In this document: in pieces, positions 1-51,758 of the stretch | Layout: every line of letters starts with the position of its first letter | How positions within the stretch are numbered: position 1 is the first letter of the stretch | DNA from: Nitrospinota bacterium | GTDB lineage: Bacteria > Nitrospinota > Nitrospinia > CAJXCL01 | Assembly: GCA_036011265.1 (NCBI GenBank) | Contig: DASCNB010000011.1 | Location: 1 to 51,758 of the forward strand | Length of the DNA stretch: 51,758 bases | Direction of reading: 5' to 3' | Position numbers and translations under genes: made by a program | Notes under the pieces: model-generated | Database searches by the model: none | Told to the model about the DNA's origin: nothing | The model's input: only the letters and a program-made list of their open reading frames with translations

Positions 1-721
1 TTTTACTATTTTCATTCAGCTGGCATTTCCATCTCAATGCCACAACATCCGTTGAATTTTCAATTCCAATTATCAAGGGAATTTTTTTATGTAACTTAGC
101 TGCAAGTTCCTTGGCACGATTGCCCGGAGTACTCTTCTTACTATTGTACTTTTCTTCCAGCTTTTGAATAGCATTAATAGTATCTAATATATTCAAGGTT
201 TGATTTTCAATAATATTCCATTTTTGAAGAAAGACGATCATTGGGAAAAAGAGGTACCCCATAGCAGCCCTGGGTGGTATTCCCGAAGGAATTTTAACTA
301 TTGGCACTTTCTGTCGGTTTGCAAGAAATGCTAATCTACCACCACTTGTAATGGCTACAACCTTTGATTTTCTTTTAAGCACTTCCTTAAAAGCAGTTAA
401 AGTTTCTTCTGTATCTCCTGAGTAGCTAACCGCAAACACCAGACTTTTTTCATTAACAAATTGCGGCAAATCATAATTTCGATTGACTATAATGGGTACA
501 GGAGATTCATTAATGAAAAGAGTTTTCAGCAAATCTCCAACGATAGCGGAGGCACCCATCCCAAGTATCACTATGTTTTGAACTTTTTTGGGTTTAGAAA
601 AATTTGGACAGGCTTTGGCAATATCAACGGCACTCTGGCATTGCTCAGCAAATCCTGAAATATGGCGAAGCAACAATCCTTTATCTACTTTAGTTATAGT
701 TTTTAAATTATTGAGTATCAT
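1..721 (-). CDS. bifunctional phosphoglucose/phosphomannose isomerase (SIS domain), N-terminal 240 codons; C-terminus runs off the left window edge
   Basis: Not in the ORF track because there is no stop in the window. I checked the minus frame codon by codon from the ATG (719-721) to position 2 and found no stop. Translation MILNNLKTITKVDKGLLLRHISGFAEQCQ...VILGMGASAIVGD...VFAVSYSGDTEETL...RWKCQLNENSK shows SIS phosphosugar-binding patterns and the RWK.Q.NEN box I associate with the PGI/PMI family. Confidence 0.7.
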   Translation of the reverse strand, partial: MILNNLKTITKVDKGLLLRHISGFAEQCQSAVDIAKACPNFSKPKKVQNIVILGMGASAIVGDLLKTLFINESPVPIIVNRNYDLPQFVNEKSLVFAVSYSGDTEETLTAFKEVLKRKSKVVAITSGGRLAFLANRQKVPIVKIPSGIPPRAAMGYLFFPMIVFLQKWNIIENQTLNILDTINAIQKLEEKYNSKKSTPGNRAKELAAKLHKKIPLIIGIENSTDVVALRWKCQLNENSK

Positions 722-882
722 TCATTCTCCAATTTAATAAGTTGATAAAACAACTTTTTAAGATATCATATTTTCACTTAATATTAAAGTAATAGTTCAG
801 AAATTGTGGAAATGAAATTGTATTATTACCGCCTATTATTTCTCAGCAATACTCCATCAAGCATGTTTCAAAAAAATAATAG

Positions 883-1695
883 TTACTTTTTAGCTACAGC
901 CCATATATTATTTGAAAAAAGAAAATTTAAAGGAAAGATTAAAGAAAAAGGGAAAAGATGACATACTACTTGACGGGCGAATTCTAAAATTTTTTCTTTC
1001 GTAGAGTTCTTTTTTACTGGACTGATATATTCATTTCCCAACCATACTTTTGCATAAAAACCAGCCTTTGTTAAACAATCTTTCAAGCTTAATATCGTTT
1101 GTTCATTAATGTGAACTTTTAAGTCTGTTTCATTTCGGATTTCCCTTGTCAGCAGATTTTGTTTAAAAATGCGGTTTAATATTTTATTTACCGGTCGTTC
1201 CCATAAGGGGTAACCAAAATCATTATACCATCGGTTTGGTGAGGTATGGATTATCAGTTCTCCATTTTCTTTCAATGTTCTTTTACATTCTTTCAAGCAT
1301 TGCAAAAGATCGGCAGGTGAAAGATGCTCTGCTACATCCATAAAAAATATTTTGTCAAAAGTACTCTCTTTAAAGGGCAAAGTATCCCCGGAAGCTTGAT
1401 GAACTGAAAAAAAAGACGTTTTATTATCCGGAAGTGATTGTTTCGCTACTTTAGCAATTTCAATCGCGTCAGAAGCATAGTCTATGCCATAGGAATGAAT
1501 ATTTTCCCTAGCACATGCCAGAACAAAATCCCCTCTTCCACACCCTATATCAAGAATTTTCATCGCTGACCTTAATTTTGCCATATTAACGGCATCTTTG
1601 AGCCTAGGAGAGATTAATCCTTTTTTGAAACAATCTATACCTTCCATTGAAAGAAAATATTCTTTTGAATAAAGTTTTGAATCTGGAGTTTTCAT
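883..1695 (-). CDS. class I SAM-dependent methyltransferase
   Basis: 270-aa ORF. SAM motif I ILDIGCGRGDF, then acidic loop GIDYASDA and FFMDVAEHL. 4-nt overlap with the upstream GT4 gene. Confidence 0.8.
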   Translation of the reverse strand: MKTPDSKLYSKEYFLSMEGIDCFKKGLISPRLKDAVNMAKLRSAMKILDIGCGRGDFVLACARENIHSYGIDYASDAIEIAKVAKQSLPDNKTSFFSVHQASGDTLPFKESTFDKIFFMDVAEHLSPADLLQCLKECKRTLKENGELIIHTSPNRWYNDFGYPLWERPVNKILNRIFKQNLLTREIRNETDLKVHINEQTILSLKDCLTKAGFYAKVWLGNEYISPVKKNSTKEKILEFARQVVCHLFPFSLIFPLNFLFSNNIWAVAKK

Positions 1696-2828
1696 AATAG
1701 TGATTTATATATTTCAATATGTTTTTTTACGGCAGAATCCCATGAAAAATCTTTTTTAGCCTTTTCTTGTGCGGTTTTTGTCCTGTTTTGCATTTTTTCT
1801 ATATTTTCTAAGGCAAAAATAATTGCCCTTGTTAAAGACTCAATATCTTCAGAAGGTACTAATCGCCCGGTTTCTCCGTCTTTCATTATTTCCGGTATTG
1901 CTCCTGCTCTTGTGGATATAACTGGTATTCCAGCGGCCATAGCTTCAGCAATGGTTAATCCGAAACTCTCGATTCTGGATGGAAGAATGCATAAATTACA
2001 GTTGGACATAATTTTTTGAATTTCAATTTTTCCTTTCCAACCATAAAAAATAACGTTATTATTAACACCCAGTTCTTTACAAAGCCTTTTGCTTAAATCC
2101 ATATAATTTCCCTCTCCAATTAAATGAAGTTTAAAATCCGGAAACTTTTGAAGCACATTTGCAAAAGATTTCACCAAAATATCGATTCCCTTTTCATGCT
2201 CTACCCTCCCAAAGTACAGCAGGTTTGAAATTTTATCTTTCTTTTGAACAGCTACATTAAACCAGGATGGGTCTACACCCGGAGAAATGGTTTTTATGAC
2301 ATTGCGGTACTTTCCCTGTATTCCGTTTATGACCAATCTCCTCGAAAAGTTGCTGTATGTTAACAACAGATCAGCTTTGATTGCAACTGCTCTCAGGAGA
2401 TAAAAATTCAACCTTTTTAACAATTGGATTGGACATCTTAACGCTTTTATAATTCCGGTCTTTGGAATAAATGGGGAATGAGATGTGAGAACAAATTTAG
2501 AACCTCTTAATTTTACCAGGTACGGAATAAAAAAGGCTTCTTCACCATTTCCATGAATAATATCTAAATGAACTTTTCTGCTTAATTTAAGAACCTGAAA
2601 AGCAACAGAAAAGATATTGAGATTTACAGTCTTAACATTAAAATGCTTCGCAAATATGGCACTGTAATTCAAAGAAGGCAGGCTTTTATTTTGGCTGTTG
2701 CCGGTATAGACAACCCAGACATTGCAGTTGTTTTTCGCCAAGTTTGTTGCAAGATAGTGAACTGCAATTTGTCCTCCTCCTTTAAAATCAGACCATGGAG
2801 AAGAATTAACTGTCAAGCAAATATTCAT
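1692..2828 (-). CDS. GT4-family (GT-B fold) glycosyltransferase
   Basis: 378-aa ORF. C-terminal retaining GT-B signature RIESFGLTIAEAMAAGIPVISTRAGAIPEI (E-x7-E type). Confidence 0.85.
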   Translation of the reverse strand: MNICLTVNSSPWSDFKGGGQIAVHYLATNLAKNNCNVWVVYTGNSQNKSLPSLNYSAIFAKHFNVKTVNLNIFSVAFQVLKLSRKVHLDIIHGNGEEAFFIPYLVKLRGSKFVLTSHSPFIPKTGIIKALRCPIQLLKRLNFYLLRAVAIKADLLLTYSNFSRRLVINGIQGKYRNVIKTISPGVDPSWFNVAVQKKDKISNLLYFGRVEHEKGIDILVKSFANVLQKFPDFKLHLIGEGNYMDLSKRLCKELGVNNNVIFYGWKGKIEIQKIMSNCNLCILPSRIESFGLTIAEAMAAGIPVISTRAGAIPEIMKDGETGRLVPSEDIESLTRAIIFALENIEKMQNRTKTAQEKAKKDFSWDSAVKKHIEIYKSLL

Positions 2829-2905
2829 AGTAAGCGCTCAACCATCAGTTGTCAGCTATCAGATAGGCAAAAGCTTGGTTAACAAGATTGCAGGATGGGC
2901 AAGAT

Positions 2906-2991
2906 TTTTGGTTGCGACTTTCGCCGGGCTGTATCATTCTATGGCTTAATTAAACTTTTGTTTCTATCCTGAGCATCTTGTTTATCCTGTC
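2906..2991. repeat. intergenic repeat element, copy A (core ttttggttgc...gggctgtatcattc plus catcttgtttatcctgtc)
   Basis: Shares the exact 10-mer ttttggttgc (2906-2915) with 4189-4198, followed by a similar about 25-nt tail. Also shares a catctt(c)gt..cctgt block with copy B. Locally G+C-richer than the surroundings. Confidence 0.35.
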
Positions 2992-3018
2992 AAAAATTCT
3001 CCTGACCGAACTATTGCG

Positions 3019-3491
3019 TTATAATAATGGAATAGTATTTAGATTAACTGAATAAAGGCTTCTATCTCTTTTTTTAAATCTATCTGCTGTTGGAAAAAAT
3101 TTATCAACTAATCTATCCAACCGGTCTCCCATCAACTCAAATCCCTAAATATTTCTAAAGAGGCAACAGAATGTTAAAAACTCATCAAGAGAAGCAACAG
3201 GTTCTTCTGAAACTATTGCTGGACGAATATCCTTACGCTCAAATGTCATTCGATACAATAACTACTTATGCCAATGCTCTCCACCTTCGAAAGCCCCGTT
3301 AATTTCCTTAGCAATTATCTTAAATATTCTTTCACAAACATTGTAAAAATCATGCAAAATAGAACCTTTAACACACCTTGTCTCTGATTTATTAATATAA
3401 GGTTTAACTCCTTTTTTAATTTTTCAATATTGGAAAGCTCAATAACAATTAAACCTTTTATTTCTTGTAAAAAACTATTTTCCAGATTCAT
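3019..3491 (-). pseudogene. HEPN-domain (HepT-like) toxin gene, disrupted by a frameshift and in-frame stops
   Basis: My translation: MNLENSFLQEIKGLIVIELSNIEKLKKELNLI... in one frame. It then continues as SILHDFYNVCERIFKIIAKEINGAFEGGEHWHK*LLYRMTFERKDIRPAIVSEEPVASLDEFLTF..FRNI*GFEL in shifted frames with stops. The start overlaps the stop of the MntA-like remnant, as in TA pairs. Confidence 0.5.
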
Positions 3492-3825
3492 AAATTACTC
3501 TACCTTTTTCCAAAACAAGCCTTTTAAATTCAGCGTTTATATCTTCAAAAGGTTTTATGTCAATAACTGTCTTACATTCTCCTCAACAATGCCCAATGGC
3601 CTTAAAGTATTGGCCTCCTAAGCCTTCTACAACAAGATCATCATCCGAACTTATAATTATCTTTCCATTAACCATAGACCCAAAAAGTATTATACATTTG
3701 AATAAGTAGTGATATCTTAGGATATTAACAGCATTATTTAAATCATTCTGAAGATATTTCTTCCTCAGCTTGATCTTTTTAGTCTTATTCAATAATATTC
3801 TTTCTGCAATATATGAGATTTTCAT
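3475..3825 (-). pseudogene. MntA-like minimal nucleotidyltransferase antitoxin gene, frameshifted
   Basis: Track ORF 3583-3825 carries FGSMVNGKIIISSDDDLVVEGL (the GS-x9-12-D-x-D nucleotidyltransferase motif) and stops early. The expected C-terminus VIDIKPFEDINAEFKRLVLEKGRVIYESGK is readable in another frame down to 3475. Confidence 0.5.
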
Positions 3826-3868
3826 TTGTTCTCCCAGATAAGTTTCGTTTCATCATAACAAATAAATA

Positions 3869-4093
3869 TTACAGTATGATCAAGTCAATCAGATCTAATA
3901 GCTCAAAATGCTTATCCCTTGTTAGCAGTATGCCGTCGACTTCCATGCAGCAAGCAGCTATCCATACATCGTTAATGGGTATCTTGTTTCCTTTCTGCAC
4001 TGCAAATTTGTAAAATTGTGCTTTTTTAGCAAAGTTTTTGTAAACCATTAAAAGGAATGGAGCATATATTTTGCTGATGGTACGAATCAACAC
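3869..4093 (-). pseudogene. PIN-domain (VapC-like) toxin, C-terminal fragment only
   Basis: 74-aa ORF with KGNKIPINDVWIAACCMEVDGILLTRDKHFELL, the typical C-terminal half of PIN nucleases. The N-terminal acidic residues and a cognate antitoxin are not found. Confidence 0.45.
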
Positions 4094-4144
4094 AGATTAA
4101 AACATTTTGTTTTCAGTCTAAGCCTGAAAATAAAAAAGAATATA

Positions 4145-4222
4145 TCCGCGTAAATCTGTTTAATCAGCGTCATCTTCGTCCTGTTTTATTTTGGTTGCTG
4201 CCCCTAGCTAGACTGCATAGTC
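4145..4222. repeat. intergenic repeat element, copy B (tccgcgtaaatctgtttaatcagcgtcatcttcgtcctgttttattttggttgctgcccctagctagactgcatagtc)
   Basis: Contains ttttggttgc at 4189-4198 and a tail similar to copy A, in the same orientation. Copies A and B bracket the toxin-antitoxin remnants. Confidence 0.35.
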
Positions 4223-4504
4223 GGAATAGAAATTCGTATATTGATTAATTTTTCCTTTTCTGAAGAAATTCTAAGGCTTAAAGACATCCATACTCACCTT
4301 CTTGTATTTCAATGCTAATATTGTATCGCACAATAGCAAGTTAGACAAAAAAAATTCAGTGAAAAATATTTTATTAACTCTTTGCTCGTAAAATAATACT
4401 TGATTCCTATCAAATACTCTAAAAGCCATTTGCGCTTTCTTTGCCTTCTCTGTCTTGAATTTAATACTGCAGTCCATCCAAAAACAAACTTCTAAAATCA
4501 GTCC

Positions 4505-4521
4505 TTTTTTTTTGGGGGGGG
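4505..4521. repeat. composite homopolymer tract T9G8
   Basis: Sequence tttttttttgggggggg read directly at 4505-4521, in the intergenic region about 300 nt upstream of the plus-strand SDR gene. A G8 run stands out in this AT-rich DNA. Confidence 0.9.
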
Positions 4522-4817
4522 CATATATCTCTCTTCAACAGGCTGTCAATGAAAGTGCCCCTTTATCTGAGAAAAGAAGGGAGGAATTTATCTGATCGCC
4601 AATGGGTCATAGATTTACTAACACTTTCAATTATACGCCTTTTAATTCCTATTCTTGTATTAATATTAAACCTGTGATAACTTTTCTCTTAAACACCGGC
4701 TTAATATATGTTTTTTACTTTCTTTGGAATAGTGCTATTTCAGCAGGGAAACCAAGATGTCTTAACTTCTTTTCACATTTTTAGTAAAAAAAGCAAACAA
4801 TAGAAAAGGAATATTAT

Positions 4818-5540
4818 ATGAAAAATGTTTTTATCACAGGAGGAAGCTCCGGTATTGGATTAGCTCTGGCGAAGGATTATGTGAAAGAGGGTTATCGTGT
4901 AGGGATATGTGGAAGAGACCCCAATAAGTTTAAAAATATTAATGGAATCACTTTTTACGAAGCTAATGTAACAGACAGGGAAAATTTACGGCAGTCCATC
5001 ATCGATTTTGCAGAGAAGGGCCTTGATATTCTTATTGCAAATGCTGGAATTTCTGCTATTGAAAAAACAAGGATTCCTGATTTTGAAAAAGCTAGAAAAA
5101 TTATTGATGTTAATCTCATTGGCTTACTCAACACGTTTGAAATTGGAGTTGAATTATTTAAAAAAAATGGCGGACACCTAGTGGCCATCTCTTCTGTTTC
5201 AGGATTTGTCGGGCTTCCTGGTACCGCTGCTTATTGTTCGTCTAAAGCAGCTGTTTTAAAGCTGTGTGAATCTTTTGCAATTGATTTTAGGCCTATAGGT
5301 ATTCATGTAACAGCCATTGCTCCCGGGTTTGTTGATACTCCTCTTACAAAACTTAATAAACACCCTATGCCTTTTATTATCTCCTCGTCTAAGACGTCCA
5401 AACTTATTAGAAATGCCATTTCAAAAAAAAAGGAACTCTACGTATTCCCATTTGGAATGTATTTGATGATTACAATTTTAGCTTACATGCCCCGCATGCT
5501 TTATCGAATGCTTATGAGAAGTATTAGTTTCTATAAATAG
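4818..5540 (+). CDS. short-chain dehydrogenase/reductase (classical SDR)
   Basis: 240 aa. ITGGSSGIGLALA cofactor motif, NAG, catalytic S...YCSSK. Confidence 0.8.
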   Translation: MKNVFITGGSSGIGLALAKDYVKEGYRVGICGRDPNKFKNINGITFYEANVTDRENLRQSIIDFAEKGLDILIANAGISAIEKTRIPDFEKARKIIDVNLIGLLNTFEIGVELFKKNGGHLVAISSVSGFVGLPGTAAYCSSKAAVLKLCESFAIDFRPIGIHVTAIAPGFVDTPLTKLNKHPMPFIISSSKTSKLIRNAISKKKELYVFPFGMYLMITILAYMPRMLYRMLMRSISFYK

Positions 5541-5562
5541 AGAAATAGCCAGAGGAAATGCT

Positions 5563-7200
5563 GTGTTTAACAAAAAAAATAATTTGGTAATTACAATATC
5601 CTTATTTTGCATAATTCTTTTTAAACGATTGATTTTTTTGAATTTAGGAGTAAATCTTGAGGAAGCCAAAGACCTTGAAGCAATAATTAAAATCACTAAT
5701 GGTGAAGTACTTTACCGGGATTTCTATTATATTTACGGATTTCTGGGTTTATACTTAAATGCAGCAGTATTCAAACTTTTTGGCGTTGCTGACATTCTGA
5801 TTCCGCGTCTAATTGTCTCCCTGTTTTTCGCTTCTTCTGTATTTTTTGCTTACAAGATCGCATTGAGATTTGTATCTCCATTTTGGGCTTTTGTAGCAGT
5901 ACTGCTTGGTTTTTCCGGGCTTGTTACAAGGGAACATACATATGGTCACATTTTTGCGTTTGCCGGTATTATAACGTCTCTATGGGCAGGGCTTTCATAT
6001 ATCAATGAGAGGAACCTCAGGTATCTGATTTTAGCAGGACTGTCGACAGGCATTGCTTTAATAAGTAAACCATTGCCGCAGGGGATTTTAGCAAGTTTTG
6101 CACTAATGAGCTTACTGGTTTACGAATATTTTTTTATAGATAAGAAGTGGAACCCGCTTCCTTATGTGGCTTTTATTTTAAGCCTCCTGATTTTTCCGTC
6201 CTTGGGAGTTTTATATTTTTATTCACAAAACGCGCTTTTATTATTTTTAAAGTCGTTATTTCCCATGTTTAGTGGCGGAGCTTTCCATCCCAGCACTTAT
6301 TTTTATATCCCGTCTATTGTTCCTGATGCTTTTTTTTCTGCAAGAAGTTTAGGAGAACTGAAGGCTATTTTGAACATTTATTTGTATCAAAATTTAAGGT
6401 GGTGGCTGATCTCAATTTTATTTATTATCGGCATTGCATATTCAATTCGTAATTTGTACAGGGACAGACAAAATAGCCATTTTTTATCTGTTTTATTTTT
6501 GAGCAGTTTTTCAATGGTTTTTGAACTTCAGAGAATCCTGATCCCTGGTTTAAACCCTTATGTAAGTCTGTTTCCTACGTTTGTGTTGTTGATTTACTTT
6601 GGAATCAAAATAAATACTTCCCGGCATGCAAAGCAGATGGTCCAAATTATGATCTTTTTATTGCTTTTCCTTTATTTTATATATCCGCCTTTAATTTATT
6701 ATATTAATTATAAAAATAACGGACAACCGCTCCGGTTAAAATATGCAGATAATGTTATCGTAAAGCCTTTTACCTATAATGCATATAGAGAAGCTGTAAG
6801 TTTTATCAAAGAAAAAACGGACGTTGCTGATAAAATAGTTGTCGCGGATTACAATTCTTTCTTTTTCTTATTTAGCGAGAGAGAAAACTTATTTTCAGAG
6901 AATTTTTATTTATTTAGCGTAACAACATTTCATCCACTAGGGAAAAGTTTTTCAATTACTTATAAAAAAAAAATACTCAGAGAAAATGCAATTATTGAAC
7001 GCATTAAGACAGAAAAGCCGGCGCTGGTTTTAATCCCTTCTGATTATCTAACTGCTAATTCCATTGAACAGTCTGTGTTCTTAAAATACATAATCAATAA
7101 TTGGAACAAATGCAAAGAAACAGGCGTCGGGACAAAAAGAACCGCGTTTGATAATAATATAGGTGTTACTATATTTTGTTCATCTGAAAGAAATTTTTAA
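5563..7200 (+). CDS. polytopic GT-C-fold glycosyltransferase-like membrane protein (ArnT/PMT-like) with a C-terminal soluble domain
   Basis: 545 aa with a GTG start. About 11 hydrophobic segments. N-terminal loop GEVLYRDFYYIYGFLG resembles the first periplasmic loop of ArnT/PMT_2 proteins. The last about 170 aa are hydrophilic. Confidence 0.5.
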   Translation: MFNKKNNLVITISLFCIILFKRLIFLNLGVNLEEAKDLEAIIKITNGEVLYRDFYYIYGFLGLYLNAAVFKLFGVADILIPRLIVSLFFASSVFFAYKIALRFVSPFWAFVAVLLGFSGLVTREHTYGHIFAFAGIITSLWAGLSYINERNLRYLILAGLSTGIALISKPLPQGILASFALMSLLVYEYFFIDKKWNPLPYVAFILSLLIFPSLGVLYFYSQNALLLFLKSLFPMFSGGAFHPSTYFYIPSIVPDAFFSARSLGELKAILNIYLYQNLRWWLISILFIIGIAYSIRNLYRDRQNSHFLSVLFLSSFSMVFELQRILIPGLNPYVSLFPTFVLLIYFGIKINTSRHAKQMVQIMIFLLLFLYFIYPPLIYYINYKNNGQPLRLKYADNVIVKPFTYNAYREAVSFIKEKTDVADKIVVADYNSFFFLFSERENLFSENFYLFSVTTFHPLGKSFSITYKKKILRENAIIERIKTEKPALVLIPSDYLTANSIEQSVFLKYIINNWNKCKETGVGTKRTAFDNNIGVTIFCSSERNF

Positions 7201-7275
7201 CGGAGAGTTGCCTGGAGACGTAAAACTTATAGGGTTAAATAAACAACGCAGGGAGACCTTGTTTAAATTGATATT

Positions 7276-8379
7276 CTATGTTTTAGTGCATCTTGCGCAT
7301 CCTGGAAATAATCCCTTTTTCAAGCTTCTTCTAAATTTAATAAATTTTTCTGAATTCCATATATCAAGAAAAGGTTTTTCATTTATGTTTCCTACAGAAT
7401 ACTTAAAAGCCTCGCATGGAACAACATCTCCATTGGGATAAATAAAAGCTCCCCTGTGCACAAAGTAACATTTTCTTGATGTTTTAAATTTACTCGAATA
7501 CCAATCTTTCATTTCTTCTAGACTTAAATCGGGAGTCATGCTAAACCTTCCCTTGTATTCATTAGTAAATTTCTTGATTTTATCAAAATAGATACTTGCT
7601 TTTTCTTTAGGGTCATAAAAATAATTAACTTCGTCTATATGCTCTCCCGGAAATGTTTTATCCATAACCTGTTTATTTATTTTAACATCTTCTTCAGCAA
7701 CATACGTAGGGTGTCCAAACCTTATTAAATCAACTTTTAATTCCTCTCCAAGCTCTACTATTTTCCCTAATTCATCAAGGTTTTCTTCTAAAATTGTAGT
7801 ATGAAGCATGATTTTTGTTTTTCTATTTTTGTACGTGGAGAATTCTTTTATGGCGTTAAGGGTTTTCTCGTAAGCTCCTTTAATGCCGAGGATATCATCA
7901 TGTTTATGCCCAATTCCTTCCATCGCAAAAACGACATAACTCATTTCCACATCTACTATTTCTTTAATCAGTTCAGGCGTAAATAGGGTCCCGTTAGTAA
8001 AAATGCCACACTTCATTCCATAAGCCTTAATCCTTTTGGCAATTTCAATAAAATCTTTTCTGATTGTCGGCTCTCCGCCAAAGAAAGTTATACTCGGCTT
8101 ATAAGGAGAGACTTCCTTTAGCAGCTTATCTATTCCTTCAAAAGTTAAATCATTTTTATCTTTATTCAGCAGGGCTCCCACATTGCACATACTACATTTT
8201 GCATTGCATTTCAATGTTAGAAAAAGAGCAATATTGATCGGAGCATGATTTTTCCCATCACCACGAATATAATAATCGTAAGAAAAAAGAAAAATCTCTT
8301 TTAATGCTCTTAAGTAGGAATAAGCATTAAATTTGGTTATGGCTACATGATGCCTTTCGATCGAAGTTAATATTGACAT
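7276..8379 (-). CDS. radical SAM enzyme with C-terminal SPASM/twitch-like Cys cluster
   Basis: 367 aa. LTLKCNAKCSMCN (CxxxCxxC), FFGGEPT. C-terminal cysteines in GDVVPCEAF and FPGCARCTK. Confidence 0.8.
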   Translation of the reverse strand: MSILTSIERHHVAITKFNAYSYLRALKEIFLFSYDYYIRGDGKNHAPINIALFLTLKCNAKCSMCNVGALLNKDKNDLTFEGIDKLLKEVSPYKPSITFFGGEPTIRKDFIEIAKRIKAYGMKCGIFTNGTLFTPELIKEIVDVEMSYVVFAMEGIGHKHDDILGIKGAYEKTLNAIKEFSTYKNRKTKIMLHTTILEENLDELGKIVELGEELKVDLIRFGHPTYVAEEDVKINKQVMDKTFPGEHIDEVNYFYDPKEKASIYFDKIKKFTNEYKGRFSMTPDLSLEEMKDWYSSKFKTSRKCYFVHRGAFIYPNGDVVPCEAFKYSVGNINEKPFLDIWNSEKFIKFRRSLKKGLFPGCARCTKT

Positions 8380-8388
8380 TTTATTATT

Positions 8389-9816
8389 CTATATTTTTAT
8401 AACTGCCTTAAAACCTCTCCAAAACCTTTTTATATCGACCATGCTTTTGATGGAAAATAGCTGTCTAATCATATAGCTTGGTCTTATATAGAATTCTTTG
8501 TACGCTCTGGATATGGATTTTTTAATATAATCTTCTGTTAGCCCATCAGGAACATAATGAAGTTTGGAACTGCTGGAATTAATTAAGCAAGAGAAACTAC
8601 CAAAATTCTCATGAAGCAGCTTTCCTTCTTTTTTTATGATTTCGTACAATTCATTTCCCGGGTAAACCATTACCGCGTAAAATGCAACAACATCCGTTGA
8701 GAGTTTTTTGGCAAAACTTATGGTATCTTCTATGCTTTGTTTTGTTTCTCCGGGCATTCCTATAATTATCAGTGCCATTGTTTTTATCCCGACTTTTTTA
8801 GACCATTTTATAGCCTGCATACTCTGCTCTAATGTTATGCTCTTTTTTATTCTATCTAAAACGACTTGATTCCCCGATTCAATTCCATAACTGATCATCC
8901 AGCATCCCGCTTTTTTCATTTTATGCAGTAATTCCAGATCGACAGAATCGACTCTTGACGAGCAACTCCATGAAATATCAATTTTTTTGTTAAGAATTTC
9001 ATCACATATCCGCATAACTCTTTTTTTATCAATTGTAAAAAGGTCATCAAAAAATTTAATGTCTTTCACACCATATTCTTTTACCAGGACTTCTATTTCA
9101 TCAACAACGTTGTTAGCAGTCCTTGCTCGAAATTTATTTCCAAATACAGATCTATCGCAGAAAGTACATTTATAAGGACATCCCCTGCTGGTAATCATGT
9201 GCGCGGAAGGAAGTCGCTTATAACCTCCCGGCATTGGAGCATAAAAGTCTAAAGAAGGGAAAAGTTCTCTTGCAGGATAAGGAATTTCGTCAAGATTTTT
9301 TATAGGCAGTTTTCTTTCATTTATTATTACATTTCCATTTTCTCGCCAGACCAAAGACTTAATCTCACTAAATTTTTTCTTCCCGCTTTCAATCGTTTTG
9401 ACGAATTCCAGAAAAGAATATTCTCCTTCTCCTAAAATGCCAAAGTCAAAACAAGCCTCTTCCAAAGTTTTTTCCGGTAAAGAAGTAAAATGCGGACCAC
9501 CGATAACAAACACTGTATCTTCAGGTAAAATTGCTTTTAAATAATTAGCGACTTTGATTGCGTTAGTTATAGTGAGAACAGTTGCCGTAAAGGCCAGAAT
9601 ATCAGGATTAATTTTTTTTAACTTTTCCCCCAAGGCTTCTCTGGATATTTTAAGAGGCACGCAATCTAAAATTTCGACGTTGAATTCATTTTTTTTAAGG
9701 ACAGCGGCAATATATGCTATCCCTAAAGGCATAATGACATTAGAAACCTCTTCCAGGCTTCCAGTTTGTTCTTGCGGTGGATTAACTAGTACTATTTTAG
9801 TTTTTTTATCAGGCAT
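8389..9816 (-). CDS. B12-binding-domain radical SAM enzyme (class B) #1
   Basis: 475 aa. N-terminal Rossmann-like B12 domain (KIVLVNPP...LGIAYIAAVLKK...DILAFTA), then TSRGCPYKCTFCD. Confidence 0.8.
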   Translation of the reverse strand: MPDKKTKIVLVNPPQEQTGSLEEVSNVIMPLGIAYIAAVLKKNEFNVEILDCVPLKISREALGEKLKKINPDILAFTATVLTITNAIKVANYLKAILPEDTVFVIGGPHFTSLPEKTLEEACFDFGILGEGEYSFLEFVKTIESGKKKFSEIKSLVWRENGNVIINERKLPIKNLDEIPYPARELFPSLDFYAPMPGGYKRLPSAHMITSRGCPYKCTFCDRSVFGNKFRARTANNVVDEIEVLVKEYGVKDIKFFDDLFTIDKKRVMRICDEILNKKIDISWSCSSRVDSVDLELLHKMKKAGCWMISYGIESGNQVVLDRIKKSITLEQSMQAIKWSKKVGIKTMALIIIGMPGETKQSIEDTISFAKKLSTDVVAFYAVMVYPGNELYEIIKKEGKLLHENFGSFSCLINSSSSKLHYVPDGLTEDYIKKSISRAYKEFYIRPSYMIRQLFSIKSMVDIKRFWRGFKAVIKI

Positions 9817-10032
9817 TATTATTTTGTCTTCATTTATGTCAATTCAAGCTTACTCAAAGAACTATATAAGAATAGTAAGAGGTTAAACTAATTAACAAGG
9901 GAGGATCAAAGAACTCATAAAAAAATGATAATTAATAAATGGTAAAACTTCAAGAATTTTATTTTAGCAATAACCGATTTCAAAGACGCTGGAACATCAC
10001 ATTTGCAATTGAGAATTACTTAATAAATGATA

Positions 10033-11154
10033 TTATTGTAATGAATTCTCGACAGCTTTACAGATAAATTCAATATTTTCGTTATTTAATTCAGGGAAAA
10101 TTGGAAGAGATAAAATTTCGCCCGCACATTTTTCTGCGAGGGGAAAATCTCCTTTTTTATAATTCAAGTTTTTGTACGCTTTTTGAAAGTGAACAGGTTT
10201 TGGATAGTGCACACTTGTTACGACGCTATTTTCCAACAATTCTTTAATTTTCTTTCTTTTTTGGGTTTTTATCACATATAAATGATAAACATGCTTAGAA
10301 AATTCCTTTTCGACTGGAGTAGTTACTTCTGTATGCTTAAGCAGTTTATTATAAAGTTTTGCGTGTTTCCGCCTTTTATTATTCCACTGATCAAGGTACC
10401 TTAATTTAACACCCAACACCGCAGCTTGCAATTCATCAAGCCTGCTGTTAAACCCACATATTTTATTGTGATATTTTTTTTCTTCTCCGTAGTTTCTCAA
10501 CATTATTAATGTTTGAGCAATTTGCTCGTTATTTGTTGTAATCATTCCTCCATCACCATAAGCTCCCATGTTCTTTGTTGGATAAAAACTAAAGCACCCT
10601 GCGTCTCCTAAAGAACCAACCTTTTTGCCCTTGTATTCAGCGCCGTGTGCCTGGCAAGCGTCTTCTATAACTTTCAAATCGTATTTTCGAGCAATCTCTA
10701 TTATAGGATCCATATCCGCAGGCTGCCCATAGAGATGAACAGGAATCACTATTTTAATCTTCTTCGAGATTTTTTTTTTTAAAAATTCTTCTAATCCACA
10801 GGCAGACATTGTGAACGTTTCCGGATCAATATCTACAAAAACCGGTTTCGCATTAGCAGAGTTAATGGCAGCAATCGTTGGTACAGCAGTATTAGGAACG
10901 GTCACAATTTCATCACCTGGTTTAACGCCAGAGGCAAGCAAAGATAAATGTATTGCTTCTGTGCCTGAACCTACTCCAACGCCGTATTTTGCTCCACAAT
11001 ATTTTGCGAAGTCATCTTCAAAAACCTTCAATTCATTTCCTAAAACAAAAACACCACTATTTAAAACTCTAAAAATAGCCTGTTCTATTTCCCCTCTTAA
11101 ATTGTTGAATTGTTTGGTTAAATCAATGAAAGGAATCTTATTCATAGTTACCAA
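10033..11154 (-). CDS. DegT/DnrJ/EryC1/StrS-family PLP-dependent sugar aminotransferase (ArnB-like)
   Basis: 373 aa. [17 protein letters not shown], and the PLP-lysine context [16 protein letters not shown]. The true start may be the MNKIPF Met at 11145. Confidence 0.85.
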
Positions 11155-12149
11155 TAATGCTGTTTAAATTTTTTATAATAATTTATGGACTCTTTTAAGC
11201 CTTCCTCAAGTCTTATTTTGGGTTTCCACCCCACAGTATTTTTTATTTTACTAATATCAGAAAAAAAATTTCCCGGTTCCTGTGCGGCTCTTTCAGTCGA
11301 GAACGGAGAAAGTTCCCATGATCCAATACCTGCTAGATCAATAATTAATTTAGCTAACTCAAGGAAGCTGGAAGGTTTATCTATTCCAACGTTAAACACT
11401 TCTCCATAAGCTTCTTCGCATACAGCACACATTATAATTGCATCTACGGCATCATCCACGTAAAGAAAATCTCTAAGAATAGAACCGTCTCCAAACACTT
11501 TAATTACTTGATTATCTAAAGCCTGGCGTATAAACCAGTTTGCGACACCAAACCGACTATGTTTCATCTGAGCCCTTTTCCCATAAGTATTAGTTAACCT
11601 GAGCGTCATAGACCGAATTCCAAGATTATCATTATAAATTTTAAATAGTCTTTGTGCAGTTAAACTCGTCAATTCATAAACACCTTTAGGGTTTATAGGC
11701 GCATCTTCATTAACGGGGAGCTTTGTCGCCGTCCCATATTCACCCCGTGTTCCGGTATAGATCAATTTTGTATTTTTATTATATTTTTTACACGCTTCCA
11801 GGAGTACAACGGAACCTCTGACATTTATATCTATATCCGGGAATGGATTTGTGAGACTTAAAACATGGTCATTTTGACCTGCCAGATGAAAAATATAATC
11901 TTTATTTCTAACAATGTAATGCATACTGTTTTCATCTCTTATATCGCTATAATTAACATTAACTTTATCTTTAATAGATTCGATATTAAACGAGTTCCCC
12001 CCGAGACCGTCAATCATTGCATCCAATAATGTAACTTTAGCGCCTAATTCAACCAGCCTAATCGCAAGGTTGCTTCCTATAAAACCTAAGCCGCCAGTAA
12101 TAAGAACTTCTTTATTTTTAAAAAAATATGAGTTAATTAAATTATTCAT
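11148..12149 (-). CDS. extended-SDR NAD-dependent sugar epimerase/dehydratase-like protein with an atypical active-site motif
   Basis: 333 aa. [12 protein letters not shown] Rossmann motif. At the expected YxxxK position the sequence reads [11 protein letters not shown] (Y-x3-S), which I re-read from the DNA. Confidence 0.7.
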
Positions 12150-13111
12150 TTTTTATTCTTGTCTTGATGTACTTCACGAATAATAAATTGAGGAGTTTGA
12201 TTACTGCTTAAATAAAGATGTCCAAGATATTCCCCTATAAAGCCTAAAATAAGAAGCTGCACACCAGAAAAAATCAATATAGCTATAGCCATAGACGGCC
12301 AGCCAAGTGGTATGTTTGGAATTAAAAACAGTTTTTCAATAACCACAACAATACTTAAAATAACTCCTAACAGGCTAAAAAATAAGCCGAGCAAGGAAGC
12401 AATTCTTAATGGAATTATTGAAAAATTCAATAACATATTGAGCCACAATCTAAGCATTTTTTTTAATGTATAACCGGATTTACCTGCTTTTCTTTCCGAG
12501 TGACGGACTTCTATTTTCCCTATATTTCTGGAGCATCTCAATGCTAAACCATCAATATAGGGAAAAGGTCCTCTATATTTGATAATTTCTTGAACAACGA
12601 AACGACTGAGACATTTAAAACTAGAGAGGTAAAGACCTTTAGGTTTGTCTAACATAAAATCAGCTATCCAGTTATTAAACATGCTTACCATATTTCTATA
12701 CCAGGAATGTTTTTTTCTTTTATAGTAGGAATAGACAATATCATACCCATTTTCTGAAGCTTCGTTTACAAGTTTAATTACCTCTTCAGGGGGATTTTGA
12801 AAATCATCGTCTATGATAACCACATAATCTCCATTCGCATGATTGAGCCCTGCCATTACAGCATTGTGTTCTCCAAAGTTTTTTGAAAGATTAACATAGG
12901 TAACAATAGAGCTATATCTTGAATAAAGGTTCAGACAAACACTGTGGCTATTATCACTGCTATCATCATTGATCAGCACAATTTGAACATTTAGATCATT
13001 CAATATAGTTACCAGTTTTTCCACTAACTTGTCGATAGTATCTTCGCTGTTATAAACAGGAATAACTATTGAAATAAGCATAATAGAGACCTTTATAAAA
13101 ATATCGTTCAA
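12146..13111 (-). CDS. GT2 polyprenyl-phosphate glycosyltransferase (ArnC/GtrB-like) with two C-terminal TM helices
   Basis: 321 aa. IVIPVYNSEDTI, LINDDSSDNS, IIDDDFQNPPEE. C-terminal hydrophobic helices LLNFSIIPLRIASLLGLFFSLLGVIL and MAIAILIFSGVQLLILGFIGEYLG. The likely start is the Met at 13081. Confidence 0.75.
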   Translation of the reverse strand: MNDIFIKVSIMLISIVIPVYNSEDTIDKLVEKLVTILNDLNVQIVLINDDSSDNSHSVCLNLYSRYSSIVTYVNLSKNFGEHNAVMAGLNHANGDYVVIIDDDFQNPPEEVIKLVNEASENGYDIVYSYYKRKKHSWYRNMVSMFNNWIADFMLDKPKGLYLSSFKCLSRFVVQEIIKYRGPFPYIDGLALRCSRNIGKIEVRHSERKAGKSGYTLKKMLRLWLNMLLNFSIIPLRIASLLGLFFSLLGVILSIVVVIEKLFLIPNIPLGWPSMAIAILIFSGVQLLILGFIGEYLGHLYLSSNQTPQFIIREVHQDKNKK

Positions 13112-13311
13112 TAATTAACAAATGTACTGCAATCTCTCTTTTCTGATGCATTGCCTTGAGACGCTAACAAAGTTTAAATGTCCATAGATTCCCGATCAAG
13201 TTAGAAATGGCAACTTTATGCCTGAAATGGTAACTCTCTATTTCTTGTCATCCCGTATGCTTTTTATCATTCTCTCAAAAGCAGCAGCCTAACTTGCTTT
13301 CAGTCAGATTT

Positions 13312-14829
13312 TCACGAAAATTGTTTGGTAAACTCATCAATTCGCGACTCCTTATTCAATAATTTCCATACAAGACTCCAACAATATTTTAAAGTATTCC
13401 TATCTATTTTAGGGTTATTAAACATAGATCCTTTTGACCAACCCATATCATCCCAGTTCCATGAATTAGAAAGTTGGCCATTAGCTATGCATTCATCGTA
13501 AAGAGCGGATCCAGGAAAGGGTTGAACCATAAAAAATTGGCACGCAATCATGCCCGCATCTATTTGCTTTTTAGCCAGCATAAAAGTGTTAGTTAGTTCA
13601 TCAGCCTCTTCGTCCGGATAGCCTATCATAAAATTACCGTCAGCAACTATTCCAATTTTATTTAATTTCCTTATTAAGTCTAAGGTGTCACATCTTTCTA
13701 TGTCCCACTTTCTCCGCGAGTATTTGTCAATAATTCTTTGCGTTCCTGATTCAAAAGGCAGGGATATTTTTCTAAACCCTGCCTCGTAAAGGGCATGTAT
13801 TAATTCCTCATCGACAACATACTTCCCATTCTTTCGCTTGAATAGATTTATAATGTTTACTCCGTTTACGTCCGCCAATTTGAAGGAATAGTTATTCAGT
13901 ATTTTCAAGATATTAAATACTCTTTTCTTGTTTGTCAAAAAGGAGTCATCATTAATATAAAGATAATTAACACCAATATCTTTTAGTTTAACAAATTCAT
14001 TTTTTATTCGTTCAACTGAATGAACTCTAAAAGAACCTATTTTGCCAGCCTCACCTCCCTGTTCATTTGATATATGGCAGTAGTGACATTTAAATGCACA
14101 TCCTCTTGATGTAAACATGCTGGCATACTTTACTAAGCTATCATTTTTCATCCATCCTTCCCTGCCTCCCCAAACTCTGCCTATTTCCCAGTATTTTTGA
14201 TTCGGTAATTTTTCCCATGACGGCATAGGAATTTTATCAAGGCTAGAGATAACTTCATTTTCTGGATTAACAATGATTTTGTTATTATTTTTAAAAGCGA
14301 TTCCCGATATCTCAGAAAGAGGAGGATTTTCTGAATGAAGAAAGTTTGCAAACATCACAATAGCTCTTTCCCCTTCAGAGAGAAAAATGAAGTCAAATCC
14401 ATTTTCAAAAAAATGCTCTTTGAGGGTTCTTGCATTGCATCCACCAGCAATAAGTATTTTCTCCGGAAAATTATTTTTAACCATATTGCTTATTTCAAAA
14501 CATCTTGAAGTCTGCTGTGTAAATATTGATGTTATTGCAATTACATCAAAATTACTTACCTCTTCTATAATTCTGCTCTGGGACATTCCTATTCTAGACA
14601 ATAAAGGAGAAATCTTTTTTTTTTGATAAAAGGTATCCTCCAACCTGTCGTCAGGCGTTCCAACACTCATATCTAGGATTTGTGAGTGGAAACCCGCATT
14701 AGTCAACGCAGCATCCAGATATGCCAGAGCAAGGCTGCCATCGGGTCTTATCATCTCCTCAGTTCTAAATTGTAATGGAGGCAACACCAACAAAAACTTA
14801 GGATTTTTAATTTTAAATTTCTTATTCAT
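13312..14829 (-). CDS. B12-binding-domain radical SAM enzyme (class B) #2
   Basis: 505 aa. N-terminal B12-like domain (FLLVLPP...LALAYLDAALTNAGF...DVIAITS), then TSRGCAFKCHYCH. Confidence 0.8.
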   Translation of the reverse strand: MNKKFKIKNPKFLLVLPPLQFRTEEMIRPDGSLALAYLDAALTNAGFHSQILDMSVGTPDDRLEDTFYQKKKISPLLSRIGMSQSRIIEEVSNFDVIAITSIFTQQTSRCFEISNMVKNNFPEKILIAGGCNARTLKEHFFENGFDFIFLSEGERAIVMFANFLHSENPPLSEISGIAFKNNNKIIVNPENEVISSLDKIPMPSWEKLPNQKYWEIGRVWGGREGWMKNDSLVKYASMFTSRGCAFKCHYCHISNEQGGEAGKIGSFRVHSVERIKNEFVKLKDIGVNYLYINDDSFLTNKKRVFNILKILNNYSFKLADVNGVNIINLFKRKNGKYVVDEELIHALYEAGFRKISLPFESGTQRIIDKYSRRKWDIERCDTLDLIRKLNKIGIVADGNFMIGYPDEEADELTNTFMLAKKQIDAGMIACQFFMVQPFPGSALYDECIANGQLSNSWNWDDMGWSKGSMFNNPKIDRNTLKYCWSLVWKLLNKESRIDEFTKQFS

Positions 14830-14857
14830 GGTATTTTTATTGTGAATTAACTTTCCT

Positions 14858-15640
14858 TTATTTTTTAAATTGTGCAGATAAGCTTATATATTTTTTTTTT
14901 GAAACCGCAAAAAAAGCTTCCGCATATTGAAATGGCTGACCTGATACAATCGCCCTATATCGATTTAGCCCTCTTGCTAAATCTATTAAATCAGTTTCAT
15001 TTGTTTGTGATTCATGGCATTTTATGGCTGAAATTTTCCTTTCCATAAATGGAGTTATATCAACAATGTAATTAGGGATAAGAGTCGACCACAATTCATA
15101 ACAACAACATAAAAAATCCCCATTATATTGATTGGCTGCAAGGGCAAGAATTTTTGCTGTGGCCCTATGGTCAGAATGGTTTTCCATAAAAAAAGGAGTA
15201 AAAACCATGTCCGGTTTTATTTCATTTAAGCGAGAAAGGACAAAATTTACAGCATTTTTGTCAGGCTTTAAACGAAAATCATGATAACCAAGAAAATGAC
15301 TTTTTTTAATCCCAAGTTTTTCACTCCCCTTCAAGGCTTCATTTCGTCTTGTTGTAGATATCTCGTCCGACTCAACAGCACCGCTTTTCTTACCATTTGT
15401 AAGAAAGATTGTTTCACCATAATACCCTCTTTCTTTAAGAACAAACAAAGTTCCTCCACAACCGAGTACATCATCGTCCGGATGGGGCGCAACGACCAAC
15501 ACCTTTTTAACGTCATCAAGATTTAGAGGGGAAGGTGTTGTGGAACTCAGGGATCTAAGAGTGCTGTAATAAGAACCAATGATGCCATCTCTTTTAATTC
15601 GATAAAGATTAATGAAAAGATTATATATTGATGTCTTCAA
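14858..15640 (-). CDS. PIG-L/LmbE-family N-deacetylase
   Basis: 260 aa. VVAPHPDDDVLGCGG zinc-site motif and downstream HSDH. Confidence 0.8.
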   Translation of the reverse strand: MKTSIYNLFINLYRIKRDGIIGSYYSTLRSLSSTTPSPLNLDDVKKVLVVAPHPDDDVLGCGGTLFVLKERGYYGETIFLTNGKKSGAVESDEISTTRRNEALKGSEKLGIKKSHFLGYHDFRLKPDKNAVNFVLSRLNEIKPDMVFTPFFMENHSDHRATAKILALAANQYNGDFLCCCYELWSTLIPNYIVDITPFMERKISAIKCHESQTNETDLIDLARGLNRYRAIVSGQPFQYAEAFFAVSKKKYISLSAQFKK

Positions 15641-15867
15641 TTATTCGATAACTCGGAAATAATTTCAATTGCGCTTTTTATACTTAGCATGCTCGTAATT
15701 TCATCCATGGACATGCTAACTTTGAACTCTTCTTCAATCGCGGAAACTAAACTAATATGAGCCAGCGAGTCCCACTCTGGTAGGTCATCCATCGATGTTT
15801 CTACCGTAATTTTTTCCTTTTTTACGTCAAGTACAGAAGAAAAAAGATCGATTATTTTTTCAGTCAT
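15637..15867 (-). CDS. acyl carrier protein #1
   Basis: 76 aa, acidic, with phosphopantetheine-site pattern EWDSLAHISLVSAIEEEF. 4-nt overlaps on both sides. Confidence 0.8.
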   Translation of the reverse strand: MTEKIIDLFSSVLDVKKEKITVETSMDDLPEWDSLAHISLVSAIEEEFKVSMSMDEITSMLSIKSAIEIISELSNN

Positions 15868-18119
15868 ATTTTGTCAATCTCAATAAATTTCATGCTTTTA
15901 GGTTCGTAATCAGAAACCCCAATGCTGTAAAGCTTGGCGTCATTTTCAGTGCCCGCCGGACTAAAACCAAAGTCATTATAAAAAGATTTTACTATAGAAT
16001 TTTTCCGTGTACGAATATACCTCCCCCAGACTTCCCGTACTCCGTTTTTCGTTGCTTGCCCTATAATGTAGTCAAGAAAAAAATCTTCTAACTTCCTCCC
16101 CAGTACGCGACAACTCATAAGAAATGTGTCTAGATACCAGCAATTATCTTCTTTCTTATTTATAATGACCCCTACTATTCCGATATCACCAAAAATATCT
16201 TTTACTTTCAATCCATACACGTCTGATGAGGATGCCTCGGCAAGACATCTAAGCTCTCCCTCAGAGTACCGTTTTGTCGTTAAATTAAACTGATTTGTTT
16301 TATTAATCAGTTGCGTGATTCTTGGCAATGTAAATTTATCCGCTTGAAATATATGAGCCTTCATTTTAAGTGTTTCAAGGTATTCTTCAAGAGTTTGAGT
16401 GCTCTCCTTCAGATATTTCCGTTTAATCTCTCCCATGTACATTTTGCCACGTTTTTTGTCTTCTTCCGTTAAGTAAAGTGTATCGAGATCGTTTAATTTG
16501 TTAAGGACCTCTGTATATCCTGAAGGGTCTTTCGGCATCTCCGGCACGAGTACTTCCGGTAGTTTGTCTCTAATTAATTTTCTCTCGGCAGGATTGTCAT
16601 CTACAAATATAAAACTATCAAGATTTAAGTTGATTTCCTCTGCGATTTCTAACAAATTATCAACTTTGCTTTTCCAGTTAATTTTCACGCATGCGAAGTG
16701 TTCTTCGCGAAGTATCATATCAGGGTGGTCTCGAATCACCTCTATTGCGTCGTCAAAGTTGTTTTTGCTGTTGATTGCAAGGATAATTCCCTTGCTAAAG
16801 TAACTTTTTAACAGCTTTTGAAATTCTACATAGGCATTCCCCGGTGGTTCGATCCCCAGTTTTATATTTTCGAAACCATCTTCTCCGACAATTCCTCCCC
16901 ACAGGGTATTATCCAAATCCAAAACTATACATTTTCTGTTTTTAAATTTTATTGCTTTGACGAATCGCATGTAATCTCTAGCAATAAACGGCATTGCCCG
17001 CGCGGCAATCTCGACTTTAGCCAAAGTTCTTTTTGTTTCATCTGCTGCAAATTCTTTACCAACTTTAGACAAGGTGCGTTCCGTATCAACAATCTTAATT
17101 TTATTCCCATGTTTTCTGCAAAGAGACAAGAGCCTTTTGTTAAGATAGTTAACAACTCTTTCCTGGCTGTTTTTTTCCATCAAATCGTTAATTGAAAAAG
17201 GAGAATAGGTTGGAAGGGTAAAACGGTTAATCAGGATGGTTGCTTTCGAATTGTTTGCATAGAAGGAAATTGATTTATCAAGGGTATCAAACCTATCCCT
17301 TGCAAGTTGCCAGAGTTTCCGAGTCTCTATTTCGCAAAGTTCGTAATACAACTCGCTAAAAAATTGTCTTGTGTGAATAGCTAACAATACAATATCAGGC
17401 TGAAAACCGTAAAGACCACTGTAAAGATCGAGCATTTCCTGATTATACATGTCGTAACCTGCCTTATAAAATTCAGGTTTTATGTTTATTAAACGGCATT
17501 CCAGCTCGAGGTAGATTTCGATTTGGTCAAAAGTAAAGTTTGAAAGTAAAGCAAACTTGATTTTATTTTTATCAGCATTGTCGGTTTTTCGAGATATTAT
17601 TTTTTGCAAGGCATTGCGATAAGCTAAAGGCGAGTTTGTGGAAAGCGTTAGTTTTCTTAAAACATTAACAGCATGCAAGGGTTTTCCATCGAAATCAAAG
17701 GCGTCAAATAACGCGCAATATAGTTCTATGTTATCCTGGAAACGGTAACATCCTTCCTCCAGAATAGAAATCGCATTTTTAGTATCACCTGCCCCATTAA
17801 AAGATTTTCCCAAGAGAGAAAAATACTCAGCGTTATGCTTGAAATCCGCACAGAGACTCTCTAAAAATCTCACTGCTTTTTCATATTTTTTTTCATTAAT
17901 TAAAGTTTTTGCGAGATAAAACACAGCAGTTCGCATTTTACTTTTTATTTCAGGATCACTTACAACTTCATCTGCCAGAAGGGCCATCAAGTTTTTTTCC
18001 GCTTCACTAAAAAGCCCTTTCTCTATCAAATCCTCGATAGTCAAAAGAATTGTAAAGGAAGAAATCTTTTGTTTTGTTTTAACAGTGAGGTTGGTATCTT
18101 GAGGTAAAATATCTTTCAC
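15864..18119 (-). CDS. FkbH-like HAD-IIIC phosphatase/glyceryl-ACP loading protein with an N-terminal TPR-like region and a C-terminal GNAT-like domain
   Basis: 751 aa. HAD motif I VLDLDNTLWGG, FVDDNP. The C-terminal FLMSCRVLGRKLEDFFL region is typical of FkbH-family proteins. The first about 190 aa are helical repeats. Confidence 0.7.
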   Translation of the reverse strand: MKDILPQDTNLTVKTKQKISSFTILLTIEDLIEKGLFSEAEKNLMALLADEVVSDPEIKSKMRTAVFYLAKTLINEKKYEKAVRFLESLCADFKHNAEYFSLLGKSFNGAGDTKNAISILEEGCYRFQDNIELYCALFDAFDFDGKPLHAVNVLRKLTLSTNSPLAYRNALQKIISRKTDNADKNKIKFALLSNFTFDQIEIYLELECRLINIKPEFYKAGYDMYNQEMLDLYSGLYGFQPDIVLLAIHTRQFFSELYYELCEIETRKLWQLARDRFDTLDKSISFYANNSKATILINRFTLPTYSPFSINDLMEKNSQERVVNYLNKRLLSLCRKHGNKIKIVDTERTLSKVGKEFAADETKRTLAKVEIAARAMPFIARDYMRFVKAIKFKNRKCIVLDLDNTLWGGIVGEDGFENIKLGIEPPGNAYVEFQKLLKSYFSKGIILAINSKNNFDDAIEVIRDHPDMILREEHFACVKINWKSKVDNLLEIAEEINLNLDSFIFVDDNPAERKLIRDKLPEVLVPEMPKDPSGYTEVLNKLNDLDTLYLTEEDKKRGKMYMGEIKRKYLKESTQTLEEYLETLKMKAHIFQADKFTLPRITQLINKTNQFNLTTKRYSEGELRCLAEASSSDVYGLKVKDIFGDIGIVGVIINKKEDNCWYLDTFLMSCRVLGRKLEDFFLDYIIGQATKNGVREVWGRYIRTRKNSIVKSFYNDFGFSPAGTENDAKLYSIGVSDYEPKSMKFIEIDKI

Positions 18120-18136
18120 AAAAAACTATCCTTTTT

Positions 18137-18889
18137 CTACATCATAATCATACCTCCACATACAGGTAAATTAATACCTGTAATGTGGTTTGCGGAATCA
18201 GAAGCTAAAAATAATACAGAATTTGCCACGTCCTCAGTAGTGGTATTTTTTTTCAAAGGAGTTTGTTGAGCAAACATCTTCTTCATTCGTTCCGGAATGT
18301 GAGAAGTAAAATCGGTTTCCGTCAATCCCGGTGACACCATATTCACAGTCACACCATGTGATGCAAGATCCACTGCCAAGCTTTTGGAGAGCCCTATCAT
18401 TGCGGTTTTTGCCGTAACATAATGTCCCATTTTTTGCGGAGGAAGCCCCACTGAATACTGACTAACAATGTTAATTATTCTACCAGCTTTCTTTTCCACC
18501 ATTCCCGGCGCAAATGCTTTACTGCAATAAAATGTGCCTTTGACAGCAGTATCTATCTGTTTTTTTAGGTCCTCCCAGTTCAAGTCTAAAATAAATTTTG
18601 CCTCTATGGATGAAGACGCATTATTAACAAGGATATCAATACCTCCAAATCGTTTTTTTATGTCCTCTGCCATTTCGTTTACGTTTTCTTCATTTGCAAC
18701 ATCTGCCTTGAAAAGAATACCTTCGTTCCCCAATTCCTGTATTTTTCCTAAAGTTTCATTCGCGGCAGCCTCATTTTGACAATAATTGACGGCTATCCGG
18801 CAACCATTTTCTGCCAGTTTAAGTGCAATTGCCGCCCCTATGCCACGACTTGACCCTGTAACCAGAGCCGCTTTATTCTTTAATAACAT
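18137..18889 (-). CDS. FabG-like 3-oxoacyl-ACP reductase (SDR)
   Basis: 250 aa. VTGSSRGIGAAIA, NNAS, S...YVTAK. Confidence 0.8.
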   Translation of the reverse strand: MLLKNKAALVTGSSRGIGAAIALKLAENGCRIAVNYCQNEAAANETLGKIQELGNEGILFKADVANEENVNEMAEDIKKRFGGIDILVNNASSSIEAKFILDLNWEDLKKQIDTAVKGTFYCSKAFAPGMVEKKAGRIINIVSQYSVGLPPQKMGHYVTAKTAMIGLSKSLAVDLASHGVTVNMVSPGLTETDFTSHIPERMKKMFAQQTPLKKNTTTEDVANSVLFLASDSANHITGINLPVCGGMIMM

Positions 18890-18897
18890 TTAATCTT

Positions 18898-19320
18898 CTA
18901 TGTATTTGAGTTTTCTATTCCCGTCATAACCATTGCATTTCCGTCGATCAATAATATCTCATCTTTTTTGACGGACATTTTTAGAGTAAGGATTTTCTGT
19001 GCTTCCTGCTTTTTAATTATTTCTCCAGAAACTTCCACAGTGTCTCCCACAAAAACTGGTTTTCTGAAGTTAAGCTCCTGTGTTAAATAGAGCGCTCCTT
19101 CTCCAGGTATGTGCATACCCACAATAGTAGAAAAAAAAGAAGCCAAAAGCATCCCATGACAAACAGGTCGTCCGAACTTTGTATCAGACGCAAAAATTTC
19201 ATCATGGTGTATTGGGTTACGGTCTCCCGTAACTCTCATAAATTCTTCAACTTTATCTTTTGTAACTGTAACTTCGAATTTATGCTTCTGCCCAACCTCA
19301 AACTCATCAAATTTACCCAT
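18898..19320 (-). CDS. MaoC-like (R)-specific hydratase/dehydratase (hot-dog fold)
   Basis: 140 aa. GDRNPIHHDEIFA....GRPVCHGML. Confidence 0.8.
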   Translation of the reverse strand: MGKFDEFEVGQKHKFEVTVTKDKVEEFMRVTGDRNPIHHDEIFASDTKFGRPVCHGMLLASFFSTIVGMHIPGEGALYLTQELNFRKPVFVGDTVEVSGEIIKKQEAQKILTLKMSVKKDEILLIDGNAMVMTGIENSNT

Positions 19321-19480
19321 TGTACAAACTTTCTTTCAATTATTCGGATATATGATATTTGTTCGAGGGTTGCGAGATAAAAAGAATTAATTTTAACACA
19401 TCATAAAGCATTCATAATTATAAATGTATTTTATAATACTATTATTCCCACAGCCACTATTAAAAATAAATGAGAGGAAT

Positions 19481-20032
19481 TTACCTTTTAATAAATCTCA
19501 ACTCTCGACTTTTTGACACTGCAATAGTAAATTCTGAAATATCTTGAGATATAATTGCACCGGCACCAATCACCACTCCTTCTCCAATTTTAACTCCAGG
19601 TAATATTATGCAATTTGCCCCTATCCAGACGTCTTTTCCAATAAAAATATCTTTTTCCTTTTCAGGTTGCTCTGTATAAGGTATTTTTTTATAAAATGAG
19701 TGATTCGACGATATAATAACCGTATTTTGACCAATACTTACATTTTTACTAATAACGATTTTTGAATTCTCTGAAGCCCATATGCTACAATTCGAATCAA
19801 CGACTAAACCGTCCATTAAGGTAATATTTTTCCCGTAACGAAAAGATACTGTAGGGTGAATCTCCAAGTCATCCCCTTTAGTTAGCTCCTTAAGAGGGAT
19901 ACAATGTTCATACATATAGTAAAGCTGTTTACGATATATCTCTTTATAAAAGATCGGAGAACAAAGGTTGCGAATAATTCTGAATAATTTTCTTAACATT
20001 CGCTTGTCCTTAACTGATAAATCTTCTTCCAC
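19481..20032 (-). CDS. hexapeptide-repeat (LbH) acyl/acetyltransferase
   Basis: 183 aa. Tandem hexapeptides IGKDVWIGANCIILPGVKIGEGVVIGAGAII. Confidence 0.75.
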   Translation of the reverse strand: MEEDLSVKDKRMLRKLFRIIRNLCSPIFYKEIYRKQLYYMYEHCIPLKELTKGDDLEIHPTVSFRYGKNITLMDGLVVDSNCSIWASENSKIVISKNVSIGQNTVIISSNHSFYKKIPYTEQPEKEKDIFIGKDVWIGANCIILPGVKIGEGVVIGAGAIISQDISEFTIAVSKSRELRFIKR

Positions 20033-21086
20033 TACTAATACGGAGATTAGAGATATTATAATAGAGCCTTAAATACTGCCAGCCCACATGCAAATCACAG
20101 ACCCTGCAAATTCCATTTTTTCTTCCATTTCTGCTTTTAAACTCTCTTCTTGCTTTTGACAAAACAGTACCTTGCCAAACTTCTTTGATTTTTTCCTTTT
20201 TCAAATCTCCCACAACAACATTCGCAAAAATATCCGTACAGCAAAGTACTACCTTTCCATCCCAATTAATAACCATCCATTTCCAGAGCTGATGACAAGG
20301 TGCCTGGTTTCGAAGATTATAATCTTTATATGCCTTATGAGGGTAAGAATCAATTTCTTCTGACAAAAAGGATTTTTTATCAAATAATCCTCCCCAGTTG
20401 GATAGACTGTCCATAGAAGATATAGGGTTAAGCTCTACAGTACAATTTGTATGAAACAGTTCCTTAAAAAGGGGATTATTTCGAATCGATTCTTCGTTAG
20501 TGGAAGTTTTTATTCTGATATTAATTTCAATAGGTCTTTTTGCCTTATCATTCATTTGAAACAATCTGATAAGATTTTTCCATGTTTTTTCAAAAGAAAC
20601 GCCCTTTAGTTCCTCAAATAATTTTTTATCCAGTTCATCCAAACTGATTTCCGTATCAACCTTTTGATCAATTAACTTTTGAGCAATCTTTTCATTCAAT
20701 GCAAAACCATTTGTAATCAATTCCAGCTTATAAATAGATGGAAATTTACGGATAAAATCTATTTTCTTTAAAAAGACTGGATCCAGTAACGGCTCTCCAA
20801 AAGTTCCAAACCGGACGATTCCTCCAACTTTGGCATAGTCTTCTATAATTTTTTCAAACAGCTCAGCACTCATTATCCCTTTTTCAGCCGGTATCTTATC
20901 ATTCGGACACCAAGAACATTTGGCATTGCAAAGGTTGGTATTGTCAATAATGAGAGCGCCAGGGAATTTTTCAAGCAGAGTAGCCTGAGGAAGAACGAGA
21001 AAATCAAAAAAAGCTGATTCGTATATTGTTCTCCTAATGTTATTGATAAAAATAAAAAAAGAACTTCGCTTAATCGAATCAAACAT
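20010..21086 (-). CDS. radical SAM enzyme with C-terminal SPASM/twitch-like Cys cluster #2
   Basis: 358 aa. NLCNAKCSWCPN (CxxxCxxC), FGEPLL. C-terminal cysteines in APCHQLW, VVLCCTDIF and GICRVCD. Confidence 0.75.
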   Translation of the reverse strand: MFDSIKRSSFFIFINNIRRTIYESAFFDFLVLPQATLLEKFPGALIIDNTNLCNAKCSWCPNDKIPAEKGIMSAELFEKIIEDYAKVGGIVRFGTFGEPLLDPVFLKKIDFIRKFPSIYKLELITNGFALNEKIAQKLIDQKVDTEISLDELDKKLFEELKGVSFEKTWKNLIRLFQMNDKAKRPIEINIRIKTSTNEESIRNNPLFKELFHTNCTVELNPISSMDSLSNWGGLFDKKSFLSEEIDSYPHKAYKDYNLRNQAPCHQLWKWMVINWDGKVVLCCTDIFANVVVGDLKKEKIKEVWQGTVLSKARREFKSRNGRKNGICRVCDLHVGWQYLRLYYNISNLRISSGRRFIS

Positions 21087-21096
21087 GATTTAGAGT

Positions 21097-22059
21097 CTAT
21101 TCTATCCGATGTTCCACAAAACATCCAGCTATAAGTCGTAAGTATAGCTTGATTTTATTTCTGTATTTTTCTCTTTGCTTAAGATTAAAAAAGTAAGTTA
21201 GCAACCAATAAAACTCGATTAGAATATTTTTGCATATATCTAATGCTTTCAGTATTAATAAGTCAATACTTCCATAATGTTTTTTATAAAAGTAATATTT
21301 GTTTCGCTGCAAATTTAGAGTTAAAAGGTCTTTAAAATCCTGGCTGCTTTTCAAAACGCTATAGCTGTGGTGGTGGTATATTGTTGCCTCGGCAAGATAG
21401 TAAAAAGAGTAGTGGTTTTTTTTAATCCTGTAACATAAATCCGCGTCTTCCATGTAAGCATATCCAAAGTTTTCATCCATCGCACCAACTTTTTCCAAAA
21501 CTTCCTTTTTTATCATTAAACATCCACCACCAGGCCATAGATCATCCTTAAGTTCCCGTGACACAGAGTAGTCCCACTGGGAAACGTCATATTTATAAAA
21601 TATTTTTGAATGTGCAATATGTTTACTTATGGAAAGAATCTCATAAATCATCCCGGGCAAGTTCGGAAACCGGCAATAGGCTGATTGAGATCTACCATCA
21701 GGATATAAAACCTTGCAAGTCATTGCTCCAATATGGTTTTGTTTCTTCATTAAATCTACCATCCTGGCAAAAGTATTTTCATTAATATAGGTATCACTAT
21801 TGAGCAAAAGAACATTTTTCCCCTGTGATATTTTTATACCCTGGTTTACGGCTTTGGAAAAACCTAAGTTTTTTTTGTTTTTAATTAATTTTACTGATGG
21901 AAATGACGATTCTATTACCTTTACGCTGTCATCAGTGGAACCATTGTCCACAACAATGAGTTCATCCTGAATGCCGTGCGTAAACTTCATAATAGATTCC
22001 AGACACTTTTTCAAAAGGCTGCAAGTATTCCAGTTTACTATTATAATTGATAAGTCCAT
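21097..22059 (-). CDS. GT2-family glycosyltransferase
   Basis: 320 aa. SIIIVNWNTCSLLKKCLES, VVDNGSTDDS, LLNSDTY, MEDADLCYR. Confidence 0.8.
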   Translation of the reverse strand: MDLSIIIVNWNTCSLLKKCLESIMKFTHGIQDELIVVDNGSTDDSVKVIESSFPSVKLIKNKKNLGFSKAVNQGIKISQGKNVLLLNSDTYINENTFARMVDLMKKQNHIGAMTCKVLYPDGRSQSAYCRFPNLPGMIYEILSISKHIAHSKIFYKYDVSQWDYSVSRELKDDLWPGGGCLMIKKEVLEKVGAMDENFGYAYMEDADLCYRIKKNHYSFYYLAEATIYHHHSYSVLKSSQDFKDLLTLNLQRNKYYFYKKHYGSIDLLILKALDICKNILIEFYWLLTYFFNLKQREKYRNKIKLYLRLIAGCFVEHRIE

Positions 22060-22220
22060 AGAGAACCTTAAGAAGGAGTTAATCTTTAAATATCAAGGTT
22101 TCCTTTAGCATTTAACTTTACAGCAAAGATAATTCCAGCTATTAAGAACGTATAAAAAACACAGAAATCATTTCACAATTTAAACGATCCAATGTTTCTT
22201 TGAGGTTATCCTAAAGTTAG

Positions 22221-22266
22221 TTGAAAATTGAAAAAGTGGCTTCCCCGTGAAACAATCCACGGGAAG
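22221..22266 (-). terminator. candidate intrinsic terminator or attenuator hairpin, read on the minus strand
   Basis: Minus-strand reading: CTTCCCGTG-GATTGTTT-CACGGGGAAG (9 bp stem with one bulged G) followed by CCACTTTTTCAATTTTC. It lies about 160-200 nt upstream of the GT2 start at 22059. Confidence 0.3.
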
Positions 22267-22501
22267 AAATTATAAACCCATAAAATAAAGGGACCACTAA
22301 TGAGATTAAATACGAAAAGGAGAAAAAAATCAATAAGAGGTTTAAAAATATATTCGTCAGTGAGAAGTTACTAGGTCAACTGCATTTGGTTTATTCTAAA
22401 GGAAAAGACGGATTGGTTCCATTTTTATGAGCGTTGGGTAAGATGTTTGCGACGGTTAGAGATTATGAAGGAAATTTCAAAAAATATAGAGGTGTAGTAA
22501 A

Positions 22502-22645
22502 ATGTCCCAGCGCTGGCTGACCACTGTTTGTCTGCATTGCGAAAAAGTTTCCAGGAGAATTAAAGGATTTGAATTAATTCCTGCAGTAATCAAAACAATT
22601 GAAACGGAACAAAGTGACGGAAAAGAACTGAAACTTGCTGTCTAA
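22502..22645 (+). CDS. small hypothetical ORF (47 aa) with a CxxC pair
   Basis: MSQRWLTTVCLHCEKVSRRIKGFELIPAVIKTIETEQSDGKELKLAV. GAGGTG lies 7 nt upstream of the ATG. It is below the track cutoff. A second 25-codon ORF (22443-22520, ...KYRGVVKCPSAG) overlaps it in another frame. Confidence 0.2.
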   Translation: MSQRWLTTVCLHCEKVSRRIKGFELIPAVIKTIETEQSDGKELKLAV

Positions 22646-22703
22646 AAAGCAAATTGGTTAATCTATAAAATGGGAGCCACTTTTCTAGATTTTAGTTAAA
22701 ATC

Positions 22704-22729
22704 TTGACATTCTTTCTTCATGATATAAG
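22704..22729 (+). promoter_or_regulatory. candidate sigma70-type promoter (TTGACA; extended -10 TGaTATAAG) for the plus-strand GT-C gene
   Basis: TTGACA at 22704-22709 and TGATATAAG at 22721-29. The spacing is only 14 nt, so the extended -10 would have to carry it. About 90 nt upstream of the ATG at 22820. Confidence 0.2.
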
Positions 22730-22819
22730 CTTACTCAATAAAAGTGAGTTCTGCTTTTTTTGATTAAACACGTCAACCGTATCCTTAATTGACATCAATC
22801 AATTTTTGCTTTTTAAATT

Positions 22820-24061
22820 ATGGTTCAACACTTTAGCATCCGGCAATGGTTTTTTATCGCCATACTCATAAGGTTAATGGTTATGCCTTTTACCCTCCAT
22901 GGCGATATGTTTTTTGTTTATAAATACCCTCATTTTTTTTCTCATGGAGAATGGGATATTTACGGCATGGGCGAAGAAGTCCCTTATTACCCTCCTGGAT
23001 CCGTTCTTTTCTTTGCCTTTCTCCAGTTAATTTACTCGATTATTTTCACTCCTTTTGAAGAGTTTTTTCATACCGTCATTTATACAACCACCGACTCGAT
23101 GGACATGGACAACCTTTTTTTCTCGCTGTTCCTCATGAAGCTCCCCTATCTAATATTCGATATTTTTCTCGTTAAAACCTTTTGGCGAATGTGCGCCGAT
23201 GAAAAATCAAGATCAAAATTTATCGTTTTTTGGGCTCTTAACCCTATAGTTATTTATGGGACTTATATGGTGGGACATCTTGATATCACCCCTACTTTTT
23301 TCGTTGTCCTTGCCTGTTACTTGTCATTAGATAAGAAAAAAAGTCATTGGGCGTGCTTAGCTCTCGCGGGAGGCGCTTTATTCAAGGTCTTTCCCATATT
23401 ATTCCTACCCATGGTCATTTGCATTTCGAGCCGCAATCTTAGAGACGCTTTTCGGCTACTGCTTTATGGGACTCTTCCTATTCTTTTTCTCTATTCAATC
23501 TTTTATTTAATTTCCGGCAAAGAGGTTTTTAACATTTATCGCGTACTTTCCTACCAGGATTTTCAGGTTTCCTTAAACTATTTTAATATCCTCTTAAGGC
23601 TCTGTCAGGCGGCAGTTTATGCTTTGGTCTGCTATTATATTCTCCTCTTACGTTTCCGTTTGGAAAATCTCAATTATGTTACTATTTCGCAATGCTTTTT
23701 AGCAGTCTTTTTTGCAATTTATTGGGGACACTTAATATCTTCCACCCACCGCTATGTATGGTTTATTCCGTTTTTAATCTTTTTTGTACAGCAACATCAA
23801 AAGTGGAGAAAAGCTTTTTACCTTTTACTTTTGATAATAGTTCTTGCCGGTTTAAGATCGCGAGGAAGCTGTTTCGGAATCTTCGGCCCCCTCAACCCCG
23901 AGTTTTTCTTTAGCCTGCCTTCTATTAAGGATGTAACCTGGTATCTGATCGGGCCTCAATTCGATCTAATCATCGAATCGCTTTATAAAATATTAACCGG
24001 TATCATGACAATACTATTACTTAAAAACCTTTATCTTAAAACTCTTACTCATGAAAAATAA
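22820..24061 (+). CDS. polytopic GT-C-like membrane protein (DUF2029/GT87- or PMT_2-like)
   Basis: 413 aa with about 10-11 hydrophobic segments. Loop EEVPYYPPGSVLFFAFLQ. No soluble domain. Confidence 0.4.
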   Translation: MVQHFSIRQWFFIAILIRLMVMPFTLHGDMFFVYKYPHFFSHGEWDIYGMGEEVPYYPPGSVLFFAFLQLIYSIIFTPFEEFFHTVIYTTTDSMDMDNLFFSLFLMKLPYLIFDIFLVKTFWRMCADEKSRSKFIVFWALNPIVIYGTYMVGHLDITPTFFVVLACYLSLDKKKSHWACLALAGGALFKVFPILFLPMVICISSRNLRDAFRLLLYGTLPILFLYSIFYLISGKEVFNIYRVLSYQDFQVSLNYFNILLRLCQAAVYALVCYYILLLRFRLENLNYVTISQCFLAVFFAIYWGHLISSTHRYVWFIPFLIFFVQQHQKWRKAFYLLLLIIVLAGLRSRGSCFGIFGPLNPEFFFSLPSIKDVTWYLIGPQFDLIIESLYKILTGIMTILLLKNLYLKTLTHEK

Positions 24062-24791
24062 TTTTTCAATTTATAAAGTAAGAATAAGGTTTATAAAGAT
24101 ATTAACTATTTTTTTAATTTCCCTTATATTTCTCCTTAACAATCCTGTTCACGTATTTCCTTCCGATCTTGCTAAACGGGCCTTTTTGTATAACGATATT
24201 ATTAATTTTTCAGGACAACTTTATCGATCGGCCAACTTTAACGAAGCCCATTCAATTTCCCAGCAATTTCACTTGAAATGTTCGAATTTTAACCGAATCA
24301 TATTACCTTTATATATGGATAAAAAGGAGGGAAGTTTAAACCTGGAGTTCAACCTTTATGAAGTTGAGGACGATCAAAAGAAACTTATTCATTCTTCTCT
24401 CATCGATTCCGATAGTTTTCCTTTCCCCGCAAAAATAGGGACGCATGCACATGAGGGTGTTCTATTTAACATATGGTTCCCTCCTCAAAACAATTCTAAG
24501 TATAAGACTTTTATTTGGGAATTAGTTAAAACAACTCCCGAATCTAAAGCCACAAAGGTCGGACTTTATTTGACCAATAAACCCCATGAACAGGTAGACC
24601 CTGTTAACATCGATGGTATTACCCGTCCCAGGGAGTATTCTAGCTTTTATGCTTATTGTAGATTTGACTTTAACTGGGGAGATATTTTTAAAACAACGTT
24701 ATTTAGATTAGATCGGGAAAAAATATTCTTGGGATTTTACTTTCTAGTTTTGTGCGGTCTAGTTTTTTATATTAAGAAAATAAAGGATTAA
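24051..24791 (+). CDS. hypothetical bitopic membrane protein (N- and C-terminal TM helices, extracytoplasmic middle)
   Basis: 246 aa. 11-nt overlap with the preceding GT-C-like gene. No motif recognised. Confidence 0.4.
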   Translation: MKNNFSIYKVRIRFIKILTIFLISLIFLLNNPVHVFPSDLAKRAFLYNDIINFSGQLYRSANFNEAHSISQQFHLKCSNFNRIILPLYMDKKEGSLNLEFNLYEVEDDQKKLIHSSLIDSDSFPFPAKIGTHAHEGVLFNIWFPPQNNSKYKTFIWELVKTTPESKATKVGLYLTNKPHEQVDPVNIDGITRPREYSSFYAYCRFDFNWGDIFKTTLFRLDREKIFLGFYFLVLCGLVFYIKKIKD

Positions 24792-24948
24792 ATATTCCAT
24801 TTAATTTAGGCGTTTGGAAAAGGCATTGGCTATTTTACCCTGCTCGGCAGGCTCAGCATGACAAAATAAATGTCGCTCTGAGCTTGCAAAGCCTAGCTCA
24901 AAGCCAATATTAGCTTCCTAGTTTAGCCAAAGTGAAGTAGGGGTATCT

Positions 24949-25746
24949 TTACTTTTTATTAAAAACAGAAACCAAAAGGTACCCGCCGAATAGTTTCGAT
25001 AGTTTGAGGTCTAATTTTTTTAAAATAGGTCCGAAAAAGGGATGTAGCGAAGCATTGATAAAAAATCGATTAAGAGTTTTTAAAATAGGTTTGAATACAT
25101 TTCCTCCTCTAAACAGCATCAAACGCTTAAAAGCCCCTACGAATAAAACAAAAAAACCTATAGAATATTCTTTTTTGGCAAACTTGCACGAAATAGCCTC
25201 CAACTCCTTCTTTAATGTCTTTATCGGGTATTCGCCTCCGAAAGGGTATTCCAGGAACTTTTCAATGGAGGCTTTACCTATGGTGTGAAGAAAAGATCCG
25301 GCGTAGGGTACGATCACGATCACCAGTCCCTTTCCATGGCATACCCTCGACATTTCCTTCAGGCTCGATTCCAATTCATCGTTGAGGTAATGTTCCACAA
25401 CCCCCGCATTCCAGACGACATCATAAGAAGAATTACGGCAAGGAATTTGAAAAAGAGAACCCCTGATTAAATGACAGCGATGGTTCGTGCTCTGGAACAG
25501 TTTTTCCCCTTCCTTTATTGCCTGTTGGGAAATATCGAGTAAGGTTACTTTGGCACCGAGCTGCGCTAATTTATGGGAAATTCGTCCCGAGCCGCTTCCA
25601 ACTTCTATGGCGGTCGTTTCGATAAACGGGGTTTCGCTGATTAATATTTCTACGACGATTTGGGATAAATAATCCCATTCGGTGAGGTTATTTTTATCCT
25701 GCCAAACTTTATCCCATGTGGCTGATATTTTCGTTAGGTTTGACAT
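24949..25746 (-). CDS. class I SAM-dependent methyltransferase
   Basis: 265 aa. [28 protein letters not shown]. Confidence 0.75.
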   Translation of the reverse strand: MSNLTKISATWDKVWQDKNNLTEWDYLSQIVVEILISETPFIETTAIEVGSGSGRISHKLAQLGAKVTLLDISQQAIKEGEKLFQSTNHRCHLIRGSLFQIPCRNSSYDVVWNAGVVEHYLNDELESSLKEMSRVCHGKGLVIVIVPYAGSFLHTIGKASIEKFLEYPFGGEYPIKTLKKELEAISCKFAKKEYSIGFFVLFVGAFKRLMLFRGGNVFKPILKTLNRFFINASLHPFFGPILKKLDLKLSKLFGGYLLVSVFNKK

Positions 25747-26471
25747 TTAAAGTTGCGGCAAATAATTTTTAAATAACCTTTAATGGTTTTCAGGATTTCA
25801 ATCCCCGTGGAACCTTCTTTTAAATAATATTTTAATATGAAGGGGACTTCACCAAATTTATAATTCATTTCATTTAGTTTGATCAGCATATTCACAACAC
25901 TGGAAAACCCTTCTCCGCTGATCAGGTTTTTATCGTATTTTTGGAGCGCTTCTCTAATAACAGATACTTTGTAACCCCTGTAAAAAATGGAGTAATCCGT
26001 AATACCGGGGATGGAAACAAATTTTTTCATACAATAAGAAGCTATGTCGCTTAATATTTTTCTGTATAAGGGAACACCAAGCATCCCTCCGCCCGGAAGA
26101 AACCGGGAAGCGACAACCACATCGCACTCTTTTAGCTTTTCTATGATTGAAATAAGATAATAGGGGTTATGGGTATTGTCGGAATCCATGGTCACGCAAA
26201 TATCGTCTTTTTCTTTACTCAGTTCATTAACTCTTTTAAACCCTTCATAAAAGACATCCTCAATTCCCCTGTTCTTCTCAAAATCGATTATTTCAAGATT
26301 CAGGTATTCTTTGAAAGACTTGATAACGATCCCTGTTTTATCGTTGCTTCCATCGTTGACAATCAGCATCGTAATTTGAAGACCGAAGGATTTTTGAATC
26401 CGGGAGAACCTCTCGAGGAGTCTTTCTATTCCGTCCTCTTCGTTAAACGCGGGTAGCAGTATATAGATCAT
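25734..26471 (-). CDS. GT2 glycosyltransferase, DPM1-like (polyprenyl-phosphate sugar synthase-like), soluble form
   Basis: 245 aa. ILLPAFNEEDGI, VNDGSNDKT, TMDSDNTHNP. 13-nt overlap with the downstream methyltransferase. Confidence 0.7.
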   Translation of the reverse strand: MIYILLPAFNEEDGIERLLERFSRIQKSFGLQITMLIVNDGSNDKTGIVIKSFKEYLNLEIIDFEKNRGIEDVFYEGFKRVNELSKEKDDICVTMDSDNTHNPYYLISIIEKLKECDVVVASRFLPGGGMLGVPLYRKILSDIASYCMKKFVSIPGITDYSIFYRGYKVSVIREALQKYDKNLISGEGFSSVVNMLIKLNEMNYKFGEVPFILKYYLKEGSTGIEILKTIKGYLKIICRNFKCQT

Positions 26472-26637
26472 CTTTTTAATATTTAAAGGTTAAAAGACCG
26501 TATTCAATATGGGAATTTAATTAAGTTGATTGTTAAGTCCTAACTTGGTCAAAGGGCCGGAACTAAATAGGGCTTCCTCCCTGTAAAAGGTATAAATATT
26601 TTCTGAGATAAAAACCACTAAAAGTATTCTTAAGATG

Positions 26638-27594
26638 CTAAAAAGCGCATTTATTAAAATCTATATCTTTAATCCAGTCGTAAGTTGTTTGAAGGCCGAC
26701 GGATAGGTCCGTTTGCGGTGAATACCCGAGAAGCCTTTTTGCCCTTTCTATGGATGAGACTCGTGTCGTAATACTGTCCCATTTCCTTTTTTCTTTAAAT
26801 TGAATTCCACCTTTATTATTAGTTATCCTGTTAATCTCTTCAGCTATTTTTAGTATTCTCGTTTCTTTCCCGGAACCAATATTAAAGGTTTGACCAACCG
26901 CCGCTTCCACCTCGGAGGCCAAAATTGTTCCTACTACCGCGTCGTCTATAAAGTTAAAATCTCTTGTCTCGTCACCGGTTCCCGTTATAATTAAGGGTAA
27001 TCCTTTCACTGCTTTGTAAAAAAAGTTTGGAATAACGTTTCGATATTTCCCAGGGAATTCTCCCGGCCCATAGGAATTAAAGTACCTCAACGCAACAGTA
27101 GGAAGACCGTAATGCTCATGAAAATAGGTGACGTACCTCTCCCCCAACAGTTTCGTAATGGCATAGGGAGTATCGAGGCTGTAGGCAGTCATCACTTCGG
27201 AAAGAGGTTTGTTTTTTTGGCCGTAGATGCAAGATGAAGACGTATAAATAAACTTTTCGACCTTATGTTCAACGGAACGTTCTAAAAGCTTAAGAGTACC
27301 AAAACCGTTTACGGATAAATCTTTTTCCGGAAAATCGATGGAATTTTGATTGGCAAAATTAGCGGCAAGATGAAAAATTATCTTAATTTTTTCTACAAAA
27401 ACAGTTTTCAGGACATCTTCGGAGGTAATGTCTCCCTGGATAAAGAGGACATTTTTTTTGGGGGGAATGTTCTCAATATACCCAGAAGAAAGGTTATCCA
27501 AAACAATAATGCGGCAATCTTCTTTCAAGCTAAGCTTTTCTACCAATCGACTGCCGATAGCACCGGCGCCGCCCGTAACTAATATATTTTCCAT
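26638..27594 (-). CDS. NAD-dependent nucleotide-sugar epimerase/dehydratase (extended SDR)
   Basis: 318 aa. VTGGAGAIGSRL, TSSSCIYG, canonical YAITK. Confidence 0.8.
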   Translation of the reverse strand: MENILVTGGAGAIGSRLVEKLSLKEDCRIIVLDNLSSGYIENIPPKKNVLFIQGDITSEDVLKTVFVEKIKIIFHLAANFANQNSIDFPEKDLSVNGFGTLKLLERSVEHKVEKFIYTSSSCIYGQKNKPLSEVMTAYSLDTPYAITKLLGERYVTYFHEHYGLPTVALRYFNSYGPGEFPGKYRNVIPNFFYKAVKGLPLIITGTGDETRDFNFIDDAVVGTILASEVEAAVGQTFNIGSGKETRILKIAEEINRITNNKGGIQFKEKRKWDSITTRVSSIERAKRLLGYSPQTDLSVGLQTTYDWIKDIDFNKCAF

Positions 27595-27599
27595 AAGAT

Positions 27600-28712
27600 T
27601 TAATCGATTAAATTTATTTTATTTTTCAGCACTTTAACTATTCGTTTCGACGCTTTGCCATCCCAATATCTTGGTGCTCGAGACGATTTGTAATTACCAT
27701 CATAGTTTAAAACGCCCATAGTGGAAGATATTATTTTTTTTGTGTTGTTCCCTACTAGTTCATTCGTTCCCTCGGCAACCGTAATGGGCCGCTCCGTGTT
27801 TTCTCTTAAAGTCAAACAGGGGACGTTCAGTATGGTCGTCTCTTCCTGGATTCCACCTGAATCCGTTAAGATAATTTTAGAACTTACCATTAGCTTTGTA
27901 AAATCAAGATAACCTAAAGGTTCAATAAGCGTTACGTTTTTCATATTGTTCATATACCCCATAAGCCTAAACTTTTTCAACATTTTATCTGTCCTCGGAT
28001 GAACTGGAAATACAACTTTAATTTTTTGCTGAATAATTTTTATCGCATCTAATATGTTTACTAATTTATTTTTATAATCAACGTTTGATGGTCGGTGAAG
28101 TGTTAAAGTAATGTAGTTTTTATTTGTGATCCCCAATTTTCTTAAAATTCCAGACTTATTAGCCATGCTTTTAATTTTATACAACGAATCAATCATAACA
28201 TTTCCAACAAAGTAGATTTTATTTTCAGGGATCCCTTCTTTTAATAAATTTTCTTTAGCTTCTTTGGAGGTTGTAAATAAAATATCGGAAACGCTGTCTG
28301 TAACAATTCTATTAATTTCTTCCGGCATAGTCCTGTCAAAACTTCGCAAACCCGACTCCACATGTGCAACCACTATCCCCAATTTCACGGACGCAATTGA
28401 ACATGCTAATGTTGAATTAACATCCCCAACAACAATTACCAAACCTGGTTTTTCCTTTAACAATTGCTTTTCAAACTCAATCATAATTCTGCCTGTTTGT
28501 TGACCATGGTTTCCAGCAGAAACTCCAAGGAAAATGTCCGGGCTATGTAATCCCAAATTTTTAAAGAAAATACTGGACATATTTTTATCATAATGCTGAC
28601 CAGTGTGTACAATTACATGCTTAAAACAGCTCGGATATTTCTTCATTTCTTTATAAATAGGCGCTACTTTCATAAAATTTGGGCGCCCACCTACAACTAA
28701 AAATACTTTCAT
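27600..28712 (-). CDS. wecB: UDP-N-acetylglucosamine 2-epimerase
   Basis: GGRPNFMKVAPI, HTGQHYD, HVESGLRSFDRTMPEEINR, DSGGIQEETT. The track ORF extends to a TTG at 28760; the ATG at 28712 (MKVFLVVGG) fits family N-termini better. I cannot tell the hydrolysing type from the non-hydrolysing type by eye. Confidence 0.8.
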   Translation of the reverse strand: MKVFLVVGGRPNFMKVAPIYKEMKKYPSCFKHVIVHTGQHYDKNMSSIFFKNLGLHSPDIFLGVSAGNHGQQTGRIMIEFEKQLLKEKPGLVIVVGDVNSTLACSIASVKLGIVVAHVESGLRSFDRTMPEEINRIVTDSVSDILFTTSKEAKENLLKEGIPENKIYFVGNVMIDSLYKIKSMANKSGILRKLGITNKNYITLTLHRPSNVDYKNKLVNILDAIKIIQQKIKVVFPVHPRTDKMLKKFRLMGYMNNMKNVTLIEPLGYLDFTKLMVSSKIILTDSGGIQEETTILNVPCLTLRENTERPITVAEGTNELVGNNTKKIISSTMGVLNYDGNYKSSRAPRYWDGKASKRIVKVLKNKINLID

Positions 28713-28804
28713 TTTTGAATTTTTTGTACTTCTTATTCGTTTAGATTTTTTTATTCCCAAAATATTATTTATCCAATTTTATTAAAAAAAAGATCAGACA
28801 CTTT

Positions 28805-28930
28805 TTAATCATAATGTTGTCCTGTATGAATAATGATTTTATTAATCTCCTTTTGTTTCTTTATATATGAACTTACAATTGCCGCTTTAATAAATTTGGG
28901 TCTCTCCCCAAAAACTGTTGCTATTTTCAT
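28805..28930 (-). pseudogene. orphan N-terminal fragment (41 codons) of a second UDP-GlcNAc 2-epimerase gene
   Basis: My translation is MKIATVFGERPKFIKAAIVSSYIKKQKEINKIIIHTGQHYD*. It parallels MKVFLVVGGRPNFMKVAPI...HTGQHYD of the intact wecB just downstream. Confidence 0.6.
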
Positions 28931-29199
28931 ATTATTCCACTAATTGCAGTTAAACCAATGATACCAATAACCTTCATTATGAGAAGTTGGCAAGGTTTAA
29001 CAAAACAAAATAGGAAAGAAAAAAGAGATTTTATATCTGAAAAGTTTATCAACGTATTATGGCGTCGTTTTCCTTATCATTTTAAAGTTCTAATACCGTT
29101 TTGCACGCAGGCAACAAATGCTTTTTCGAACATTAAACTAATTTCTGCAATCTGAGTTATAAGATATAATTAGAATTTTTCCATATGAAGAGCCTGATT

Positions 29200-29889
29200 T
29201 CATATCTTTTTACAAACCACTAAATGCCAGTGGTAATCATACCCAAAACAATCATCCTGGACAGAAGCAAAAGCAAAATCAGAAAAGTACTTAGAAAAAA
29301 CATCTTCTATTTCTTGTTTATTTTCAAACATTCTCATTATCGCTCCATTTCTGGCATTAAATGGATCGTTTCGAATAATTTGGTACCCCTTTTTCAATTC
29401 TTCACTGCCATGATAGATAAAGCATGTTTTTTTAGGAATGGAAAGAATAAGATGTCTACCTTTTTTGAGCACTCTGTTAAATTCTTTAATATGTTGCCCA
29501 AAGTTTGTACTTTCCTGCATGTAATAGCAGCTATTCCAAGACACAAGATAATCAAAAAAGTTATTCTCAAATGGAATGGAGTCATTCATACCAGCCCTAA
29601 CATCAATATTCTCAAGACCTAATTGGTTTAAATCTGATTTTACTTTTTTTGCAATTTCTTCTGTAATTTCTACTCCATAAACATCAAAACCGCATTTTTT
29701 TAGAAAAGGAAGGTTCTTACCTTTTCCGCAACCTAAATCTAAGACTTTTTGGTCCTTATACTGGGATTTATCAAAATCTAACAATGGATATTTTCCCTTA
29801 AAGATTCTAATCAAATATTCAGCCGGATAACTCATTTCGTTTGCAGAAAGATATATTTTTTCCCATGCTTTCTTTGCATCATAACTCAT
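29200..29889 (-). CDS. class I SAM-dependent methyltransferase
   Basis: 229 aa. VLDLGCGKGKNLPFLKKCGFDVYGVEIT. Confidence 0.75.
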   Translation of the reverse strand: MSYDAKKAWEKIYLSANEMSYPAEYLIRIFKGKYPLLDFDKSQYKDQKVLDLGCGKGKNLPFLKKCGFDVYGVEITEEIAKKVKSDLNQLGLENIDVRAGMNDSIPFENNFFDYLVSWNSCYYMQESTNFGQHIKEFNRVLKKGRHLILSIPKKTCFIYHGSEELKKGYQIIRNDPFNARNGAIMRMFENKQEIEDVFSKYFSDFAFASVQDDCFGYDYHWHLVVCKKI

Positions 29890-29905
29890 AGCAAACTCCT
29901 TAATT

Positions 29906-30673
29906 TTAATTGTTTATGCCTATTACTTCAATTATCTCCCCTGAAGGACCAATGGCAAAAAAAATGTTTAACAGCTTTTTGTTTAAATTAAATTTCTTGA
30001 CCATTTCAGTGACTTTAATACTTTCTTTTTCAAGAGATTCTTTTTCTTTTTCTGCAGAGTTAGTTATAAAGGCGAGACAATTAAATCCTTTTGAATCTAA
30101 ATAAAAGGGTCTATTTACATTTTTTTCTTTTTTTAAAATAATCTGGTATACATCATTAGTAAACATGGAATTAAACTGCAAAAAAGCAAATTTTTTTTCA
30201 ATGCTGATAGGTTTAAAATTAAAATATTCCCAAAAAAGAACTGACTCCTTAATATTTTCCGTTTTTATAATGATTTTATTAAACTTAAATGAGTGTCTCT
30301 CTGCAGTATTTTGAATGTAAACAGGCAAGTCGAAAGCTTTTAAAGTGGCTTTTTGCAATATTATGTTATTTATAATTTGCTCTCCTGTATGCACAAAGTA
30401 ATTCTCCGGCATATTATCAAATATCGGGCTAAGATATGATTCCGCAGGATCTATTGATCTGTGGTTCAGGAGTTCAATGCTAAAGTTGCTGGGGCAGGTA
30501 AGCAGAGCCACATCAAGGTCTTCAGTAAAATGCTTTAGCATCGGTTTTTTTGTGGCCAGATTCTGACAGCTTTTTTCTATAAAATGCTCTTTATACCCTA
30601 AAGATTTGAATATCTTACAATCTTCTTCAAAGTTCAGTGAGGAAAAAGCCACATGATCAATCTGAAAAATCAT
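29906..30673 (-). CDS. hypothetical protein, possibly a two-module VOC (glyoxalase/dioxygenase-like) fold
   Basis: 255 aa. N-terminal IDHVAFSSLNFEEDCKIFKSLGY resembles the first beta-alpha-beta unit of VOC proteins. Weak evidence. Confidence 0.3.
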   Translation of the reverse strand: MIFQIDHVAFSSLNFEEDCKIFKSLGYKEHFIEKSCQNLATKKPMLKHFTEDLDVALLTCPSNFSIELLNHRSIDPAESYLSPIFDNMPENYFVHTGEQIINNIILQKATLKAFDLPVYIQNTAERHSFKFNKIIIKTENIKESVLFWEYFNFKPISIEKKFAFLQFNSMFTNDVYQIILKKEKNVNRPFYLDSKGFNCLAFITNSAEKEKESLEKESIKVTEMVKKFNLNKKLLNIFFAIGPSGEIIEVIGINN

Positions 30674-30756
30674 TTTCTGTAACTACCAACTCCAAGTATA
30701 GTTTTAAATATTTTTTTAATTCCTCTTCTTAATATTCTGTAGTTTGATCCCTGATA

Positions 30757-31584
30757 TTAATCAGGATCGATTGTCCCTGCAATTAAGAAGTTTGGATCAT
30801 TTTTAAGTTCTTTTTTAATCAGCTCAAAGGTATCTTTAGCTGAGATACAAACTATCTGTCCTTTTCCTAAAACGGCTATTTGAGCCAAAGCCATTTCTCT
30901 GGCTTTTCTATCAAATTTCGGATAGTCAGGTCTATAAACCGGATTATCTTTATTATAAGCAAAATGGTAAAATATTCTTTGTTCCACCTTGTCACCCTTT
31001 ATTAGTTCACCATTAAATGGTTTATCGTACCTGTAATGTATTTTTAATTCCCTTTCCACATAATGAATGAACGTGGAAGCGGCGTCAAAATTAAAATTAC
31101 AAAATTTCCCATCAATTTTTATAAACCTGTCCCAAAACCCTTCCTTAGCATAAGGATTCTCAGGGGCATTTTTTGTAATATATTCGGCTTTACTCCCTAC
31201 GGCTGTGATTGAAAAGTTAGCATCTTCCGACCTTAAAGACTCAGGGTCCTTTCTCATCATTTCGGATAAGAAACCACAAATGCCCGGAGTTTTATCAATA
31301 TCAAATTTCTTATTCCAACAAAAGCTATAACTAAAGGTTGGTTGAATCCATGTTCCTTCATTCCCTATCACTTCAAAAACAGCCTCTTTAAATATCCTGT
31401 AATAATCATCTCCGCTTGTCGATTCTTCAAGTTTCCCAAAAGCACCCACATTACTATATGTAAAAATATGGTCTTTTTTTGAGATTCCAACTTCGAGAAG
31501 GGCCTGAATAATATTCTGCCTGTTATAGTTATAAGCTCCTTGTTTCATTTGTTTTTTTTTCAATAATTTCCGCCAATCCCTCAA
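30757..31584 (-). CDS. AAC(3)-family (Antibiotic_NAT-like) N-acyltransferase
   Basis: 275 aa. LLEVGISKKDHIFTYSNVGAFG, EGTWIQPTFSYSF, LRSEDANFSITAVGSKAEYI and ASTFIHYVE follow the order of AAC(3) family blocks. The start is probably the internal Met at 31548. Overlaps the ACP gene. Confidence 0.55.
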   Translation of the reverse strand: MRDWRKLLKKKQMKQGAYNYNRQNIIQALLEVGISKKDHIFTYSNVGAFGKLEESTSGDDYYRIFKEAVFEVIGNEGTWIQPTFSYSFCWNKKFDIDKTPGICGFLSEMMRKDPESLRSEDANFSITAVGSKAEYITKNAPENPYAKEGFWDRFIKIDGKFCNFNFDAASTFIHYVERELKIHYRYDKPFNGELIKGDKVEQRIFYHFAYNKDNPVYRPDYPKFDRKAREMALAQIAVLGKGQIVCISAKDTFELIKKELKNDPNFLIAGTIDPD

Positions 31585-31795
31585 TCGTCATAAATTTTCT
31601 ATCCTGGAATTCATCATTTTCAAAGGAAATATTATATGTTTCTTCTATAACACTTATAAAAGAAATAAATTGGATTGAATCAATCCAGGCTTCGTTAAAG
31701 TAATTAAGATAAAGATTATCTTTAATTGCCTTTTCTTCAATAGATGTGTTTTTTGCAAACCAATTAATCAAGTTATCTTTTATTTCCTTGCTCAT
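31529..31795 (-). CDS. acyl carrier protein-like #2
   Basis: 88 aa. AWIDSIQFISFISVIEETY (DS-motif serine followed by an amphipathic helix). Confidence 0.65.
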   Translation of the reverse strand: MSKEIKDNLINWFAKNTSIEEKAIKDNLYLNYFNEAWIDSIQFISFISVIEETYNISFENDEFQDRKFMTIEGLAEIIEKKTNETRSL

Positions 31796-31873
31796 TAAAT
31801 CCTCATAAAAATATATCTTTTGAACTAAAACATTTACTGCAACATCCTTTTTAAAATAACAACTAAATTAAAA

Positions 31874-33475
31874 CTACAGCTTTGCCAGTCTTTTCCACCT
31901 TTTTTCTGCTTCAAGCAGATCAATAACTGATGACCTGTTACAGGGGATACCATTTTCCTTTGCAAGATTTATAAACCTGATAGCCCTGTCCATAGCTTCT
32001 TCTCGAGAGGGCTGCAAATCTTTTAATTTATAATACCTGAATATAGATAAAGGCTCAAACTCAGGAGGAAACCTATCCTGCAAGCCTCCATTATTATCCA
32101 CGAATTCATCCCTGCCAATTTCACCCTCTCCATAGAAGTAGAATATTGCAAGATCAAGTTCGTAAATATTATTTTTCATTTTTTTTATTAAACTTAGTGT
32201 TTCCTGGAAATGTTCTTCAGTTTCACCGGGAAAGCCCACAATCCAATACGTTGTTGTTTTAATTCCTGATTTCCTAAGACATTCCAAGGAATTCATTTGC
32301 GCTCCCGGTGTTACTTTTTTATTCATCGCTTTAAGTATTTGCGCTGAACCGCTCTCCATTCCAAGTCGTATACGGGATAAACCTGCTTTTGCCCATAAAT
32401 CCGTAAACTCCTGCATCTGTGTATGCTTATCTACGCGCATATAACAATCCATTTCTATTTTTATTTTTTTACTCAGAAGTTTTTTTGCGAGACCATTTAA
32501 ACTATGATTCATTAGAGCATCGGTAAAAAAATATCCTTTCTTACCATATTTTTCCTCATGCGCTTCAATCTCTTTTATAATTCTTTCGACACTCATAGTT
32601 CGAAAGTTACCCCATACCATAGTCTCCGAACAAAAGGAACATTTATATGGACAACCTCTTGAAACGCCGATACCGAGGTTAAAATATTTTTTCAGATTCA
32701 GGTCAGAATAATCCAAAAAAGGAAGAGAATCCATTTTCAGTTGCCCAATGTTGAAATTTAAGGCTGAGATAATTTTGCCTCCAGAATGGGGTTTTTCTAT
32801 AATTTCTTTTAAAACGAGTTCACCCTCACCAAAGATTATTTTATCAACAAAGGAGCATTTGTCTGCTAACTTCTTTAGGTTTTCTGAATCCGAGCTGATC
32901 CCGTTATACGGACCTGGGCCACCTAAAACAGTTGTTACTTCCGGAAATTTATTTTTAATTTCTCTTAATAAAAACAGTGCGGTTCCTAAGGTACTGCTTA
33001 GCATTGAACATCCGACAAAATCTGGATTAACAGAAAGCAACTCTGGAACAATTTTTTTTACATTACTGAAATGTTTGTCTAATACTGCTTCAAGTTTTTC
33101 TATAGTTAGTGCGATTTTAACCTTAGAAACATCACGTAGCAAATACTGGAAATGATCCTTAAGCAATATCTCAATATAGTTTATATATCCTTCAGGATAA
33201 TCGTCTTTAAATACCTTTGCCTGGGAATGAAAACCTAACAATTCAGATCCAAGCCTTGGGAGGATACTTTTCTCTGGAACAACAGATTTTAACACTTCCA
33301 AATACTTCCCCTGTGTATTCCATAGCTCCTGTTCCTCATTGAGATTAACTACTGTAACCTGATGACCAAATTTTTCCAGAAAAGATTTCAAAGAGACTAT
33401 TCCAACGGAAGGAGCAATGATATCCCAAAAAGTAGGCATTATTAGCAACAATTTGCATTTTTTTTTATCACTCAT
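31874..33475 (-). CDS. B12-binding-domain radical SAM enzyme (class B) #3
   Basis: 533 aa. KLLLIMPTFWD...DFVGCSMLSS B12-like domain, then VSRGCPYKCSFCSE. Confidence 0.8.
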   Translation of the reverse strand: MSDKKKCKLLLIMPTFWDIIAPSVGIVSLKSFLEKFGHQVTVVNLNEEQELWNTQGKYLEVLKSVVPEKSILPRLGSELLGFHSQAKVFKDDYPEGYINYIEILLKDHFQYLLRDVSKVKIALTIEKLEAVLDKHFSNVKKIVPELLSVNPDFVGCSMLSSTLGTALFLLREIKNKFPEVTTVLGGPGPYNGISSDSENLKKLADKCSFVDKIIFGEGELVLKEIIEKPHSGGKIISALNFNIGQLKMDSLPFLDYSDLNLKKYFNLGIGVSRGCPYKCSFCSETMVWGNFRTMSVERIIKEIEAHEEKYGKKGYFFTDALMNHSLNGLAKKLLSKKIKIEMDCYMRVDKHTQMQEFTDLWAKAGLSRIRLGMESGSAQILKAMNKKVTPGAQMNSLECLRKSGIKTTTYWIVGFPGETEEHFQETLSLIKKMKNNIYELDLAIFYFYGEGEIGRDEFVDNNGGLQDRFPPEFEPLSIFRYYKLKDLQPSREEAMDRAIRFINLAKENGIPCNRSSVIDLLEAEKRWKRLAKL

Positions 33476-33580
33476 ATAGGCAGGATTTTTATTTGAGTTG
33501 TATCCATTGATTGCCAGAAAGGAAGAAATCGGGCACGCCCTTCTTGATTATTTTTCTTCAATCCGTTGCTCAAATCAATT

Positions 33581-35065
33581 TCAGTTTTTACTTGTTTCCA
33601 TAAATCTTCTTAAAGTCAGTTTATCAACTTTCTCGTTAATATTTTTAGGTAAATTATCGATTGGGACAAACTCATCAACATAATAGTCTCTTCCAAGTTT
33701 TTTTATGATTTCTTTATTTAAGTTCTTTTTTATGTCTTCAACAAATGTTTTATCTTCTAAAACAAAAAAGCAGACTGTCTTCTCTCCTAAAATCGAATCA
33801 TCCAATCCTAATATTACCTGGTCTTCAAAAACATTATTACTGGCTATAAATTTTTCAACCTTCTCGGGATTAATATTGACTCCTCCCCGAATAATGATAT
33901 CTTTTTTTCTTCCATTTATTGTTAAGAATCGATCCTCGTTCAAATAACCAATGTCGCCTGAACGATATTTCTCACCATAAAAATAATCTTCTGTTTTTTC
34001 ATTTAAATAACCTGAAAAACGCCAGGGAACATCTATTAAAAGCTCCTCTTCTTCTGTAAAGGATACCTTTACTCCGTCTAATAATTGCCCGACACTACCT
34101 TCTAACTTTTTCCCAGGGGAATTTGCTGAAACAAAAAGAAGCTCTGACAAACCATAAGTTTCAAATAAGGGAATATTATATTTTTCTTCAAAAAATTTTT
34201 TTGTCCTGACATTTAAAGGAGCTGTGGCAACACAACCTACAATACCGCGTTGCAAGGCATAATTTATTCCTTCCTTTCCTCTATCAACCTTCAACAGCAG
34301 AGATAGAATAGAGGGAATAAAGCAAAAGGTATTAACAGAATATTTGATTGGGAGTTCCCAGAACCTTAAAATACTCGATATATTAAATTGCTCCCCGATA
34401 ATCAGCCGTCCTCCACAAAGAAAAGGCAGGAATATAAGGTTAAGAATCCCTGCCATATATGCCATAGAAAGATTATGATAGAAAATATTTTTTGGCCCAA
34501 AATGAAATACCCTACTAAAGGCTAAAGCACTTTTTGCGAGGTTATTAAAAGAATGAAGAACTCCTTTTGGCTTTCCTACAGAACCTGAAGTCATAGCAAT
34601 CAGGAAAGTATTCTCGTAGTCAACTGAATTAAAAATATCTAAACTCTTTATAGATTCGTTTCTTTTTTCATATAGAGCTTTTTTTATTTCGGTTAAATCT
34701 AAATAATTATCAAATAATGGATTCTTAGGGCCAGAGCAAATAGTTTTCTTATAATTAATTAGTGATATAATATCTTTGATTTCATTTTCTCCTCTATTCT
34801 TATCGACCGGTACAATGACTAATCCAAGTAATAAGGAGGAAAAATAAAGAATAACTAGCTCAAGGGAGTTCGGTTCAAAAAAGATAACGGCATCTTTTTC
34901 TTTAAGCCCCGACTTTTCCAACTGGTCTCTGCCGTTCAAAATGCAATGAAAAAAATCAGAGTAACGCAATGTCCGGCCGTTAAAACCATCAACAACAAAT
35001 ACCTCGTGCCAGTTTTTTTTTAAAAGAGATTTTATGTGTCCAGCAATATCAGCTTTTTGTTCCAT
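33581..35065 (-). CDS. AMP-dependent synthetase/ligase (adenylate-forming; candidate acyl-ACP ligase)
   Basis: 494 aa. MTSGSVGKPKGV (A3), YGLSE, YRSGDIGY, GRKKDIIIRGG. Confidence 0.8.
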   Translation of the reverse strand: MEQKADIAGHIKSLLKKNWHEVFVVDGFNGRTLRYSDFFHCILNGRDQLEKSGLKEKDAVIFFEPNSLELVILYFSSLLLGLVIVPVDKNRGENEIKDIISLINYKKTICSGPKNPLFDNYLDLTEIKKALYEKRNESIKSLDIFNSVDYENTFLIAMTSGSVGKPKGVLHSFNNLAKSALAFSRVFHFGPKNIFYHNLSMAYMAGILNLIFLPFLCGGRLIIGEQFNISSILRFWELPIKYSVNTFCFIPSILSLLLKVDRGKEGINYALQRGIVGCVATAPLNVRTKKFFEEKYNIPLFETYGLSELLFVSANSPGKKLEGSVGQLLDGVKVSFTEEEELLIDVPWRFSGYLNEKTEDYFYGEKYRSGDIGYLNEDRFLTINGRKKDIIIRGGVNINPEKVEKFIASNNVFEDQVILGLDDSILGEKTVCFFVLEDKTFVEDIKKNLNKEIIKKLGRDYYVDEFVPIDNLPKNINEKVDKLTLRRFMETSKN

Positions 35066-36122
35066 CCTGCTCTTTTCCTATATACCTGCTGAAATTATAC
35101 TTGCCGAGATAAATATTTTCTTTGCCACTCATCTTTTGAGCAATACTTTCCAGAACATCCTCTTCCATATTCACCTTATTTACTTTAGTATATTCAATCA
35201 TTAATACTGCCGGATCAACGCTGTATTTTGCAGCAAACTTTTGAATATGATGCATAAAGCTTGAATGAAAATCAGCAAAACCAGATACGATATCCAATGG
35301 AACTTTTCCGGTAACATTTATGAGTGGTTGAATATATTTTTGTCCGATTTCCAGTACCTTTAAAAAATCAATGTTAGTTGCATACCCCTTTTTAAGAAAA
35401 GTTGCTAACAATATTTCAGTAGAAGCGTTACCAGAGCTTCTACCCAGCCCCTGTAATGATGAATCAATATAATCAATACCTGCATCAATCGCTACTAAGC
35501 TATTGGCGATTGCGAGACCTAAATTATCATGGCCATGAAAACCAAGGGGAATATCAGATATCTCTCTAATTACTTTATAGTACTCCTTAATTTGTTCAGG
35601 AAACATCCCTCCAGCTGAATCTACTATGTAGATAATATCAGCGCCATATTGTTCAGAAAGTTTCACTTTTTTGGCAAATTCTTCTGGAGAAAACGAGTAA
35701 GACTTCATAAAGTTGCTTGACACAAGCATTCCATAATCCTTGGCTTTCTTTATAAACGGTTCAGAAGAGGCAACTTTATCAATATCTGTTCCGATCCTGA
35801 GAAAGCCTATATTATGCTTTGCTGCAATATCAATATTTTTTAGTTCGGCAATGCCGGGAATACAGAACATACCATATTTAGCTTTTTTCAGGACGCTTTC
35901 CGCGGCTATCATATATTCTTCATCGGTGTGAGCGGCAACTCCGTAACCCCGGTTACTCGCGTTCATTCCCACACCATGTCCTATTTCAATATACTCAAAT
36001 CCCGCGCTTTCAAGCTCCCTACAAATAATTGAGGTATCGGTCATGGAGAAAGAAAAGTTAACCGCATAACTACCGTCCCTGAGTGTTGTATCAATAATTA
36101 TTACTTTTTCCATTTCAATCAC
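35049..36122 (-). CDS. DmpG/RhiG-type class II aldolase (HMGL-like TIM barrel; 4-hydroxy-2-oxoacid aldolase family)
   Basis: 357 aa. IIDTTLRDGSYAV, FHGHDNLGLAIANSLVAIDAG, GLGRSSGNASTE, and a C-terminal communication-domain-like FADFHSSFMHHIQKFAAKY. Collinear with DmpG as I recall it. Confidence 0.7.
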   Translation of the reverse strand: MIEMEKVIIIDTTLRDGSYAVNFSFSMTDTSIICRELESAGFEYIEIGHGVGMNASNRGYGVAAHTDEEYMIAAESVLKKAKYGMFCIPGIAELKNIDIAAKHNIGFLRIGTDIDKVASSEPFIKKAKDYGMLVSSNFMKSYSFSPEEFAKKVKLSEQYGADIIYIVDSAGGMFPEQIKEYYKVIREISDIPLGFHGHDNLGLAIANSLVAIDAGIDYIDSSLQGLGRSSGNASTEILLATFLKKGYATNIDFLKVLEIGQKYIQPLINVTGKVPLDIVSGFADFHSSFMHHIQKFAAKYSVDPAVLMIEYTKVNKVNMEEDVLESIAQKMSGKENIYLGKYNFSRYIGKEQDGTKS

Positions 36123-36146
36123 TTCCCAACAAACCGGTTCAAGTTA

Positions 36147-36806
36147 TTATTTATAAACACATACTCTCACCGGAGCGCCATCTCCGTCTTTTATTTTTAG
36201 TGGCATTACAATAATGTTCCAACCTTTATAGTCTTCAACTTTATCAAGATTAGCCAGATATTCAACTAATACAATCCCGTTTTCCAGAAAGATCTTGTGT
36301 ACAGGGGAATCACTATTTCCCGTAAGTTTATTGCGGCTGTCATCCGGTGACGGGCTGTCTAAACCAATCAACTCAATTCCTTTTGAAACTAAATATTTTG
36401 CTGCAGAATTAGTAAAATAGGGATAACCTTTATAAAACTTTCTATTACCCCAGTATTCACCCCAACCAAATTTAAAGACCATTTTTTTTGATATTTGAAC
36501 TTGTGCCAACATTTTTTCGGTTATCGCTTCGTCTTCATTAAGATTGCTAAAATCAATTATAGTTACCTTCCCAATTAGTTTTTCTAAAGGGATTTGATCA
36601 ATGGTCGGCCTATCTTTGATAAAATGACGTGGAGCATCAGCGTGAGTCCCTGTATGAGTTCCCAAGCAAACCTCTCTTGTTTCACGACCTTCTATGTTAA
36701 GCCTGCCTAATTGCCTGATGGAAACTTCCGGATGCCAGGGGGCTGCAAAAGTAGTCATGCCTTCCTCAATGGGGTAAGTTAAATCTATAAAGACAGTATT
36801 ATTCAT
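36147..36806 (-). CDS. cyclase-family protein (kynurenine formamidase-like metallohydrolase)
   Basis: 219 aa. GTHTGTHADAPRHF (HxGTHxDxPxH). Confidence 0.75.
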   Translation of the reverse strand: MNNTVFIDLTYPIEEGMTTFAAPWHPEVSIRQLGRLNIEGRETREVCLGTHTGTHADAPRHFIKDRPTIDQIPLEKLIGKVTIIDFSNLNEDEAITEKMLAQVQISKKMVFKFGWGEYWGNRKFYKGYPYFTNSAAKYLVSKGIELIGLDSPSPDDSRNKLTGNSDSPVHKIFLENGIVLVEYLANLDKVEDYKGWNIIVMPLKIKDGDGAPVRVCVYK

Positions 36807-36815
36807 TTTTTTATA

Positions 36816-38105
36816 CTATTTATCTTCATTAACAAGAATATCTTCATCAAGAAGTTTTTTTACAATAGGCAAGCAGTCAATTAAATAAAGGCCAATATTA
36901 TCACATACCTCTAACAAGTCGTGCTTACCATCCAAGTAGTTTAAAAGTAATGATAATGTGTGTGAATATACCCTATTTTTTTTACTTATGTGAGGCATTA
37001 AACCTCTTTTACCGAGTTGAGGTTCACAAGGAAATGGTACACGGTAATAATAATTATTTTCAAGAACTACTAAACACTTGAGAATCGCATTATAACCTCC
37101 CTCCAAACCCGAAGGGGTGATAAGTGATAAGTCATCTAAGGATGTATGATATTCTGGGTATGTTCCAGGCCGTGATCTCATGACTGATACCACCGGTAAC
37201 CTAACATTGGGACTGCAGTATTGCTGCTCATCACTCCCGCCCTTGTCCCAAAAATTGTATTCTTTATAATCTCGCGCAATATTTTTTAACACATGTTTTG
37301 CAACCCGGTCTGTCAGAGTGTCACCCCAGGGTGACGGAGTAAAAGAATAATCACGATCATCTCCTACACATGATACAACAAATCCCGCAACCGTATTTTT
37401 TTTCATGGCATCCAGGTTCCGGCTTAAGTAAACAATAGAACCAATTGTTTCAGGAACAAACACTATCCGGTAAGTATAACGGCGCTCATCTAAGTTACTC
37501 AACCACCTTGCAAGTGCAACTGTTACCACAGGCCCGGAAAGTTCATTATTGGCCATAGATGGGTGACAGATATAAGTTGAAAGTAATATTTCTTTCTTTT
37601 CATTCCCCGGTAAAATAATATCTCCGTATGTCAGGCTCCCTGGTTTTAAGCTGCTGTCTATAACAGCATGATATTTTCCCGGCTTTAATCTTAAGCGTTG
37701 CTCATGCGTTAAGCAAAACCCCCACCAGCGTTTGTAATATGAAGCAACATAAGGTATTGCATTAGGTTGGTCTGGTAAAGAATATAGACGTTTGTCCAGT
37801 TCTTCCAGAGGAAGCCAGATATCCACTGGTTCTGAATAGTTCACGACATGCAAATTGTGCTGCTTAAAATCAATTACTCTATTCCCATTTTCGTCCTCAA
37901 CATAAGCATTGCGGATATTCCACTCATCAGGAACGATCCAATCATATGCCTTAGTTCCAGAGGGAACTTCATGTATCGTAAGGTCGGGCAACAAATCTTT
38001 AATATAGCGTAATGTCTTTCTGTTCCCTTCCCCTGTAAGGCTACGACATATATGGAATAAATCACGCACCCAAGCATATGTTTCATGTCCAATTGAATCT
38101 TTCAT
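36816..38105 (-). CDS. aminopeptidase-like-domain protein (DUF4910/DUF2172 type) of polysaccharide loci
   Basis: 429 aa. N-terminal RDLFHICRSLTGEGNRKTL and CHPSMANNELSGPVV resemble the COG4310-type family. Confidence 0.55.
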   Translation of the reverse strand: MKDSIGHETYAWVRDLFHICRSLTGEGNRKTLRYIKDLLPDLTIHEVPSGTKAYDWIVPDEWNIRNAYVEDENGNRVIDFKQHNLHVVNYSEPVDIWLPLEELDKRLYSLPDQPNAIPYVASYYKRWWGFCLTHEQRLRLKPGKYHAVIDSSLKPGSLTYGDIILPGNEKKEILLSTYICHPSMANNELSGPVVTVALARWLSNLDERRYTYRIVFVPETIGSIVYLSRNLDAMKKNTVAGFVVSCVGDDRDYSFTPSPWGDTLTDRVAKHVLKNIARDYKEYNFWDKGGSDEQQYCSPNVRLPVVSVMRSRPGTYPEYHTSLDDLSLITPSGLEGGYNAILKCLVVLENNYYYRVPFPCEPQLGKRGLMPHISKKNRVYSHTLSLLLNYLDGKHDLLEVCDNIGLYLIDCLPIVKKLLDEDILVNEDK

Positions 38106-38152
38106 GATGATTTATCCTGTTTAACCCTTTCTCATAATAAAATATTATTTTC

Positions 38153-40189
38153 TCAGCTGGTTTTTTTGGCTAATTGAGAAATGACATTTACAACTCTTTC
38201 AGCTGACGAAAGATCATCATCAGGCAAATTTCTTTTCAAAAAATTTCTCTGGATTTTTAATCTTTCTTCTTTGAAGCTTTTATCGTTACGTAATCTGTCT
38301 AAAGCTGGCGTTAGTTCAAGTGGAGATTTAATCTCAATTGCCACCTTTTCCGCACAAAGAGGTAAAAAAGATGGTTTACCGGGTTTATTATAAACGATCA
38401 CAGGTGTATCGTAATAAATAGCTTCAATACCAACGTTTGAATGTGTCACAACAACTACATCCGATGCAGTTAAAAGATCATGAAGATGATTTCTATAAAT
38501 CGAAATACTATTAATGCCATCCCTAGATTTAAAATTACTTACCAACCACTCAGTACTATCATCAAACATTTTAAGCTTAAAGACAGCCCTAGAATTATTC
38601 CTTTTAACAAATTGTTTGAGAAATAATTCATAGAAGTTTGATAATTCAAAGGTAGATATCGTACCATTTATTATAAATTTGTCATAAAATGGTCCAGCTA
38701 TGGCACGAAGTGCAAAAAGCACAATTTCTTCATTTGCTGAAAATCCCAGCCGTTTGCGAGCATTGTAATAAGATTTCTGAGTTTTTATTTTTAACTTTCC
38801 AAATCTTGGTATACCTGTTAATAATAATTTATCTTGACTAATACCGCGGCAAACTTGCATAAGTTCTTGATACCTAATACCAGAAATTTCATGAGTTGGA
38901 TAAAACGGGAAGTGTTTGATATTGCATGGAAGAGGCGATAAAATTTTACCCCCCACTTTAAATCCCGGCTCAACACTATGAGGAATATGCAATACCGAAA
39001 TTCCATTACGTTTTGCTATTTGTGTAAGAATAATGCGTTTGGCTCCCCATCTTTCACAAATCAAAACGATATTAATATTTTTTTTTTTAATAGTATATTC
39101 TGAAATTTGAAAAAATTTAATTAACTCAGGAATTCTTATTTCAATGATTTCTTTCAAGTATCCATCCATAAAATTTAAAAGTGGTATATCCAGAAACATC
39201 CACCTTGGGTGTTTCCTTTGGAAATTTATCTCTTTTTTAAATCTTAATTTCAAATCAGAAACAAATTCTGAAGTTTTATTATTTTCAAAAAACGAGCCAA
39301 TACCTTTTGTTGAAGCACGAATAATACGAAAATTAAAATAGCAATTATTTTCATCGTCAAAATAATAAAGAAGGCTTTTTTCTTTTCTCAAAAAACTTTC
39401 TATTAAATTATTCCCAAAATAAGTTATATCACTCGCTGATAATGTAAGAGCCCTGACCGAATCATTTTTATTTTTATCTATTAAAAATAATCTTTTTGCT
39501 TGATCTACTGTTCCGACCACAAGTTTTTTGATAAAACGGTTTAGGGCAACATGGCTATAATAGATTAATTTTCCTTCCCAAATATTTTGCTTTTCGAAAC
39601 GCCACTGTTTTAATATTTTCTCAAGCATAAGAAATGATCTGTGAGCTTTTGGTTCACTAATGTATACATCATAATTTTTATAGTTTTTCAGAAATTGAAA
39701 TATTTTTTTATGCAGCAATAAACTGCTTTCTTTATACTTGAGTTCAGGGAGTGAAGGATCATTCACTAAAAGAATTTTATTAGGATTTTCATGTTTCAAA
39801 ATATTAGATACATCAAGAATAGCCTTGTTGAGATAACTAATATAGTAAAAGACCTCCTTCTTTAGAGATGTCCCCAAGGAAATGCCATCAAACTTTGTAA
39901 AGTCATTACCTTCATGATCCTCAAACCACTTTCCGGCTAATTCCACAGCAGAGCACTCAGCTTCTTCATATTCTTTCTGATTTCGATAATTATCTATAGA
40001 CTTGCTTTCGATTCCATTTTTTTTTAAAGCTTTTAAAGTCAATCCGTCACCCGCGATACAAATTGTATCTTTATCAATACAAGATTTAAAAGTTTTCAGA
40101 AATATTTCAACTTCATCAAAATTATCGATAAATGCTAAAGTTTTAACCATTTTTTTGTTACGACTGCGTGTAAGCTTTTGAATATGCAA
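38153..40189 (-). CDS. large GT-B-like protein, possibly Capsule_synth (KpsC/KpsS)-related transferase
   Basis: 678 aa (TTG in the track; ATG alternative at 40150). C-terminal SDVVVVTHSNVGIEAIYYDTPVIVY resembles the ...NStvGlEAl..gkPV... block of capsule-synthesis transferases. The rest is unrecognised. Confidence 0.3.
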   Translation of the reverse strand: MHIQKLTRSRNKKMVKTLAFIDNFDEVEIFLKTFKSCIDKDTICIAGDGLTLKALKKNGIESKSIDNYRNQKEYEEAECSAVELAGKWFEDHEGNDFTKFDGISLGTSLKKEVFYYISYLNKAILDVSNILKHENPNKILLVNDPSLPELKYKESSLLLHKKIFQFLKNYKNYDVYISEPKAHRSFLMLEKILKQWRFEKQNIWEGKLIYYSHVALNRFIKKLVVGTVDQAKRLFLIDKNKNDSVRALTLSASDITYFGNNLIESFLRKEKSLLYYFDDENNCYFNFRIIRASTKGIGSFFENNKTSEFVSDLKLRFKKEINFQRKHPRWMFLDIPLLNFMDGYLKEIIEIRIPELIKFFQISEYTIKKKNINIVLICERWGAKRIILTQIAKRNGISVLHIPHSVEPGFKVGGKILSPLPCNIKHFPFYPTHEISGIRYQELMQVCRGISQDKLLLTGIPRFGKLKIKTQKSYYNARKRLGFSANEEIVLFALRAIAGPFYDKFIINGTISTFELSNFYELFLKQFVKRNNSRAVFKLKMFDDSTEWLVSNFKSRDGINSISIYRNHLHDLLTASDVVVVTHSNVGIEAIYYDTPVIVYNKPGKPSFLPLCAEKVAIEIKSPLELTPALDRLRNDKSFKEERLKIQRNFLKRNLPDDDLSSAERVVNVISQLAKKTS

Positions 40190-40290
40190 CTTTTATTCTC
40201 TGATTTCTTTATATAGATATACAATTTTATCAGGATTGCATGACTTTTCGTAAAGGATGTCTACTCCATAAAGTTGAGGAGTTTTTAGTT

Positions 40291-40675
40291 TTAATGCTTT
40301 CGGAGAAAATCATGCTCTTTTCCCTGTTGATCCCAGTGGTTAATGCGTAACATAGCAGATTGATCAGGCTCTTTTGTTTCACGCATTCTGGTTCCAATGA
40401 TTGCTGGAAGCGCTTTATTTTCCCATTGCTCCGGGGGAACAGACAATAGACGTTTTGAGATGCTGTGGTCCCATTTCTTTGAGATAATTCTAAAAATCTT
40501 TAGAGATATATTGGATTCCATTATCGGAGATGATTTCAGGTTTTACTCCTGGATATTTCTCTAATGCTCTCTCTATGGTAATCTCCATGTCATACTCTGT
40601 CATATTTGTTCTTAACTCATGGTGAAGCATATAACGGGAATAAGCATCTATATGCTCCTGCATTATCATAACTTT
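40291..40675 (-). mobile_element. decayed DDE (rve/integrase-core) transposase remnant
   Basis: My translation is IDAYSRYMLHHELRTNMTEYDMEITIERALEKYPGVKPEIISDNGIQYISKDF, followed by frameshifts and stops, with continuation pieces (KEMGPQHLKTSIV, SNGK-like) in other frames. The N-terminal half is missing and I saw no inverted repeats. Confidence 0.6.
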
Positions 40676-40698
40676 CTCCTACAAAACATTTGTTTGAT

Positions 40699-41277
40699 TT
40701 ATAATGGGACGTTTTTTTTTATATGTAAAAAATCGTTTTTCAAAAACCCTACAGTATGCTTAAATAATACGTTACAACACTCACTAATTGAGAGAGTCTC
40801 AGTATCCAAAATTAGTTCTGGTTTATCAGAAAGTTCATAAGGTTCTGTAACTCCAACAAAAGTGTTGAGTTCACCAGCAAACGCCTTTGCATAGAGTCCT
40901 TTAAAATCTCTTTTTTTACAAACTTCAATCGAACATTTTAAATAAACCTCAATGAATGGGGAGAGCGCTTTTCTGGCAATCTCTCTCATCAACCTTTTGT
41001 GAGATATAGTCGAAACGATAGCCACATTTCCCCTTTGATTACAGTCATTGGCAATTCGTATTACATTCTCAAGAACGGCAAATCGTTCTTCAACTGAACT
41101 CCCATAAATCCGATCAAGTTTTTTTCGCAAAACTTCACCATCCAGAAATTCGGCATTATGATAACCTTCCTGCATTAATTTGTCATAAAGCAATTGACCC
41201 AAAGTTGTTTTTCCGGAAGCCGTGACCCCTGTAATCCAAACAGTTCCTTCAACTAGTTTATTTTTCTTAAGTTGCAT
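40699..41277 (-). CDS. cysC: adenylyl-sulfate (APS) kinase
   Basis: 192 aa. P-loop WITGVTASGKTTLGQLL, FLDGEVLRK, VSTISHKRLMRE, FIEVYLKCSIEVCKKRDFKGLYAKAFAGEL..FVGVTEPYE. Collinear with CysC blocks. 25-nt overlap with the Fe-ADH gene. Confidence 0.8.
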   Translation of the reverse strand: MQLKKNKLVEGTVWITGVTASGKTTLGQLLYDKLMQEGYHNAEFLDGEVLRKKLDRIYGSSVEERFAVLENVIRIANDCNQRGNVAIVSTISHKRLMREIARKALSPFIEVYLKCSIEVCKKRDFKGLYAKAFAGELNTFVGVTEPYELSDKPELILDTETLSISECCNVLFKHTVGFLKNDFLHIKKNVPL

Positions 41278-42353
41278 AATACAATATCTTTATCAAATAA
41301 AAAATTTTTTGATCTTTCATTTTTTATTAAGTACTCGTTGATTTGTTTTAATTCATCTGTATCAAGGTAGTGGTCAATATTCATTGAGATATTTACTTCC
41401 CTATATAAATCCCTAAGCTTATTACCAGAAAGTTCACCGAAAATATTTATTATTGCAGAGTCAACATTTTCATCCATTCCGACAACCAGGTCTATTATAT
41501 TTGGTAAAAAAAAGCTAGAAGCTATGCCATGCGGTATTCCTTTGTTAGCCGTTAAATAGTAAGAAATAGCATGTGCTATAGCCGTTTGTGTATTAGAAAA
41601 TGCGAGTCCGGCATTAAGTGCCGCAAACATCATCCTTTCTCTATATTCAATATTACCTAAATCATTTATTAGTTTTGGCAAAATATGAACAATTTCTTTC
41701 GCAGCGACTATGGCATAATTGGTTGAAATAGGATTTGCATTTCTGTTCCATATTGATTCCAAACTATGAGAAAGTGCATCAAGTGCAGTTTGAACAGTTA
41801 GATCTCTTTGCAAAGACAATGTAAGTTCAGGATCACAAATGCTGACTTCTGACCACAAATCTTCTAAATGCAACGAATATTTTTTCTTTTCATCTGAATC
41901 CCAAACAGTTGCCCAACATGTCACTTCACTCCCTGTACCAGATGTCGTCGGAATAGCTATAAAAGGGATAAGACGGTATCCTTCTCTCTCATTTTTTTTC
42001 CTTATAATGGAATCAATAAAAGTAAAATTTTTATCTTTATTATAAACTGATATTACTTTGCTGGTATCAATAACACTTCCACCACCAAGAGCAATTATGA
42101 CATCAAATTTCTTTTGCCAGACAGATTCATAAATAGACTTCAGATTCTTGAAAGTTGGATTTGGATTAACACTATCAATAATTACTTCTATTTTATCGGT
42201 TAAAGACTGTATTTTCTGAATTAAACCTCTTCTCGAAAAACTCTTTGAAGTAATTAAGAGAGCTTTTCTATTCCCTACAAAGTCATCCAATTTATCTAAT
42301 TTGCCTGTACCGAATTCTATTCTTACTGGATTATAATATTTAAAGCATTTCAT
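41253..42353 (-). CDS. group III iron-containing alcohol dehydrogenase (candidate phosphonoacetaldehyde reductase, FomC/PhpC-like)
   Basis: 366 aa. ALGGGSVIDTSK, PTTSGTGSEVT, and metal-site histidines in ALSHSLES and AHAISY..PHG. The function is proposed from context. Confidence 0.7.
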   Translation of the reverse strand: MKCFKYYNPVRIEFGTGKLDKLDDFVGNRKALLITSKSFSRRGLIQKIQSLTDKIEVIIDSVNPNPTFKNLKSIYESVWQKKFDVIIALGGGSVIDTSKVISVYNKDKNFTFIDSIIRKKNEREGYRLIPFIAIPTTSGTGSEVTCWATVWDSDEKKKYSLHLEDLWSEVSICDPELTLSLQRDLTVQTALDALSHSLESIWNRNANPISTNYAIVAAKEIVHILPKLINDLGNIEYRERMMFAALNAGLAFSNTQTAIAHAISYYLTANKGIPHGIASSFFLPNIIDLVVGMDENVDSAIINIFGELSGNKLRDLYREVNISMNIDHYLDTDELKQINEYLIKNERSKNFLFDKDIVLCNLRKIN

Positions 42354-43120
42354 TTGAACATTTCTTTTGCTTTTTCAAGGTCTTCCATAAAATCTACTTC
42401 AATCCATGGAAAGTTATTTGTAGAACTGCAATATATTTTATTTCCTTCTTCTGCCATTTTGGTAAACGCGAAAGAATCATAATTAGTTAAACCATCTTCA
42501 AATAAAACTTTTTCTACATATTTAAATAGATATTCAGGCTGCTTCACATATGCAATACCTGTCCACTCACCCCCAGCCTTGTCGAGAGAAATTTTTTTAT
42601 CTGATTTAATTAGATAGTTTTCTTCAGTAACTATAACCTTCATCGCTTCTTTATCTGTACTGCCAAAATCTACAACTAACTCTATATTATTATTGTTATC
42701 TTTAAACTGTTGAAGTGTTGAGGATATTATATTTTCATGATAGATAATGTCGCTATGTAAGTACACGAAAGGGCTATTACCAGCAAAAGATTTTGCTAAC
42801 CAAAAAGAGGCGAGGTTGTTTGAAATTTTATAAAACGGGTTGGTTATATAAAATATGTCTTCCTCAAACGACTCAATGATCATATCTTTTTTATAACCAA
42901 CAACGATAGCTATGTCATTAATACCATTTTTTCTCAAAATATCAATGGATCTTTTTAATATTTCTTTACCAGAGACTTTCAGCAAAGCTTTCGGTTTTTC
43001 TGAGGTAATTGGATAAAGTCTGCTGGATATCCCGGCAGCAACGATGATAGCTTTGTCAATCAAATTTTTTTCCGAGAAAAAAGGTGATAAGTATTGGTCG
43101 GTTGAGATTAAGCTCGGCAA
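42350..43120 (-). CDS. stand-alone nucleotidyltransferase (LicC/PntC-like cytidylyltransferase candidate)
   Basis: 256 aa with a TTG start in the track. AIIVAAGISSRLYPITSEKPKALLKV signature. 4-nt overlap with the Fe-ADH gene. Confidence 0.7.
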   Translation of the reverse strand: MPSLISTDQYLSPFFSEKNLIDKAIIVAAGISSRLYPITSEKPKALLKVSGKEILKRSIDILRKNGINDIAIVVGYKKDMIIESFEEDIFYITNPFYKISNNLASFWLAKSFAGNSPFVYLHSDIIYHENIISSTLQQFKDNNNNIELVVDFGSTDKEAMKVIVTEENYLIKSDKKISLDKAGGEWTGIAYVKQPEYLFKYVEKVLFEDGLTNYDSFAFTKMAEEGNKIYCSSTNNFPWIEVDFMEDLEKAKEMFK

Positions 43121-43208
43121 GATAGCATTTAAATATTTGCGTTTTTACGTTATACTACTTTTAAACTTTTCCCCGGCCTTTTATATTTGGTTATGAATAT
43201 TTAGATGA

Positions 43209-44738
43209 TCACGTCTGTTTCTGAAGAAACTTAGCGTCAATGTTATCACCATAGTGATTTTTAAACTTTTCGAAATCTCGATGTTTAAGAAGTTCATTCA
43301 GATAGAGAGTTTTTTCATCTACCCAATGCTCAAATTCATGAGGGTTATTAAATCCAGCAACTTTTATTAGCGAATTCCGATATAAAATATCCCTCTTTCC
43401 CCGCGCATCATCCCACCAAAGGTTTTCTTTCAAAACCTGATGGTAAATTGGCGTTCCAGGAAGTGGAGATAGAATGGCAAGGGAATAACTATCAGCACCA
43501 ACTTGTGCCGCAAAGTCAATCGTTTTTTCCATTTCTTCTCGTGTCTCCCCCGGATATCCAACAATCCAGAAAGTATGGACAGATAATCCTGCTTTTTGGG
43601 CATTTTCCACTGATGGTTGAATTTCCTCTAATTTGAGTTTTTTGTGAATAATATCATCCAGTACTCTCTGTACTCCACTTTCGCAACCGAATGTAATCTG
43701 GTAACAACCAGCATCTGCCATCCTTTTGTATAATTCATATTGTCTGTCTCCTTTTTGGTGATAATTTACCTTTACACCGTTTGGTGTGCACCAGGTAATC
43801 CCAAGATGTTCAATGAGGTTACAAAGTTCAAAAAGATTTTTTCTGTTGGCAGTGAGCGTATCATCTTCGAATTGCACTTCATCAATATCATATTTTTTAA
43901 TTCCTTCTTTAATCTCATCATAGATGTTTTGTGGATCTCTCCATCTTACCTTTTGCCCCCACATTAAAGGAGTTGTGCAAAAACTGCATATTTCAGGGCA
44001 CCCCCTTGATGCCATAACATTAAGCACCCGTCTTGATTTGGATTTACTTGAATGAAACAATCCAATCTTGAAATACCCTTCCAAATTCATGAGATCTCTT
44101 GAAGGAAAAGGAAGTTTGTTGATATCTTCTAAAGGGGAGGGTGCTGGATTAATATAGATTAGATTATTTTTAAAGTAAATTAATCCAGGAATATCTTTGG
44201 GATCTTGCTCATTAATAAGTCTTTTTACAAGCTCAGCAAATTGATACTCAACCTCTCCTCTCATAGCAAAATCAATGTTCCTATCCTGCAGATCAACCAT
44301 TTCTCCTGGAACTCTCACATCAGGATGTTTACAGGCAAATTGATAATCTCTCACTGCATTGCTGATATGATTTCCTCCAAGAATTACTTTAACTTTGGGA
44401 TTTACAGTTTTTGCAATCTTTGCAATGGTATAAGCATGATCCATCATGTTAGAGAAGAGAACTGAAACACCAATAATGTCTGGATTTAAGCTGGCAATAT
44501 AAGATGCTATATTTTCATTAGATTCACCAATAAGTACTATTTTATCATCAAGATTTTTCTCATTGCGATATCCCTCTAAAGCACAATCTCTTATGTAAAC
44601 TGCATGACCAGATTTTCTGAGTACCGATCCTAAATATCCAACACCTAACCCTGGTTGAATACGGTTAATACCGCTTTTCATCCCTTTTATGTTGGGTATC
44701 ATTAAAAGAACTCGTGCTTGCTTTGCCATGTTTGGCAC
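43209..44738 (-). CDS. B12-binding-domain radical SAM enzyme (class B) #4, Fom3-like by context
   Basis: 509 aa. VLLMIPN...LGVGYLGSVLRKSGH...DIIGVSVLFS B12-like domain, then ASRGCPEICSFCTT and FGCESG. Located between the Ppd and NTase/ADH genes. Confidence 0.75.
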   Translation of the reverse strand: MPNMAKQARVLLMIPNIKGMKSGINRIQPGLGVGYLGSVLRKSGHAVYIRDCALEGYRNEKNLDDKIVLIGESNENIASYIASLNPDIIGVSVLFSNMMDHAYTIAKIAKTVNPKVKVILGGNHISNAVRDYQFACKHPDVRVPGEMVDLQDRNIDFAMRGEVEYQFAELVKRLINEQDPKDIPGLIYFKNNLIYINPAPSPLEDINKLPFPSRDLMNLEGYFKIGLFHSSKSKSRRVLNVMASRGCPEICSFCTTPLMWGQKVRWRDPQNIYDEIKEGIKKYDIDEVQFEDDTLTANRKNLFELCNLIEHLGITWCTPNGVKVNYHQKGDRQYELYKRMADAGCYQITFGCESGVQRVLDDIIHKKLKLEEIQPSVENAQKAGLSVHTFWIVGYPGETREEMEKTIDFAAQVGADSYSLAILSPLPGTPIYHQVLKENLWWDDARGKRDILYRNSLIKVAGFNNPHEFEHWVDEKTLYLNELLKHRDFEKFKNHYGDNIDAKFLQKQT

Positions 44739-45016
44739 CTATTTATGCATTATTTCCACAAAATTTTAAAAAAATATTGCTATAAAAATTGAAATTGAAC
44801 ACGTTGCTTCTTCTTTGGGAATAGAAGGCTTCATTCCGCAAAAATCATTTTTTATCACATGCCCTTAAAGAAACGCGATGATACTCTTATACAGTGAAAA
44901 AATCGACCTGTGCCTTACCTTTTCTTACAAACTATTTCAAATTGCCTTCTCTGACAATGTAATACGTTGTTTGACGTACTTTCCCTTTAATATTCTCATC
45001 GAATAAATATAAAATT

Positions 45017-46132
45017 TTAATTTCGAAGTTTGTCTATAAATATCCTCTTATTTTCTTCAGGTGTTATTGTTGGCCTTATAAGGTTTTCCCTTGATCCTTT
45101 TTTTATCTTAATAACTATTATTGTTGGGCATTTTTTAATTTTTTTCAGAGTTGTTAAAATATCTGCTACCGTTAAACAAGTTATAGATTCACTATACCCA
45201 CAACCTAACGCTATGGAAGCTATATCTATTTTATCAGAGACAGTGGGCTGTCCTCCTGTTGATTCATACGCGTTATTGTCAAAAACTATATGTATCAAGT
45301 TATTAGGAGCATAAAAACCTATTGTAGCTAAAGTTCCCATGTGCATAATAACACTTCCATCACCATCAAATACATAAATCTTCTTTTCGGGTTTTTGTTT
45401 AGCGATTTCTAATGCTATTGAAGAACAGTGTCCCATGGAACCAACCGTGTAGAAATCATTGCTATGTCCGGTACCACATTCCTCTCTGTATTCAAAAAGC
45501 TCTCTGGAAGTCTTTCCAGTAGTAGCAACAATAATCTCGTTACCGTTAAAAGAATCAATAATAGCCCTTATTGCCTGATCTTTCGTTAATGGTAAGTCGC
45601 TTTTTACCCTTATTCCTGAGTCATACTCTTCCAACAATTCATTCCTAACTATTAATGCAACAGGCATACTTTCACACACTGCCTTGTTCTTGACCTTTTC
45701 TATCTGGTACTTTATCTTATCTTCTTCGAGAATCTCATAGTAAATTTCCAGCTTTTTAAGTAAAGGGAGCATAATTCTACCCATTTTCTTATGTTGTGGC
45801 TCATCCTTTTTCCCTGGTTCTCCTCTCCAACCTGTCATAAGTATCATTGGAATACTAAAAACTTCAGGATCTGCAAGAGAGGTTAATGGATTAATGCAAT
45901 TGCCAATTCCGGAATTTTGCAAGTAAACAACACCAATTTTATTAGTAGCAAGATAATATCCTGCCGCATGAGCTACTGCTGCACCTTCATTTGAGGCTAT
46001 CCTATTAGTCAGCATATCGCTGTTTGCGGCAAGATAACTCATCCATTGCTTAAAAGTGCTATCCGGAACACCGCTAAAATAGACTAAATCATTTTTTTTA
46101 AAAATTTCAAACAGGTTTTCACATGCTATCAT
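45017..46132 (-). CDS. ppd: phosphonopyruvate decarboxylase (ThDP-dependent)
   Basis: 371 aa, a typical Ppd length. N-terminal FSGVPDSTFKQW. ThDP motif FDGDGSVIMHMGTLATIG...FDNNAYESTGGQ. Immediately downstream of PEP mutase. Confidence 0.8.
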   Translation of the reverse strand: MIACENLFEIFKKNDLVYFSGVPDSTFKQWMSYLAANSDMLTNRIASNEGAAVAHAAGYYLATNKIGVVYLQNSGIGNCINPLTSLADPEVFSIPMILMTGWRGEPGKKDEPQHKKMGRIMLPLLKKLEIYYEILEEDKIKYQIEKVKNKAVCESMPVALIVRNELLEEYDSGIRVKSDLPLTKDQAIRAIIDSFNGNEIIVATTGKTSRELFEYREECGTGHSNDFYTVGSMGHCSSIALEIAKQKPEKKIYVFDGDGSVIMHMGTLATIGFYAPNNLIHIVFDNNAYESTGGQPTVSDKIDIASIALGCGYSESITCLTVADILTTLKKIKKCPTIIVIKIKKGSRENLIRPTITPEENKRIFIDKLRN

Positions 46133-46329
46133 TGTATGCTACCCTTTGACAGTGTTTAGCGGATTTCCCGTGGCTTGCTACTGAGTTTCAGCGTGAGTTC
46201 AGCCCAACGCTTGATAAGCAAATTCAAAAAGAAATTGTACTCTACTCTGAAGCTCTCCAACAGCTTACCTCTCGGAGTTTCAATATTCTTTTCTGTAGAA
46301 AAGCTACTAATGCTCGTAATATAAAAAAA

Positions 46330-47964
46330 CTACATATCCATAAAAAAAGAATGGGCTAATTTGTAATTTTCAAAATTCCTAATTTCAATCCAGCCACTAT
46401 TAACCTCAATACCGTATACACTTACTCCTTTATCAATTATTTTTTGTATAATCTGTAGAAAATGTTTTCTCTGTTCTGGTAACTCTATTTTGCTTTTCTG
46501 CTGACGATAAGCATCCTTGAAAATCGCTATCCCTTTTTTTGAAAAATAGGATATTCCTATATATTCAAATTTTGCTTTTTGTGGATCCATATCTTTTCCA
46601 ATTTGAAGAATTTCATTCTCTTTTTCCTGGAACATCTTTCTTTCACCTTTTATTGGATCTTTTTTGGCAACAATATAATCAATAGATGAATCTTTTCTTG
46701 GCATTGAACTATTCATCAGCAAAACTATATCAGAAGAGGTATGGAGTAATTTTTTTATAATCGATTTTTCAAAAAGAACATCAGAAAATATTATCAAGGT
46801 ACGACTGTTTAAACTATCCCTTACCAGCATAATTGAATCGACAAGTGAAGTGTTTTCAAAATCGGCATTATTAAGATAAGTTACACCTTCCAGTTTAAAC
46901 TTCTCTGAATTGTAACCTGTAATTACTGTAATATCGTATAAACGTAGCCTACTAAGAGTTTCAACATTCCTCTGAAGAATAGATTTTCCGTTAATATCAA
47001 GCATTGCAATTGGATAATCTTTAACTATATCCTCCAAAGATTCTTCATAGCTCGGATCTCCCGCAGCAGGGATTATAACTTTTATATCGCTTAATTCTTT
47101 TTTCAAATATAATTTATCCGCTTCCTTAAGTCGTGACATCCCTTGCAATTCAAATACAGTATTCATTGATACGATCGACTTATCAATGGTTTTCAAATTT
47201 TTTCCACTTTTTATAACTTTAAGAACTTTGTTAACAGCCTTGATAGCAGCCCTTATGCAATGATTTGCATAAATTATCATTTTTATACCCATCTCGGCCA
47301 TTTCCTCGACATGTGGCAGAGGATAGGTTGTGGGTACAACAATAAGGGGCGCCCTTTTATTCCATCTTCTACAAAATTCCTTTATTTCTGATATATCTTT
47401 TGCCTTGGAATGTATTAAGATAGCATCTGCGCTCGCATCTACATACGCATTTGCCCTTTTTATAGCTTCATCTATACCCCAACCGGCAATGAGGGCCTCT
47501 ACCCTTGCAAACACCATAAAATTTTCATCTTCCTGAGCGCTCTTTGCTGCCATAATTTTTCCAACAAATTCTGCAATGGAAGCCAGTTCCTGTTTGCCCG
47601 GAACAAAGCTATTCATTTTTGGAAATAATTTATCTTCAATACATACAGCGGCTATATTTGCTGCTTCATATTTTTTTACCATATGGATTACATTATTTGT
47701 ATTTCCATACCCTGTATCACAATCAGCTACAACAGGGATTGTTATTGACTCGTTCATTTCACAAGAACGTTCCAAGTATTGACTCATTGTTAAAATACTG
47801 GAATCAGGAACTGCAAAAGAGGTCGATATCTCCAAACCAGACGCCCATACCCCATCAAACCCGTTTCTTTCAACAAGTTTTGCGCCCAAGCCATCATGAG
47901 CACCGACAATTTTTATTATTTTGTCTTTCTTAAAGAGTTCTCTCAGTTTTTCTGATTTTTTCAT
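46330..47964 (-). CDS. pepM: phosphoenolpyruvate mutase fused to a C-terminal nucleotidyltransferase domain
   Basis: 544 aa. The first about 290 aa are GAHDGLGAKLVERNGFDGVWASGLEIS...CIEDKLFPKMNSF, carrying the PepM-diagnostic EDK-x5-NS motif. The last about 250 aa (about 46330-47082) are an NTP-transferase fold: VIIPAAGDPS...LDINGKSILQ. Confidence 0.85.
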   Translation of the reverse strand: MKKSEKLRELFKKDKIIKIVGAHDGLGAKLVERNGFDGVWASGLEISTSFAVPDSSILTMSQYLERSCEMNESITIPVVADCDTGYGNTNNVIHMVKKYEAANIAAVCIEDKLFPKMNSFVPGKQELASIAEFVGKIMAAKSAQEDENFMVFARVEALIAGWGIDEAIKRANAYVDASADAILIHSKAKDISEIKEFCRRWNKRAPLIVVPTTYPLPHVEEMAEMGIKMIIYANHCIRAAIKAVNKVLKVIKSGKNLKTIDKSIVSMNTVFELQGMSRLKEADKLYLKKELSDIKVIIPAAGDPSYEESLEDIVKDYPIAMLDINGKSILQRNVETLSRLRLYDITVITGYNSEKFKLEGVTYLNNADFENTSLVDSIMLVRDSLNSRTLIIFSDVLFEKSIIKKLLHTSSDIVLLMNSSMPRKDSSIDYIVAKKDPIKGERKMFQEKENEILQIGKDMDPQKAKFEYIGISYFSKKGIAIFKDAYRQQKSKIELPEQRKHFLQIIQKIIDKGVSVYGIEVNSGWIEIRNFENYKLAHSFFMDM

Positions 47965-47985
47965 AAATATATTCCTAATCCGGTA

Positions 47986-48963
47986 TTATCTCTTTCCAAT
48001 TAAATATCTGCTTTCATATTCCCCAGCCAAGGTATTTAAAATTTGAAAATATTCGCTCGATGTATTTTTTTTTATAAACTTCAATTTTCTTTCTTTATCC
48101 TTAACGTCAATTTTCCTGGGAACCCTTTGTTTTTTTAAAGAACGGGTAGTTTTCTTTGTTACTTCTGACCTTATTAAATTTGAAATTAACTCCAGATATT
48201 TATTCGGTGATTCAGCAAACTTTTCAAAAGGAATAAATAGAACCTGTTTTTTTACCGATTCGGAAAGTGATTCATATTTGTTCAGCGACTCTTTAGTAAA
48301 AATATCCACAATTTTAATTAATCGATCTATCGGAGAAATTTTTAAAAATTCCTCAACCCAGCCTGAAGCATAGTAAAGGACATCACCATCTATGCTTTTT
48401 ATAGCCAACTGCCATAGGCGAGGGTTTAATCCAGTACCAACTCCATGACCGCGATCATCCAACGAATAAACCAAATCAACCGGGTGCCTAACCATCTCAA
48501 TCACCCGGAGCCTATCTCCATAAGCATCGATGTATAAATCTATCCTTCGTAAAATATCATGAGTCTGAACTAAAAAAATGGGTCTTTCCTTTTCTATTCT
48601 TTCTAAAACAATATCGCCTTCTTTAGAAAACAACCTCTTAAAATACTTGAGAAAATTTAAACTACTGAAAACCCCTGTACGATCACTAATTTTAAAATTT
48701 GTGTTTCGAGAAATCATTGAATCATATAGTTTCATGTCTATTTCACGACATAGCAAAGCCAGAGCTGCATCCTTCGTGATTTTTTCAAAACTATATAACA
48801 GCGGGATTGATTCAAGGATTGGTTCCATACGCTCTATTTCTACTCTGTCAAAACTACTCAATATTGGCCCTAACATCGATTTCCCTGTACGAGGAAGTCC
48901 GTCTACCAAAATCAACTCTTTAACAATTCTATTGCTTCTTGCAAATTCAATATCCCGCATCAC
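47986..48963 (-). CDS. sulfotransferase-family protein (candidate PAPS-dependent)
   Basis: 325 aa. 5'-PSB-like GLPRTGKSML near the N-terminus and 3'-PB-like MVRHPVDLVYS about 130 aa later. Confidence 0.5.
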   Translation of the reverse strand: MMRDIEFARSNRIVKELILVDGLPRTGKSMLGPILSSFDRVEIERMEPILESIPLLYSFEKITKDAALALLCREIDMKLYDSMISRNTNFKISDRTGVFSSLNFLKYFKRLFSKEGDIVLERIEKERPIFLVQTHDILRRIDLYIDAYGDRLRVIEMVRHPVDLVYSLDDRGHGVGTGLNPRLWQLAIKSIDGDVLYYASGWVEEFLKISPIDRLIKIVDIFTKESLNKYESLSESVKKQVLFIPFEKFAESPNKYLELISNLIRSEVTKKTTRSLKKQRVPRKIDVKDKERKLKFIKKNTSSEYFQILNTLAGEYESRYLIGKR

Positions 48964-49294
48964 ATTTCCATTTCCGATTTACCAATTCCTTTTTTAGACT
49001 AAACTTTTTCGTAAAACTGTTAACAGCTATGTCAAGTGACGCGTTTCTGATTGAAGCTCTTTCCCCCCAAAACACAGCATAACATTTTACAGGCAGACCA
49101 TTGATTAACAAAGGGAATATTGAATTAAACAATTCAAATTACAAGTAAACTCAAGTTGCAAAAAATCTAGACAGTTCAGGACAATTGGAATCTACAGGTT
49201 TAGAATCTGAAGAATAAACGCCATGAAGGGCGCATATATTAAGGATACACAAATTCATAAATCTTAAACTATAGGGCTATTAACTTTATATTTT

Positions 49295-51298
49295 TTATAA
49301 TGACTCTTCATTGCTATATTTTACTTCTCTTCTTAAAAAATTTATTCCTCCTACCCTAAATAAGAGGTTTGAAATCCCTTGATCCGAATTTCCAAAGAGC
49401 TTGAGTCTGGAATTTATTTCGCTTGCGGATTCTTTGTATATGTAAAAAGTACAATTCAAGCTTCCTTTAAATTCATAGAGTTTTTTAGAGGATGTGTCGT
49501 CAAACCACTCGGGCATATTGTAGTCAAATGATTTTTCAATAGGCTCGTCGTAAGAGTTTTTGAGATTAATATATCTTGATATCGTGAATTCTTTCAAATT
49601 CTCCAGTTCCGTGTCATCATGATCGGGTGCTAAATTCTTTATAAAAAAATCAACCATCAAACCTGCATAATCAGTGATTAACAAAGCATAGTAGGTCTGT
49701 ACGAGATTACCACCGATTTCACCTTTTAATACTTTTGAAAAATTTTCTTCATTTGAGCAATAATTTTTTAATTCTTCGACAGTCTCAAATAGCTCTCCTT
49801 CTGCATCGTTTCTATACCTATTAAAAACATCAACAAGGTTATTGGGGGCGGATTCAGAATTTTCGACCAAGGCCTTAATAAACTCATAGAAATTCTGCCC
49901 TTCTTTAATGTATTTTAGAAGTGGTTCAAAAAGCACACTGTGCACAGTCTTCATAATCAACTGCAGAAAACGGGATTTTTTGTAATCTTGTAAACTAAAC
50001 TTATTTGTAGAAACACATATTTCTTCGTATTCAAAACAGTTTTCGCCAAAAAACCTTCCGATATCACGCGGTAAAATCCTGAACCTTGTTTGCATATTAT
50101 ATCTATCTCTAAATTCCTTTGTCTTGATCTCGGTACCATTTAACATCATTAAATTGTGCACAAATACATTGTCAACCCCTGCAGAAATCATAAACCTATA
50201 GGATTCAAAATGACTTTCAAGCGTTTCCATAGGCAAAGGCAGGATTGTTTGGCCTTCAAGTTTATCATCCGGGTTATTAAACGAGTCTTTCAGCTGAATA
50301 TAGGTATTGGCATCGATATTTTTTCTTTTAATGGTTTTTAATGTATCAGGATTTGTGGATTGCAGTGCCGCACGGATAGTTATTGTGCCTGGCTTTAATA
50401 TATTAACAGCTTTGATAACTTTATAAGCATCCTTTCCAGTAGCAACAGTAATACTTTGCGGCCAGTTTTTCTTATCTTGAAGCGTCCGAATAAACTTACA
50501 AATCTCAATATCCCTGGGAAACATTGCAAAATTGCTATCTGTAATATGAAGTAGGGATTTTTGGGCTTTGTTTGAAATATAATCTAATTCCGCCTTTACT
50601 CGTTCAATAGAAAAAAATCTTACCTTGCTATATGTTTTATTGCCCTCATAACAATAAACACAAGAAAACGGACATCCTCTTGTAGTCTGCATCATAGGAA
50701 GAAGCTTTGTATTAAAAAACTTATCCATTGTACCATCTAGATATGGAGAAGGAATCTCTTCTAGCTTTTCATGCCTATAAAAGGGTGAATCAGATGAGAC
50801 AATATCACCATTGCCAGAGAGACAAATAACTCCGTTATGCACATTTTTTTTTATTTTTTTAATTTCGCCATTTTCCTTAATATAATTGCTTACTATGTTT
50901 TCAAATGGTATCTCGCCATCACCACAAACATAATAATCTATATATGGCCTGTCTCTTAAGAATTTTCCCTGACTGCTTAAATCGTAAGAAATATTTGAAC
51001 CACCCATAACTGTCAAAAGATTACTATTCTGTTTTTTAAACTTCCGCAATATCAATGATGATAATTCCAATGTCCACGGATAATTAGTTGTACCCAATAT
51101 GTCTGGAAAGTTCCTATTAATTTTTTCCTCTAATTCATCGACAAATCTAAATATTTCTACACTTACTTTTTCAGCTAAAACTTTTTTTAAGTATGATGAT
51201 AAAAAACTGATCGAAAGAGGAAAAACATAGTTTGATAACACCCGGTTTTCGTATACAGGATCTATCAAGTAAATGGTTACTCTCTTATTGTCAGACAT
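49295..51298 (-). CDS. B12-binding-domain-like radical SAM enzyme #5 with a long C-terminal extension
   Basis: 667 aa. N-terminal Rossmann-like region (VTIYLIDPV...DILGTTNYPW...VMGGSN), TTRGCPFSCVYCYEG, and about 250 aa of unrecognised C-terminal sequence. Confidence 0.7.
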   Translation of the reverse strand: MSDNKRVTIYLIDPVYENRVLSNYVFPLSISFLSSYLKKVLAEKVSVEIFRFVDELEEKINRNFPDILGTTNYPWTLELSSLILRKFKKQNSNLLTVMGGSNISYDLSSQGKFLRDRPYIDYYVCGDGEIPFENIVSNYIKENGEIKKIKKNVHNGVICLSGNGDIVSSDSPFYRHEKLEEIPSPYLDGTMDKFFNTKLLPMMQTTRGCPFSCVYCYEGNKTYSKVRFFSIERVKAELDYISNKAQKSLLHITDSNFAMFPRDIEICKFIRTLQDKKNWPQSITVATGKDAYKVIKAVNILKPGTITIRAALQSTNPDTLKTIKRKNIDANTYIQLKDSFNNPDDKLEGQTILPLPMETLESHFESYRFMISAGVDNVFVHNLMMLNGTEIKTKEFRDRYNMQTRFRILPRDIGRFFGENCFEYEEICVSTNKFSLQDYKKSRFLQLIMKTVHSVLFEPLLKYIKEGQNFYEFIKALVENSESAPNNLVDVFNRYRNDAEGELFETVEELKNYCSNEENFSKVLKGEIGGNLVQTYYALLITDYAGLMVDFFIKNLAPDHDDTELENLKEFTISRYINLKNSYDEPIEKSFDYNMPEWFDDTSSKKLYEFKGSLNCTFYIYKESASEINSRLKLFGNSDQGISNLLFRVGGINFLRREVKYSNEESL

Positions 51299-51427
51299 AA
51301 ATTCTCCTATGACAAAATCTGCTTGTGTTTAAAATAGTGCTTTTATAGAGTTAGCAAAATTTTTATAAACCCAATTGTTTTTTTAAGTATTCCGTTGATT
51401 CAACAATTTGGTCGAGAGTGGTGGAGG

Positions 51428-51758
51428 CTACTTGCCTGTGCATTTAGTTACTTTTTTAATCGAACCCTTGTAACAATCCTGTCGAAAAAAAAGTCTGCTT
51501 CTCCGCACAATTCCCGGCCGAGACAATACATTTTGAAGTAGGGCCATCCTTGGCCACTCACCAGCGACTGTTTGGTGAAGATAAGCCCAATGAACTCCAT
51601 CATTATTATATTTTTTGTCAAAAAAAAATCTCAACCAAAGCATCTTTGCCTTATATGAGAATTAATCTTTCTTATTTCCGGATTTTTACTGATGTAATCA
51701 GCTATAAATGGCAATTTAAAATCCCTTTTACACTCTTTCATTTTCCCATATAGCTCAC
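51428..51758 (-). pseudogene. possible frameshifted gene fragment at the right window edge (SGNH/GDSL-like C-terminus?)
   Basis: Two overlapping minus frames. ...ELYGKMKECKRDFKLPFIADYISKNPEIRKINSHIRQRCFG* is open to the window edge. The track ORF is MLWLRFFFDKKYNNDGVHWAYLHQ.... DGVHW resembles the SGNH block V D-x-x-H. Weak. Confidence 0.2.

Follow-up and report, generated by a model that had tools for sequence, protein, structure and literature searches.

The window (the whole stretch of 51,758 nucleotides analysed here) is, as judged from its gene content, the left 51 kb and larger part of a chromosomal surface-sugar island of at least 72 kb. This size is a lower bound, as the right border lies beyond the sequence read. 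We consider it likely (probability roughly 0.65) that its genes make and extensively modify a cell-surface glycan carrying a pseudaminic-acid-type nonulosonic acid, in an uncultured marine host that is probably a member of Nitrospinota. A surface-glycan tailoring island had been proposed by the sequence-only reading, and our results support this: phosphonate, sulfate, acyl, methyl and radical-SAM genes each have a basis in the sequence (Table 1).

Both flanks were read from public contigs that were 99.9-100% identical to the window. More than 20 independent contigs carry this DNA with 99.9-100% identity, and we conclude that the locus is real and contiguous. On the left, the island stops at the housekeeping genes pgi-lepA-lepB-rsmG; on contig L007, pgi is followed by lepA, a signal peptidase gene and rsmG/gidB. 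Across 883-51298, 42 genes were called from longest ORFs with Pfam and NCBIfam, 38 of them on the minus strand, compared with the earlier estimate of about 45 genes with a strong minus-strand bias. We counted 12 start/stop overlaps (at least nine had been noted before), five of the classical 4-nt ATGA type; the lengths of longer overlaps vary with the start codon picked. Promoter and terminator scans gave chance level only. In base composition, only block 22820-27594 shows a sign of recent foreign origin, with a GC3 of 0.39-0.43 vs ~0.30 elsewhere.

Table 1. Features of the window with the evidence for each assignment (scores in bits, given against family cut-offs where two values appear)
Feature	Coordinates	Strand	Evidence
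Partial pgi (SIS/bact-PGI_C), left-border marker	1..720	-	Housekeeping; domain match
SAM methyltransferase, 270 aa	883..1695	-	Methyltransf_11, E 8.8e-19
GT4 glycosyltransferase	1692..2828	-	Glycos_transf_1, E 1.5e-41
Non-coding gap with decayed toxin-antitoxin fragments	2829..4817	.	PIN and MNT-type NTase pieces
Short-chain dehydrogenase	4818..5540	+	adh_short, E 5.8e-40
545-aa polytopic membrane protein, C-terminal soluble domain	5563..7200	+	~10 hydrophobic segments
Radical SAM/SPASM enzyme	7276..8379	-	CNAKCSMC
B12-binding radical SAM enzyme, nearest family HpnJ/BchE-like	8389..9816	-	HpnJ 230, under cut-off
DegT/PseC-like sugar aminotransferase	10033..11154	-	E 1.3e-115; PseC 282 vs 423.5
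NAD-dependent sugar 4,6-dehydratase/epimerase	11148..12149	-	Family profile matches
GT2 with C-terminal membrane helices, ArnC/GtrB-like architecture	12146..13111	-	Domain match, helices
B12-binding radical SAM enzyme	13312..14829	-	Domain match, motif
PIG-L family N-deacetylase	14858..15640	-	E 3.1e-26
Carrier protein ACP1, DSL motif	15637..15867	-	PP-binding E 7.7e-8, 32.9 vs 20.8
TPR and FkbH-domain protein, glyceryl-ACP-type loader	15864..18119	-	TIGR01686, 315 vs 146.65
FabG-like SDR	18137..18889	-	adh_short_C2, E 8.2e-60
MaoC-type dehydratase	18898..19320	-	Domain match
Hexapeptide-repeat acyltransferase	19481..20032	-	Domain match
Radical SAM/SPASM enzyme	20010..21086	-	Domain match, motif
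GT2 glycosyltransferase	21097..22059	-	Domain match
GT-C membrane glycosyltransferase, 413 aa, GT87/PIG-M-like	22820..24061	+	Family matches (see text)
246-aa protein, membrane helices at termini	24051..24791	+	Pfam/NCBIfam scans; hydrophobicity
SAM methyltransferase	24949..25746	-	Domain match
GT2 glycosyltransferase	25734..26471	-	Domain match
NAD-dependent sugar epimerase/dehydratase	26638..27594	-	Family profile matches
Non-hydrolysing UDP-GlcNAc 2-epimerase (WecB)	27600..28760	-	363.3 vs 210.15
Second wecB remnant, N-terminal 54 aa	28772..28930	-	44% identity to neighbouring WecB, E 1.3e-10
SAM methyltransferase	29200..29889	-	Domain match
255-aa protein, faint glyoxalase/VOC hint	29906..30673	-	Pfam/NCBIfam scans
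AAC(3)-type N-acyltransferase	30757..31584	-	Antibiotic_NAT, E 7.6e-22
Carrier protein ACP2, DSI motif	31529..31795	-	PP-binding 21.0 vs 20.8, E 4e-4
B12-binding radical SAM enzyme	31874..33475	-	Domain match, motif
Acyl-AMP ligase	33581..35065	-	AMP-binding, E 5.4e-38
DmpG-type 4-hydroxy-2-oxoacid aldolase	35049..36122	-	NF006049, 303.7 vs 229
Cyclase/arylformamidase-family metal hydrolase	36147..36806	-	Family profile matches
DUF4910/DUF2172/HTH_47 protein	36816..38105	-	Domain matches; 73% identity in L097
TagF/TagB-like GT-B transferase	38153..40189	-	Glyphos_transf; BFO_1060 family E 1.3e-7, under cut-off
Decayed IS	40190..40698	-	rve integrase-core fragment at 40490-40669, 33.8 vs GA 32.6
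APS kinase	40699..41277	-	apsK 140.8 vs 138.7
Fe-alcohol dehydrogenase (Fe-ADH), phosphonate type	41253..42353	-	TIGR03405, 385.4 vs 423.7; best family by far
Stand-alone nucleotidyltransferase	42350..43120	-	27% identity to PepM-fused domain
B12-binding radical SAM enzyme inside phosphonate cassette	43209..44738	-	Best match Sden_1168 P-methyltransferase family, 258 vs 575
Phosphonopyruvate decarboxylase (Ppd)	45017..46132	-	444.8 vs 312.5
PEP mutase fused to LicC/PntC-type nucleotidyltransferase	46330..47964	-	319.2 vs 319.55; EDKLFPKMNS
Sulfotransferase-fold protein, 325 aa	47986..48963	-	Homologues carry PF00685/PF13469
B12-binding radical SAM enzyme, nearest KedN5-like C-methyltransferase family	49295..51298	-	156 vs 700
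CMP-sugar synthetase gene, 3' end, continues past window	51631..51758	-	Contig L001 8895-9668, CTP_transf_3

Inside the window we found no Wzx, ABC exporter, initiating transferase or nonulosonate synthase, as the sequence-only reading had stated. Its placement of export and nonulosonate genes just outside was borne out: PseI, a PseG-like gene, two CMP-sugar synthetases and Wzx (a Polysacc_synt match) are all found no more than 8 kb from the right end. The CMP-sugar synthetase that straddles this end is the first gene of a right flank of at least 20 kb, which also encodes a carbamoyltransferase, a sixth B12 radical-SAM enzyme, a second TagF-like transferase and, ~19 kb beyond the window, ATP sulfurylase. 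PseI was identified at equivalog level (496.6 bits; curated cut-off 340.25), and the other Pse-pathway members score under their equivalog cut-offs (in the flank, PseG-like 98.5 vs 153.55 and PseF-like 60 vs 205.7). The TagF-like protein of the window is presumed from its sequence to be a CMP-nonulosonate (Pse) transferase; TagB-like proteins of the BFO_1060 family transfer Pse/Leg derivatives (PMC5420450). An initiating phosphoglycosyltransferase, Wzy, Wzz or O-antigen ligase was not found in the 72 kb read, so that the glycan pathway may be split between loci. Reading the flanks for export, backbone and initiation genes yielded the export and Pse genes, without an initiating transferase, Wzy or Wzz. 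A Wzy identity of the 413-aa membrane protein was ruled out because its family is GT-C: GT87 was matched by 18 of 40 members, and the family profile matches GPI mannosyltransferase 1 (E 4.7e-12). The 545-aa membrane protein had no match in Pfam, NCBIfam or PDB, and its architecture appears GT-C-like. Two A11 tracts lie inside genes, at 10770-10780 (PseC-like aminotransferase) and 39078-39088 (TagF-like transferase).

From the functions of the families we infer the following working of the island. WecB, the dehydratases, the PseC-like aminotransferase, the PseG-like enzyme, PseI and the CMP-synthetases would make amino and deoxy sugars, one product being CMP-Pse. The unit would be assembled on a lipid carrier by GT2, GT4 and TagF-like transferases and flipped by Wzx. 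The GT2 at 12146..13111 would, by its architecture, make a polyprenyl-phosphate sugar, and at the outer face membrane-anchored GT2 and GT-C enzymes could add side sugars from such donors. The window encodes two PP-binding carrier proteins with their loading enzymes, and these two modules would supply unusual N-acyl groups. The first would comprise FkbH-ACP1, the FabG-like reductase, the MaoC dehydratase, the PIG-L deacetylase and the hexapeptide acyltransferase, the second the acyl-AMP ligase, ACP2, the AAC(3)-like acyltransferase, the aldolase and the cyclase. A sugar would be de-N-acetylated and then re-acylated, an order resembling LpxC/LpxD logic. The longest ORF of the AAC(3)-type gene overlaps the ACP2 gene; its true start probably lies downstream of 31584.

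The early phosphonate cassette in the window is complete. PEP mutase, Ppd and Fe-ADH, whose family converts phosphonoacetaldehyde to 2-hydroxyethylphosphonate, would form the latter compound. Either the nucleotidyltransferase fused to PepM or the stand-alone one would activate it as its CMP conjugate, and the cassette's B12 radical-SAM enzyme probably methylates it. The PEP mutase fusion matched 5unc (E 1e-96) and, on residues 294-446, 1jyk in the PDB. Such fused nucleotidyltransferases, carried by ~60% of Ppm enzymes, make CMP-phosphonates for cell-surface tailoring (PMC6697681), and marine bacteria have phosphonate cassettes within glycan genomic islands (PMC8931226). ATP sulfurylase from the flank and APS kinase would provide PAPS for the sulfotransferase-fold proteins; the 325-aa member has a predicted structure of pLDDT 94.7, and its best 44 matches are all sulfotransferases. 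Further groups would be added by the SAM methyltransferases (four in 883-51298), the carbamoyltransferase and the remaining radical-SAM enzymes. Seven radical-SAM enzymes, five of them B12-binding, are encoded in 883-51298, each with CxxxCxxC, and eight in the whole region.

Two related lineages (L097 and L102) share with the island a core of Pse genes, PAPS genes, sulfotransferase, DUF4910 and TagF-like transferase, but in another order. In L097, whose proteins are 51-78% identical, PseG, a dehydratase, PseI, a GNAT/CMP-synthetase fusion and PK occur with ATP sulfurylase, sulfotransferase, DUF4910, TagF-like and APS kinase genes; an intact IS21 adjoins them, and DUF4910 keeps its linkage to the sulfotransferase and TagF-like genes. 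No phosphonate genes occur in the L097 stretch in view. L102 has the phosphonate cassette; genes seen there encode CMP-synthetase, PepM/NTP, Ppd, Fe-ADH, rSAM/SPASM, NTP, APS kinase, a pair of sulfotransferases, PseI, methyltransferase and a TagF-like protein. Decayed mobile or toxin-antitoxin DNA had been proposed at three module borders. This held for 2829-4817, with PIN C-terminal (3869-4093, E 1.7e-4) and MNT-type nucleotidyltransferase (Polbeta; 3583-3825, E 1.7e-3) fragments, both partial and under the Pfam gathering score, and for 40270-40698, with its rve fragment. It was rejected for 28761-29199, which contains the remnant of a second UDP-GlcNAc 2-epimerase (wecB) gene. The decayed IS is kept in 10/10 spanning contigs among the matches listed. 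Taken together, the relatives' gene order, the presence or absence of the phosphonate cassette and the IS and wecB remnants support, at the sequence level, the mosaic of cassettes suggested before. Cassette exchange among relatives would have assembled and reshuffled the island.

That all cassettes serve a single polymer is hinted at only by their shared orientation and close spacing. It is possible, if rather unlikely, that the region is instead a row of glycan loci that function independently: an Arn-like unit for periplasmic LPS/lipid A decoration (4818-13111, with aminotransferase, dehydratase, membrane-anchored GT2 and GT-C), an O-antigen/capsule unit, and a Pse-based protein/LPS glycosylation unit with phosphonate and sulfate. 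Two plus-strand units encoding membrane proteins of GT-C type do break the minus-strand run, remnants of genes and of IS DNA occur in gaps, the block with distinct GC3 stands out, and in L097 the Pse/PAPS/sulfotransferase/TagF-like core stands alone and compact. However, we saw only one flippase in the 72 kb and did not encounter a second exporter, initiating transferase or polymerase. Moreover, 40 kb separate the PseC-like aminotransferase from PseI, and ~29 kb separate the APS kinase from ATP sulfurylase, so functions are spread over the whole region, and the arrangement across the IS-remnant junction (36699-45277) is the same in 10/10 spanning contigs among the matches listed.

The APS-kinase homologue and the sulfotransferase-fold protein might instead serve the phosphonate pathway and not sulfation, which we regard as improbable. 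The kinase would 3'-phosphorylate a CMP-phosphonate to a PAPS-like donor, from which the sulfotransferase-fold enzyme would move the phosphonyl group to the glycan, a role likened to that of Campylobacter Cj1415 acting on CDP-phosphoramidate in MeOPN synthesis. There, Cj1415-Cj1418 produce CDP-phosphoramidate 3'-phosphate, the likely phosphoramidate donor (PMC11800397), and in Campylobacter, genes for radical SAM proteins and adenylylsulfate kinase have been described as flanking ppm-ppd cores (PMC8942020). At the phosphonate operon end the kinase and Fe-ADH genes share 25 nt, in L102 the kinase gene again follows phosphonate genes and precedes two sulfotransferase-like genes, the kinase scores only 2 bits above the apsK cut-off, and the region lacks a recognised phosphonyl transferase (LicD type). 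Against this, the island encodes ATP sulfurylase, directly after which the orthologous sulfotransferase (56% identity) is found in L097, in a stretch free of phosphonate genes. Among PDB entries, those most closely related to the kinase are all genuine APS kinases, and the sequence of the kinase conserves the P-loop, LDGx and lid motifs of this family.

A secondary-metabolite cluster for a phosphonate or aminoglycoside-like natural product is very improbable: FkbH, carrier proteins, acyl-AMP ligase, AAC(3)-like enzyme, many B12 radical-SAM enzymes and a Fom1/Fom2/FomC/Fom3-like gene set are typical of such clusters, but the region has seven surface-type glycosyltransferases, GT-C enzymes, Wzx, PseI, CMP-sugar synthetases and the Ppm-LicC-type fusion, the signature of cell-surface phosphonyl tailoring (PMC6697681), and lacks PKS, NRPS, resistance or efflux genes, FomD and HppE.

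Returning to the surface-glycan island, it had been claimed that no described system combines these chemistries. This is correct only in part, since pairings of its components have already been described (PMC8931226, PMC6697681, PMC8942020). Every module is of a known kind and the combination alone is unusual; the locus stands out within a known class by its unusual richness and does not represent a new kind of system.

Longest-ORF calls with Pfam and NCBIfam scans gave 42 genes at positions 883-51298, with 12 start/stop overlaps; 38 of the 42 lie on the minus strand. The sequence-only reading had counted about 45 genes with a minus-strand bias and at least nine overlaps, of which the bias and the overlaps stand and the count becomes 42. 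CxxxCxxC is kept in all seven radical SAM (rSAM) proteins of the window. Both carrier proteins exceeded the PP-binding threshold, the second (ACP2) barely; ACP2 was located by translating the gap and is missed by ORF lists with a 90-aa minimum. The FkbH domain scored 315 (cut-off 146.65). In its longest ORF (TTG start at 31584), the AAC(3)-like gene shares 56 nt with the ACP2 gene, and the true start is probably further downstream. GC content along the window was 31-39%. A tRNA scan of the whole window found no tRNA, and a repeat search of the window returned short chance matches only, with no long repeats, IS ends or att-like repeats. Promoter and terminator scans of the whole window gave counts at shuffle level and thus carry no information on operons.

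Features of the island and its relatives; window genes follow the direction of transcription (right to left), right-flank genes run from near to far
Feature	Contig	Position
B12 rSAM	window	49295-51298
325-aa protein	window	47986-48963
PEP mutase-nucleotidyltransferase fusion	window	46330-47964
Phosphonopyruvate decarboxylase	window	
B12 rSAM	window	
Nucleotidyltransferase	window	42350-43120
Phosphonate-type Fe-alcohol dehydrogenase	window	
Contig ends (Fe-alcohol dehydrogenase and nucleotidyltransferase genes)	window	41749-42761
APS kinase	window	40699-41277
IS remnant	window	40490-40669
TagF-like transferase	window	
A11 tract in TagF-like gene (coding strand)	window	39078-39088
DUF4910 protein	window	36816-38105
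Cyclase-family hydrolase	window	
DmpG-type aldolase	window	
Acyl-AMP ligase	window	
B12 rSAM	window	
Carrier protein (ACP2)	window	31529-31795
AAC(3)-like acyltransferase, longest ORF	window	30757-31584
Protein without assigned function	window	
Methyltransferase	window	
wecB remnant	window	28772-28930
WecB	window	
Region of higher GC3	window	22820-27594
Epimerase	window	
GT2	window	
Methyltransferase	window	
Two membrane-protein genes (plus strand)	window	
GT2	window	
SPASM rSAM	window	
Hexapeptide acyltransferase	window	
MaoC	window	
FabG-like SDR	window	
FkbH-domain protein	window	
Carrier protein	window	15637-15867
PIG-L deacetylase	window	
B12 rSAM	window	
GT2, membrane-anchored	window	12146-13111
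Dehydratase	window	
PseC-like aminotransferase	window	
A11 tract in PseC-like gene (coding strand)	window	10770-10780
B12 rSAM	window	
SPASM rSAM	window	
SDR (plus strand)	window	
545-aa membrane protein (plus strand)	window	
Decayed TA fragments	window	
GT4	window	
Methyltransferase	window	883-1695
pgi, 3' part	window	1-720
CMP-sugar synthetase	right flank	
NodU-type carbamoyltransferase	right flank	
Dehydratase	right flank	
PseG-like protein	right flank	
PseI	right flank, L001	3846-4898
Wzx-type flippase	right flank, L001	2237-3655
B12 rSAM (sixth)	right flank	
TagF-like protein (second)	right flank	
TylF methyltransferase	right flank	
Cyclase	right flank	
PseF-like synthetase	right flank	
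Epimerase	right flank	
2-Hydroxyacid dehydrogenase	right flank	
HAD hydrolase	right flank	
ATP sulfurylase-pyruvate-kinase-like fusion	right flank, L093	18684-20864
Second weakly sulfotransferase-like protein	right flank	
DUF4910 homologue	L097	11004-12299
DUF4910 gene, split	L107	7173-8462

Look-ups by exact protein match placed the window sequence on more than 20 contigs, at 99.9-100% nucleotide identity; these contigs come from independent assemblies in NCBI, ENA, JGI/Tara and Logan. Left of the terminal methyltransferase gene come four housekeeping genes (pgi, lepA, a signal peptidase gene and rsmG), which puts the island's left border at about 720-883. The sequence-only reading had placed nonulosonate and export genes outside the window, and PseI, a PseG-like protein, a CMP-sugar synthetase and a Wzx flippase (Polysacc_synt and Polysacc_synt_3) are indeed encoded in the right flank. 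Its wider prediction of backbone and export genes was borne out for Wzx and PseI, whereas the 72 kb covered yielded no initiating phosphoglycosyltransferase, Wzy or Wzz, and the right border lies beyond that stretch. The figure of at least 72 kb is therefore a lower bound. Further to the right, an exact 44-mer from the end of contig L094 had no match in the metagenome collection, and the cluster representative of the ATP sulfurylase is a truncated copy on a 3.9-kb contig. All island proteins checked are annotated as hypothetical, save two JGI copies of the 751-aa protein named 'FkbH-like protein', and our literature search found no paper describing the locus.

PseI, encoded ~6 kb outside the window, scored 496.6 on TIGR03586 (cut-off 340.25) and 301.5 on the NeuB model, under the cut-off of 399.65. 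The other candidate pathway proteins belong to the right superfamilies with scores below cut-off: PseC-like 282 (423.5), PseG-like 98.5 (153.55) and PseF-like 60.2 and 34.2 (205.7). No PseB was recognized among the dehydratases, which scored best on LegB/RmlB-type models (137-160 bits) and reached 26-70 on the PseB model (cut-off 407.75). Judged from these genes, the island is built around pseudaminic acid (Pse) and extends over at least 72 kb.

TagB-like transferases (BFO_1060/Tanf_01245) have been shown genetically to add Pse or legionaminic acid (Leg) derivatives to the Tannerella O-glycan (PMC5420450). The 678-aa TagF-like protein of the island matched the BFO_1060 family weakly (E 1.3e-7, below cut-off), and its orthologue adjoins Pse genes in both related lineages described below, including one without phosphonate genes. 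Because this neighbourhood is kept, we read the 678-aa protein as a putative CMP-Pse transferase. The window's only two 11-nt homopolymers are A11 tracts in its TagF-like and PseC-like genes. Each is one base shorter in independent assemblies (the former in contigs L109 and L111, the latter in L010), which puts the gene out of frame. Either slipped-strand phase variation of glycan genes or an assembly error in the homopolymer could account for this.

A 413-aa plus-strand membrane protein was considered as Wzy and rejected: GT87 is matched by 18 of 40 members of its family and GPI mannosyltransferase 1 by the profile of that family (E 4.7e-12), which identifies it as GT-C. Such an enzyme is expected to take its sugar from a polyprenyl-phosphate donor at the outer face of the membrane. 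The membrane-anchored GT2 has C-terminal helices as in ArnC/GtrB-type enzymes, an architecture from which we infer that it makes polyprenyl-phosphate sugar donors. The 545-aa membrane protein has a GT-C-like layout; it gave no Pfam, NCBIfam or PDB sequence match and no profile match to GT-C family A2, and its single-sequence AF2 model (pLDDT 43) was discarded.

The PEP mutase (Ppm) carries EDKLFPKMNS at residue 110, conforming to the EDKxxxxxNS motif; it scored 319.2 on TIGR02320 (cut-off 319.55) and matched the solved PEP mutase structure 5unc at E 1.2e-96. Residues 294-528 of the same protein match LicC (1jyk), LicC-type cytidylyltransferases and NTP-transferase models, and a second, separate nucleotidyltransferase is encoded nearby. 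Phosphonopyruvate decarboxylase (Ppd) scored 444.8 on TIGR03297 (equivalog cut-off 312.5). The Fe-alcohol dehydrogenase (Fe-ADH) reached 385.4 on the phosphonate-specific TIGR03405 (cut-off 423.7), the next family following at 173, more than 200 bits lower. By gene content the cassette probably belongs to the 2-hydroxyethylphosphonate (HEP) branch (PMC8942020), with a Ppm-nucleotidyltransferase fusion. About 60% of Ppm enzymes are fused to a nucleotidyltransferase, an arrangement linked to cell-surface tailoring (PMC6697681). The B12 rSAM inside the cassette scored best on the Sden_1168 P-methyltransferase family, below that family's cut-off. No candidate for the FomD hydrolase or the HppE epoxidase was found in the window or the flanks read. 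Five independent contigs (L110-L114) end within the Fe-ADH and nucleotidyltransferase genes, which hints at co-existing strain variants breaking assemblies.

No LicD-type or other recognized phosphonyl transferase was found in any window gene or in the recorded Pfam families of the flank genes, and on chemical grounds the TagF-like proteins alone qualify as plausible candidates for this step. One of the two may transfer the phosphonyl group from CMP-phosphonate, a reaction that would be chemically analogous to that of TagF.

The APS kinase passed TIGR00455 narrowly (140.8; cut-off 138.7), and its PDB matches are all APS kinases. An ATP sulfurylase is encoded ~19 kb right of the window (Pfam ATP-sulfurylase; NF003166 322, cut-off 387). 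This 726-aa protein bears an N-terminal pyruvate-kinase-like (PK-like) domain and PUA_2. The PK-like/ATP sulfurylase fusion is widespread, occurring in Nitrospinales, Omnitrophota, Brocadiaceae and other groups (2555 proteins at E<=1e-60). In the related lineage L097, PK and ATP sulfurylase are separate adjacent genes.

The 325-aa protein alone stays below the Pfam threshold (Sulfotransfer_3, E 0.1), and many of its homologues carry PF00685/PF13469. In the PDB, the matches of a profile from 34 family members were weak and mostly to sulfotransferases (3rnl at the top, E 0.0019), with a few unrelated proteins near E 1. The AF2 model built from the family alignment had a pLDDT of 94.7, and its top 44 Foldseek matches were all PAPS-dependent sulfotransferases. 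A 5'-PSB-like GLPRTGKS and a 3'-PB-like RHPVDLVYS are present, and R159 and P161 do not vary across the family alignment. The model argues for a sulfotransferase fold. This protein and the sulfotransferase-like copy beside the flank ATP sulfurylase were considered as paralogues, which was rejected since they share no detectable pairwise similarity.

The kinase gene overlaps the last phosphonate gene, so that CMP-phosphonate could be the substrate of the kinase, and the phosphonyl transferase that is otherwise lacking could be the sulfotransferase-fold protein. On this reading the PepM-fused cytidylyltransferase would make CMP-phosphonate, the co-transcribed kinase would 3'-phosphorylate it, and the sulfotransferase-fold enzyme would transfer the phosphonyl group from this PAPS-like donor to the Pse glycan. 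A parallel exists in Campylobacter, where the APS-kinase homologue Cj1415 phosphorylates CDP-phosphoramidate in this way. Cj1415-Cj1418 make CDP-phosphoramidate 3'-phosphate, the likely donor, in MeOPN synthesis (PMC11800397), and Campylobacter ppm-ppd cores have radical SAM and adenylylsulfate kinase genes as neighbours (PMC8942020). However, the island encodes an ATP sulfurylase, and the orthologous sulfotransferase directly adjoins the ATP sulfurylase in L097, a relative showing no phosphonate genes. We therefore consider such a donor improbable. If it did exist, it would provide a new way of attaching C-P groups to cell surfaces and extend the sulfotransferase fold to a new activity. In a milder variant of this reading, the B12 rSAM of the phosphonate cassette would, like Fom3, make CMP-2-hydroxypropylphosphonate, here to decorate the surface.

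Phosphonate, APS kinase and sulfotransferase-like genes occur together in two marine lineages (the window and L102), which, with the Campylobacter report, points to a functional connection.

The view of the locus as a mosaic surface-glycan island gained from two related lineages, which carry a shared core in another order, with or without phosphonate genes. The L097 contig, whose organism one source names 'Nitrospinae bacterium', encodes a sulfotransferase ~57% identical to that of the window, in the order IS21 transposase, PseG, dehydratase, PseI, GNAT/CMP-synthetase, PK, ATP sulfurylase, sulfotransferase, DUF4910, TagF-like, APS kinase; no phosphonate genes are present in 15 kb of L097-type contigs. 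In L102 the order is WbqC, CMP-synthetase, PepM/NTP (PEP mutase/nucleotidyltransferase), Ppd, Fe-ADH, SPASM rSAM, nucleotidyltransferase, APS kinase, two sulfotransferases, PseI, methyltransferase, TagF-like. Pse genes, PAPS genes, sulfotransferase and TagF-like transferase thus recur in all three lineages, each time in a different order, accompanied in two of the three by DUF4910 and in two of the three by the phosphonate cassette. In the window this cassette lies between sulfotransferase and APS kinase, and the IS remnant directly follows the kinase. The recurring core, the position of the cassette and the adjacent IS remnant support assembly from cassettes.

Base composition gives this picture no support, as GC3 of the island genes (~0.29-0.32) equals that of the housekeeping flank. 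The sole compositionally distinct part, which adjoins the wecB remnant, encodes a GT-C protein, methyltransferase, GT2 and epimerase; GC3 there is 0.39-0.43 in four of five genes and 0.32 in a 246-aa gene. Traces of mobility are confined to decayed IS and TA fragments. The module borders had been ascribed to decayed mobile or TA DNA, which fits the TA fragments and the IS remnant, but one border is a wecB remnant: the N-terminal 54 aa of a second wecB, immediately upstream of the intact gene and 44% identical to it. This looks like a scar of cassette replacement rather than mobile DNA. Kinship of the IS fragment with the intact IS21 transposase of L097 was rejected, the two being unrelated by sequence comparison.

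The DUF4910/DUF2172/HTH_47 protein (aminopeptidase-like) is 73% identical to its L097 homologue, which again lies beside a sulfotransferase and a TagF-like gene; this suggests a hitherto unrecognized role in nonulosonate or sulfate tailoring. In contig L107 (GCA_002896195.2) a substitution splits the gene into 90 and 336 aa, through either faulty assembly or a pseudogene variant.

On all contigs found (99.9-100% identity), the island together with its IS remnant is fixed within the population; the contig sources include Tara and other JGI marine metagenomes. The best match of LepA among species representatives (70%) is a Nitrospinota MAG, and island-protein homologues carry the names Nitrospinae or Nitrospinales. 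The identical proteins MBQ09481.1 and HJP17175.1 are filed as 'Gammaproteobacteria bacterium' (MAG GCA_002726125.1) and 'Nitrospinota bacterium' (TPA MAG), respectively; the former label probably stems from faulty binning or taxonomy, and we adopt Nitrospinota.

Among the closest described counterparts are Pse/Leg surface-glycan loci such as that for protein O-glycosylation in Tannerella forsythia, which has Pse5Am7Gra, a Wzx and Tanf_01245/BFO_1060 as its TagB-like transferase (PMC5420450, PMC5378307). Both loci combine a PseI-type synthase, PseG-like hydrolase, CMP-synthetase, Wzx and methyltransferases, place a TagB/TagF-like transferase beside the pathway genes and offer scope for unusual N-acyl groups (glyceroyl, hydroxybutyryl). 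Unlike that locus, the island is much larger (at least 72 kb), PseI is its only Pse-pathway member to reach an equivalog cut-off, and it adds phosphonate genes, PAPS/sulfotransferase genes, a carbamoyltransferase, two carrier-protein modules and eight rSAM enzymes (seven in the window and one in the right flank). Candidate acceptors of its glycan are protein, LPS and capsule.

The phosphonate cassette has counterparts in cell-surface phosphonyl-tailoring clusters (Ppm-PntC fusions; PMC6697681), marine phosphonoglycan cassettes in genomic islands (Prochlorococcus SB, SAR11; PMC8931226) and HEP-type neighbourhoods, including Campylobacter GCF 385 (PMC8942020). Features in common with this group are an EDKxxxxxNS Ppm fused to a LicC-type nucleotidyltransferase, Ppd, a probable PhpC-type Fe-ADH, a second nucleotidyltransferase nearby, a place within a glycan island, an adjacent IS remnant, and radical SAM and APS kinase neighbours. 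It differs in probably using the HEP branch instead of the common AEP branch, in the B12 rSAM inside it, in directly adjoining sulfotransferase and Pse genes and in lacking a LicD-type transferase.

The early fosfomycin pathway of Streptomyces likewise combines Ppm, nucleotidyltransferase, Ppd, Fe-ADH and B12 rSAM; Fom2, FomC and Fom3 act in it, Fom3 catalysing the B12 radical-SAM C-methylation of CMP-HEP. Fom1 is a CyTase-Ppm fusion (PMC6697681) with an N-terminal PF01467-type domain, unlike the C-terminal PF12804/PF00483-type nucleotidyltransferase of the island. FomD and HppE are missing from the window and the flanks read, and the genes sit in a glycan locus rather than an antibiotic cluster; a secondary-metabolite gene-cluster reading of the island was rejected.

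Hypervariable 'O-antigen-like' glycan genomic islands are known in marine bacterioplankton. Like these, of which the Prochlorococcus genomic islands are described in PMC8931226, the present island is a large block of glycosyltransferase and sugar-modification genes beside housekeeping genes, with IS remnants and with content and order that vary between lineages. It differs in being invariant within the population (on the contigs found) and in matching its host in composition. The sequence-only reading knew of no described system combining all these chemistries; sub-combinations have been described. Its interpretation as a mosaic glycan-tailoring island with backbone and export genes just outside the window was largely right, and its modules may serve a single polymer. 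We conclude that the island falls within the glycan-island class, as an extreme and unusually rich case, and does not represent a system of a new class.

One locus gathers candidate glycan-tailoring enzymes. These are eight rSAM enzymes, an FkbH/ACP route as a possible explanation for N-glyceroyl or hydroxyacyl nonulosonates, and a DUF4910 protein with linkage to sulfation genes. To our knowledge, the organisms producing the HEP polysaccharide are poorly known. The island belongs to one near-clonal marine population, sampled in JGI marine metagenomes (Tara and others) and in additional public assemblies, and the HEP-type cassette wired into its Pse glycan locus makes this population a concrete candidate producer of the HEP polysaccharide and provides a gene set to express.

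Follow-up and report, generated by a model that had tools for sequence, protein, structure and literature searches.

What do seven radical SAM (rSAM) enzymes do in a single glycan-type locus, which substrates do they act on, and do they serve one product? Our explanation, which taken as a whole we consider rather probable, is that the window, i.e. the whole stretch of 51,758 nucleotides analysed here, is an island of cell-surface glycan genes, mosaic in make-up, in a low-GC marine Nitrospinota bacterium. The seven unrelated rSAM enzymes appear, from their sequences and neighbours, to tailor small-molecule building blocks and not peptides. Every rSAM gene is part of a cassette for making a sugar, an acyl group or a phosphonate, and the cassettes recur elsewhere.

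Seven rSAM genes in a glycan-type locus

All seven ORFs reported in the earlier note are present on the minus strand, and each of their products contains one, and only one, CxxxCxxC motif (Table 1). Both B12-binding and Radical_SAM domains score above the Pfam gathering thresholds in B1 to B4 (B12-binding E from 1e-8 to 7e-21), and S1 and S2 match Radical_SAM and SPASM. The B12-binding score of B5 is 31.1 against a cut-off of 32.1, and the domain is supported by the homology of residues 44-403 to CysS (9n1b, 133 bits) and TokK (7kdx, 119 bits). All five B12-binding domains are N-terminal. The rSAM genes occupy 23% of positions 7276-51298 and make up 7 of about 43 genes (binomial probability of at least seven, 2e-7 if 1% of genes encode rSAM enzymes and 2e-5 at 2%). 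The five B12-type enzymes had been called paralogues, but pairwise identities of only 21-30% rule out any recent paralogy. None of the seven enzymes reaches the curated cut-offs for HpnJ, BchE, PhpK/SD_1168, KedN5 or the RiPP maturases, so that no assignment to these characterised non-glycan families was found, and for the same reason their reactions were inferred from gene context.

The glycan character of the locus is borne out by three GT2 glycosyltransferases (one ArnC-like), a GT4, WecB, DegT, 4,6-dehydratase/epimerases, a TagF-like transferase and two polytopic GT-C-like proteins. The three class I methyltransferases are found at 883, 24949 and 29200, the first outside the range 7276-51298 to which they had been ascribed. 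No flippase, family-matched polymerase, exporter or initiating transferase was identified within the window. The two plus-strand genes at 22820..24791 gave no family match except a weak one to GT87 (E=0.27), and the 413-aa membrane protein has at least 8 TM helices by hydropathy.

Table 1. Features of the glycan island and its cassettes
Position	Strand	Feature	Evidence
883..2828	-	Class I methyltransferase and GT4 glycosyltransferase, at the low-coordinate end of the island, past which lie PGI/PMI, lepA, lepB and rsmG
4818..7200	+	SDR and 545-aa polytopic membrane protein, ArnT/GT-C-like candidate	8 TM helices; L089 counterpart 56% identical, same place
7276..8379	-	S1, rSAM with BtrN-type twitch domain	Pfam; cysteines 304, 322, 361, 364
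8389..9816	-	B1, 475-aa B12-type rSAM, HpnJ/BchE-like	HpnJ 230 vs 578; BchE 204 vs 481
10033..13111	-	ArnC-like polyprenyl-phosphate GT2, 4,6-dehydratase/epimerase, DegT aminotransferase	NF007986 193 bits; PseC 282, LegC 215, ArnB 211 bits
13312..14829	-	B2, 505-aa B12-type rSAM	Pfam; SD_1168 model 133 vs 575
14858..15640	-	PIG-L family N-deacetylase	PF02585; L089 counterpart beside B2, 70% identical
15637..18119	-	TPR-FkbH protein (751 aa) and 76-aa ACP, glyceryl-ACP-type loading pair	TIGR01686 315 bits, above cut-off 147; ACP PF00550 E=8e-8
18137..19320	-	FabG-like 3-oxoacyl-ACP reductase and MaoC-type dehydratase
19481..20032	-	Hexapeptide-repeat acyltransferase
20010..21086	-	S2, rSAM with twitch-type C-terminal domain	Pfam; cysteines 264, 282, 283, 327, 330
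21097..22059	-	GT2 glycosyltransferase
22820..24791	+	Two genes: 413-aa polytopic membrane protein (polymerase or GT-C-like); 246-aa protein with terminal TM helices
24949..25746	-	Class I methyltransferase
25734..26471	-	GT2 glycosyltransferase
26638..27594	-	NAD-dependent sugar epimerase/dehydratase
27600..28760	-	WecB, non-hydrolysing UDP-GlcNAc 2-epimerase	TIGR00236 355 bits, above cut-off 210
29200..29889	-	Class I methyltransferase
29906..30673	-	255-aa protein, kept in B3 cassette	L105 counterpart 32% identical, E=4e-43
30757..31584	-	AAC(3)-like N-acyltransferase	PF02522 E=8e-22
31529..31795	-	88-aa acyl carrier protein	PF00550 E=4e-4, 21.0 vs gathering score 20.8
31874..33475	-	B3, 533-aa B12-type rSAM of acyl/ACP cassette	Pfam
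33581..35065	-	AMP-dependent ligase, B3 cassette	PF00501; L105 counterpart 33% identical
35049..36122	-	4-hydroxy-2-oxovalerate aldolase-like protein, B3 cassette	NF006049 304 bits, above cut-off 229; L105 counterpart 62% identical
36147..36806	-	Cyclase/arylformamidase-family protein, B3 cassette	PF04199; L105 counterpart 58% identical
36816..38105	-	DUF4910/DUF2172/wHTH aminopeptidase-like protein
38153..40189	-	678-aa protein, C-terminal TagF-like (CDP-glycerol glycerophosphotransferase) domain; candidate phosphonyl transferase	PF04464 E=7e-10
40190..40698	.	Integrase (rve) gene remnants; cassette junction	Small ORF fragments; PF00665 rve pieces called in identical contigs
40699..41277	-	APS kinase	TIGR00455 140.8, above cut-off 138.7; PF01583 E=1e-37
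41253..42353	-	PhpC/FomC-type iron alcohol dehydrogenase, phosphonoacetaldehyde reductase-like	TIGR03405 385 vs 424
42350..43120	-	Stand-alone nucleotidyltransferase, cytidylyltransferase-like	PF00483, PF12804
43209..44738	-	B4, B12-type rSAM, proposed Fom3-like role	Pfam; nearest curated model SD_1168 P-methyltransferase, 258 vs 575
45017..46132	-	Phosphonopyruvate decarboxylase	TIGR03297 444.8 bits, above cut-off 312.5
46330..47964	-	PEP mutase, C-terminal nucleotidyltransferase fused	TIGR02320 319.2 vs cut-off 319.55; PF13714 E=4e-56; NTP_transf_3
47986..48963	-	Divergent PAPS-type sulfotransferase-fold protein	Motifs PRTGKS at residue 24, RHPVDLVYS at residue 159
49295..51298	-	B5, 667-aa B12-type rSAM, CysS/TokK/KedN5 clade, C-methyltransferase-like	Pfam Radical_SAM above gathering score

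Cassettes and their predicted roles

The earlier note had placed a different functional module beside each rSAM gene, and the Pfam and NCBIfam matches of the neighbours agree with it: Arn-like aminosugar genes, a PIG-L deacetylase with ACP and FkbH, an ACP with an AMP-ligase, and PEP mutase with phosphonopyruvate decarboxylase were all confirmed. In the Arn-like cassette, the minus-strand order is PIG-L, B2, ArnC-like GT2 (three C-terminal TM helices), dehydratase, DegT, B1 and S1, and the GT-C-like gene lies past S1 on the plus strand. Two related loci, L089 and L090, carry B2 relatives of 80-81% identity at the same position, B2 adjoins PIG-L and the ArnC-like GT2 in related strains too, and the PIG-L, GT2, dehydratase, DegT and GT-C genes of the B2 cassette are kept at 56-81% identity in a related strain. 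B1 and S1 are absent from L089 and L090, where other rSAM genes are present, and B1 is accessory in this strain; its relatives often directly adjoin a GT2. The cassette would make an aminosugar that is carried on polyprenyl phosphate, deacetylated and radically modified, its final transfer taking place outside the membrane. The adjoining FkbH/ACP cassette, with FabG, MaoC, the hexapeptide acyltransferase and S2, would supply a glyceryl-type acyl decoration, and may also oxidise or epimerise a sugar by radical chemistry.

The acyl cassette around B3, from 38105 to 29200, has five genes (aldolase, 255-aa protein, cyclase, B3 and AMP-ligase) in common with L105, a polysaccharide locus of another assembly, at 32-62% identity; B3 and its homologue there are 51% identical. 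Some B3 relatives are fused to NRPS condensation domains. The 255-aa protein matches nothing in Pfam and NCBIfam; together with the aldolase and the cyclase it may make a short acid, which the AMP-ligase would load onto the ACP. B3 would then modify the acyl group while it is bound to the carrier, and an aminosugar would be N-acylated by the AAC(3)-like enzyme.

In the phosphonate/sulfate cassette, which runs from 51298 to 38153, the PEP mutase carries EDKLFPKMNS at residue 110, a motif diagnostic of Ppm (PMC6697681), and PsrA, which gives TIGR03405 its name, is a PhpC homologue (PMC13576164). The best NCBIfam match of the stand-alone nucleotidyltransferase is inositol-1-phosphate cytidylyltransferase, far under the cut-off at 75 bits. 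The sulfotransferase module claimed earlier has a Pfam match of only E=0.1, but is supported by its motifs and its family profile. The profile picks out over 40 sulfotransferases of known structure (best E=2.8e-6), and PF00685 is recognised in 39 of 48 relatives. The conserved core is made up of the nucleotidyltransferase, PhpC-type ADH, APS kinase, B4 and sulfotransferase, to which this island adds PEP mutase and phosphonopyruvate decarboxylase. The relatives of B4 occur in several settings: at 71% identity, next to a CTP_transf-PepM fusion, Fe-ADH and Glyphos_transf; at 65%, next to CTP_transf, Fe-ADH, APS kinase and sulfotransferase, with no PepM or Ppd within 9 kb; at 59%, next to Ppd and an aminotransferase; and at 54%, in an aminosugar setting with DegT, an epimerase, another B12 rSAM and GT4, with no phosphonate genes within 8 kb. 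The predicted route leads from PEP through phosphonopyruvate, phosphonoacetaldehyde and 2-hydroxyethylphosphonate (HEP) to CMP-HEP; B4 would modify the activated phosphonate, most likely by a Fom3-like C-methylation to CMP-2-hydroxypropylphosphonate. The TagF-like enzyme might then place the phosphonyl group on a sugar, and APS kinase and the sulfotransferase would add sulfate. B5 scores 156 with the KedN5 model (cut-off 700), its relatives are set in nonulosonic-acid loci, and a 53% homologue in a NeuB/CMP-sugar locus adjoins APS kinase. As a member of the CysS/TokK clade, B5 is the strongest candidate for genuine cobalamin-dependent C-methylation.

Products, chemistry and substrates

Gene remnants at 2829-4817, 28805-28930 and 40190-40698 show that recombination brought the cassettes together, and these may not all act on a single product. 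The single heavily alkylated glycoconjugate proposed earlier was thus an overstatement, and more than one acceptor is possible. The cassettes could even serve two or more separate products sharing one genomic island, such as an Arn-type modification of lipid A/core, an O-antigen or capsule, and a phosphonoglycan or glycoprotein. The remnants and strand switches that set the cassettes apart, the occurrence of every cassette by itself in other genomes, the other rSAM genes of L089 and L090 in the absence of B1 and S1, and the two separate GT-C-like membrane proteins are consistent with this. However, almost all genes are co-oriented with short gaps, GC is uniform across the island at 31-39% and equal to that of the flanking housekeeping genes, and the stretch 21874-43475 recurs in full, at 99.98-100% identity, in independent assemblies. 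We regard separate products as a serious alternative, though one that falls short of an even chance. The window is an entire contig of a MAG labelled Nitrospinota and is 99.98-100% identical to contigs of several marine assemblies, Tara Oceans included, and the anaerobic lifestyle suggested earlier is therefore unsupported; class B rSAM enzymes function in aerobes too.

Somewhat less likely, the island is real but most of the five B12-domain enzymes are not methyltransferases and catalyse different radical chemistry on sugars, lipid-linked ones included, whether or not they use cobalamin: dehydration as by AprD4, ring contraction as by HpnJ/OxsB, cyclisation, epimerisation or C-C bond formation. 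The best curated model of B1 is HpnJ (230 bits), followed by BchE, and AprD4 is the best solved-structure match of both B1 (87 bits) and B4. We also take the gene logic of the Arn-like cassette, with its triad of GT2, deacetylase and B12 rSAM, to parallel HpnI/HpnK/HpnJ of hopanoid tailoring. The earlier reasoning from class B to methylation was too strong, since enzymes of this architecture also include cyclases, ring-contracting enzymes and dehydratases, cobalamin is not bound by AprD4 or ArsL, and sequence cannot separate the non-methylating members from methylases, according to a 2026 review (PMC12931638). On the other hand, each group of the sequence similarity network with a characterised member includes C-methyltransferases (PMC12931638), B5 falls clearly within the CysS/TokK methylase clade, the B12-binding domain is significant in B1 to B4, and the phosphonate cassette holds exactly the genes required upstream of a Fom3-type methylation.

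A secondary-metabolite cluster, making a diffusible natural product that is aminoglycoside-like or a phosphonate, is an improbable reading of the locus. Matches to antibiotic pathways (BtrN, AprD4, CysS/TokK, AAC(3), DegT, ACP with ligase, Fom-like genes), together with PIG-L, presumably comparable to paromamine deacetylases, would fit such a cluster, but the locus has no 2-deoxy-scyllo-inosose synthase, epoxidase, resistance kinase or exporter; it does have the ArnC-like polyprenyl-phosphate GT2, WecB, three further glycosyltransferases, the TagF-like transferase and two polytopic GT-C-like proteins, and relatives of its cassettes adjoin flippases, Capsule_synth, NeuB and CMP-sugar synthetases.

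The absence of a peptide substrate noted earlier holds: neither a precursor peptide nor a recognition element nor any conserved small ORF turned up, Pfam detects no RRE/PqqD domain in the rSAM proteins, and in the twitch enzymes the cluster motif starts after just 57 and 52 residues, which leaves no room for one. That S1, S2 and B3 are maturases of a RiPP or protein encoded elsewhere is least likely of all, since the top matches that favour it (in NCBIfam a RiPP C-methyltransferase subfamily for B3; tungsten cofactor oxidoreductase maturase, SkfB and YydG among those of S1/S2) score far under their cut-offs (121 vs 282; 117 and 83 vs 380), polysaccharide loci keep the B3 cassette together with its ACP and AMP-ligase, and the twitch layout is that of BtrN, an enzyme acting on an aminocyclitol.

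Comparison with known systems

The open literature searched contains no description of such a system, as the earlier note had supposed. The rSAM density, however, is less unusual than it had seemed: 18 of 80 loci with a B1 relative hold 5-8 rSAM homologues in 21 kb or less, and a marine-type contig with the same cassette has 7 in 19.5 kb. Such glycan-type loci, with 5-8 rSAM genes in about 20 kb, occur in several phyla, and comparable loci recur in many uncultured microbes.

The earlier SPASM label for S1 and S2 holds for the family of the C-terminal domain; each has one C-x17-C-x38/43-CxxC set of four cysteines, a layout consistent with one auxiliary cluster, as in the BtrN twitch domain, and unlike the SPASM motif with its seven cysteines and two clusters. 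Residues 299-357 of S1, with two of the cluster cysteines, align with the BtrN twitch domain, and BtrN is the best solved-structure match of S2 (E=2e-9). The nearest solved structures of the twitch enzymes, BtrN and cytosylglucuronate decarboxylase, act on sugars.

B4 is closer to models of the SD_1168/PhpK/HpnJ type than to the clade of TokK, CysS and KedN5, to which Fom3 presumably belongs. This placing, like the settings of the 65% and 54% relatives, counts against the predicted role of B4. A methylated phosphonate on a marine polysaccharide may be the product of one cassette. The predicted early steps of the phosphonate cassette follow a fosfomycin-like logic, for which Fom1 CMP-HEP and Ppm-nucleotidyltransferase fusions are precedents (PMC6697681), and in Campylobacter a ppm-ppd core with rSAM and adenylylsulfate kinase genes alongside is listed as unclassified (PMC8942020).

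Radical SAM enzymes of the island

All seven radical SAM (rSAM) ORFs described in the earlier note were recovered with their Pfam domains and with one CxxxCxxC motif per protein (residues 58, 213, 244, 53, 275, 247 and 209). PF04055 (Radical_SAM) is above its gathering score in all seven; it is combined with a B12-binding domain in B1 to B5 and with a Pfam SPASM domain in S1 and S2. The B12-binding match of B5 is just under the gathering score, and the region aligns with CysS (133 bits) and TokK (119 bits). Of the roughly 43 genes in the window, nearly all are encoded on the minus strand, and rSAM genes occupy 23% of positions 7276-51298. If 1% or 2% of genes are rSAM in the background, the binomial probability of at least seven among about 43 is 2e-7 or 2e-5, respectively, which is far from chance. 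The feature itself is real, and its earlier interpretation was right in part. No cobalamin riboswitch, other RNA family or tRNA was found by Rfam and tRNA scans.

Coordinates of the B12-type rSAM ORFs (B1-B5), the rSAM ORFs with a SPASM-family/twitch C-terminal domain (S1, S2) and other features. The gathering score of PF02310 (B12-binding) is 32.1 bits; model scores are given as bits/curated cut-off.
Feature	Coordinates	Strand	PF02310 (bits)	Closest curated model	Solved-structure matches
S1	7276-8379	minus		tungsten-cofactor oxidoreductase maturase 117/380	SkfB, cytosylglucuronate decarboxylase, Tes, BtrN
B1	8389-9816	minus	74.7	HpnJ 230/578, BchE 204/481	AprD4, QCMT (9CCB), TokK
B2	13312-14829	minus	39.2	SD_1168 133/575	TokK, CysS (weak)
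S2	20010-21086	minus		tungsten-cofactor oxidoreductase maturase 83/380	BtrN
B3	31874-33475	minus	35.4	RiPP C-methyltransferase subfamily 121/282	QCMT
B4	43209-44738	minus	56.1	SD_1168 258/575	AprD4, QCMT, TokK
B5	49295-51298	minus	31.1	KedN5 156/700	CysS, TokK
Region without ORF of at least 100 aa	2829-4817				
41-aa ORF	28805-28930	minus			
TagF-like gene	38153-40189				
Integrase-core (rve) fragments	40190-40698				
35-aa ORF	49151-49258	minus			

None of the seven enzymes reaches the curated cut-off of any NCBIfam model. The top scores against HpnJ (TIGR03471, cut-off 577.6) and BchE (TIGR02026) are those of B1, whose closest relative among the matches listed is 40% identical. Against SD_1168 (NF038361) and PhpK (TIGR04479, cut-off 600), the scores are 258 and 114 bits for B4, 133 and 75 for B2, and 190 and 171 for B1. 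B4, whose database copy (P0001) begins three residues after the GTG start, scores 46 bits against TokK and 66 bits against the KedN5 model. Since no curated cut-off is reached, membership of BchE/HpnP-type or RiPP families, which the earlier note had named as evidence against its reading, was not found. It is quite possible that B1 to B4 perform non-methylating chemistry, because non-methylating class B members exist and are not separable from methylases by sequence; the domains of AprD4 and ArsL bind no cobalamin, and the matched structure 9CCB is QCMT (PMC12931638). Recent paralogy of the five B12 enzymes, which had been called paralogues, is ruled out by all-vs-all identities of only 21-30%; S1 and S2 share 24% over the core, and by these identities the seven enzymes represent seven separate subfamilies, not an expanded paralogue set.

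The division into five B12-type and two SPASM-like enzymes stands for the Pfam domains and fails for a two-cluster SPASM domain. Although Pfam SPASM matches S1 and S2, neither contains the seven-cysteine SPASM motif including CX2CX5CX3C. S1 has C304, C322, C361 and C364 (C-x17-C-x38-CxxC), and S2 has C264, C282, C283, C327 and C330 (C-x17-C(C)-x43-CxxC). In S1, residues 299-357 line up with the BtrN twitch domain, and both leading cysteines coincide with BtrN cluster ligands. Judged by their cysteines, S1 and S2 are twitch-type enzymes with a single predicted auxiliary cluster, and a two-cluster SPASM domain is excluded by the single C-x17-C-x38/43-CxxC set.

The earlier statement that the locus holds no peptide substrate is borne out. 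Among the rSAM enzymes, B3 scores highest against RiPP maturase models, below the cut-off, and the others score lower. A PqqD/RRE domain was not found by Pfam; the cluster motif is preceded by just 57 residues in S1 and 52 in S2; and 1.6 Mb of related loci contain nothing that matches the few small ORFs lying between genes. The 35-aa ORF directly downstream of B5 contains three cysteines and is gene-called in L099. It is probably no precursor peptide, since no similar sequence is present in any related locus. With no RRE, precursor or family cut-off, a RiPP function of the island enzymes was rejected.

Gene cassettes and their predicted chemistry

Gene content of the island, each group listed in the direction of transcription (high to low coordinates).
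Group	Genes
Cassette P (phosphonate/sulfate)	B5, divergent sulfotransferase, PEP mutase-nucleotidyltransferase, phosphonopyruvate decarboxylase, B4, second nucleotidyltransferase, PhpC/FomC-type Fe-ADH, APS kinase, integrase remnant, 678-aa TagF-like transferase
Cassette A (acyl)	DUF4910 protein, cyclase, 4-hydroxy-2-oxovalerate aldolase-like (304 bits, above 229), AMP-ligase, B3, ACP, AAC(3)-like acyltransferase, unnamed 255-aa protein, methyltransferase
ManNAc genes	41-aa epimerase remnant, WecB (355 bits, above 210), epimerase, GT2, methyltransferase; then two plus-strand membrane proteins
Cassette F (FkbH/ACP)	GT2, S2, hexapeptide acyltransferase, MaoC, FabG, TPR-FkbH (315 bits, above 147) with ACP
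Cassette Arn (Arn-like)	PIG-L deacetylase, B2, ArnC-like GT2 (C-terminal TM helices), 4,6-dehydratase-like SDR, DegT (PseC/LegC/ArnB-like), B1, S1
Opposite cassette Arn (plus strand)	SDR, 545-aa 8-TM protein
Island edge	toxin-antitoxin remnants, GT4, methyltransferase; then PGI, lepA, lepB, rsmG

The PEP mutase (PepM) of cassette P carries the EDKxxxxxNS motif (EDKLFPKMNS at residue 110) and a fused C-terminal nucleotidyltransferase of the PF12804 type, and lies at the threshold of TIGR02320 (319.2 against 319.55). Phosphonopyruvate decarboxylase (Ppd; TIGR03297, 444.8 bits) and APS kinase (TIGR00455, 140.8 bits) exceed their cut-offs of 312.5 and 138.7, and the Fe-ADH scores 385 against a cut-off of 424. 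The sulfotransferase candidate is more divergent: its own Pfam match has just E=0.1, its single-sequence AlphaFold model has a pLDDT of 34.5, and plain phmmer against the PDB found nothing. It contains both PAPS-binding motifs (5'-PSB, PRTGKS; 3'-PB, RHPVDLVYS), a profile based on 48 relatives from the representatives search matches over 40 sulfotransferases of solved structure (best E=2.8e-6), and PF00685 is found in 39 of the 48 relatives. By these matches, the protein is assigned a PAPS-type sulfotransferase fold at family level. Identities could be assigned from sequence to PepM, Ppd, the PhpC-type ADH, the nucleotidyltransferases, APS kinase, the sulfotransferase fold, WecB, FkbH with ACP and the ArnC-like GT2.

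In cassette P, PEP would be converted to HEP and then to CMP-HEP after the precedent of Fom1, for which CMP-HEP formation was shown (PMC6697681). PepM, Ppd, the PhpC-type reductase and nucleotidyltransferase form an operon around B4, as expected for a Fom3 context, and B4 may methylate CMP-HEP to CMP-2-hydroxypropylphosphonate. The TagF-like enzyme would then transfer the activated phosphonate, and sulfation might be a separate later step. Esters of HEP and methylphosphonate are known constituents of marine polysaccharide, and alkylphosphonate esters feed aerobic methane and ethylene production (PMC5649143); a large survey of marine phosphonates makes no mention of Nitrospinota (PMC9381506). 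Whether B4-type cassettes (PepM, Ppd, nucleotidyltransferase, PhpC-type reductase, APS kinase, B4-type rSAM and sulfotransferase-fold protein) are a widespread marine pathway that places radically methylated 2-hydroxypropylphosphonate on polysaccharide must be considered rather doubtful. The marine pool may also include a third phosphonate, one that gives propylene upon C-P lyase cleavage. More speculatively, the APS-kinase homologue might make a 3'-phosphorylated, PAPS-like CMP-phosphonate, which the sulfotransferase-fold protein would use as phosphonyl donor.

The integrase-core fragments lie between the APS kinase and TagF-like genes, and PF00665 pieces are present in all identical contigs. 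In two near-identical contigs (L094, 3327-5323; L095, 1853-3888), the TagF-like gene is split into two ORFs (362/375 and 303 aa), an indication that some populations have a frameshifted version of this candidate phosphonyl transferase.

In the other cassettes, B3 may act on an ACP-bound acyl group that would later be N-linked to an aminosugar. B2 and B1 may act on a nucleotide- or polyprenyl-linked aminosugar by the logic of HpnI/K/J, and S1 and S2 could oxidize sugars in the manner of BtrN or carry out a related radical step on them. The Arn-type scores are 193 against 529 for ArnC and 211 against 631 for ArnB, and a PIG-L protein is present; the GT-C candidate of this cassette has no family match. 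The 41-aa ORF resembles the N-terminus of a UDP-GlcNAc 2-epimerase; its stop codon lies shortly before the intact WecB gene, for which a separate start is present (MKVFLVVGGRPNF...). The short ORF is left over from a second epimerase and is kept in identical contigs of other samples. At the island edge, about 2 kb without longer ORFs contain short fragments that by eye resemble an MNT-type nucleotidyltransferase and a PIN-domain toxin; they are probably the decayed remains of toxin-antitoxin genes where cassettes meet.

Source population and recurrence of rSAM-dense glycan loci

Near-identical copies of parts of the window (99.98-100% nucleotide identity; 21874-43475 compared with L092-L098, and 1-11695 with L100/L101) occur in at least seven independent marine assemblies, Tara Oceans among them, and the matching contigs come from Tara, JGI, ENA, GenBank MAG and marine metagenome WGS sources. 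B3 (HJP17162.1 / MBQ09495.1) appears in 54 blocks of the collection, on contigs of up to 202 kb. For a surface-glycan island, the population is unusually uniform and widespread. HJP17129.1, the partial SIS protein at the low end, belongs to a MAG labelled Nitrospinota, and every named member of the lepA cluster, located just outside the window, carries the same label. An older MAG record gives the label 'Gammaproteobacteria bacterium' to a protein identical to B3, and the public taxonomy labels for its MAG conflict (Gammaproteobacteria versus Nitrospinota in the TPA records of SIS and the lepA cluster). The anaerobic lifestyle proposed earlier finds no support, given the Nitrospinota-labelled MAG and the near-identical contigs in marine assemblies. 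Horizontal acquisition is not shown by composition, since the GC content of the island (34.5%) equals that of the flanking lepA, lepB and rsmG (34-38%). A strain-variable high-coordinate end was dropped because the contig counts cover exact sequences only.

Comparison of gene neighbourhoods, as suggested in the earlier note, shows that the cassettes recur in other loci. The B4 family has at least 739 members; phosphonate genes lie near three of four B4 relatives compared (71%, 65% and 59% identity). The 71% relative adjoins a SPASM rSAM, methyltransferase, CDP-OH_P_transf, Glyphos_transf, flippase, CTP_transf_like-PepM fusion and Fe-ADH. The locus of the 65% relative, with seven rSAM genes in 19.5 kb, has the order CTP_transf, Fe-ADH, APS kinase, B4-like, second B12 rSAM and sulfotransferase; the 59% relative (Ca. 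Nitrohelix) occurs with an aminotransferase, CDP-OH_P_transf, two methyltransferases and Ppd. The 54% relative (L102-L104), from a widespread marine organism, has no phosphonate genes within 8 kb, its neighbours being DegT, epimerase, B12 rSAM and GT4. It is found in 42 blocks of marine assemblies, with a TonB-dependent receptor on one side and rnpA-yidD-yidC close by, and several genes near it are fragmented in L103 and L104.

The polysaccharide locus of a 51% relative of B3 shares five cassette genes (32-62% identity) and also holds phosphopantetheinyl transferase, Capsule_synth, flippase, DegT and GT2 genes. Two further B3 relatives (P0330 and P0353, about 32-33% identity) carry a fused NRPS condensation domain (PF00668), an indication of carrier-bound substrates for the B3 family. 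Relatives of B2 (80-81%) retain the PIG-L, ArnC-like GT2, dehydratase, DegT and GT-C-like genes and lack B1 and S1 in loci with other rSAM genes, suggesting that rSAM content is shuffled between related strains. B5 relatives (53% and 35%) are found in NeuB/CMP-sugar loci with further rSAM genes, the former also with APS kinase and cyclase and the latter with a PIG-L deacetylase.

Among the matches listed for GTDB species representatives, 49 of 80 loci with a B1 relative hold at least two rSAM homologues within 21 kb or less, and 18 hold five to eight, so the rSAM density is not unique to the island. Such dense loci occur in Bacteriovoracaceae, Anaerolineae, Omnitrophota, Bacteroidales and Elusimicrobia. 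GT2 often immediately adjoins the B1 relative, and the commonest other families in six rSAM-dense loci are GT2, DegT, epimerase/dehydratase and methyltransferases. Arrays of five to eight B12-/SPASM-type rSAM genes in 12-21 kb, beside GT2, DegT and epimerase genes, were seen in MAGs of several phyla (L018, L033, L036, L039, L058, L022, L043 and L054).

To our knowledge, nearly all described class B rSAM enzymes belong to antibiotic, cofactor, lipid or RiPP pathways. In a 2026 review that counts 83,589 class B sequences in more than 100 groups, most of them unexplored, the terms glycan and polysaccharide do not appear (PMC12931638); we found no literature that connects rSAM enzymes to nonulosonic acid, O-antigen or capsule loci. 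The island and the recurrent rSAM-dense glycan loci suggest that much of the unexplored class B diversity tailors cell-surface sugars, acyl groups and phosphonates. The phosphonate cassette, whose host is near-identical in many ocean assemblies, is a testable candidate route to alkylphosphonate esters on marine polysaccharide.

Comparison with known systems

The island combines surface-glycan tailoring, a Fom-like phosphonate branch and class B rSAM chemistry, each of a known kind, and belongs to a recurrent, uncharacterised class of rSAM-dense glycan loci. Cassette P is most like the early fosfomycin pathway of Streptomyces (Fom1 PepM+CyTase, Fom2, FomC and Fom3), with the same gene set in one operon: PEP mutase-nucleotidyltransferase, phosphonopyruvate decarboxylase, PhpC/FomC-type Fe-ADH and a B12-domain rSAM. 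The Fom1 architecture itself (CTP_transf_like-PepM fusion) adjoins the 71% B4 relative, whereas the nucleotidyltransferase fused in the island is C-terminal and of the PF12804 type. FomD, the HppE epoxidase and the resistance kinase are absent from the island, and the cassette is embedded in glycan genes with the TagF-like transferase, APS kinase and sulfotransferase. B4 is likened to Fom3 by operon context; it is nearest to SD_1168-type models and not to the TokK/CysS/KedN5 clade. PhpK and SD_1168 are B12 rSAM enzymes tied to phosphonate chemistry; SD_1168 is the best curated model for B4 and B2, but both enzymes are far below the cut-offs. P-methylation in phosphinothricin biosynthesis requires a P-H phosphinate substrate, and genes for such a substrate are absent from the locus.

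Pnt phosphonyl tailoring (PntC, phosphonoglycans, Bacteroides polysaccharide B) shares the Ppm-nucleotidyltransferase fusion and a CMP-phosphonate as presumed donor for surface decoration (PMC6697681). In contrast to Pnt, the island has an HEP branch (PhpC-type reductase) in place of the AEP transaminase and adds a B12 rSAM, APS kinase and sulfotransferase; the same combination occurs in Campylobacter, where a ppm-ppd neighbourhood flanked by rSAM and adenylylsulfate kinase genes was listed as unclassified by Li and Horsman (PMC8942020).

For cassette Arn, a parallel is hopanoid HpnI/HpnK/HpnJ, in which a GT2, an N-deacetylase and a B12 rSAM act on an aminosugar linked to a lipid. Among the curated models, HpnJ fits B1 best, yet the score is far below its cut-off; the island deacetylase is of the PIG-L type, and hopanoid genes are absent. 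The carrier would be polyprenyl phosphate rather than a hopanoid, since the GT2 is ArnC-like. The aminoglycoside rSAM enzymes (BtrN, AprD4, GenK/GenD1) act on aminosugars or aminocyclitols; S1 and S2 share the twitch cysteine layout of BtrN, and among solved structures AprD4 matches B1 and B4 best. However, the similarity is weak (36-87 bits), and the context is a surface-glycan locus, not an antibiotic cluster. B5 aligns with the CysS/TokK/KedN5 C-methyltransferases over about 360 residues including the cobalamin domain, and likewise has a long C-terminal domain, but its score is far below the KedN5 cut-off and its relatives lie in nonulosonic-acid/glycan loci.

The O-methyl phosphoramidate pathway of Campylobacter jejuni (Cj1415-Cj1418) likewise combines a nucleotidyltransferase and an APS-kinase homologue for capsule decoration, and its kinase makes a 3'-phosphorylated, PAPS-like cytidine donor. 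Unlike this pathway, the island is without glutamine kinase and amidohydrolase genes, and its kinase passes the cut-off for true APS kinases.

Follow-up and report, generated by a model that had tools for sequence, protein, structure and literature searches.

Pathways in which an amino sugar is de-N-acetylated and then re-acylated include that for lipid A, which employs LpxC and LpxD, and those for mycothiol, bacillithiol, GPI, and butirosin, in which a GT4 glycosyltransferase is combined with a PIG-L family enzyme (BtrM and BtrD in the case of butirosin). They share a common logic: once a HexNAc residue is in place, its amine is exposed by a metal-dependent deacetylase and then receives a new acyl group. 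LpxD is an LbH enzyme that uses acyl-ACP, and in the butirosin pathway an α-hydroxy acid, the AHBA side chain, is carried on an ACP.

A second group of relevant systems contains FkbH enzymes. In the OzmB route, a glyceryl-S-enzyme species gives rise to glyceryl-ACP (PMC9057759), and in the FR901464 and lankacidin systems bifunctional DH-KR proteins convert glyceryl-S-ACP to lactyl-S-ACP (PMC4765723). The flagellin glycosylation locus of C. jejuni also holds an FkbH-domain gene, cj1302; in strain 12664, where cj1302 is a pseudogene, the Pse derivative bearing dimethylglyceric acid is lacking (PMC7099621). Within that locus, cj1295 alone has been tested genetically. Sugars of the kinds predicted below do exist, namely N-(R)-lactyl Pse and N-lactyl perosamine (PMC7281560) and N-glyceroyl Pse (PMC5378307).

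Described here is a locus from an uncultured marine bacterium that encodes a conserved set of soluble enzymes. Most likely they form a module that works in the cytoplasm to tailor a glycan of the cell surface, and we infer its chemistry, the order of its steps, and the identity of its transferase from sequence. No experimentally tested module of this kind was found in the literature searched.

Gene content and conservation of the locus

The window, that is, the whole 51,758-nucleotide stretch of DNA analyzed, corresponds to contig C11. Profile-based domain annotation bore out the six genes singled out in a first-pass annotation (LbH, MaoC, SDR, FkbH, ACP, and PIG-L), both in position and in their orientation on the minus strand. 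Its conserved block of five genes proved too small, however, and has been replaced by one of eight, namely the GT2 and radical SAM/SPASM (rSAM/SPASM) genes plus these six. The features are as follows.

21097-22059, minus strand: GT2 glycosyltransferase, 320 aa, opening the conserved block (Pfam Glycos_transf_2, 87 bits)
20010-21086, minus strand: radical SAM/SPASM enzyme, BtrN-like, 358 aa (Pfam Radical_SAM and SPASM)
19481-20032, minus strand: LbH (hexapeptide) acyltransferase of the LacA/Maa/WbbJ type (Hexapep, 52 bits)
18898-19320, minus strand: MaoC-type dehydratase, 140 aa (MaoC_dehydratas, 84 bits)
18137-18889, minus strand: FabG-like SDR, 250 aa (adh_short_C2, 203 bits)
15864-18119, minus strand: FkbH protein with TPR, FkbH_N, HAD-IIIC, and GNAT-fold regions, 751 aa (TIGR01686, 315 bits against a cut-off of 146.65)
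15637-15867, minus strand: ACP, 76 aa (PP-binding, 33 bits)
14858-15640, minus strand: PIG-L/LmbE-family de-N-acetylase, 260 aa (PIG-L, 93 bits)
13312-14829, minus strand: B12-binding radical SAM enzyme, an accessory member, 505 aa (B12-binding and Radical_SAM)
1692-2828, minus strand: GT4 glycosyltransferase, 378 aa (Glycos_transf_1, 142 bits)

As had been noted, the FkbH, ACP, and PIG-L genes are chained by 4-nt overlaps, ATGA between the first two and TTGA between the ACP and PIG-L genes. The block proteins are all soluble, and neither the GT2 nor the PIG-L protein has a TM-like segment. The setting is a 50-kb island rich in glycosyltransferases, with polyprenyl-phosphate GT2 and GT-C enzymes, and this island also holds a phosphonate pathway and a glycerophosphotransferase-like protein. 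A separate module of the window includes two further genes, one AAC(3)-like and one of the DUF4910/DUF2172 type (30757-31584 and 36816-38105).

The complete set of GT2, rSAM/SPASM, LbH, MaoC, SDR, TPR-FkbH, ACP, and PIG-L is repeated on contig C99 of the same genome at 64-90% identity. It is likewise observed in Tara Oceans contigs (72-93% identity) and in three Nitrospinota MAGs (31-53% identity), where the gene order differs from that of the window. On L103, a Logan contig of 7 kb, the PIG-L, MaoC, SDR, TPR-FkbH, and GT2 genes are accompanied by a small ORF that occupies the place of the ACP gene. The GT2 gene accompanies the block in C99, L009, L017, L022, L089, and L103 and is also present in Nitrosopumilales FkbH loci.

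Within the window the GT4 gene lies 12 kb from the block, and it accompanies the eight genes in two other copies: directly after PIG-L on C99 (81% identity) and directly before rSAM in Nitrospina L089 (42% identity). Its best NCBIfam match is BshA, which covers the C-terminal half only and scores 119 bits (cut-off 274). The GT4 enzyme is a probable partner of the block, installing the HexNAc residue. Among the 86 sampled loci the rSAM/SPASM gene is confined to FkbH modules with a TPR arm (4 loci), and it is also part of the copy on C99. Among solved structures its product is closest to BtrN (E 2e-9, N-terminal part only), and the enzyme perhaps oxidizes a sugar hydroxyl. The gene for the B12-binding radical SAM enzyme follows PIG-L here and in L009 and L010 but does so neither in C99 nor in the Nitrospinota loci.

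A putative route to the acyl donor

Within the 751-residue FkbH protein, the TIGR01686 domain covers residues 395-720 and FkbH_N residues 213-385, and TPR matches at residues 48-122 fall slightly under the Pfam cut-offs. The AlphaFold2 model (pLDDT 89.8), searched with Foldseek, displays a TPR superhelix from residues 13 to 176, a region from about 180 to 555 that matches PDB 3SLR with a TM score of 0.89, and a GNAT fold formed by the last ∼160 residues. The alignment with 3SLR (residues 177-552, E 2e-52) covers FkbH_N and the HAD half. The GNAT-like part, first read as an added domain, in fact makes up one half of the FkbH domain itself. Asp 401, Asp 403, and the S669-C670-R671 motif are invariant across 48 homologues, so that the catalytic aspartates and cysteine looked for in an FkbH enzyme are all in place. 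The N-terminal extension is indeed unusual, as had been suspected, for the majority of the 120 best homologues have lengths of 580-630 aa and do not carry it. This arm probably docks a partner protein.

The ACP carries a WDSL serine motif, scores below the cut-offs of every housekeeping AcpP model, and adjoins FkbH in 79 of the 86 loci, forming with it a near-universal core. Judged from these features the ACP is dedicated to the FkbH module, and the FkbH protein is proposed to be a glyceryl-S-ACP synthase. Its FkbH domain would take 1,3-bisphosphoglycerate onto Cys 670, the HAD half (D401/D403) would dephosphorylate it, and the glyceryl group would then move to the ACP. The MaoC enzyme would remove the 3-hydroxyl group, converting glyceryl-ACP to pyruvoyl-ACP, and the SDR would reduce the 2-keto group to yield lactyl-ACP.

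Both of these last two enzymes retain their motifs, GDRNPIH of the hydratase-2 type in MaoC and TGxxxGIG and S...YxxxK (catalytic Ser, Tyr, and Lys) in the SDR. A housekeeping FabG identity for the SDR was considered and rejected (TIGR01830, 215 bits, below the cut-off of 298). MaoC lies beside FkbH-ACP in 24 of the 86 loci. At least six further loci have MaoC and the SDR joined in one protein, as does contig C26 of the same genome, where the fusion is 575 aa long; the FkbH-linked SDR is paired with or fused to MaoC in all loci but two. Because this fixed and often fused pair resembles the DH-KR precedent, lactyl rather than glyceroyl is predicted as the final acyl group. The final group is probably lactate, a three-carbon hydroxy acid drawn from a glycolysis intermediate.

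MaoC occurs without the SDR, however, in 14 of the sampled loci, and a pyruvoyl or other product is therefore possible. An N-acyl swap with such a group (glyceroyl, pyruvoyl, 2-hydroxy-3-oxopropanoyl, or hydroxymalonyl), with MaoC and the SDR otherwise used or with the radical SAM enzymes remodeling the group, strikes us as unlikely, though it deserves weight. N-glyceroyl and dimethylglyceroyl sugars are known, a dehydrogenase oxidizes glyceryl-ACP in the methoxymalonyl pathway, and two radical SAM enzymes here are without an assigned role. Against it, the pairing and fusion of MaoC and the SDR mirror the characterized route to lactyl-ACP, and the eight-gene block contains neither an acyl-CoA-dehydrogenase-like enzyme nor an O-methyltransferase.

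Proposed deacetylation and acyl transfer

The PIG-L protein has the metal-binding motifs PHPDDD and HSDH. The solved structure nearest to it is an archaeal diacetylchitobiose deacetylase (E 4e-24), an enzyme for GlcNAc glycosides, whereas BshB is matched at just 4e-5, and its score against the BshB1 model is 83 bits, under the cut-off of 182. It resembles the chitobiose deacetylases rather than BshB or MshB, which speaks against a deacetylase of the mycothiol or bacillithiol type. A search of the genome for BshC gave no match. PIG-L or CE4 deacetylases are present in 21 of the 86 FkbH loci.

Among solved structures, those of the galactoside and the maltose O-acetyltransferase come closest to the LbH enzyme (E 1e-15). 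It is most like the acetyl-CoA-dependent O-acetyltransferases LacA, Maa, and WbbJ and dissimilar both to LpxA and LpxD, which use acyl-ACP, and to the N-acyltransferases NeuD and PglD. The histidine of its SSNHSF motif presumably sits at the LacA catalytic position. An ATG at 19999 may be the true start, giving a protein of 172 aa as in C99. The LbH gene adjoins FkbH in 28 of the 86 loci. Deacetylases are enriched with it (13/28 versus 8/58 loci, P = 0.002), and the LbH, AAC(3)-like (6 loci), and GNAT-type (14 loci) genes are mutually exclusive beside FkbH (zero-overlap probability ∼1e-4), both of these statistics from the 86-locus sample ignoring shared ancestry. In L013 and L038, LbH is the sole acyltransferase candidate among the genes examined.

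Either the GNAT domain of the FkbH protein or the LbH enzyme had been put forward as the transferase. The mutual exclusion speaks for LbH. It is the better candidate because the GNAT-fold region bears the invariant cysteine, and the equivalent region of OzmB-type enzymes self-acylates and loads the ACP. In parallel with donor synthesis, the associated GT4 or GT2 would place a GlcNAc-type residue on an acceptor, PIG-L would strip its N-acetyl group, and LbH would transfer the ACP-borne C3 hydroxyacyl group to the freed amine. The rSAM/SPASM enzyme, joined here by the B12-radical SAM enzyme, would introduce an additional modification, either in the sugar or in the acyl group.

The reading that we tentatively favor, at somewhat under an even chance, is that the module builds a C3 hydroxyacyl group on the ACP, made lactyl by MaoC and the SDR, and that LbH swaps it for the acetyl group of a GlcNAc-type sugar. 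The glycerate-derived N-acyl swap originally suggested is thus retained with regard to the FkbH-ACP core and the recurring deacetylases, and modified in that lactyl is predicted over glyceroyl.

The same module might instead yield an ester, with LbH O-acylating a sugar hydroxyl and PIG-L independently leaving a free, positively charged glucosamine. This is also improbable, although the nearest LbH relatives are sugar O-acetyltransferases, and in 15 of the 28 LbH loci a minimal LbH-FkbH-ACP set occurs with no deacetylase nearby. In addition, O-glyceryl esters occur in polysaccharides such as native gellan. It is countered by the significant enrichment of deacetylases with LbH, by the translational coupling of PIG-L to the ACP gene, by the CE4 domain (PF01522) fused to FkbH in one homologue (P0111), and by the LbH-fold matches in the solved-structure search, which include N- as well as O-acylating members.

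It is quite improbable that the block, instead of decorating a polymer, yields a GlcN glycoside of small size that is soluble or anchored to a lipid. By the logic of mycothiol, bacillithiol, or the 2-deoxystreptamine aminoglycosides, GlcNAc would be added by the GT4, deacetylated by PIG-L, and tailored by the radical SAM enzymes, and an ACP-borne α-hydroxy acid would be attached as in butirosin. Those glycoside pathways follow the order GT4 then PIG-L, and BtrD is itself a PIG-L family enzyme. Among protein families the GT4 matches BshA and MshA best, in each case below threshold. BtrN is the closest solved relative of the rSAM, and the proteins are all soluble. The BshA and BtrN similarities are weak and partial, however, no BshC turned up in the genome, and the block lies in a glycosyltransferase-rich island.

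It is very unlikely that the set serves polyketide or lipid synthesis together with a ketosynthase encoded elsewhere. FkbH enzymes have been characterized only in PKS pathways, and several KS genes lie on other contigs of the genome (with runs on C129 and C176), but neither the 51.8-kb contig C11, as first noted for the window, nor C99 or C26 holds a KS, AT, or TE gene. For the 86 loci, clustering of the neighboring genes gave one FabH-like group (gene cluster 18, 5 loci), and the identified neighbors are otherwise glycan enzymes.

Comparison with known systems

As in the FkbH/OzmB systems, the FkbH domain consists of a HAD-IIIC half and a Cys-bearing GNAT-fold half and is served by a dedicated ACP (PMC9057759). 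In keeping with FR901464 and lankacidin, a dehydratase and a ketoreductase are available for an ACP-bound C3 unit, the product there being lactyl-S-ACP (PMC4765723). Unlike the PKS systems, the block has no KS, AT, or PKS partner, and a sugar, not a polyketide, is the predicted destination of the acyl group. OzmB contains 366 residues, whereas the protein here has ∼390 additional N-terminal residues (TPR and FkbH_N). In place of fused DH-KR proteins there are a stand-alone MaoC hotdog protein and a FabG-like SDR. The sole solved relative of the FkbH protein, 3SLR (BF1531 from Bacteroides fragilis), is a structural-genomics fragment that, unlike the protein here, has neither the Cys-bearing GNAT-fold half nor the TPR arm.

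With respect to the de-N-acetylation and re-acylation pathways, the LbH enzyme belongs to the LacA/Maa class and not to that of LpxD, and the PIG-L protein scores below the BshB model cut-offs. To our knowledge, an FkbH-made acyl donor of the type predicted here is used in none of the lipid A, mycothiol, bacillithiol, GPI, and butirosin pathways.

The C. jejuni locus is similar in that an FkbH-domain gene resides in a glycan locus making a glycerate-derived N-acyl sugar (PMC7099621, PMC3068675). There, however, the acceptor is a nonulosonic acid and the partners include a protein of the cj1295 type, as opposed to the PIG-L, LbH, and rSAM/SPASM enzymes of the present block. In addition, the glyceroyl group is retained and O-methylated in C. 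jejuni, whereas here it is predicted to undergo dehydration and reduction.

The gene run and its FkbH protein

The source genome comprises 3.0 Mb in 289 contigs with a G+C content of 38% and an estimated completeness of 94%, and the window represents one entire contig (51.8 kb). On another of its contigs, C88, a 400-residue stretch of RpoC shows at most 68% identity to named genomes among the matches listed, which are MAGs of Nitrospirota, Thermodesulfobacteriota, and Rokubacteria; the organism, which is uncultured, may come from a sparsely sampled lineage. The region from 13312 to 22059 is a single dense run of genes, all of which lie on the minus strand.

Genes of the dense run (coordinates, strand, assignment, and its basis)
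21097-22059, minus, GT2 glycosyltransferase (HMM Glycos_transf_2)
20010-21086, minus, radical SAM/SPASM enzyme (HMMs Radical_SAM and SPASM)
19481-20032, minus, LbH acyltransferase (HMM Hexapep)
18898-19320, minus, MaoC dehydratase (motif GDRNPIH intact)
18137-18889, minus, FabG-like SDR (Ser/Tyr/Lys intact; score below the FabG equivalog cut-off)
15864-18119, minus, FkbH protein, 751 aa (TIGR01686, FkbH_N, and sub-threshold TPR)
15637-15867, minus, ACP, 76 aa (HMM PP-binding)
14858-15640, minus, PIG-L deacetylase (HMM PIG-L)
13312-14829, minus, B12-binding radical SAM enzyme (HMMs B12-binding and Radical_SAM)

The gene set described in the first-pass annotation, with 4-nt overlaps chaining FkbH to ACP and ACP to PIG-L, was confirmed by the HMM scans and the coordinates. 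No TM-like segment was found in any protein of the run, and a scan for promoters and terminators returned sites no more often than in shuffled sequence. The radical SAM/SPASM enzyme is nearest to BtrN (partial match, E 2e-9), a radical SAM alcohol dehydrogenase. The SDR scores 215 bits against TIGR01830, for which the cut-off is 297.75, and by that measure it is of a FabG-like type rather than FabG itself. From its annotated GTG start, the LbH gene shares 23 nt with the radical SAM gene. Its homologue on C99, another contig of the genome, contains 172 aa, and the alignment begins at the internal ATG at 19999, possibly the actual start.

The FkbH domain of the 751-aa protein matches TIGR01686 with 315 bits (cut-off 146.65) over residues 395-720, corresponding to model positions 3-320 of 323. 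It is preceded by FkbH_N at about residues 213-385, and TPR models match residues 48-122 slightly under threshold. HAD motif I (DxDxT) reads LDLDNTLWGG, and neither D401 nor D403 varies across 16 and 48 aligned homologues, such that the nucleophile and acid aspartates expected of an FkbH-type HAD domain are present. A model calculated with AlphaFold2 from the 48 homologues has a pLDDT of 89.8 and a pTM of 0.82. As judged by Foldseek comparison with the PDB, residues 13-176 of the model form a TPR superhelix similar to those of OGT, SPINDLY, and designed TPR proteins, and the last ∼160 residues adopt a GNAT fold with TM-scores of 0.65-0.77 to many acetyltransferases. An additional part superimposes on PDB entry 3SLR (TM 0.89), a fragment of Bacteroides fragilis BF1531 whose function is unknown. 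Of the 120 best homologues, most (580-630 aa) have no TPR arm, and the N-terminal extension is indeed unusual, as had been suggested. Glycan-type FkbH proteins add FkbH_N, and that of the window adds the TPR arm as well.

OzmB, a characterized family member of 366 aa, proceeds from a phosphoglyceryl-S-enzyme through a glyceryl-S-enzyme to glyceryl-ACP (PMC9057759). On the basis of its size and mechanism, the GNAT-fold half belongs to the FkbH domain and most plausibly functions in ACP loading. Within this half, the S669-C670-R671 motif is invariant in both alignments, of 16 and 48 homologues, with C670 as the candidate carrier of the glyceryl thioester, and an RxxGxK motif resembling a pantetheine loop can be read from the sequence. 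Both the GNAT-like domain and the LbH enzyme had been put forward as the sugar transferase. The LbH enzyme stands as a candidate. The GNAT-fold domain is less likely because its invariant cysteine and RxxGxK motif fit ACP loading, as in OzmB.

The deacetylase and the acyltransferase

The PIG-L protein scores 93 bits against PF02585 (cut-off 28) and contains the metal-binding motifs PHPDDD and HSDH. Its nearest solved structures are those of the archaeal diacetylchitobiose deacetylases (E 4e-24), with BshB at E 4e-5. Against BshB1 and BshB2 it scores 83 bits (cut-off 182.5) and 55 bits (cut-off 195), respectively, and BshC was not found in the genome, estimated to be 94% complete. A bacillithiol or mycothiol role was rejected on the basis of these scores, the nearest solved relatives, and the absence of BshC. 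The deacetylase accordingly resembles chitobiose deacetylases rather than those of the mycothiol/bacillithiol type, a possibility that had been left to be checked. A nonulosonic acid acceptor for the enzyme is not favored. There is no NeuB in the window; two good full-length copies are found on contigs C281 and C72 of the same genome. From these genes the organism probably makes sialic-acid-like sugars, and tailoring genes for them may sit in the window.

The LbH protein scores 30 bits against the LpxD model, for which the cut-off is 207, and falls outside of the LpxA/LpxD group. The best models are LacA, WcaF, WbbJ, and Maa, with every score below cut-off, and its neighbors in the PDB are O-acetyltransferases. 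It is therefore only from the gene context that we infer the use of an acyl-ACP. The resemblance of the LbH protein to acetyl-CoA-dependent O-acetyltransferases is the chief weakness of this reading, and formation of an ester, or an unrelated O-acetylation, stays a serious rival to N-acyl transfer. The initial observation is confirmed, and its interpretation, namely the replacement of an N-acetyl group on an aminosugar with a glycerate-derived one, is partly supported.

A whole-genome search with PF00109, PF08541, PF00698, and PF00975 gave no match on the window's contig or on C99 and C26, the two contigs with paralogous cassettes. The reported absence of ketosynthase, AT, and thioesterase thus holds for the window's contig, and a polyketide or lipid role was rejected because none of the four domains occurs on the three contigs. 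Contigs C129 and C176 each carry several ketosynthase genes in a row, which could represent a multi-ketosynthase lipid or polyketide-like cluster separate from the window.

The block and its FkbH relatives in other genomes

The gene content of the block recurs on C99 with protein identities of 64-90% and on Tara Oceans contigs with identities of 72-93%. It is also present in three Nitrospinota MAGs, where identities are 31-53% and the genes follow an order unlike that of the window. Most of it (PIG-L, MaoC, SDR, TPR-FkbH, GT2, and, where the ACP gene would be, a small ORF) is found on a 7-kb Logan contig, L103. That the content is kept though the order differs indicates that eight genes form a functional unit: GT2, radical SAM/SPASM, LbH, MaoC, SDR, TPR-FkbH, ACP, and PIG-L. 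The conservation that was to be checked for a five-gene block is observed on C99, in the Tara contigs, and in the Nitrospinota MAGs, but the block is larger than was thought.

A GT4 gene, located at 1692-2828 in the window, directly follows PIG-L on C99 and precedes the radical SAM gene in L089, one of the three MAGs. In the window, PIG-L is set apart from the homologous GT4 and methyltransferase (883-2828) by other glycan genes spanning about 12 kb (2829-14857), and this arrangement looks like the result of an insertion or a cassette exchange. The C99 copy of the whole block (L011:1949-11931), with GT4 and the methyltransferase directly after PIG-L, is either a true second copy (a paralogue) or derives from a co-binned relative. 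A third FkbH gene of the genome, on C26 (L012:3515-6969), encodes 567 aa without the TPR arm. It is followed by a gene for a 575-aa MaoC-SDR fusion whose central ∼220 residues have no assignment, and further along the contig lies a PriA helicase gene.

A search with a single sequence yielded only five related loci, and an alignment query was then used. More than 4000 homologues were found among the candidates scored, and they come from bacteria as well as archaea, with Nitrosopumilales and Asgard lineages represented. From genome collections, 86 FkbH loci were sampled across many bacterial phyla, Nitrosopumilales, Asgard, and other archaea, and neighbors were counted within 6 kb of FkbH. An ACP adjoins FkbH in 79 of the 86 loci, which, together with the 4-nt gene overlap in the window, points to a dedicated carrier. 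The corresponding counts are 28 for LbH, 24 for MaoC, 21 for SDR, 16 for CE4 deacetylases, 5 for PIG-L, 14 for GNAT-type transferases, and 6 for AAC(3)-like transferases. PIG-L and the radical SAM/SPASM enzyme occur only where FkbH aligns over the TPR arm. Most of the FkbH-linked SDRs have a MaoC domain beside them or joined in one chain, with at least six clear fusions in addition to the C26 protein; the MaoC-SDR pairing is near-obligate.

The LbH, GNAT-type, and AAC(3)-like transferases never co-occur (P ∼1e-4 over 86 loci, shared ancestry ignored), and deacetylases are more common with LbH (13/28 versus 8/58, P = 0.002, in a small sample with shared ancestry likewise ignored). These statistics provide support rather than proof. 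In one homologue, P0111, a CE4 domain is fused to FkbH. A Nitrosopumilales locus contains a CE4 deacetylase, LbH, FkbH, ACP, MaoC, AcpS, and GT2, with LbH as the only acyltransferase candidate.

The second carrier-protein module of the window has an AAC(3)-like N-acyltransferase (30757-31584) that shares 28% identity across its entire length with L023:5696-6490 of a Methanosarcinales MAG. As the latter gene comes immediately after FkbH-ACP-MaoC-SDR, the transferase types used by the window's two ACP modules are ones that elsewhere substitute for each other. In an Aureliella (Planctomycetota) MAG, an ORF (L075:1903-5157) runs on past FkbH to a total of 1085 aa, with, as judged by eye, a putative ACP-like region and a lengthy extension at the C terminus. 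If confirmed, this protein would combine loader, carrier, and perhaps transferase in a single chain.

A proposed route and its relation to known systems

The best-supported reading is a route of six steps. By virtue of its family membership, FkbH would produce glyceryl-ACP, with 1,3-bisphosphoglycerate as the predicted substrate. MaoC might then eliminate the 3-hydroxyl group to yield pyruvoyl-ACP, which the SDR would reduce to lactyl-ACP. Either GT4 or GT2 would install a GlcNAc-type residue, the N-acetyl group of which would be removed by PIG-L, and the LbH enzyme would finally move the acyl group from the ACP onto the freed amine. All steps from MaoC onward are inferred. Deacetylation followed by re-acylation is the logic of LpxC/LpxD and of the GT4 and PIG-L pairs in the thiol, GPI, and aminoglycoside pathways.

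A quite different role, which we regard as improbable, is that the TPR-FkbH variant forms the core of a self-contained N-(2-hydroxyacyl)-glucosaminide pathway rather than an N-acyl swap on a polymer. On the model of the mycothiol, bacillithiol, and aminoglycoside pathways, GT4 would attach GlcNAc, PIG-L would deacetylate it, and the BtrN-like radical SAM enzyme would oxidize the sugar. A LacA-type LbH protein would have been recruited for acyl-ACP use, and the TPR arm would keep the enzymes together as a complex.

Under the six-step route, FkbH-ACP and a dehydratase-reductase pair provide a concrete and cheaply testable path from a glycolytic intermediate to C3 N-acyl groups. Such groups on surface sugars affect antigenicity and recognition by phages and lectins. 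The variant contributes four features to this path: its LbH protein belongs to the acetyl-CoA class and may use acyl-ACP, its deacetylase is PIG-L where others have CE4, its radical SAM enzyme is BtrN-like, and its FkbH bears a TPR arm. What is new is the PIG-L/LbH/radical SAM-SPASM/glycosyltransferase variant with its link to the TPR arm, together with the findings that the transferase types exclude one another and that the MaoC-SDR pairing is near-obligate.

In the literature searched, characterized FkbH enzymes belong to polyketide pathways only, and the one remark linking FkbH to polysaccharide, capsule, O-antigen, or nonulosonic acid concerns cj1302. This FkbH-domain gene of the Campylobacter jejuni flagellin glycosylation locus is a pseudogene in a strain without dimethylglyceric-acid pseudaminic acid (PMC7099621); cj1295 is the only gene of that locus tested genetically (PMC3068675). 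Among bacterial surface sugars, the pseudaminic acid of Psychrobacter, Tannerella, and Campylobacter and the perosamine of Vibrio cholerae O144 carry N-lactyl, N-glyceroyl, or similar C3 N-acyl groups. Psychrobacter marincola has Pse5(R-lactyl)7Ac, V. cholerae O144 has an N-lactyl perosamine polymer (PMC7281560), and Tannerella has Pse5Am7Gra. The genetic basis of the N-glyceroyl group in the latter was described in 2017 as a major challenge (PMC5378307), and no later assignment was found in the searchable literature. According to He et al. (2014), as cited in PMC4765723, DH-KR bifunctional proteins convert glyceryl-S-ACP to lactyl-ACP in FR901464 and lankacidin biosynthesis, which is the same conversion as that proposed here for MaoC and the SDR.

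Follow-up and report, generated by a model that had tools for sequence, protein, structure and literature searches.

Gene content of the locus

We analysed a window of 51 758 nt (contig DASCNB010000011.1) from a Nitrospinota bacterium. Nine consecutive genes occupy its minus strand at 29200–38105 (Table 1), and every ORF of the row described in an earlier note on this DNA is present. Public assemblies of this marine organism give these same calls. The two overlaps that had been reported can be seen in the ORF coordinates: 17 nt are shared by the AMP-ligase and aldolase genes, and 20 nt by those of the transferase and the acyl carrier protein (ACP). Remaining gaps are 9–105 nt. The motifs quoted earlier were likewise found: the cyclase has HTGTHADAPRH and the aldolase DTTLRDG. 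Program-made ORFs extend beyond the called starts of the aldolase (to 36122 rather than 36113) and the transferase (to 31584). The methyltransferase gene lies just outside the start, 29906, given in the earlier note, though it was named in the text there. Past this gene, a weak terminator-like site is found on the minus strand at 28912–28895.

Table 1. Genes of the minus-strand row, in order of transcription
Product	Position	Strand	Basis
DUF4910/DUF2172/HTH_47 protein (CA_C2195/Cj1295 family)	36816–38105	-	Pfam
Cyclase-family (PF04199) metal-dependent amidohydrolase	36147–36806	-	Pfam
DmpG/BphI-type class II pyruvate aldolase with DmpG communication domain	35049–36113	-	Pfam, NCBIfam, PDB
AMP-forming ligase	33581–35065	-	Pfam
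Class B (B12-binding) radical SAM enzyme	31874–33475	-	Pfam
ACP	31529–31795	-	Pfam PP-binding
AAC(3)-fold (Antibiotic_NAT) transferase	30757–31548 (called start)	-	Pfam, AF2 model
VOC-fold protein, 255 aa	29906–30673	-	Family profile vs PDB
Class I SAM-dependent methyltransferase, last gene of module	29200–29889	-	Pfam

Conservation of the cassette

Loci were gathered via the transferase subfamily, which comprises 645 clusters at E ≤ 1e-30; co-occurrence is therefore conditional on the transferase. Scanning a single genome for each GTDB species with the transferase profile yielded 41 loci, and other look-ups brought the non-redundant number to 42. Eight of the nine genes form a co-conserved cassette of ~7–8 kb across these 42 loci, a set that covers archaea and more than 12 bacterial phyla. 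The earlier note had raised the possibility of scattered homologous gene sets; in these loci the homologues are co-conserved as one cassette. The usual order is aldolase, ligase, VOC, methyltransferase, cyclase, ACP, transferase and DUF4910. Homologues were found in the following numbers of the 42 loci: ACP 36, cyclase 34, VOC family (by ORF clustering) 33, ligase 31, DUF4910 30, aldolase 27 and methyltransferase 26, the last adjoining the VOC gene and being 32–60% identical to that of the window. Aldolase, ligase, cyclase and transferase occur together in 26 loci, in the same order and on one strand in 24 of them. Among the 27 loci of at least 17 kb, 21 have these four genes and 20 have DUF4910 as well; all eight genes fall within 6.7–8.2 kb in 12 loci.

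Bacterial hosts include Ignavibacteriales, Bacteroidota, Planctomycetota, Vampirovibrionales, the candidate phyla radiation, Babeliales and Proteobacteria, and also Fusibacter, Kosmotogaceae, Elusimicrobia, Deferribacterales and Anaerolineae; archaeal hosts are Methanobacterium, Micrarchaeota and Aenigmatarchaeota.

Gene fusions bind the transfer core into one unit. Three proteins (P0033, P0119, P0129) have an ACP domain at the N-terminus of the transferase, with W(I/M)DS kept, and transferase–DUF4910 fusions were seen in eight of the 10 long subfamily members tested. Single cases were found of a transferase–DUF4910–HTH_47–ACPS (phosphopantetheinyl transferase) fusion and of a MaoC–transferase fusion. 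The ACP and transferase genes overlap or directly adjoin each other in almost every locus. In L007 a phosphopantetheinyl transferase gene is immediately upstream of the aldolase gene, and the aldolase/ligase gene overlap is seen again. Two loci (L021, L030) keep ACP, transferase and DUF4910 with the aldolase set swapped for an aminotransferase, an M29-like protein and a different ligase; the same trio stands without an aldolase in Clostridium acetobutylicum and Campylobacter jejuni (PMC4000134, PMC3068675).

The B12-radical SAM gene had been counted as a module member, but it falls outside the conserved set, with a homologue near the transferase in one of the 42 loci (L042), and is an accessory insertion in the window's cassette. 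Its product matches Radical_SAM (3e-27) and B12-binding (1e-8) in Pfam and has the cluster motif CPYKCSFC. Its top NCBIfam matches, all under their cut-offs, are C- and P-methyltransferase families, and we propose an additional C-methylation of the acyl group.

Proposed acyl-building genes

The aldolase matches HMGL-like (1.5e-40) and DmpG_comm (8e-8) in Pfam, NF006049 (303.7 bits, cut-off 229) and, short of the cut-off, TIGR03217 (281.9 bits, cut-off 286) in NCBIfam, and 8ih7 (1e-55) and 1nvm (3e-52) in PDB. The catalytic/channel pair His21/Tyr291 of DmpG is reversed to Tyr16/His283, a swap present in all 28 cassette aldolases. The ligase (AMP-binding 5e-38, AMP-binding_C 2e-5), immediately after the aldolase in the canonical order, is proposed to charge the ACP with the acid.

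The cyclase (Pfam Cyclase 5e-30) retains HxGTHxDxPxH across its cassette homologues, and its closest solved structures are the metal-dependent hydrolases kynurenine formamidase and isatin hydrolase. We propose that it is linked to acyl-group making, opening or closing a lactone or lactam or hydrolysing an amide. The VOC-fold protein matched nothing in Pfam or NCBIfam. The original 'VOC-like' call is nonetheless right, because the family profile finds VOC structures only: all PDB matches at E ≤ 0.1 (glyoxalase I, methylmalonyl-CoA epimerase; best 1.5e-4) belong to this superfamily. Four residues, His7, Glu67, Asp193 and Glu249, are invariant in the family alignment. The methyltransferase matches Methyltransf_25 and Methyltransf_11 (4e-15).

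Proposed transfer core

The ACP is marginally above the PP-binding cut-off in Pfam (4e-4; 21.0 bits against 20.8), and its top NCBIfam matches, all under their cut-offs, are the stand-alone carrier proteins AmcB, AsbD and DltC. Ser40, in the motif WIDS, is the proposed phosphopantetheine site.

The transferase (Antibiotic_NAT 8e-22) gave an AF2 model with pLDDT 93, which Foldseek aligned with AAC(3) structures at TM 0.76–0.81. Its His162 and Glu165 occupy the alignment positions of the catalytic His168 and Glu171 in meta-AAC0038; both the fold and the catalytic pair are retained. We propose that the enzyme moves an acyl group from acyl-ACP onto a sugar amine; gene adjacency and fusion are what point to this donor. 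To our knowledge, all characterised Antibiotic_NAT enzymes use acetyl-CoA.

The DUF4910 protein matches DUF4910 (8e-101), DUF2172 (1e-36) and HTH_47 (6e-16). Judged from its residues it is a single-zinc M28-like enzyme: both zinc-binding His are kept, while the Asp195 position reads NNE, which moves the carboxylate one residue along; 16 other cassette homologues show this too. The single-zinc site in a conserved cleft is kept and peptidase catalytic residues are absent, in line with the published structure, where the usual general-base Glu of M28 is missing (PMC4000134). Described before as 'aminopeptidase-like', the protein is not peripheral but integral to the module, and many genomes encode it as a fusion with the transferase. 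Its proposed role is to strip the N-acetyl group from the acceptor sugar, the deacetylase role being a published hypothesis (PMC3068675), or otherwise to partner the transferase.

Sugar-gene surroundings

Here and in many other loci the cassette is flanked by sugar-nucleotide, glycosyltransferase and flippase genes. NeuB is within 10 kb of the cassette in 17 loci, and DegT, 4,6-dehydratase, CMP-sugar synthetase and GNAT genes are also frequent. In the present genome NeuB and a CTP_transf_3 synthetase are encoded 5–8 kb past the window end, and the window itself has dehydratase, DegT, hexapeptide acetyltransferase (19481–20032) and Epimerase_2 genes. Genes for PEP mutase and phosphonopyruvate decarboxylase (Ppd) lie ~9 kb upstream of the cassette. 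A PIG-L deacetylase gene in the window (14858–15640) could also supply an activity that frees an amine.

Comparison with known systems

The window's DUF4910 protein matches CA_C2195 of C. acetobutylicum (PDB 3k9t; Das et al. 2014) at 6e-102 over three domains. Linkage of DUF4910 to an 'aminosugar N-acetyltransferase', ACP, NeuB, nucleotidyltransferase and methyltransferases was already noted, and a non-peptidase role in making modified sugars was proposed (PMC4000134). Aldolase, ligase, VOC and cyclase-family neighbours appear there only in the supplementary lists and are absent from the main text, and the eight-gene cassette, the ACP–transferase fusion and the phosphopantetheinyl transferase fusion are not defined (PMC4000134).

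Cj1295 of C. jejuni is the DUF4910 homologue with the only genetic data for this gene set. This DUF2172 protein is needed for Pse5(2,3-di-O-methylglyceroyl)7Ac, and its authors proposed removal of the N5-acetyl group (PMC3068675). In the flagellin-glycan locus Cj1295–Cj1304 its gene adjoins the N-acetyltransferase gene Cj1296/7, and it is required to swap the N5 acetyl of pseudaminic acid for another acyl group, a likeness to the cassette drawn from the published descriptions (PMC3068675, PMC6321876). The picture of this island in the earlier note was essentially right: an N-acyl pseudaminic acid there depends on a DUF2172 protein whose gene neighbours that of an N-acetyltransferase. The C. 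jejuni locus differs in that its acyl group is a methylated glyceroyl and in having no DmpG-type aldolase, cyclase-family or VOC genes. ACPs and methyltransferases are encoded near Cj1295 as well.

AAC(3)-II to -X and FrbF share the fold (TM 0.74–0.81) and the TxxHxxE His/Glu of the window transferase; they carry out amine N-acylation, as is proposed for the transferase, with substrates that are sugar-like or phosphonates. Identity to them is only 14–21%, and the transferase scores 41.5 bits against an NCBIfam AAC(3) cut-off of 270. The inferred donor is acyl-ACP rather than the acetyl-CoA of AAC(3) enzymes. Members of the subfamily keep 50–60% identity between phyla and occur as fusions with ACP or DUF4910, whereas the resistance enzymes are not so fused. 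DmpG and BphI of aromatic catabolism have in common with our aldolase the HMGL-like barrel, the communication domain and the metal ligands Asp/His/His. Besides the reciprocal His/Tyr swap, the LLLPGIG pocket segment is MFCIPGIA here. A partner of the DmpF type, an acylating aldehyde dehydrogenase, was not found; instead the gene is coupled in translation with that of an AMP-ligase. The aldolase presumably runs in the synthesis direction.

The RfbK–O tetronate module of Vibrio cholerae O1 (ACP, ligase-like, Fe-ADH, acyl-reductase-like and transferase proteins) N-acylates perosamine. Its logic is the one proposed for the cassette: within an O-antigen locus, a small hydroxy acid is built on a dedicated ACP and handed to a sugar amine. 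It differs in using other enzyme families for building and transfer, and is not known to include a DUF4910 or AAC(3)-fold protein.

Alternative explanations

The AAC(3)-fold protein might be an ordinary acetyl-CoA N-acetyltransferase, equivalent to PseH or LegH, with the ligase and ACP serving a separate reaction such as Dlt-like polymer esterification or O-acyl supply. Its solved relatives all bind CoA or acetyl-CoA, its catalytic His/Glu are unaltered, and DltC is among the top matches of the ACP. We consider this unlikely given the ACP–transferase fusions in at least three lineages, the fusion that includes a phosphopantetheinyl transferase, and the overlapping or abutting genes; moreover many loci, including that of the window, have a separate GNAT or hexapeptide acetyltransferase for standard acetylation. 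In another reading the product is a diffusible small molecule, such as an N-acyl amine or a signalling lactone, and the presence of the cassette among glycan genes is a coincidence; this strikes us as quite improbable. Aldolase, ligase, ACP and cyclase do resemble a small natural-product pathway, and 13 of the 27 long loci have no NeuB or CMP-synthetase within 10 kb. Yet the surrounding glycan genes recur in many loci, and among the neighbours of the cassette in the collected loci neither an exporter nor a regulator is conserved alongside it. The homologous DUF4910 gene of C. jejuni, too, alters a flagellin glycan (PMC3068675).

The earlier note had also offered a RhiG-like extension of the phosphonate. 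On this reading the aldolase would join phosphonoacetaldehyde with pyruvate or oxaloacetate to give a C5 phosphonate acid for the glycan. The same strand of the locus does encode PEP mutase (46330–47964), Ppd (45017–46132) and Fe-ADH (41253–42353). RhiG is a DmpG-family aldolase, FrbF of phosphonate biosynthesis has the Antibiotic_NAT fold, and the transferase model aligns with FrbF at TM 0.74. The comparison does not support this idea: not one of the 42 loci has a homologue of any of these three phosphonate-locus genes less than 10 kb from the cassette. In the window, a truncated rve (IS) remnant (~40291–40640) and a gene resembling glycerophosphotransferases lie between the two gene sets. 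One would expect the adjacent Fe-ADH to reduce phosphonoacetaldehyde to 2-hydroxyethylphosphonate. Cassette aldolases of other loci are 41–72% identical to that of the window and all have the Tyr/His swap, which points to a shared class of substrate throughout the clade. We rate the phosphonate route the least probable of those considered.

Proposed function

On balance, we think the module probably serves to exchange the N-acyl group on an amino sugar of the surface glycan, re-acylating this sugar from acyl-ACP. The earlier route, in which the AAC(3)-like enzyme hands a tailored aldol acid from an ACP to the nitrogen of an amino sugar, is supported in part. Gene identities, transferase fold and catalytic residues, co-conservation, fusions and genomic context are what we show, and all of them fit it. 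From these we infer its chemistry, that is, the chemical steps, the tailoring order, the aldehyde, the final acyl group, the nitrogen acylated and the deacetylase role of DUF4910. The cyclase-family protein, itself an amidohydrolase, could be the deacylase instead of DUF4910, and we count this against the exchange model.

For the acceptor, formerly just an 'aminosugar', the most likely candidate is a nonulosonic acid of the legionaminic or pseudaminic type, or the nucleotide sugar from which it is made; among the 27 long loci, no more than 14 showed NeuB or CMP-synthetase, so other amino sugars may be acceptors in some genomes. In the exchange model the aldolase would join pyruvate (or another 2-oxo acid) and a small aldehyde into a 4-hydroxy-2-oxo acid, which would be tailored by methylation and VOC-type isomerisation or epimerisation, ring-opened or closed by the cyclase-family amidohydrolase and, in some genomes, transaminated. 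The B12-radical SAM methylase would join the acyl-building set in this genome. The ligase would adenylate the acid to give acyl-S-ACP, and the single-zinc DUF4910 enzyme would cleave the N-acetyl group that the sugar inherited from UDP-GlcNAc. The AAC(3)-fold enzyme would then re-acylate the freed amine from acyl-S-ACP, the phosphopantetheine arm replacing CoA, and the sugar would carry an aldol-derived, methylated hydroxy or oxo acid in place of its acetyl group.

Gene layout and setting

Nine consecutive minus-strand genes make up the acyl module. They had been called in the earlier note from the sequence alone, and all nine were found in place, the Pfam assignments all being significant and that of the acyl carrier protein (ACP) marginal. 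Eight of them, all but the B12-binding radical SAM gene, form a cassette that is conserved in other genomes. In its entirety the window is a single large locus for surface glycans, from an uncultured marine bacterium, with a GC content of ~34%; ocean metagenomes, those of Tara among them, contain identical contigs, and a MAG with this contig is labelled Gammaproteobacteria.

Features of the window. Module genes come at the head, in order of transcription; the aldolase and transferase are given from their called starts, mechanical ORF starts lying further upstream. The radical SAM rows, with that of the module, cover seven genes in all.
Feature	Coordinates	Strand	Basis or remark
DUF4910/DUF2172/HTH_47 protein	36816-38105	minus	Pfam
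Cyclase-family protein	36147-36806	minus	Pfam
HMGL-like + DmpG_comm aldolase	35049-36113	minus	Pfam
AMP-ligase	33581-35065	minus	Pfam; 17-nt overlap with aldolase
B12-binding radical SAM enzyme	31874-33475	minus	Pfam
ACP	31529-31795	minus	Pfam, barely over cut-off
Antibiotic_NAT protein (transferase)	30757-31548	minus	Pfam; 20-nt overlap with ACP
255-aa VOC-like protein	29906-30673	minus	No Pfam match; family profile
Class I methyltransferase	29200-29889	minus	Pfam
678-aa protein	38153-40189	minus	Lies 47 nt upstream of DUF4910 gene
rve (integrase-core) remnant	~40291-40640	minus	Truncated, frameshifted
Phosphonate sub-cluster	40699-51298	minus
325-aa protein in phosphonate sub-cluster	47986-48963		No Pfam match
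TPR + FkbH_N-like protein, SDR, PIG-L family de-N-acetylase	14858-18889	minus
Two overlapping ORFs	22820-24791	plus	413 and 246 aa; no Pfam match
Radical SAM gene	7276-9816
Radical SAM gene	13312-14829
Radical SAM gene	20010-21086
Radical SAM gene	43209-44738
Radical SAM gene	49295-51298

Sugar genes in the window encode glycosyltransferases, a 4,6-dehydratase, a DegT aminotransferase, a hexapeptide acetyltransferase, an Epimerase_2 protein and a PIG-L deacetylase. Past the high-coordinate end lie a CMP-sugar synthetase (CTP_transf_3), a carbamoyltransferase, NeuB and a Wzx flippase, and past the low-coordinate end housekeeping genes start. With these sugar genes, and with NeuB and the CMP-synthetase just outside, the locus therefore has the components of a nonulosonic acid pathway of legionaminic/pseudaminic type. 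Scans of the window for promoter-like sites (63, against 47±7 in shuffles) and terminator-like sites (9, against 6.4±2.6) were not above chance, and hint only weakly that an operon ends behind the methyltransferase gene.

Several neighbouring features were recorded. The 678-aa protein heads the acyl module; its C-terminal third alone matches Glyphos_transf (CDP-glycerol glycerophosphotransferase) and a 'surface carbohydrate biosynthesis' model, and a homologue of it was found beside the cassette in none of the other loci. The rve remnant, which public assemblies call as fragments of 57-59 aa and 76 aa, sits between this glycerophosphotransferase-like gene and the APS-kinase-like gene of the phosphonate sub-cluster. 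That sub-cluster encodes PEP mutase, phosphonopyruvate decarboxylase (Ppd), an Fe-ADH, a nucleotidyltransferase, the APS-kinase-like protein, two B12-radical SAM enzymes and the 325-aa protein, and probably makes a methylated hydroxyethylphosphonate-type decoration. Radical SAM genes are unusually dense, with seven in the 52-kb glycan locus, five having B12-binding domains and two SPASM domains; one more B12-radical SAM gene is found just past the window. The two plus-strand ORFs, in an otherwise minus-strand locus, are kept in every public copy of the contig.

Enzymes of the FkbH type put glyceryl units onto carrier proteins. A 751-aa TPR + FkbH_N-like protein is grouped in the window with an SDR and a PIG-L family de-N-acetylase, and in another of the surveyed loci (L006, 12583-14298) an FkbH_N protein is encoded just downstream of the transferase; the FkbH_N-like region could be a second acyl-supply route, as for the Campylobacter glyceroyl group.

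Conservation of the cassette

An exhaustive profile search (E<=1e-30) places at least 645 clusters, at 50% identity, in the transferase subfamily, whose members stay 50-60% identical across very distant hosts. Running the subfamily profile over a single genome of each GTDB species gave 41 loci; adding loci from single-homologue look-ups and removing duplicates left 42, whose gene content was assessed by tblastn with the window proteins and by independent ORF clustering. Because loci were ascertained through the transferase, itself matched in 41 of 42, the frequencies of its companions are conditional on it: ACP 36, cyclase 34, VOC family 33 (by clustering), ligase 31, DUF4910 30, aldolase 27 and methyltransferase 26. 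Aldolase, ligase, cyclase and transferase occur together in 26 of the 42 loci, and in 24 of those 26 they lie on one strand in the same order. When only loci of at least 17 kb are counted, these four are present in 21 of 27, and the four plus DUF4910 in 20. The neighbourhood of aldolase, ACP and Antibiotic_NAT for which the earlier note had proposed a synteny search is co-conserved.

The canonical order is aldolase-ligase-VOC-methyltransferase-cyclase-ACP-transferase-DUF4910, spanning 6.7-8.2 kb, with a class I/II aminotransferase between methyltransferase and cyclase in seven loci; the window carries the canonical genes in permuted order with the B12-radical SAM gene added. Bacterial hosts include Ignavibacteriales, Bacteroidota, Planctomycetota, Vampirovibrionales, candidate phyla radiation, Babeliales/Dependentiae, alpha- and gammaproteobacteria, Fusibacter, Kosmotogaceae, Elusimicrobia, Deferribacterales and Anaerolineae, and archaeal hosts include Methanobacterium ferruginis, Micrarchaeota and Aenigmatarchaeota. 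Methanogens, DPANN archaea and marine bacteria are thereby all represented. Candidate cultured hosts with the full cassette are M. ferruginis NBRC 105197, Fusibacter sp. 3D3, Roseibium sp. AS2 and Roseobacter sp. SK209-2-6. Nonulosonic acid genes are frequent neighbours: within 10 kb of the cassette NeuB was found in 17 of the 42 loci, CMP-sugar synthetases in 16, a 4,6-dehydratase in 13, DegT in 12 and GNAT in 7, and among the 27 long loci 14 have NeuB or a CMP-synthetase.

The transferase and the transfer core

The transferase matches Pfam PF02522 at 78.4 bits (cut-off 25, E 8e-22). Its AF2 model (pLDDT 93.2) superimposes with TM 0.74-0.81 on AAC(3)-IIIb, -IIIa, -Xa, -IVa, BA2930 and YokD, the values for AAC(3)-IIIb, -IIIa, -Xa and BA2930 being 0.76-0.81 (Foldseek E 1e-20), and with TM 0.74 on FrbF. 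Searched alone against the PDB with phmmer the sequence had no match, and relatives were matched only with the family profile. The AAC(3)-like call of the earlier note stands at the residue level: the TxxHxxE pair, His162 and Glu165, is invariant in 30 subfamily members and aligns with catalytic His168/Glu171 of meta-AAC0038, crystallised as an H168A mutant. A further position, His31 of an HSN motif, is nearly invariant in the subfamily and is Tyr in the window protein and two other members; it aligns with His29 of meta-AAC0038, for which there is an H29A mutant structure. Scores to the NCBIfam resistance models are low (AAC_3 41.5 bits versus 270, AAC_3_IV 36.5 versus 420, AAC_3_II 19.8 versus 480), and judged by sequence the protein would not qualify as an aminoglycoside resistance enzyme using acetyl-CoA.

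Fusions tie the transferase to its neighbours. In three homologues (P0033, P0119 and P0129) an ACP is fused at the transferase N-terminus with the W(I/M)DS serine motif kept, and this points to a donor other than acetyl-CoA. Among the best 150 of at least 645 subfamily representatives, ~45 (about 30%) are 450-812 aa long; of ten such long proteins scanned, from P0146-P0279, eight are transferase-DUF4910 fusions and one is a MaoC-dehydratase-transferase fusion. One of those eight, P0279, also bears an ACPS (4'-phosphopantetheinyl transferase, PPTase) domain and HTH_47, and in cassette locus L007 a PPTase (ACPS) gene lies directly upstream of the aldolase. Variant loci in Babeliales (L021, 5263-12093) and Kaiserbacteria (L030, 5531-13276) retain ACP, AAC(3)-fold transferase and DUF4910; they have no aldolase or cyclase, the aldolase set being replaced by a class I/II aminotransferase, an M29-like protein and a different AMP-ligase. 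From the fusions and this replacement, ACP, transferase and DUF4910 are the constant transfer core, and aldolase, ligase, VOC protein, methyltransferase and cyclase are one of several interchangeable acyl-supply sets. On its opposite strand the Kaiserbacteria locus also has a further Antibiotic_NAT gene, which is divergent.

The DmpG-type aldolase

The aldolase has an HMGL-like domain (PF00682, 1.5e-40) and the DmpG communication domain (PF07836, 8e-8). It passes the 4-hydroxy-2-oxovalerate aldolase subfamily model NF006049 (303.7 bits versus 229) and falls narrowly under the equivalog TIGR03217 (281.9 bits, cut-off 286). The DTTLRDG and GFHGHDN segments align with 1nvm, keep the DmpG metal ligands Asp18, His200 and His202 and Arg17, and are conserved in all cassette aldolases. 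The catalytic/channel pair His21/Tyr291 of DmpG, however, is Tyr16/His283 in the window. Every one of the 28 cassette aldolases shows this reciprocal swap; the four catabolic DmpG-type enzymes with solved structures all have His and Tyr there. The pocket segment also differs, LLLPGIG in DmpG being MFCIPGIA in the aldolase of the window.

A role as a catabolic meta-cleavage enzyme was rejected, because the gene sits inside a glycan locus and has no DmpF partner: a domain search of window ORFs of at least 150 aa found no DmpF/BphJ-type acylating aldehyde dehydrogenase. Instead of being paired with DmpF, the cassette aldolase is translationally coupled to the AMP-ligase, both in the window and in L007.

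Other proteins of the module

All three Pfam domains of the DUF4910 architecture (DUF4910, the DUF2172 insert and HTH_47) were matched, and the protein aligns with PDB 3k9t over residues 5-406 at 6e-102. In the 3k9t family a Zn site is formed by His189, Asp195 and His324, and Ser191 and Pro225 replace the M28 catalytic Asp and Glu (PMC4000134). The window protein conserves the His189, Ser191 and His324 positions (CHPSM..., EYHTS); at the Asp195 position it has Asn then Glu ('NNE'), as do 16 other homologues.

The cyclase-family protein keeps its metal motif, and its nearest solved relatives are the amide hydrolases kynurenine formamidase and isatin hydrolase. The ACP scores 21.0 bits against PF00550 (PP-binding; cut-off 20.8), with Ser40 within a WIDS motif that is retained in the transferase-fused homologues. 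Its predicted phosphopantetheinylation and loading by the ligase have indirect backing from the ACPS gene beside the cassette in L007 and the ACPS domain in P0279. For the AMP-ligase there was no PDB relative at E<=1e-25, and NCBIfam matches were generic only. The 255-aa protein had been read earlier as VOC-like, and its family profile favours this reading: Pfam gave no match, but with a 30-member family profile every PDB match at E<=0.1 is a VOC structure, the best being glyoxalase I and methylmalonyl-CoA epimerase (best E 1.5e-4). Invariant residues in this family are His7, Glu67, Asp193 and Glu249; a single-sequence AF2 model reached pLDDT 33.

The radical SAM enzyme of the module has a B12-binding domain (PF02310, 1e-8) and a radical SAM domain (PF04055, 3e-27), its CPYKCSFC fitting CxxxCxxC, and reached no NCBIfam equivalog cut-off. 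L042 is the one other locus with a homologue close to the transferase, so we regard the gene as a local accessory; most simply, its product would be an extra C-methylase of the acyl group.

Proposed pathway and alternatives

Going beyond what is established directly, namely which genes are present, their co-conservation and fusions, the fold and residues, and the genomic setting, we propose an N-acyl exchange on a nonulosonic-acid-type sugar. The aldolase would join pyruvate or another 2-oxo acid to a small aldehyde, giving a 4-hydroxy-2-oxo acid that would be methylated, and isomerised or epimerised by the VOC enzyme. The cyclase-family hydrolase may open or close the acid as a lactone or lactam, with transamination in some genomes, and the ligase would load the finished acid on the ACP. 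DUF4910 would strip the sugar N-acetyl, a step that would be needed at the UDP-GlcNAc-derived nitrogen, the later N5 of the nonulosonic acid, and the AAC(3)-fold enzyme would move the acyl group from the ACP to the freed amine. The scheme as a whole we consider reasonably probable, and any particular acyl structure much less so.

The transferase might instead be a plain acetyl-CoA-dependent enzyme, with the ACP and ligase serving something unrelated; the fusions speak against this, and we think it unlikely. That the cassette makes a diffusible small molecule is disfavoured by its glycan-locus context and by the Campylobacter genetics described below, and seems very unlikely. The earlier note had offered a RhiG-like extension of a phosphonate by the aldolase, and the window does hold a phosphonate set (PEP mutase, Ppd) ~9 kb from the cassette. 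This reading is disfavoured and we give it very little credence: homologues of PEP mutase, Ppd and Fe-ADH occur within 10 kb of the cassette in none of the 42 loci, the active-site signature is common to the whole cassette aldolase clade, and in the window an IS remnant separates the phosphonate set from the acyl module.

Relation to earlier work

That a carrier-protein-borne acyl group can be put on a sugar amine is known as a general idea, and the association of DUF4910, transferase and ACP was partly noticed in 2010-2014. Das et al. (2014), describing the CA_C2195 structure (3k9t) with its single Zn site and absent M28 catalytic residues, noted that DUF4910 is linked with an ACP, sugar enzymes and an 'aminosugar N-acetyltransferase', and suggested that it acts in sugar modification and not as a peptidase; aldolase and cyclase neighbours appear there in supplementary lists only, which also name Nitrosopumilus maritimus SCM1 and Grimontia hollisae (PMC4000134). 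In C. jejuni, flagellin N5-(2,3-di-O-methylglyceroyl) pseudaminic acid needs Cj1295, a DUF2172 protein (PMC6321876), and Hitchen et al. (2010) proposed that Cj1295 removes the N5 acetyl, making room for another acyl group; the adjoining Cj1296/7 is an N-acetyltransferase gene (PMC3068675). Papers of 2026 still treat such genes as uncharacterised, and our literature search with the aldolase name and nonulosonic-acid terms found no paper linking a DmpG-type aldolase with nonulosonic acids.

The eight-gene cassette with a DmpG-type aldolase appears to be new, as do its broad occurrence in bacteria and archaea, the fusions that join AAC(3)-fold subfamily members to ACP, DUF4910 and PPTase domains, and the active-site swap in the cassette aldolase clade. 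Methylated hydroxy-5-oxoprolyl N-acyl groups are present in glycans of Vibrio, Plesiomonas and Campylobacter coli (PMC10609480, bioRxiv 10.1101/050328). Strains with known N-acyl groups of the 5-oxoprolyl type are Vibrio anguillarum V-123, V. cholerae O5, Plesiomonas shigelloides O74 and C. coli. In the literature we found no gene-level link of the cassette to these groups, nor to the 403-Da pseudaminic acid derivative of Aeromonas hydrophila AH-1; as speculation, the cassette might supply the route still lacking for orphan N-acyl groups, those of the methylated hydroxy-5-oxoprolyl type included.

Biological meaning

N-acyl groups on nonulosonic acids and amino sugars set charge, antigenicity, and phage and immune recognition, in flagella, S-layers, capsules and O-antigens. 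The biosynthesis of those beyond acetyl, acetimidoyl and a few others is largely obscure, and the cassette is a defined, portable eight-gene set for one. The analysis shows that 'aminoglycoside 3-N-acetyltransferase' and '4-hydroxy-2-oxovalerate aldolase' annotations in such loci mark neither resistance nor catabolic genes. Carriers of the subfamily include lineages whose genomes are very small, among them the candidate phyla radiation, DPANN archaea and Babeliales, which suggests that the decoration is worth its cost.

We hold tentatively, as a possibility short of probable, the joint claim that the core trio is a widespread acyl-swap machine, with DUF4910 a new single-zinc sugar de-N-acetylase and the AAC(3) subfamily the first carrier-protein-fed Antibiotic_NAT, and that the supply set makes an undescribed aldol-derived N-acyl group on nonulosonic acids; this group may form a lactone or a lactam. 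Candidate roles are thereby suggested by the cassette for DUF4910 and for the ACP-linked AAC(3)-fold transferases, families flagged in 2010 and 2014.
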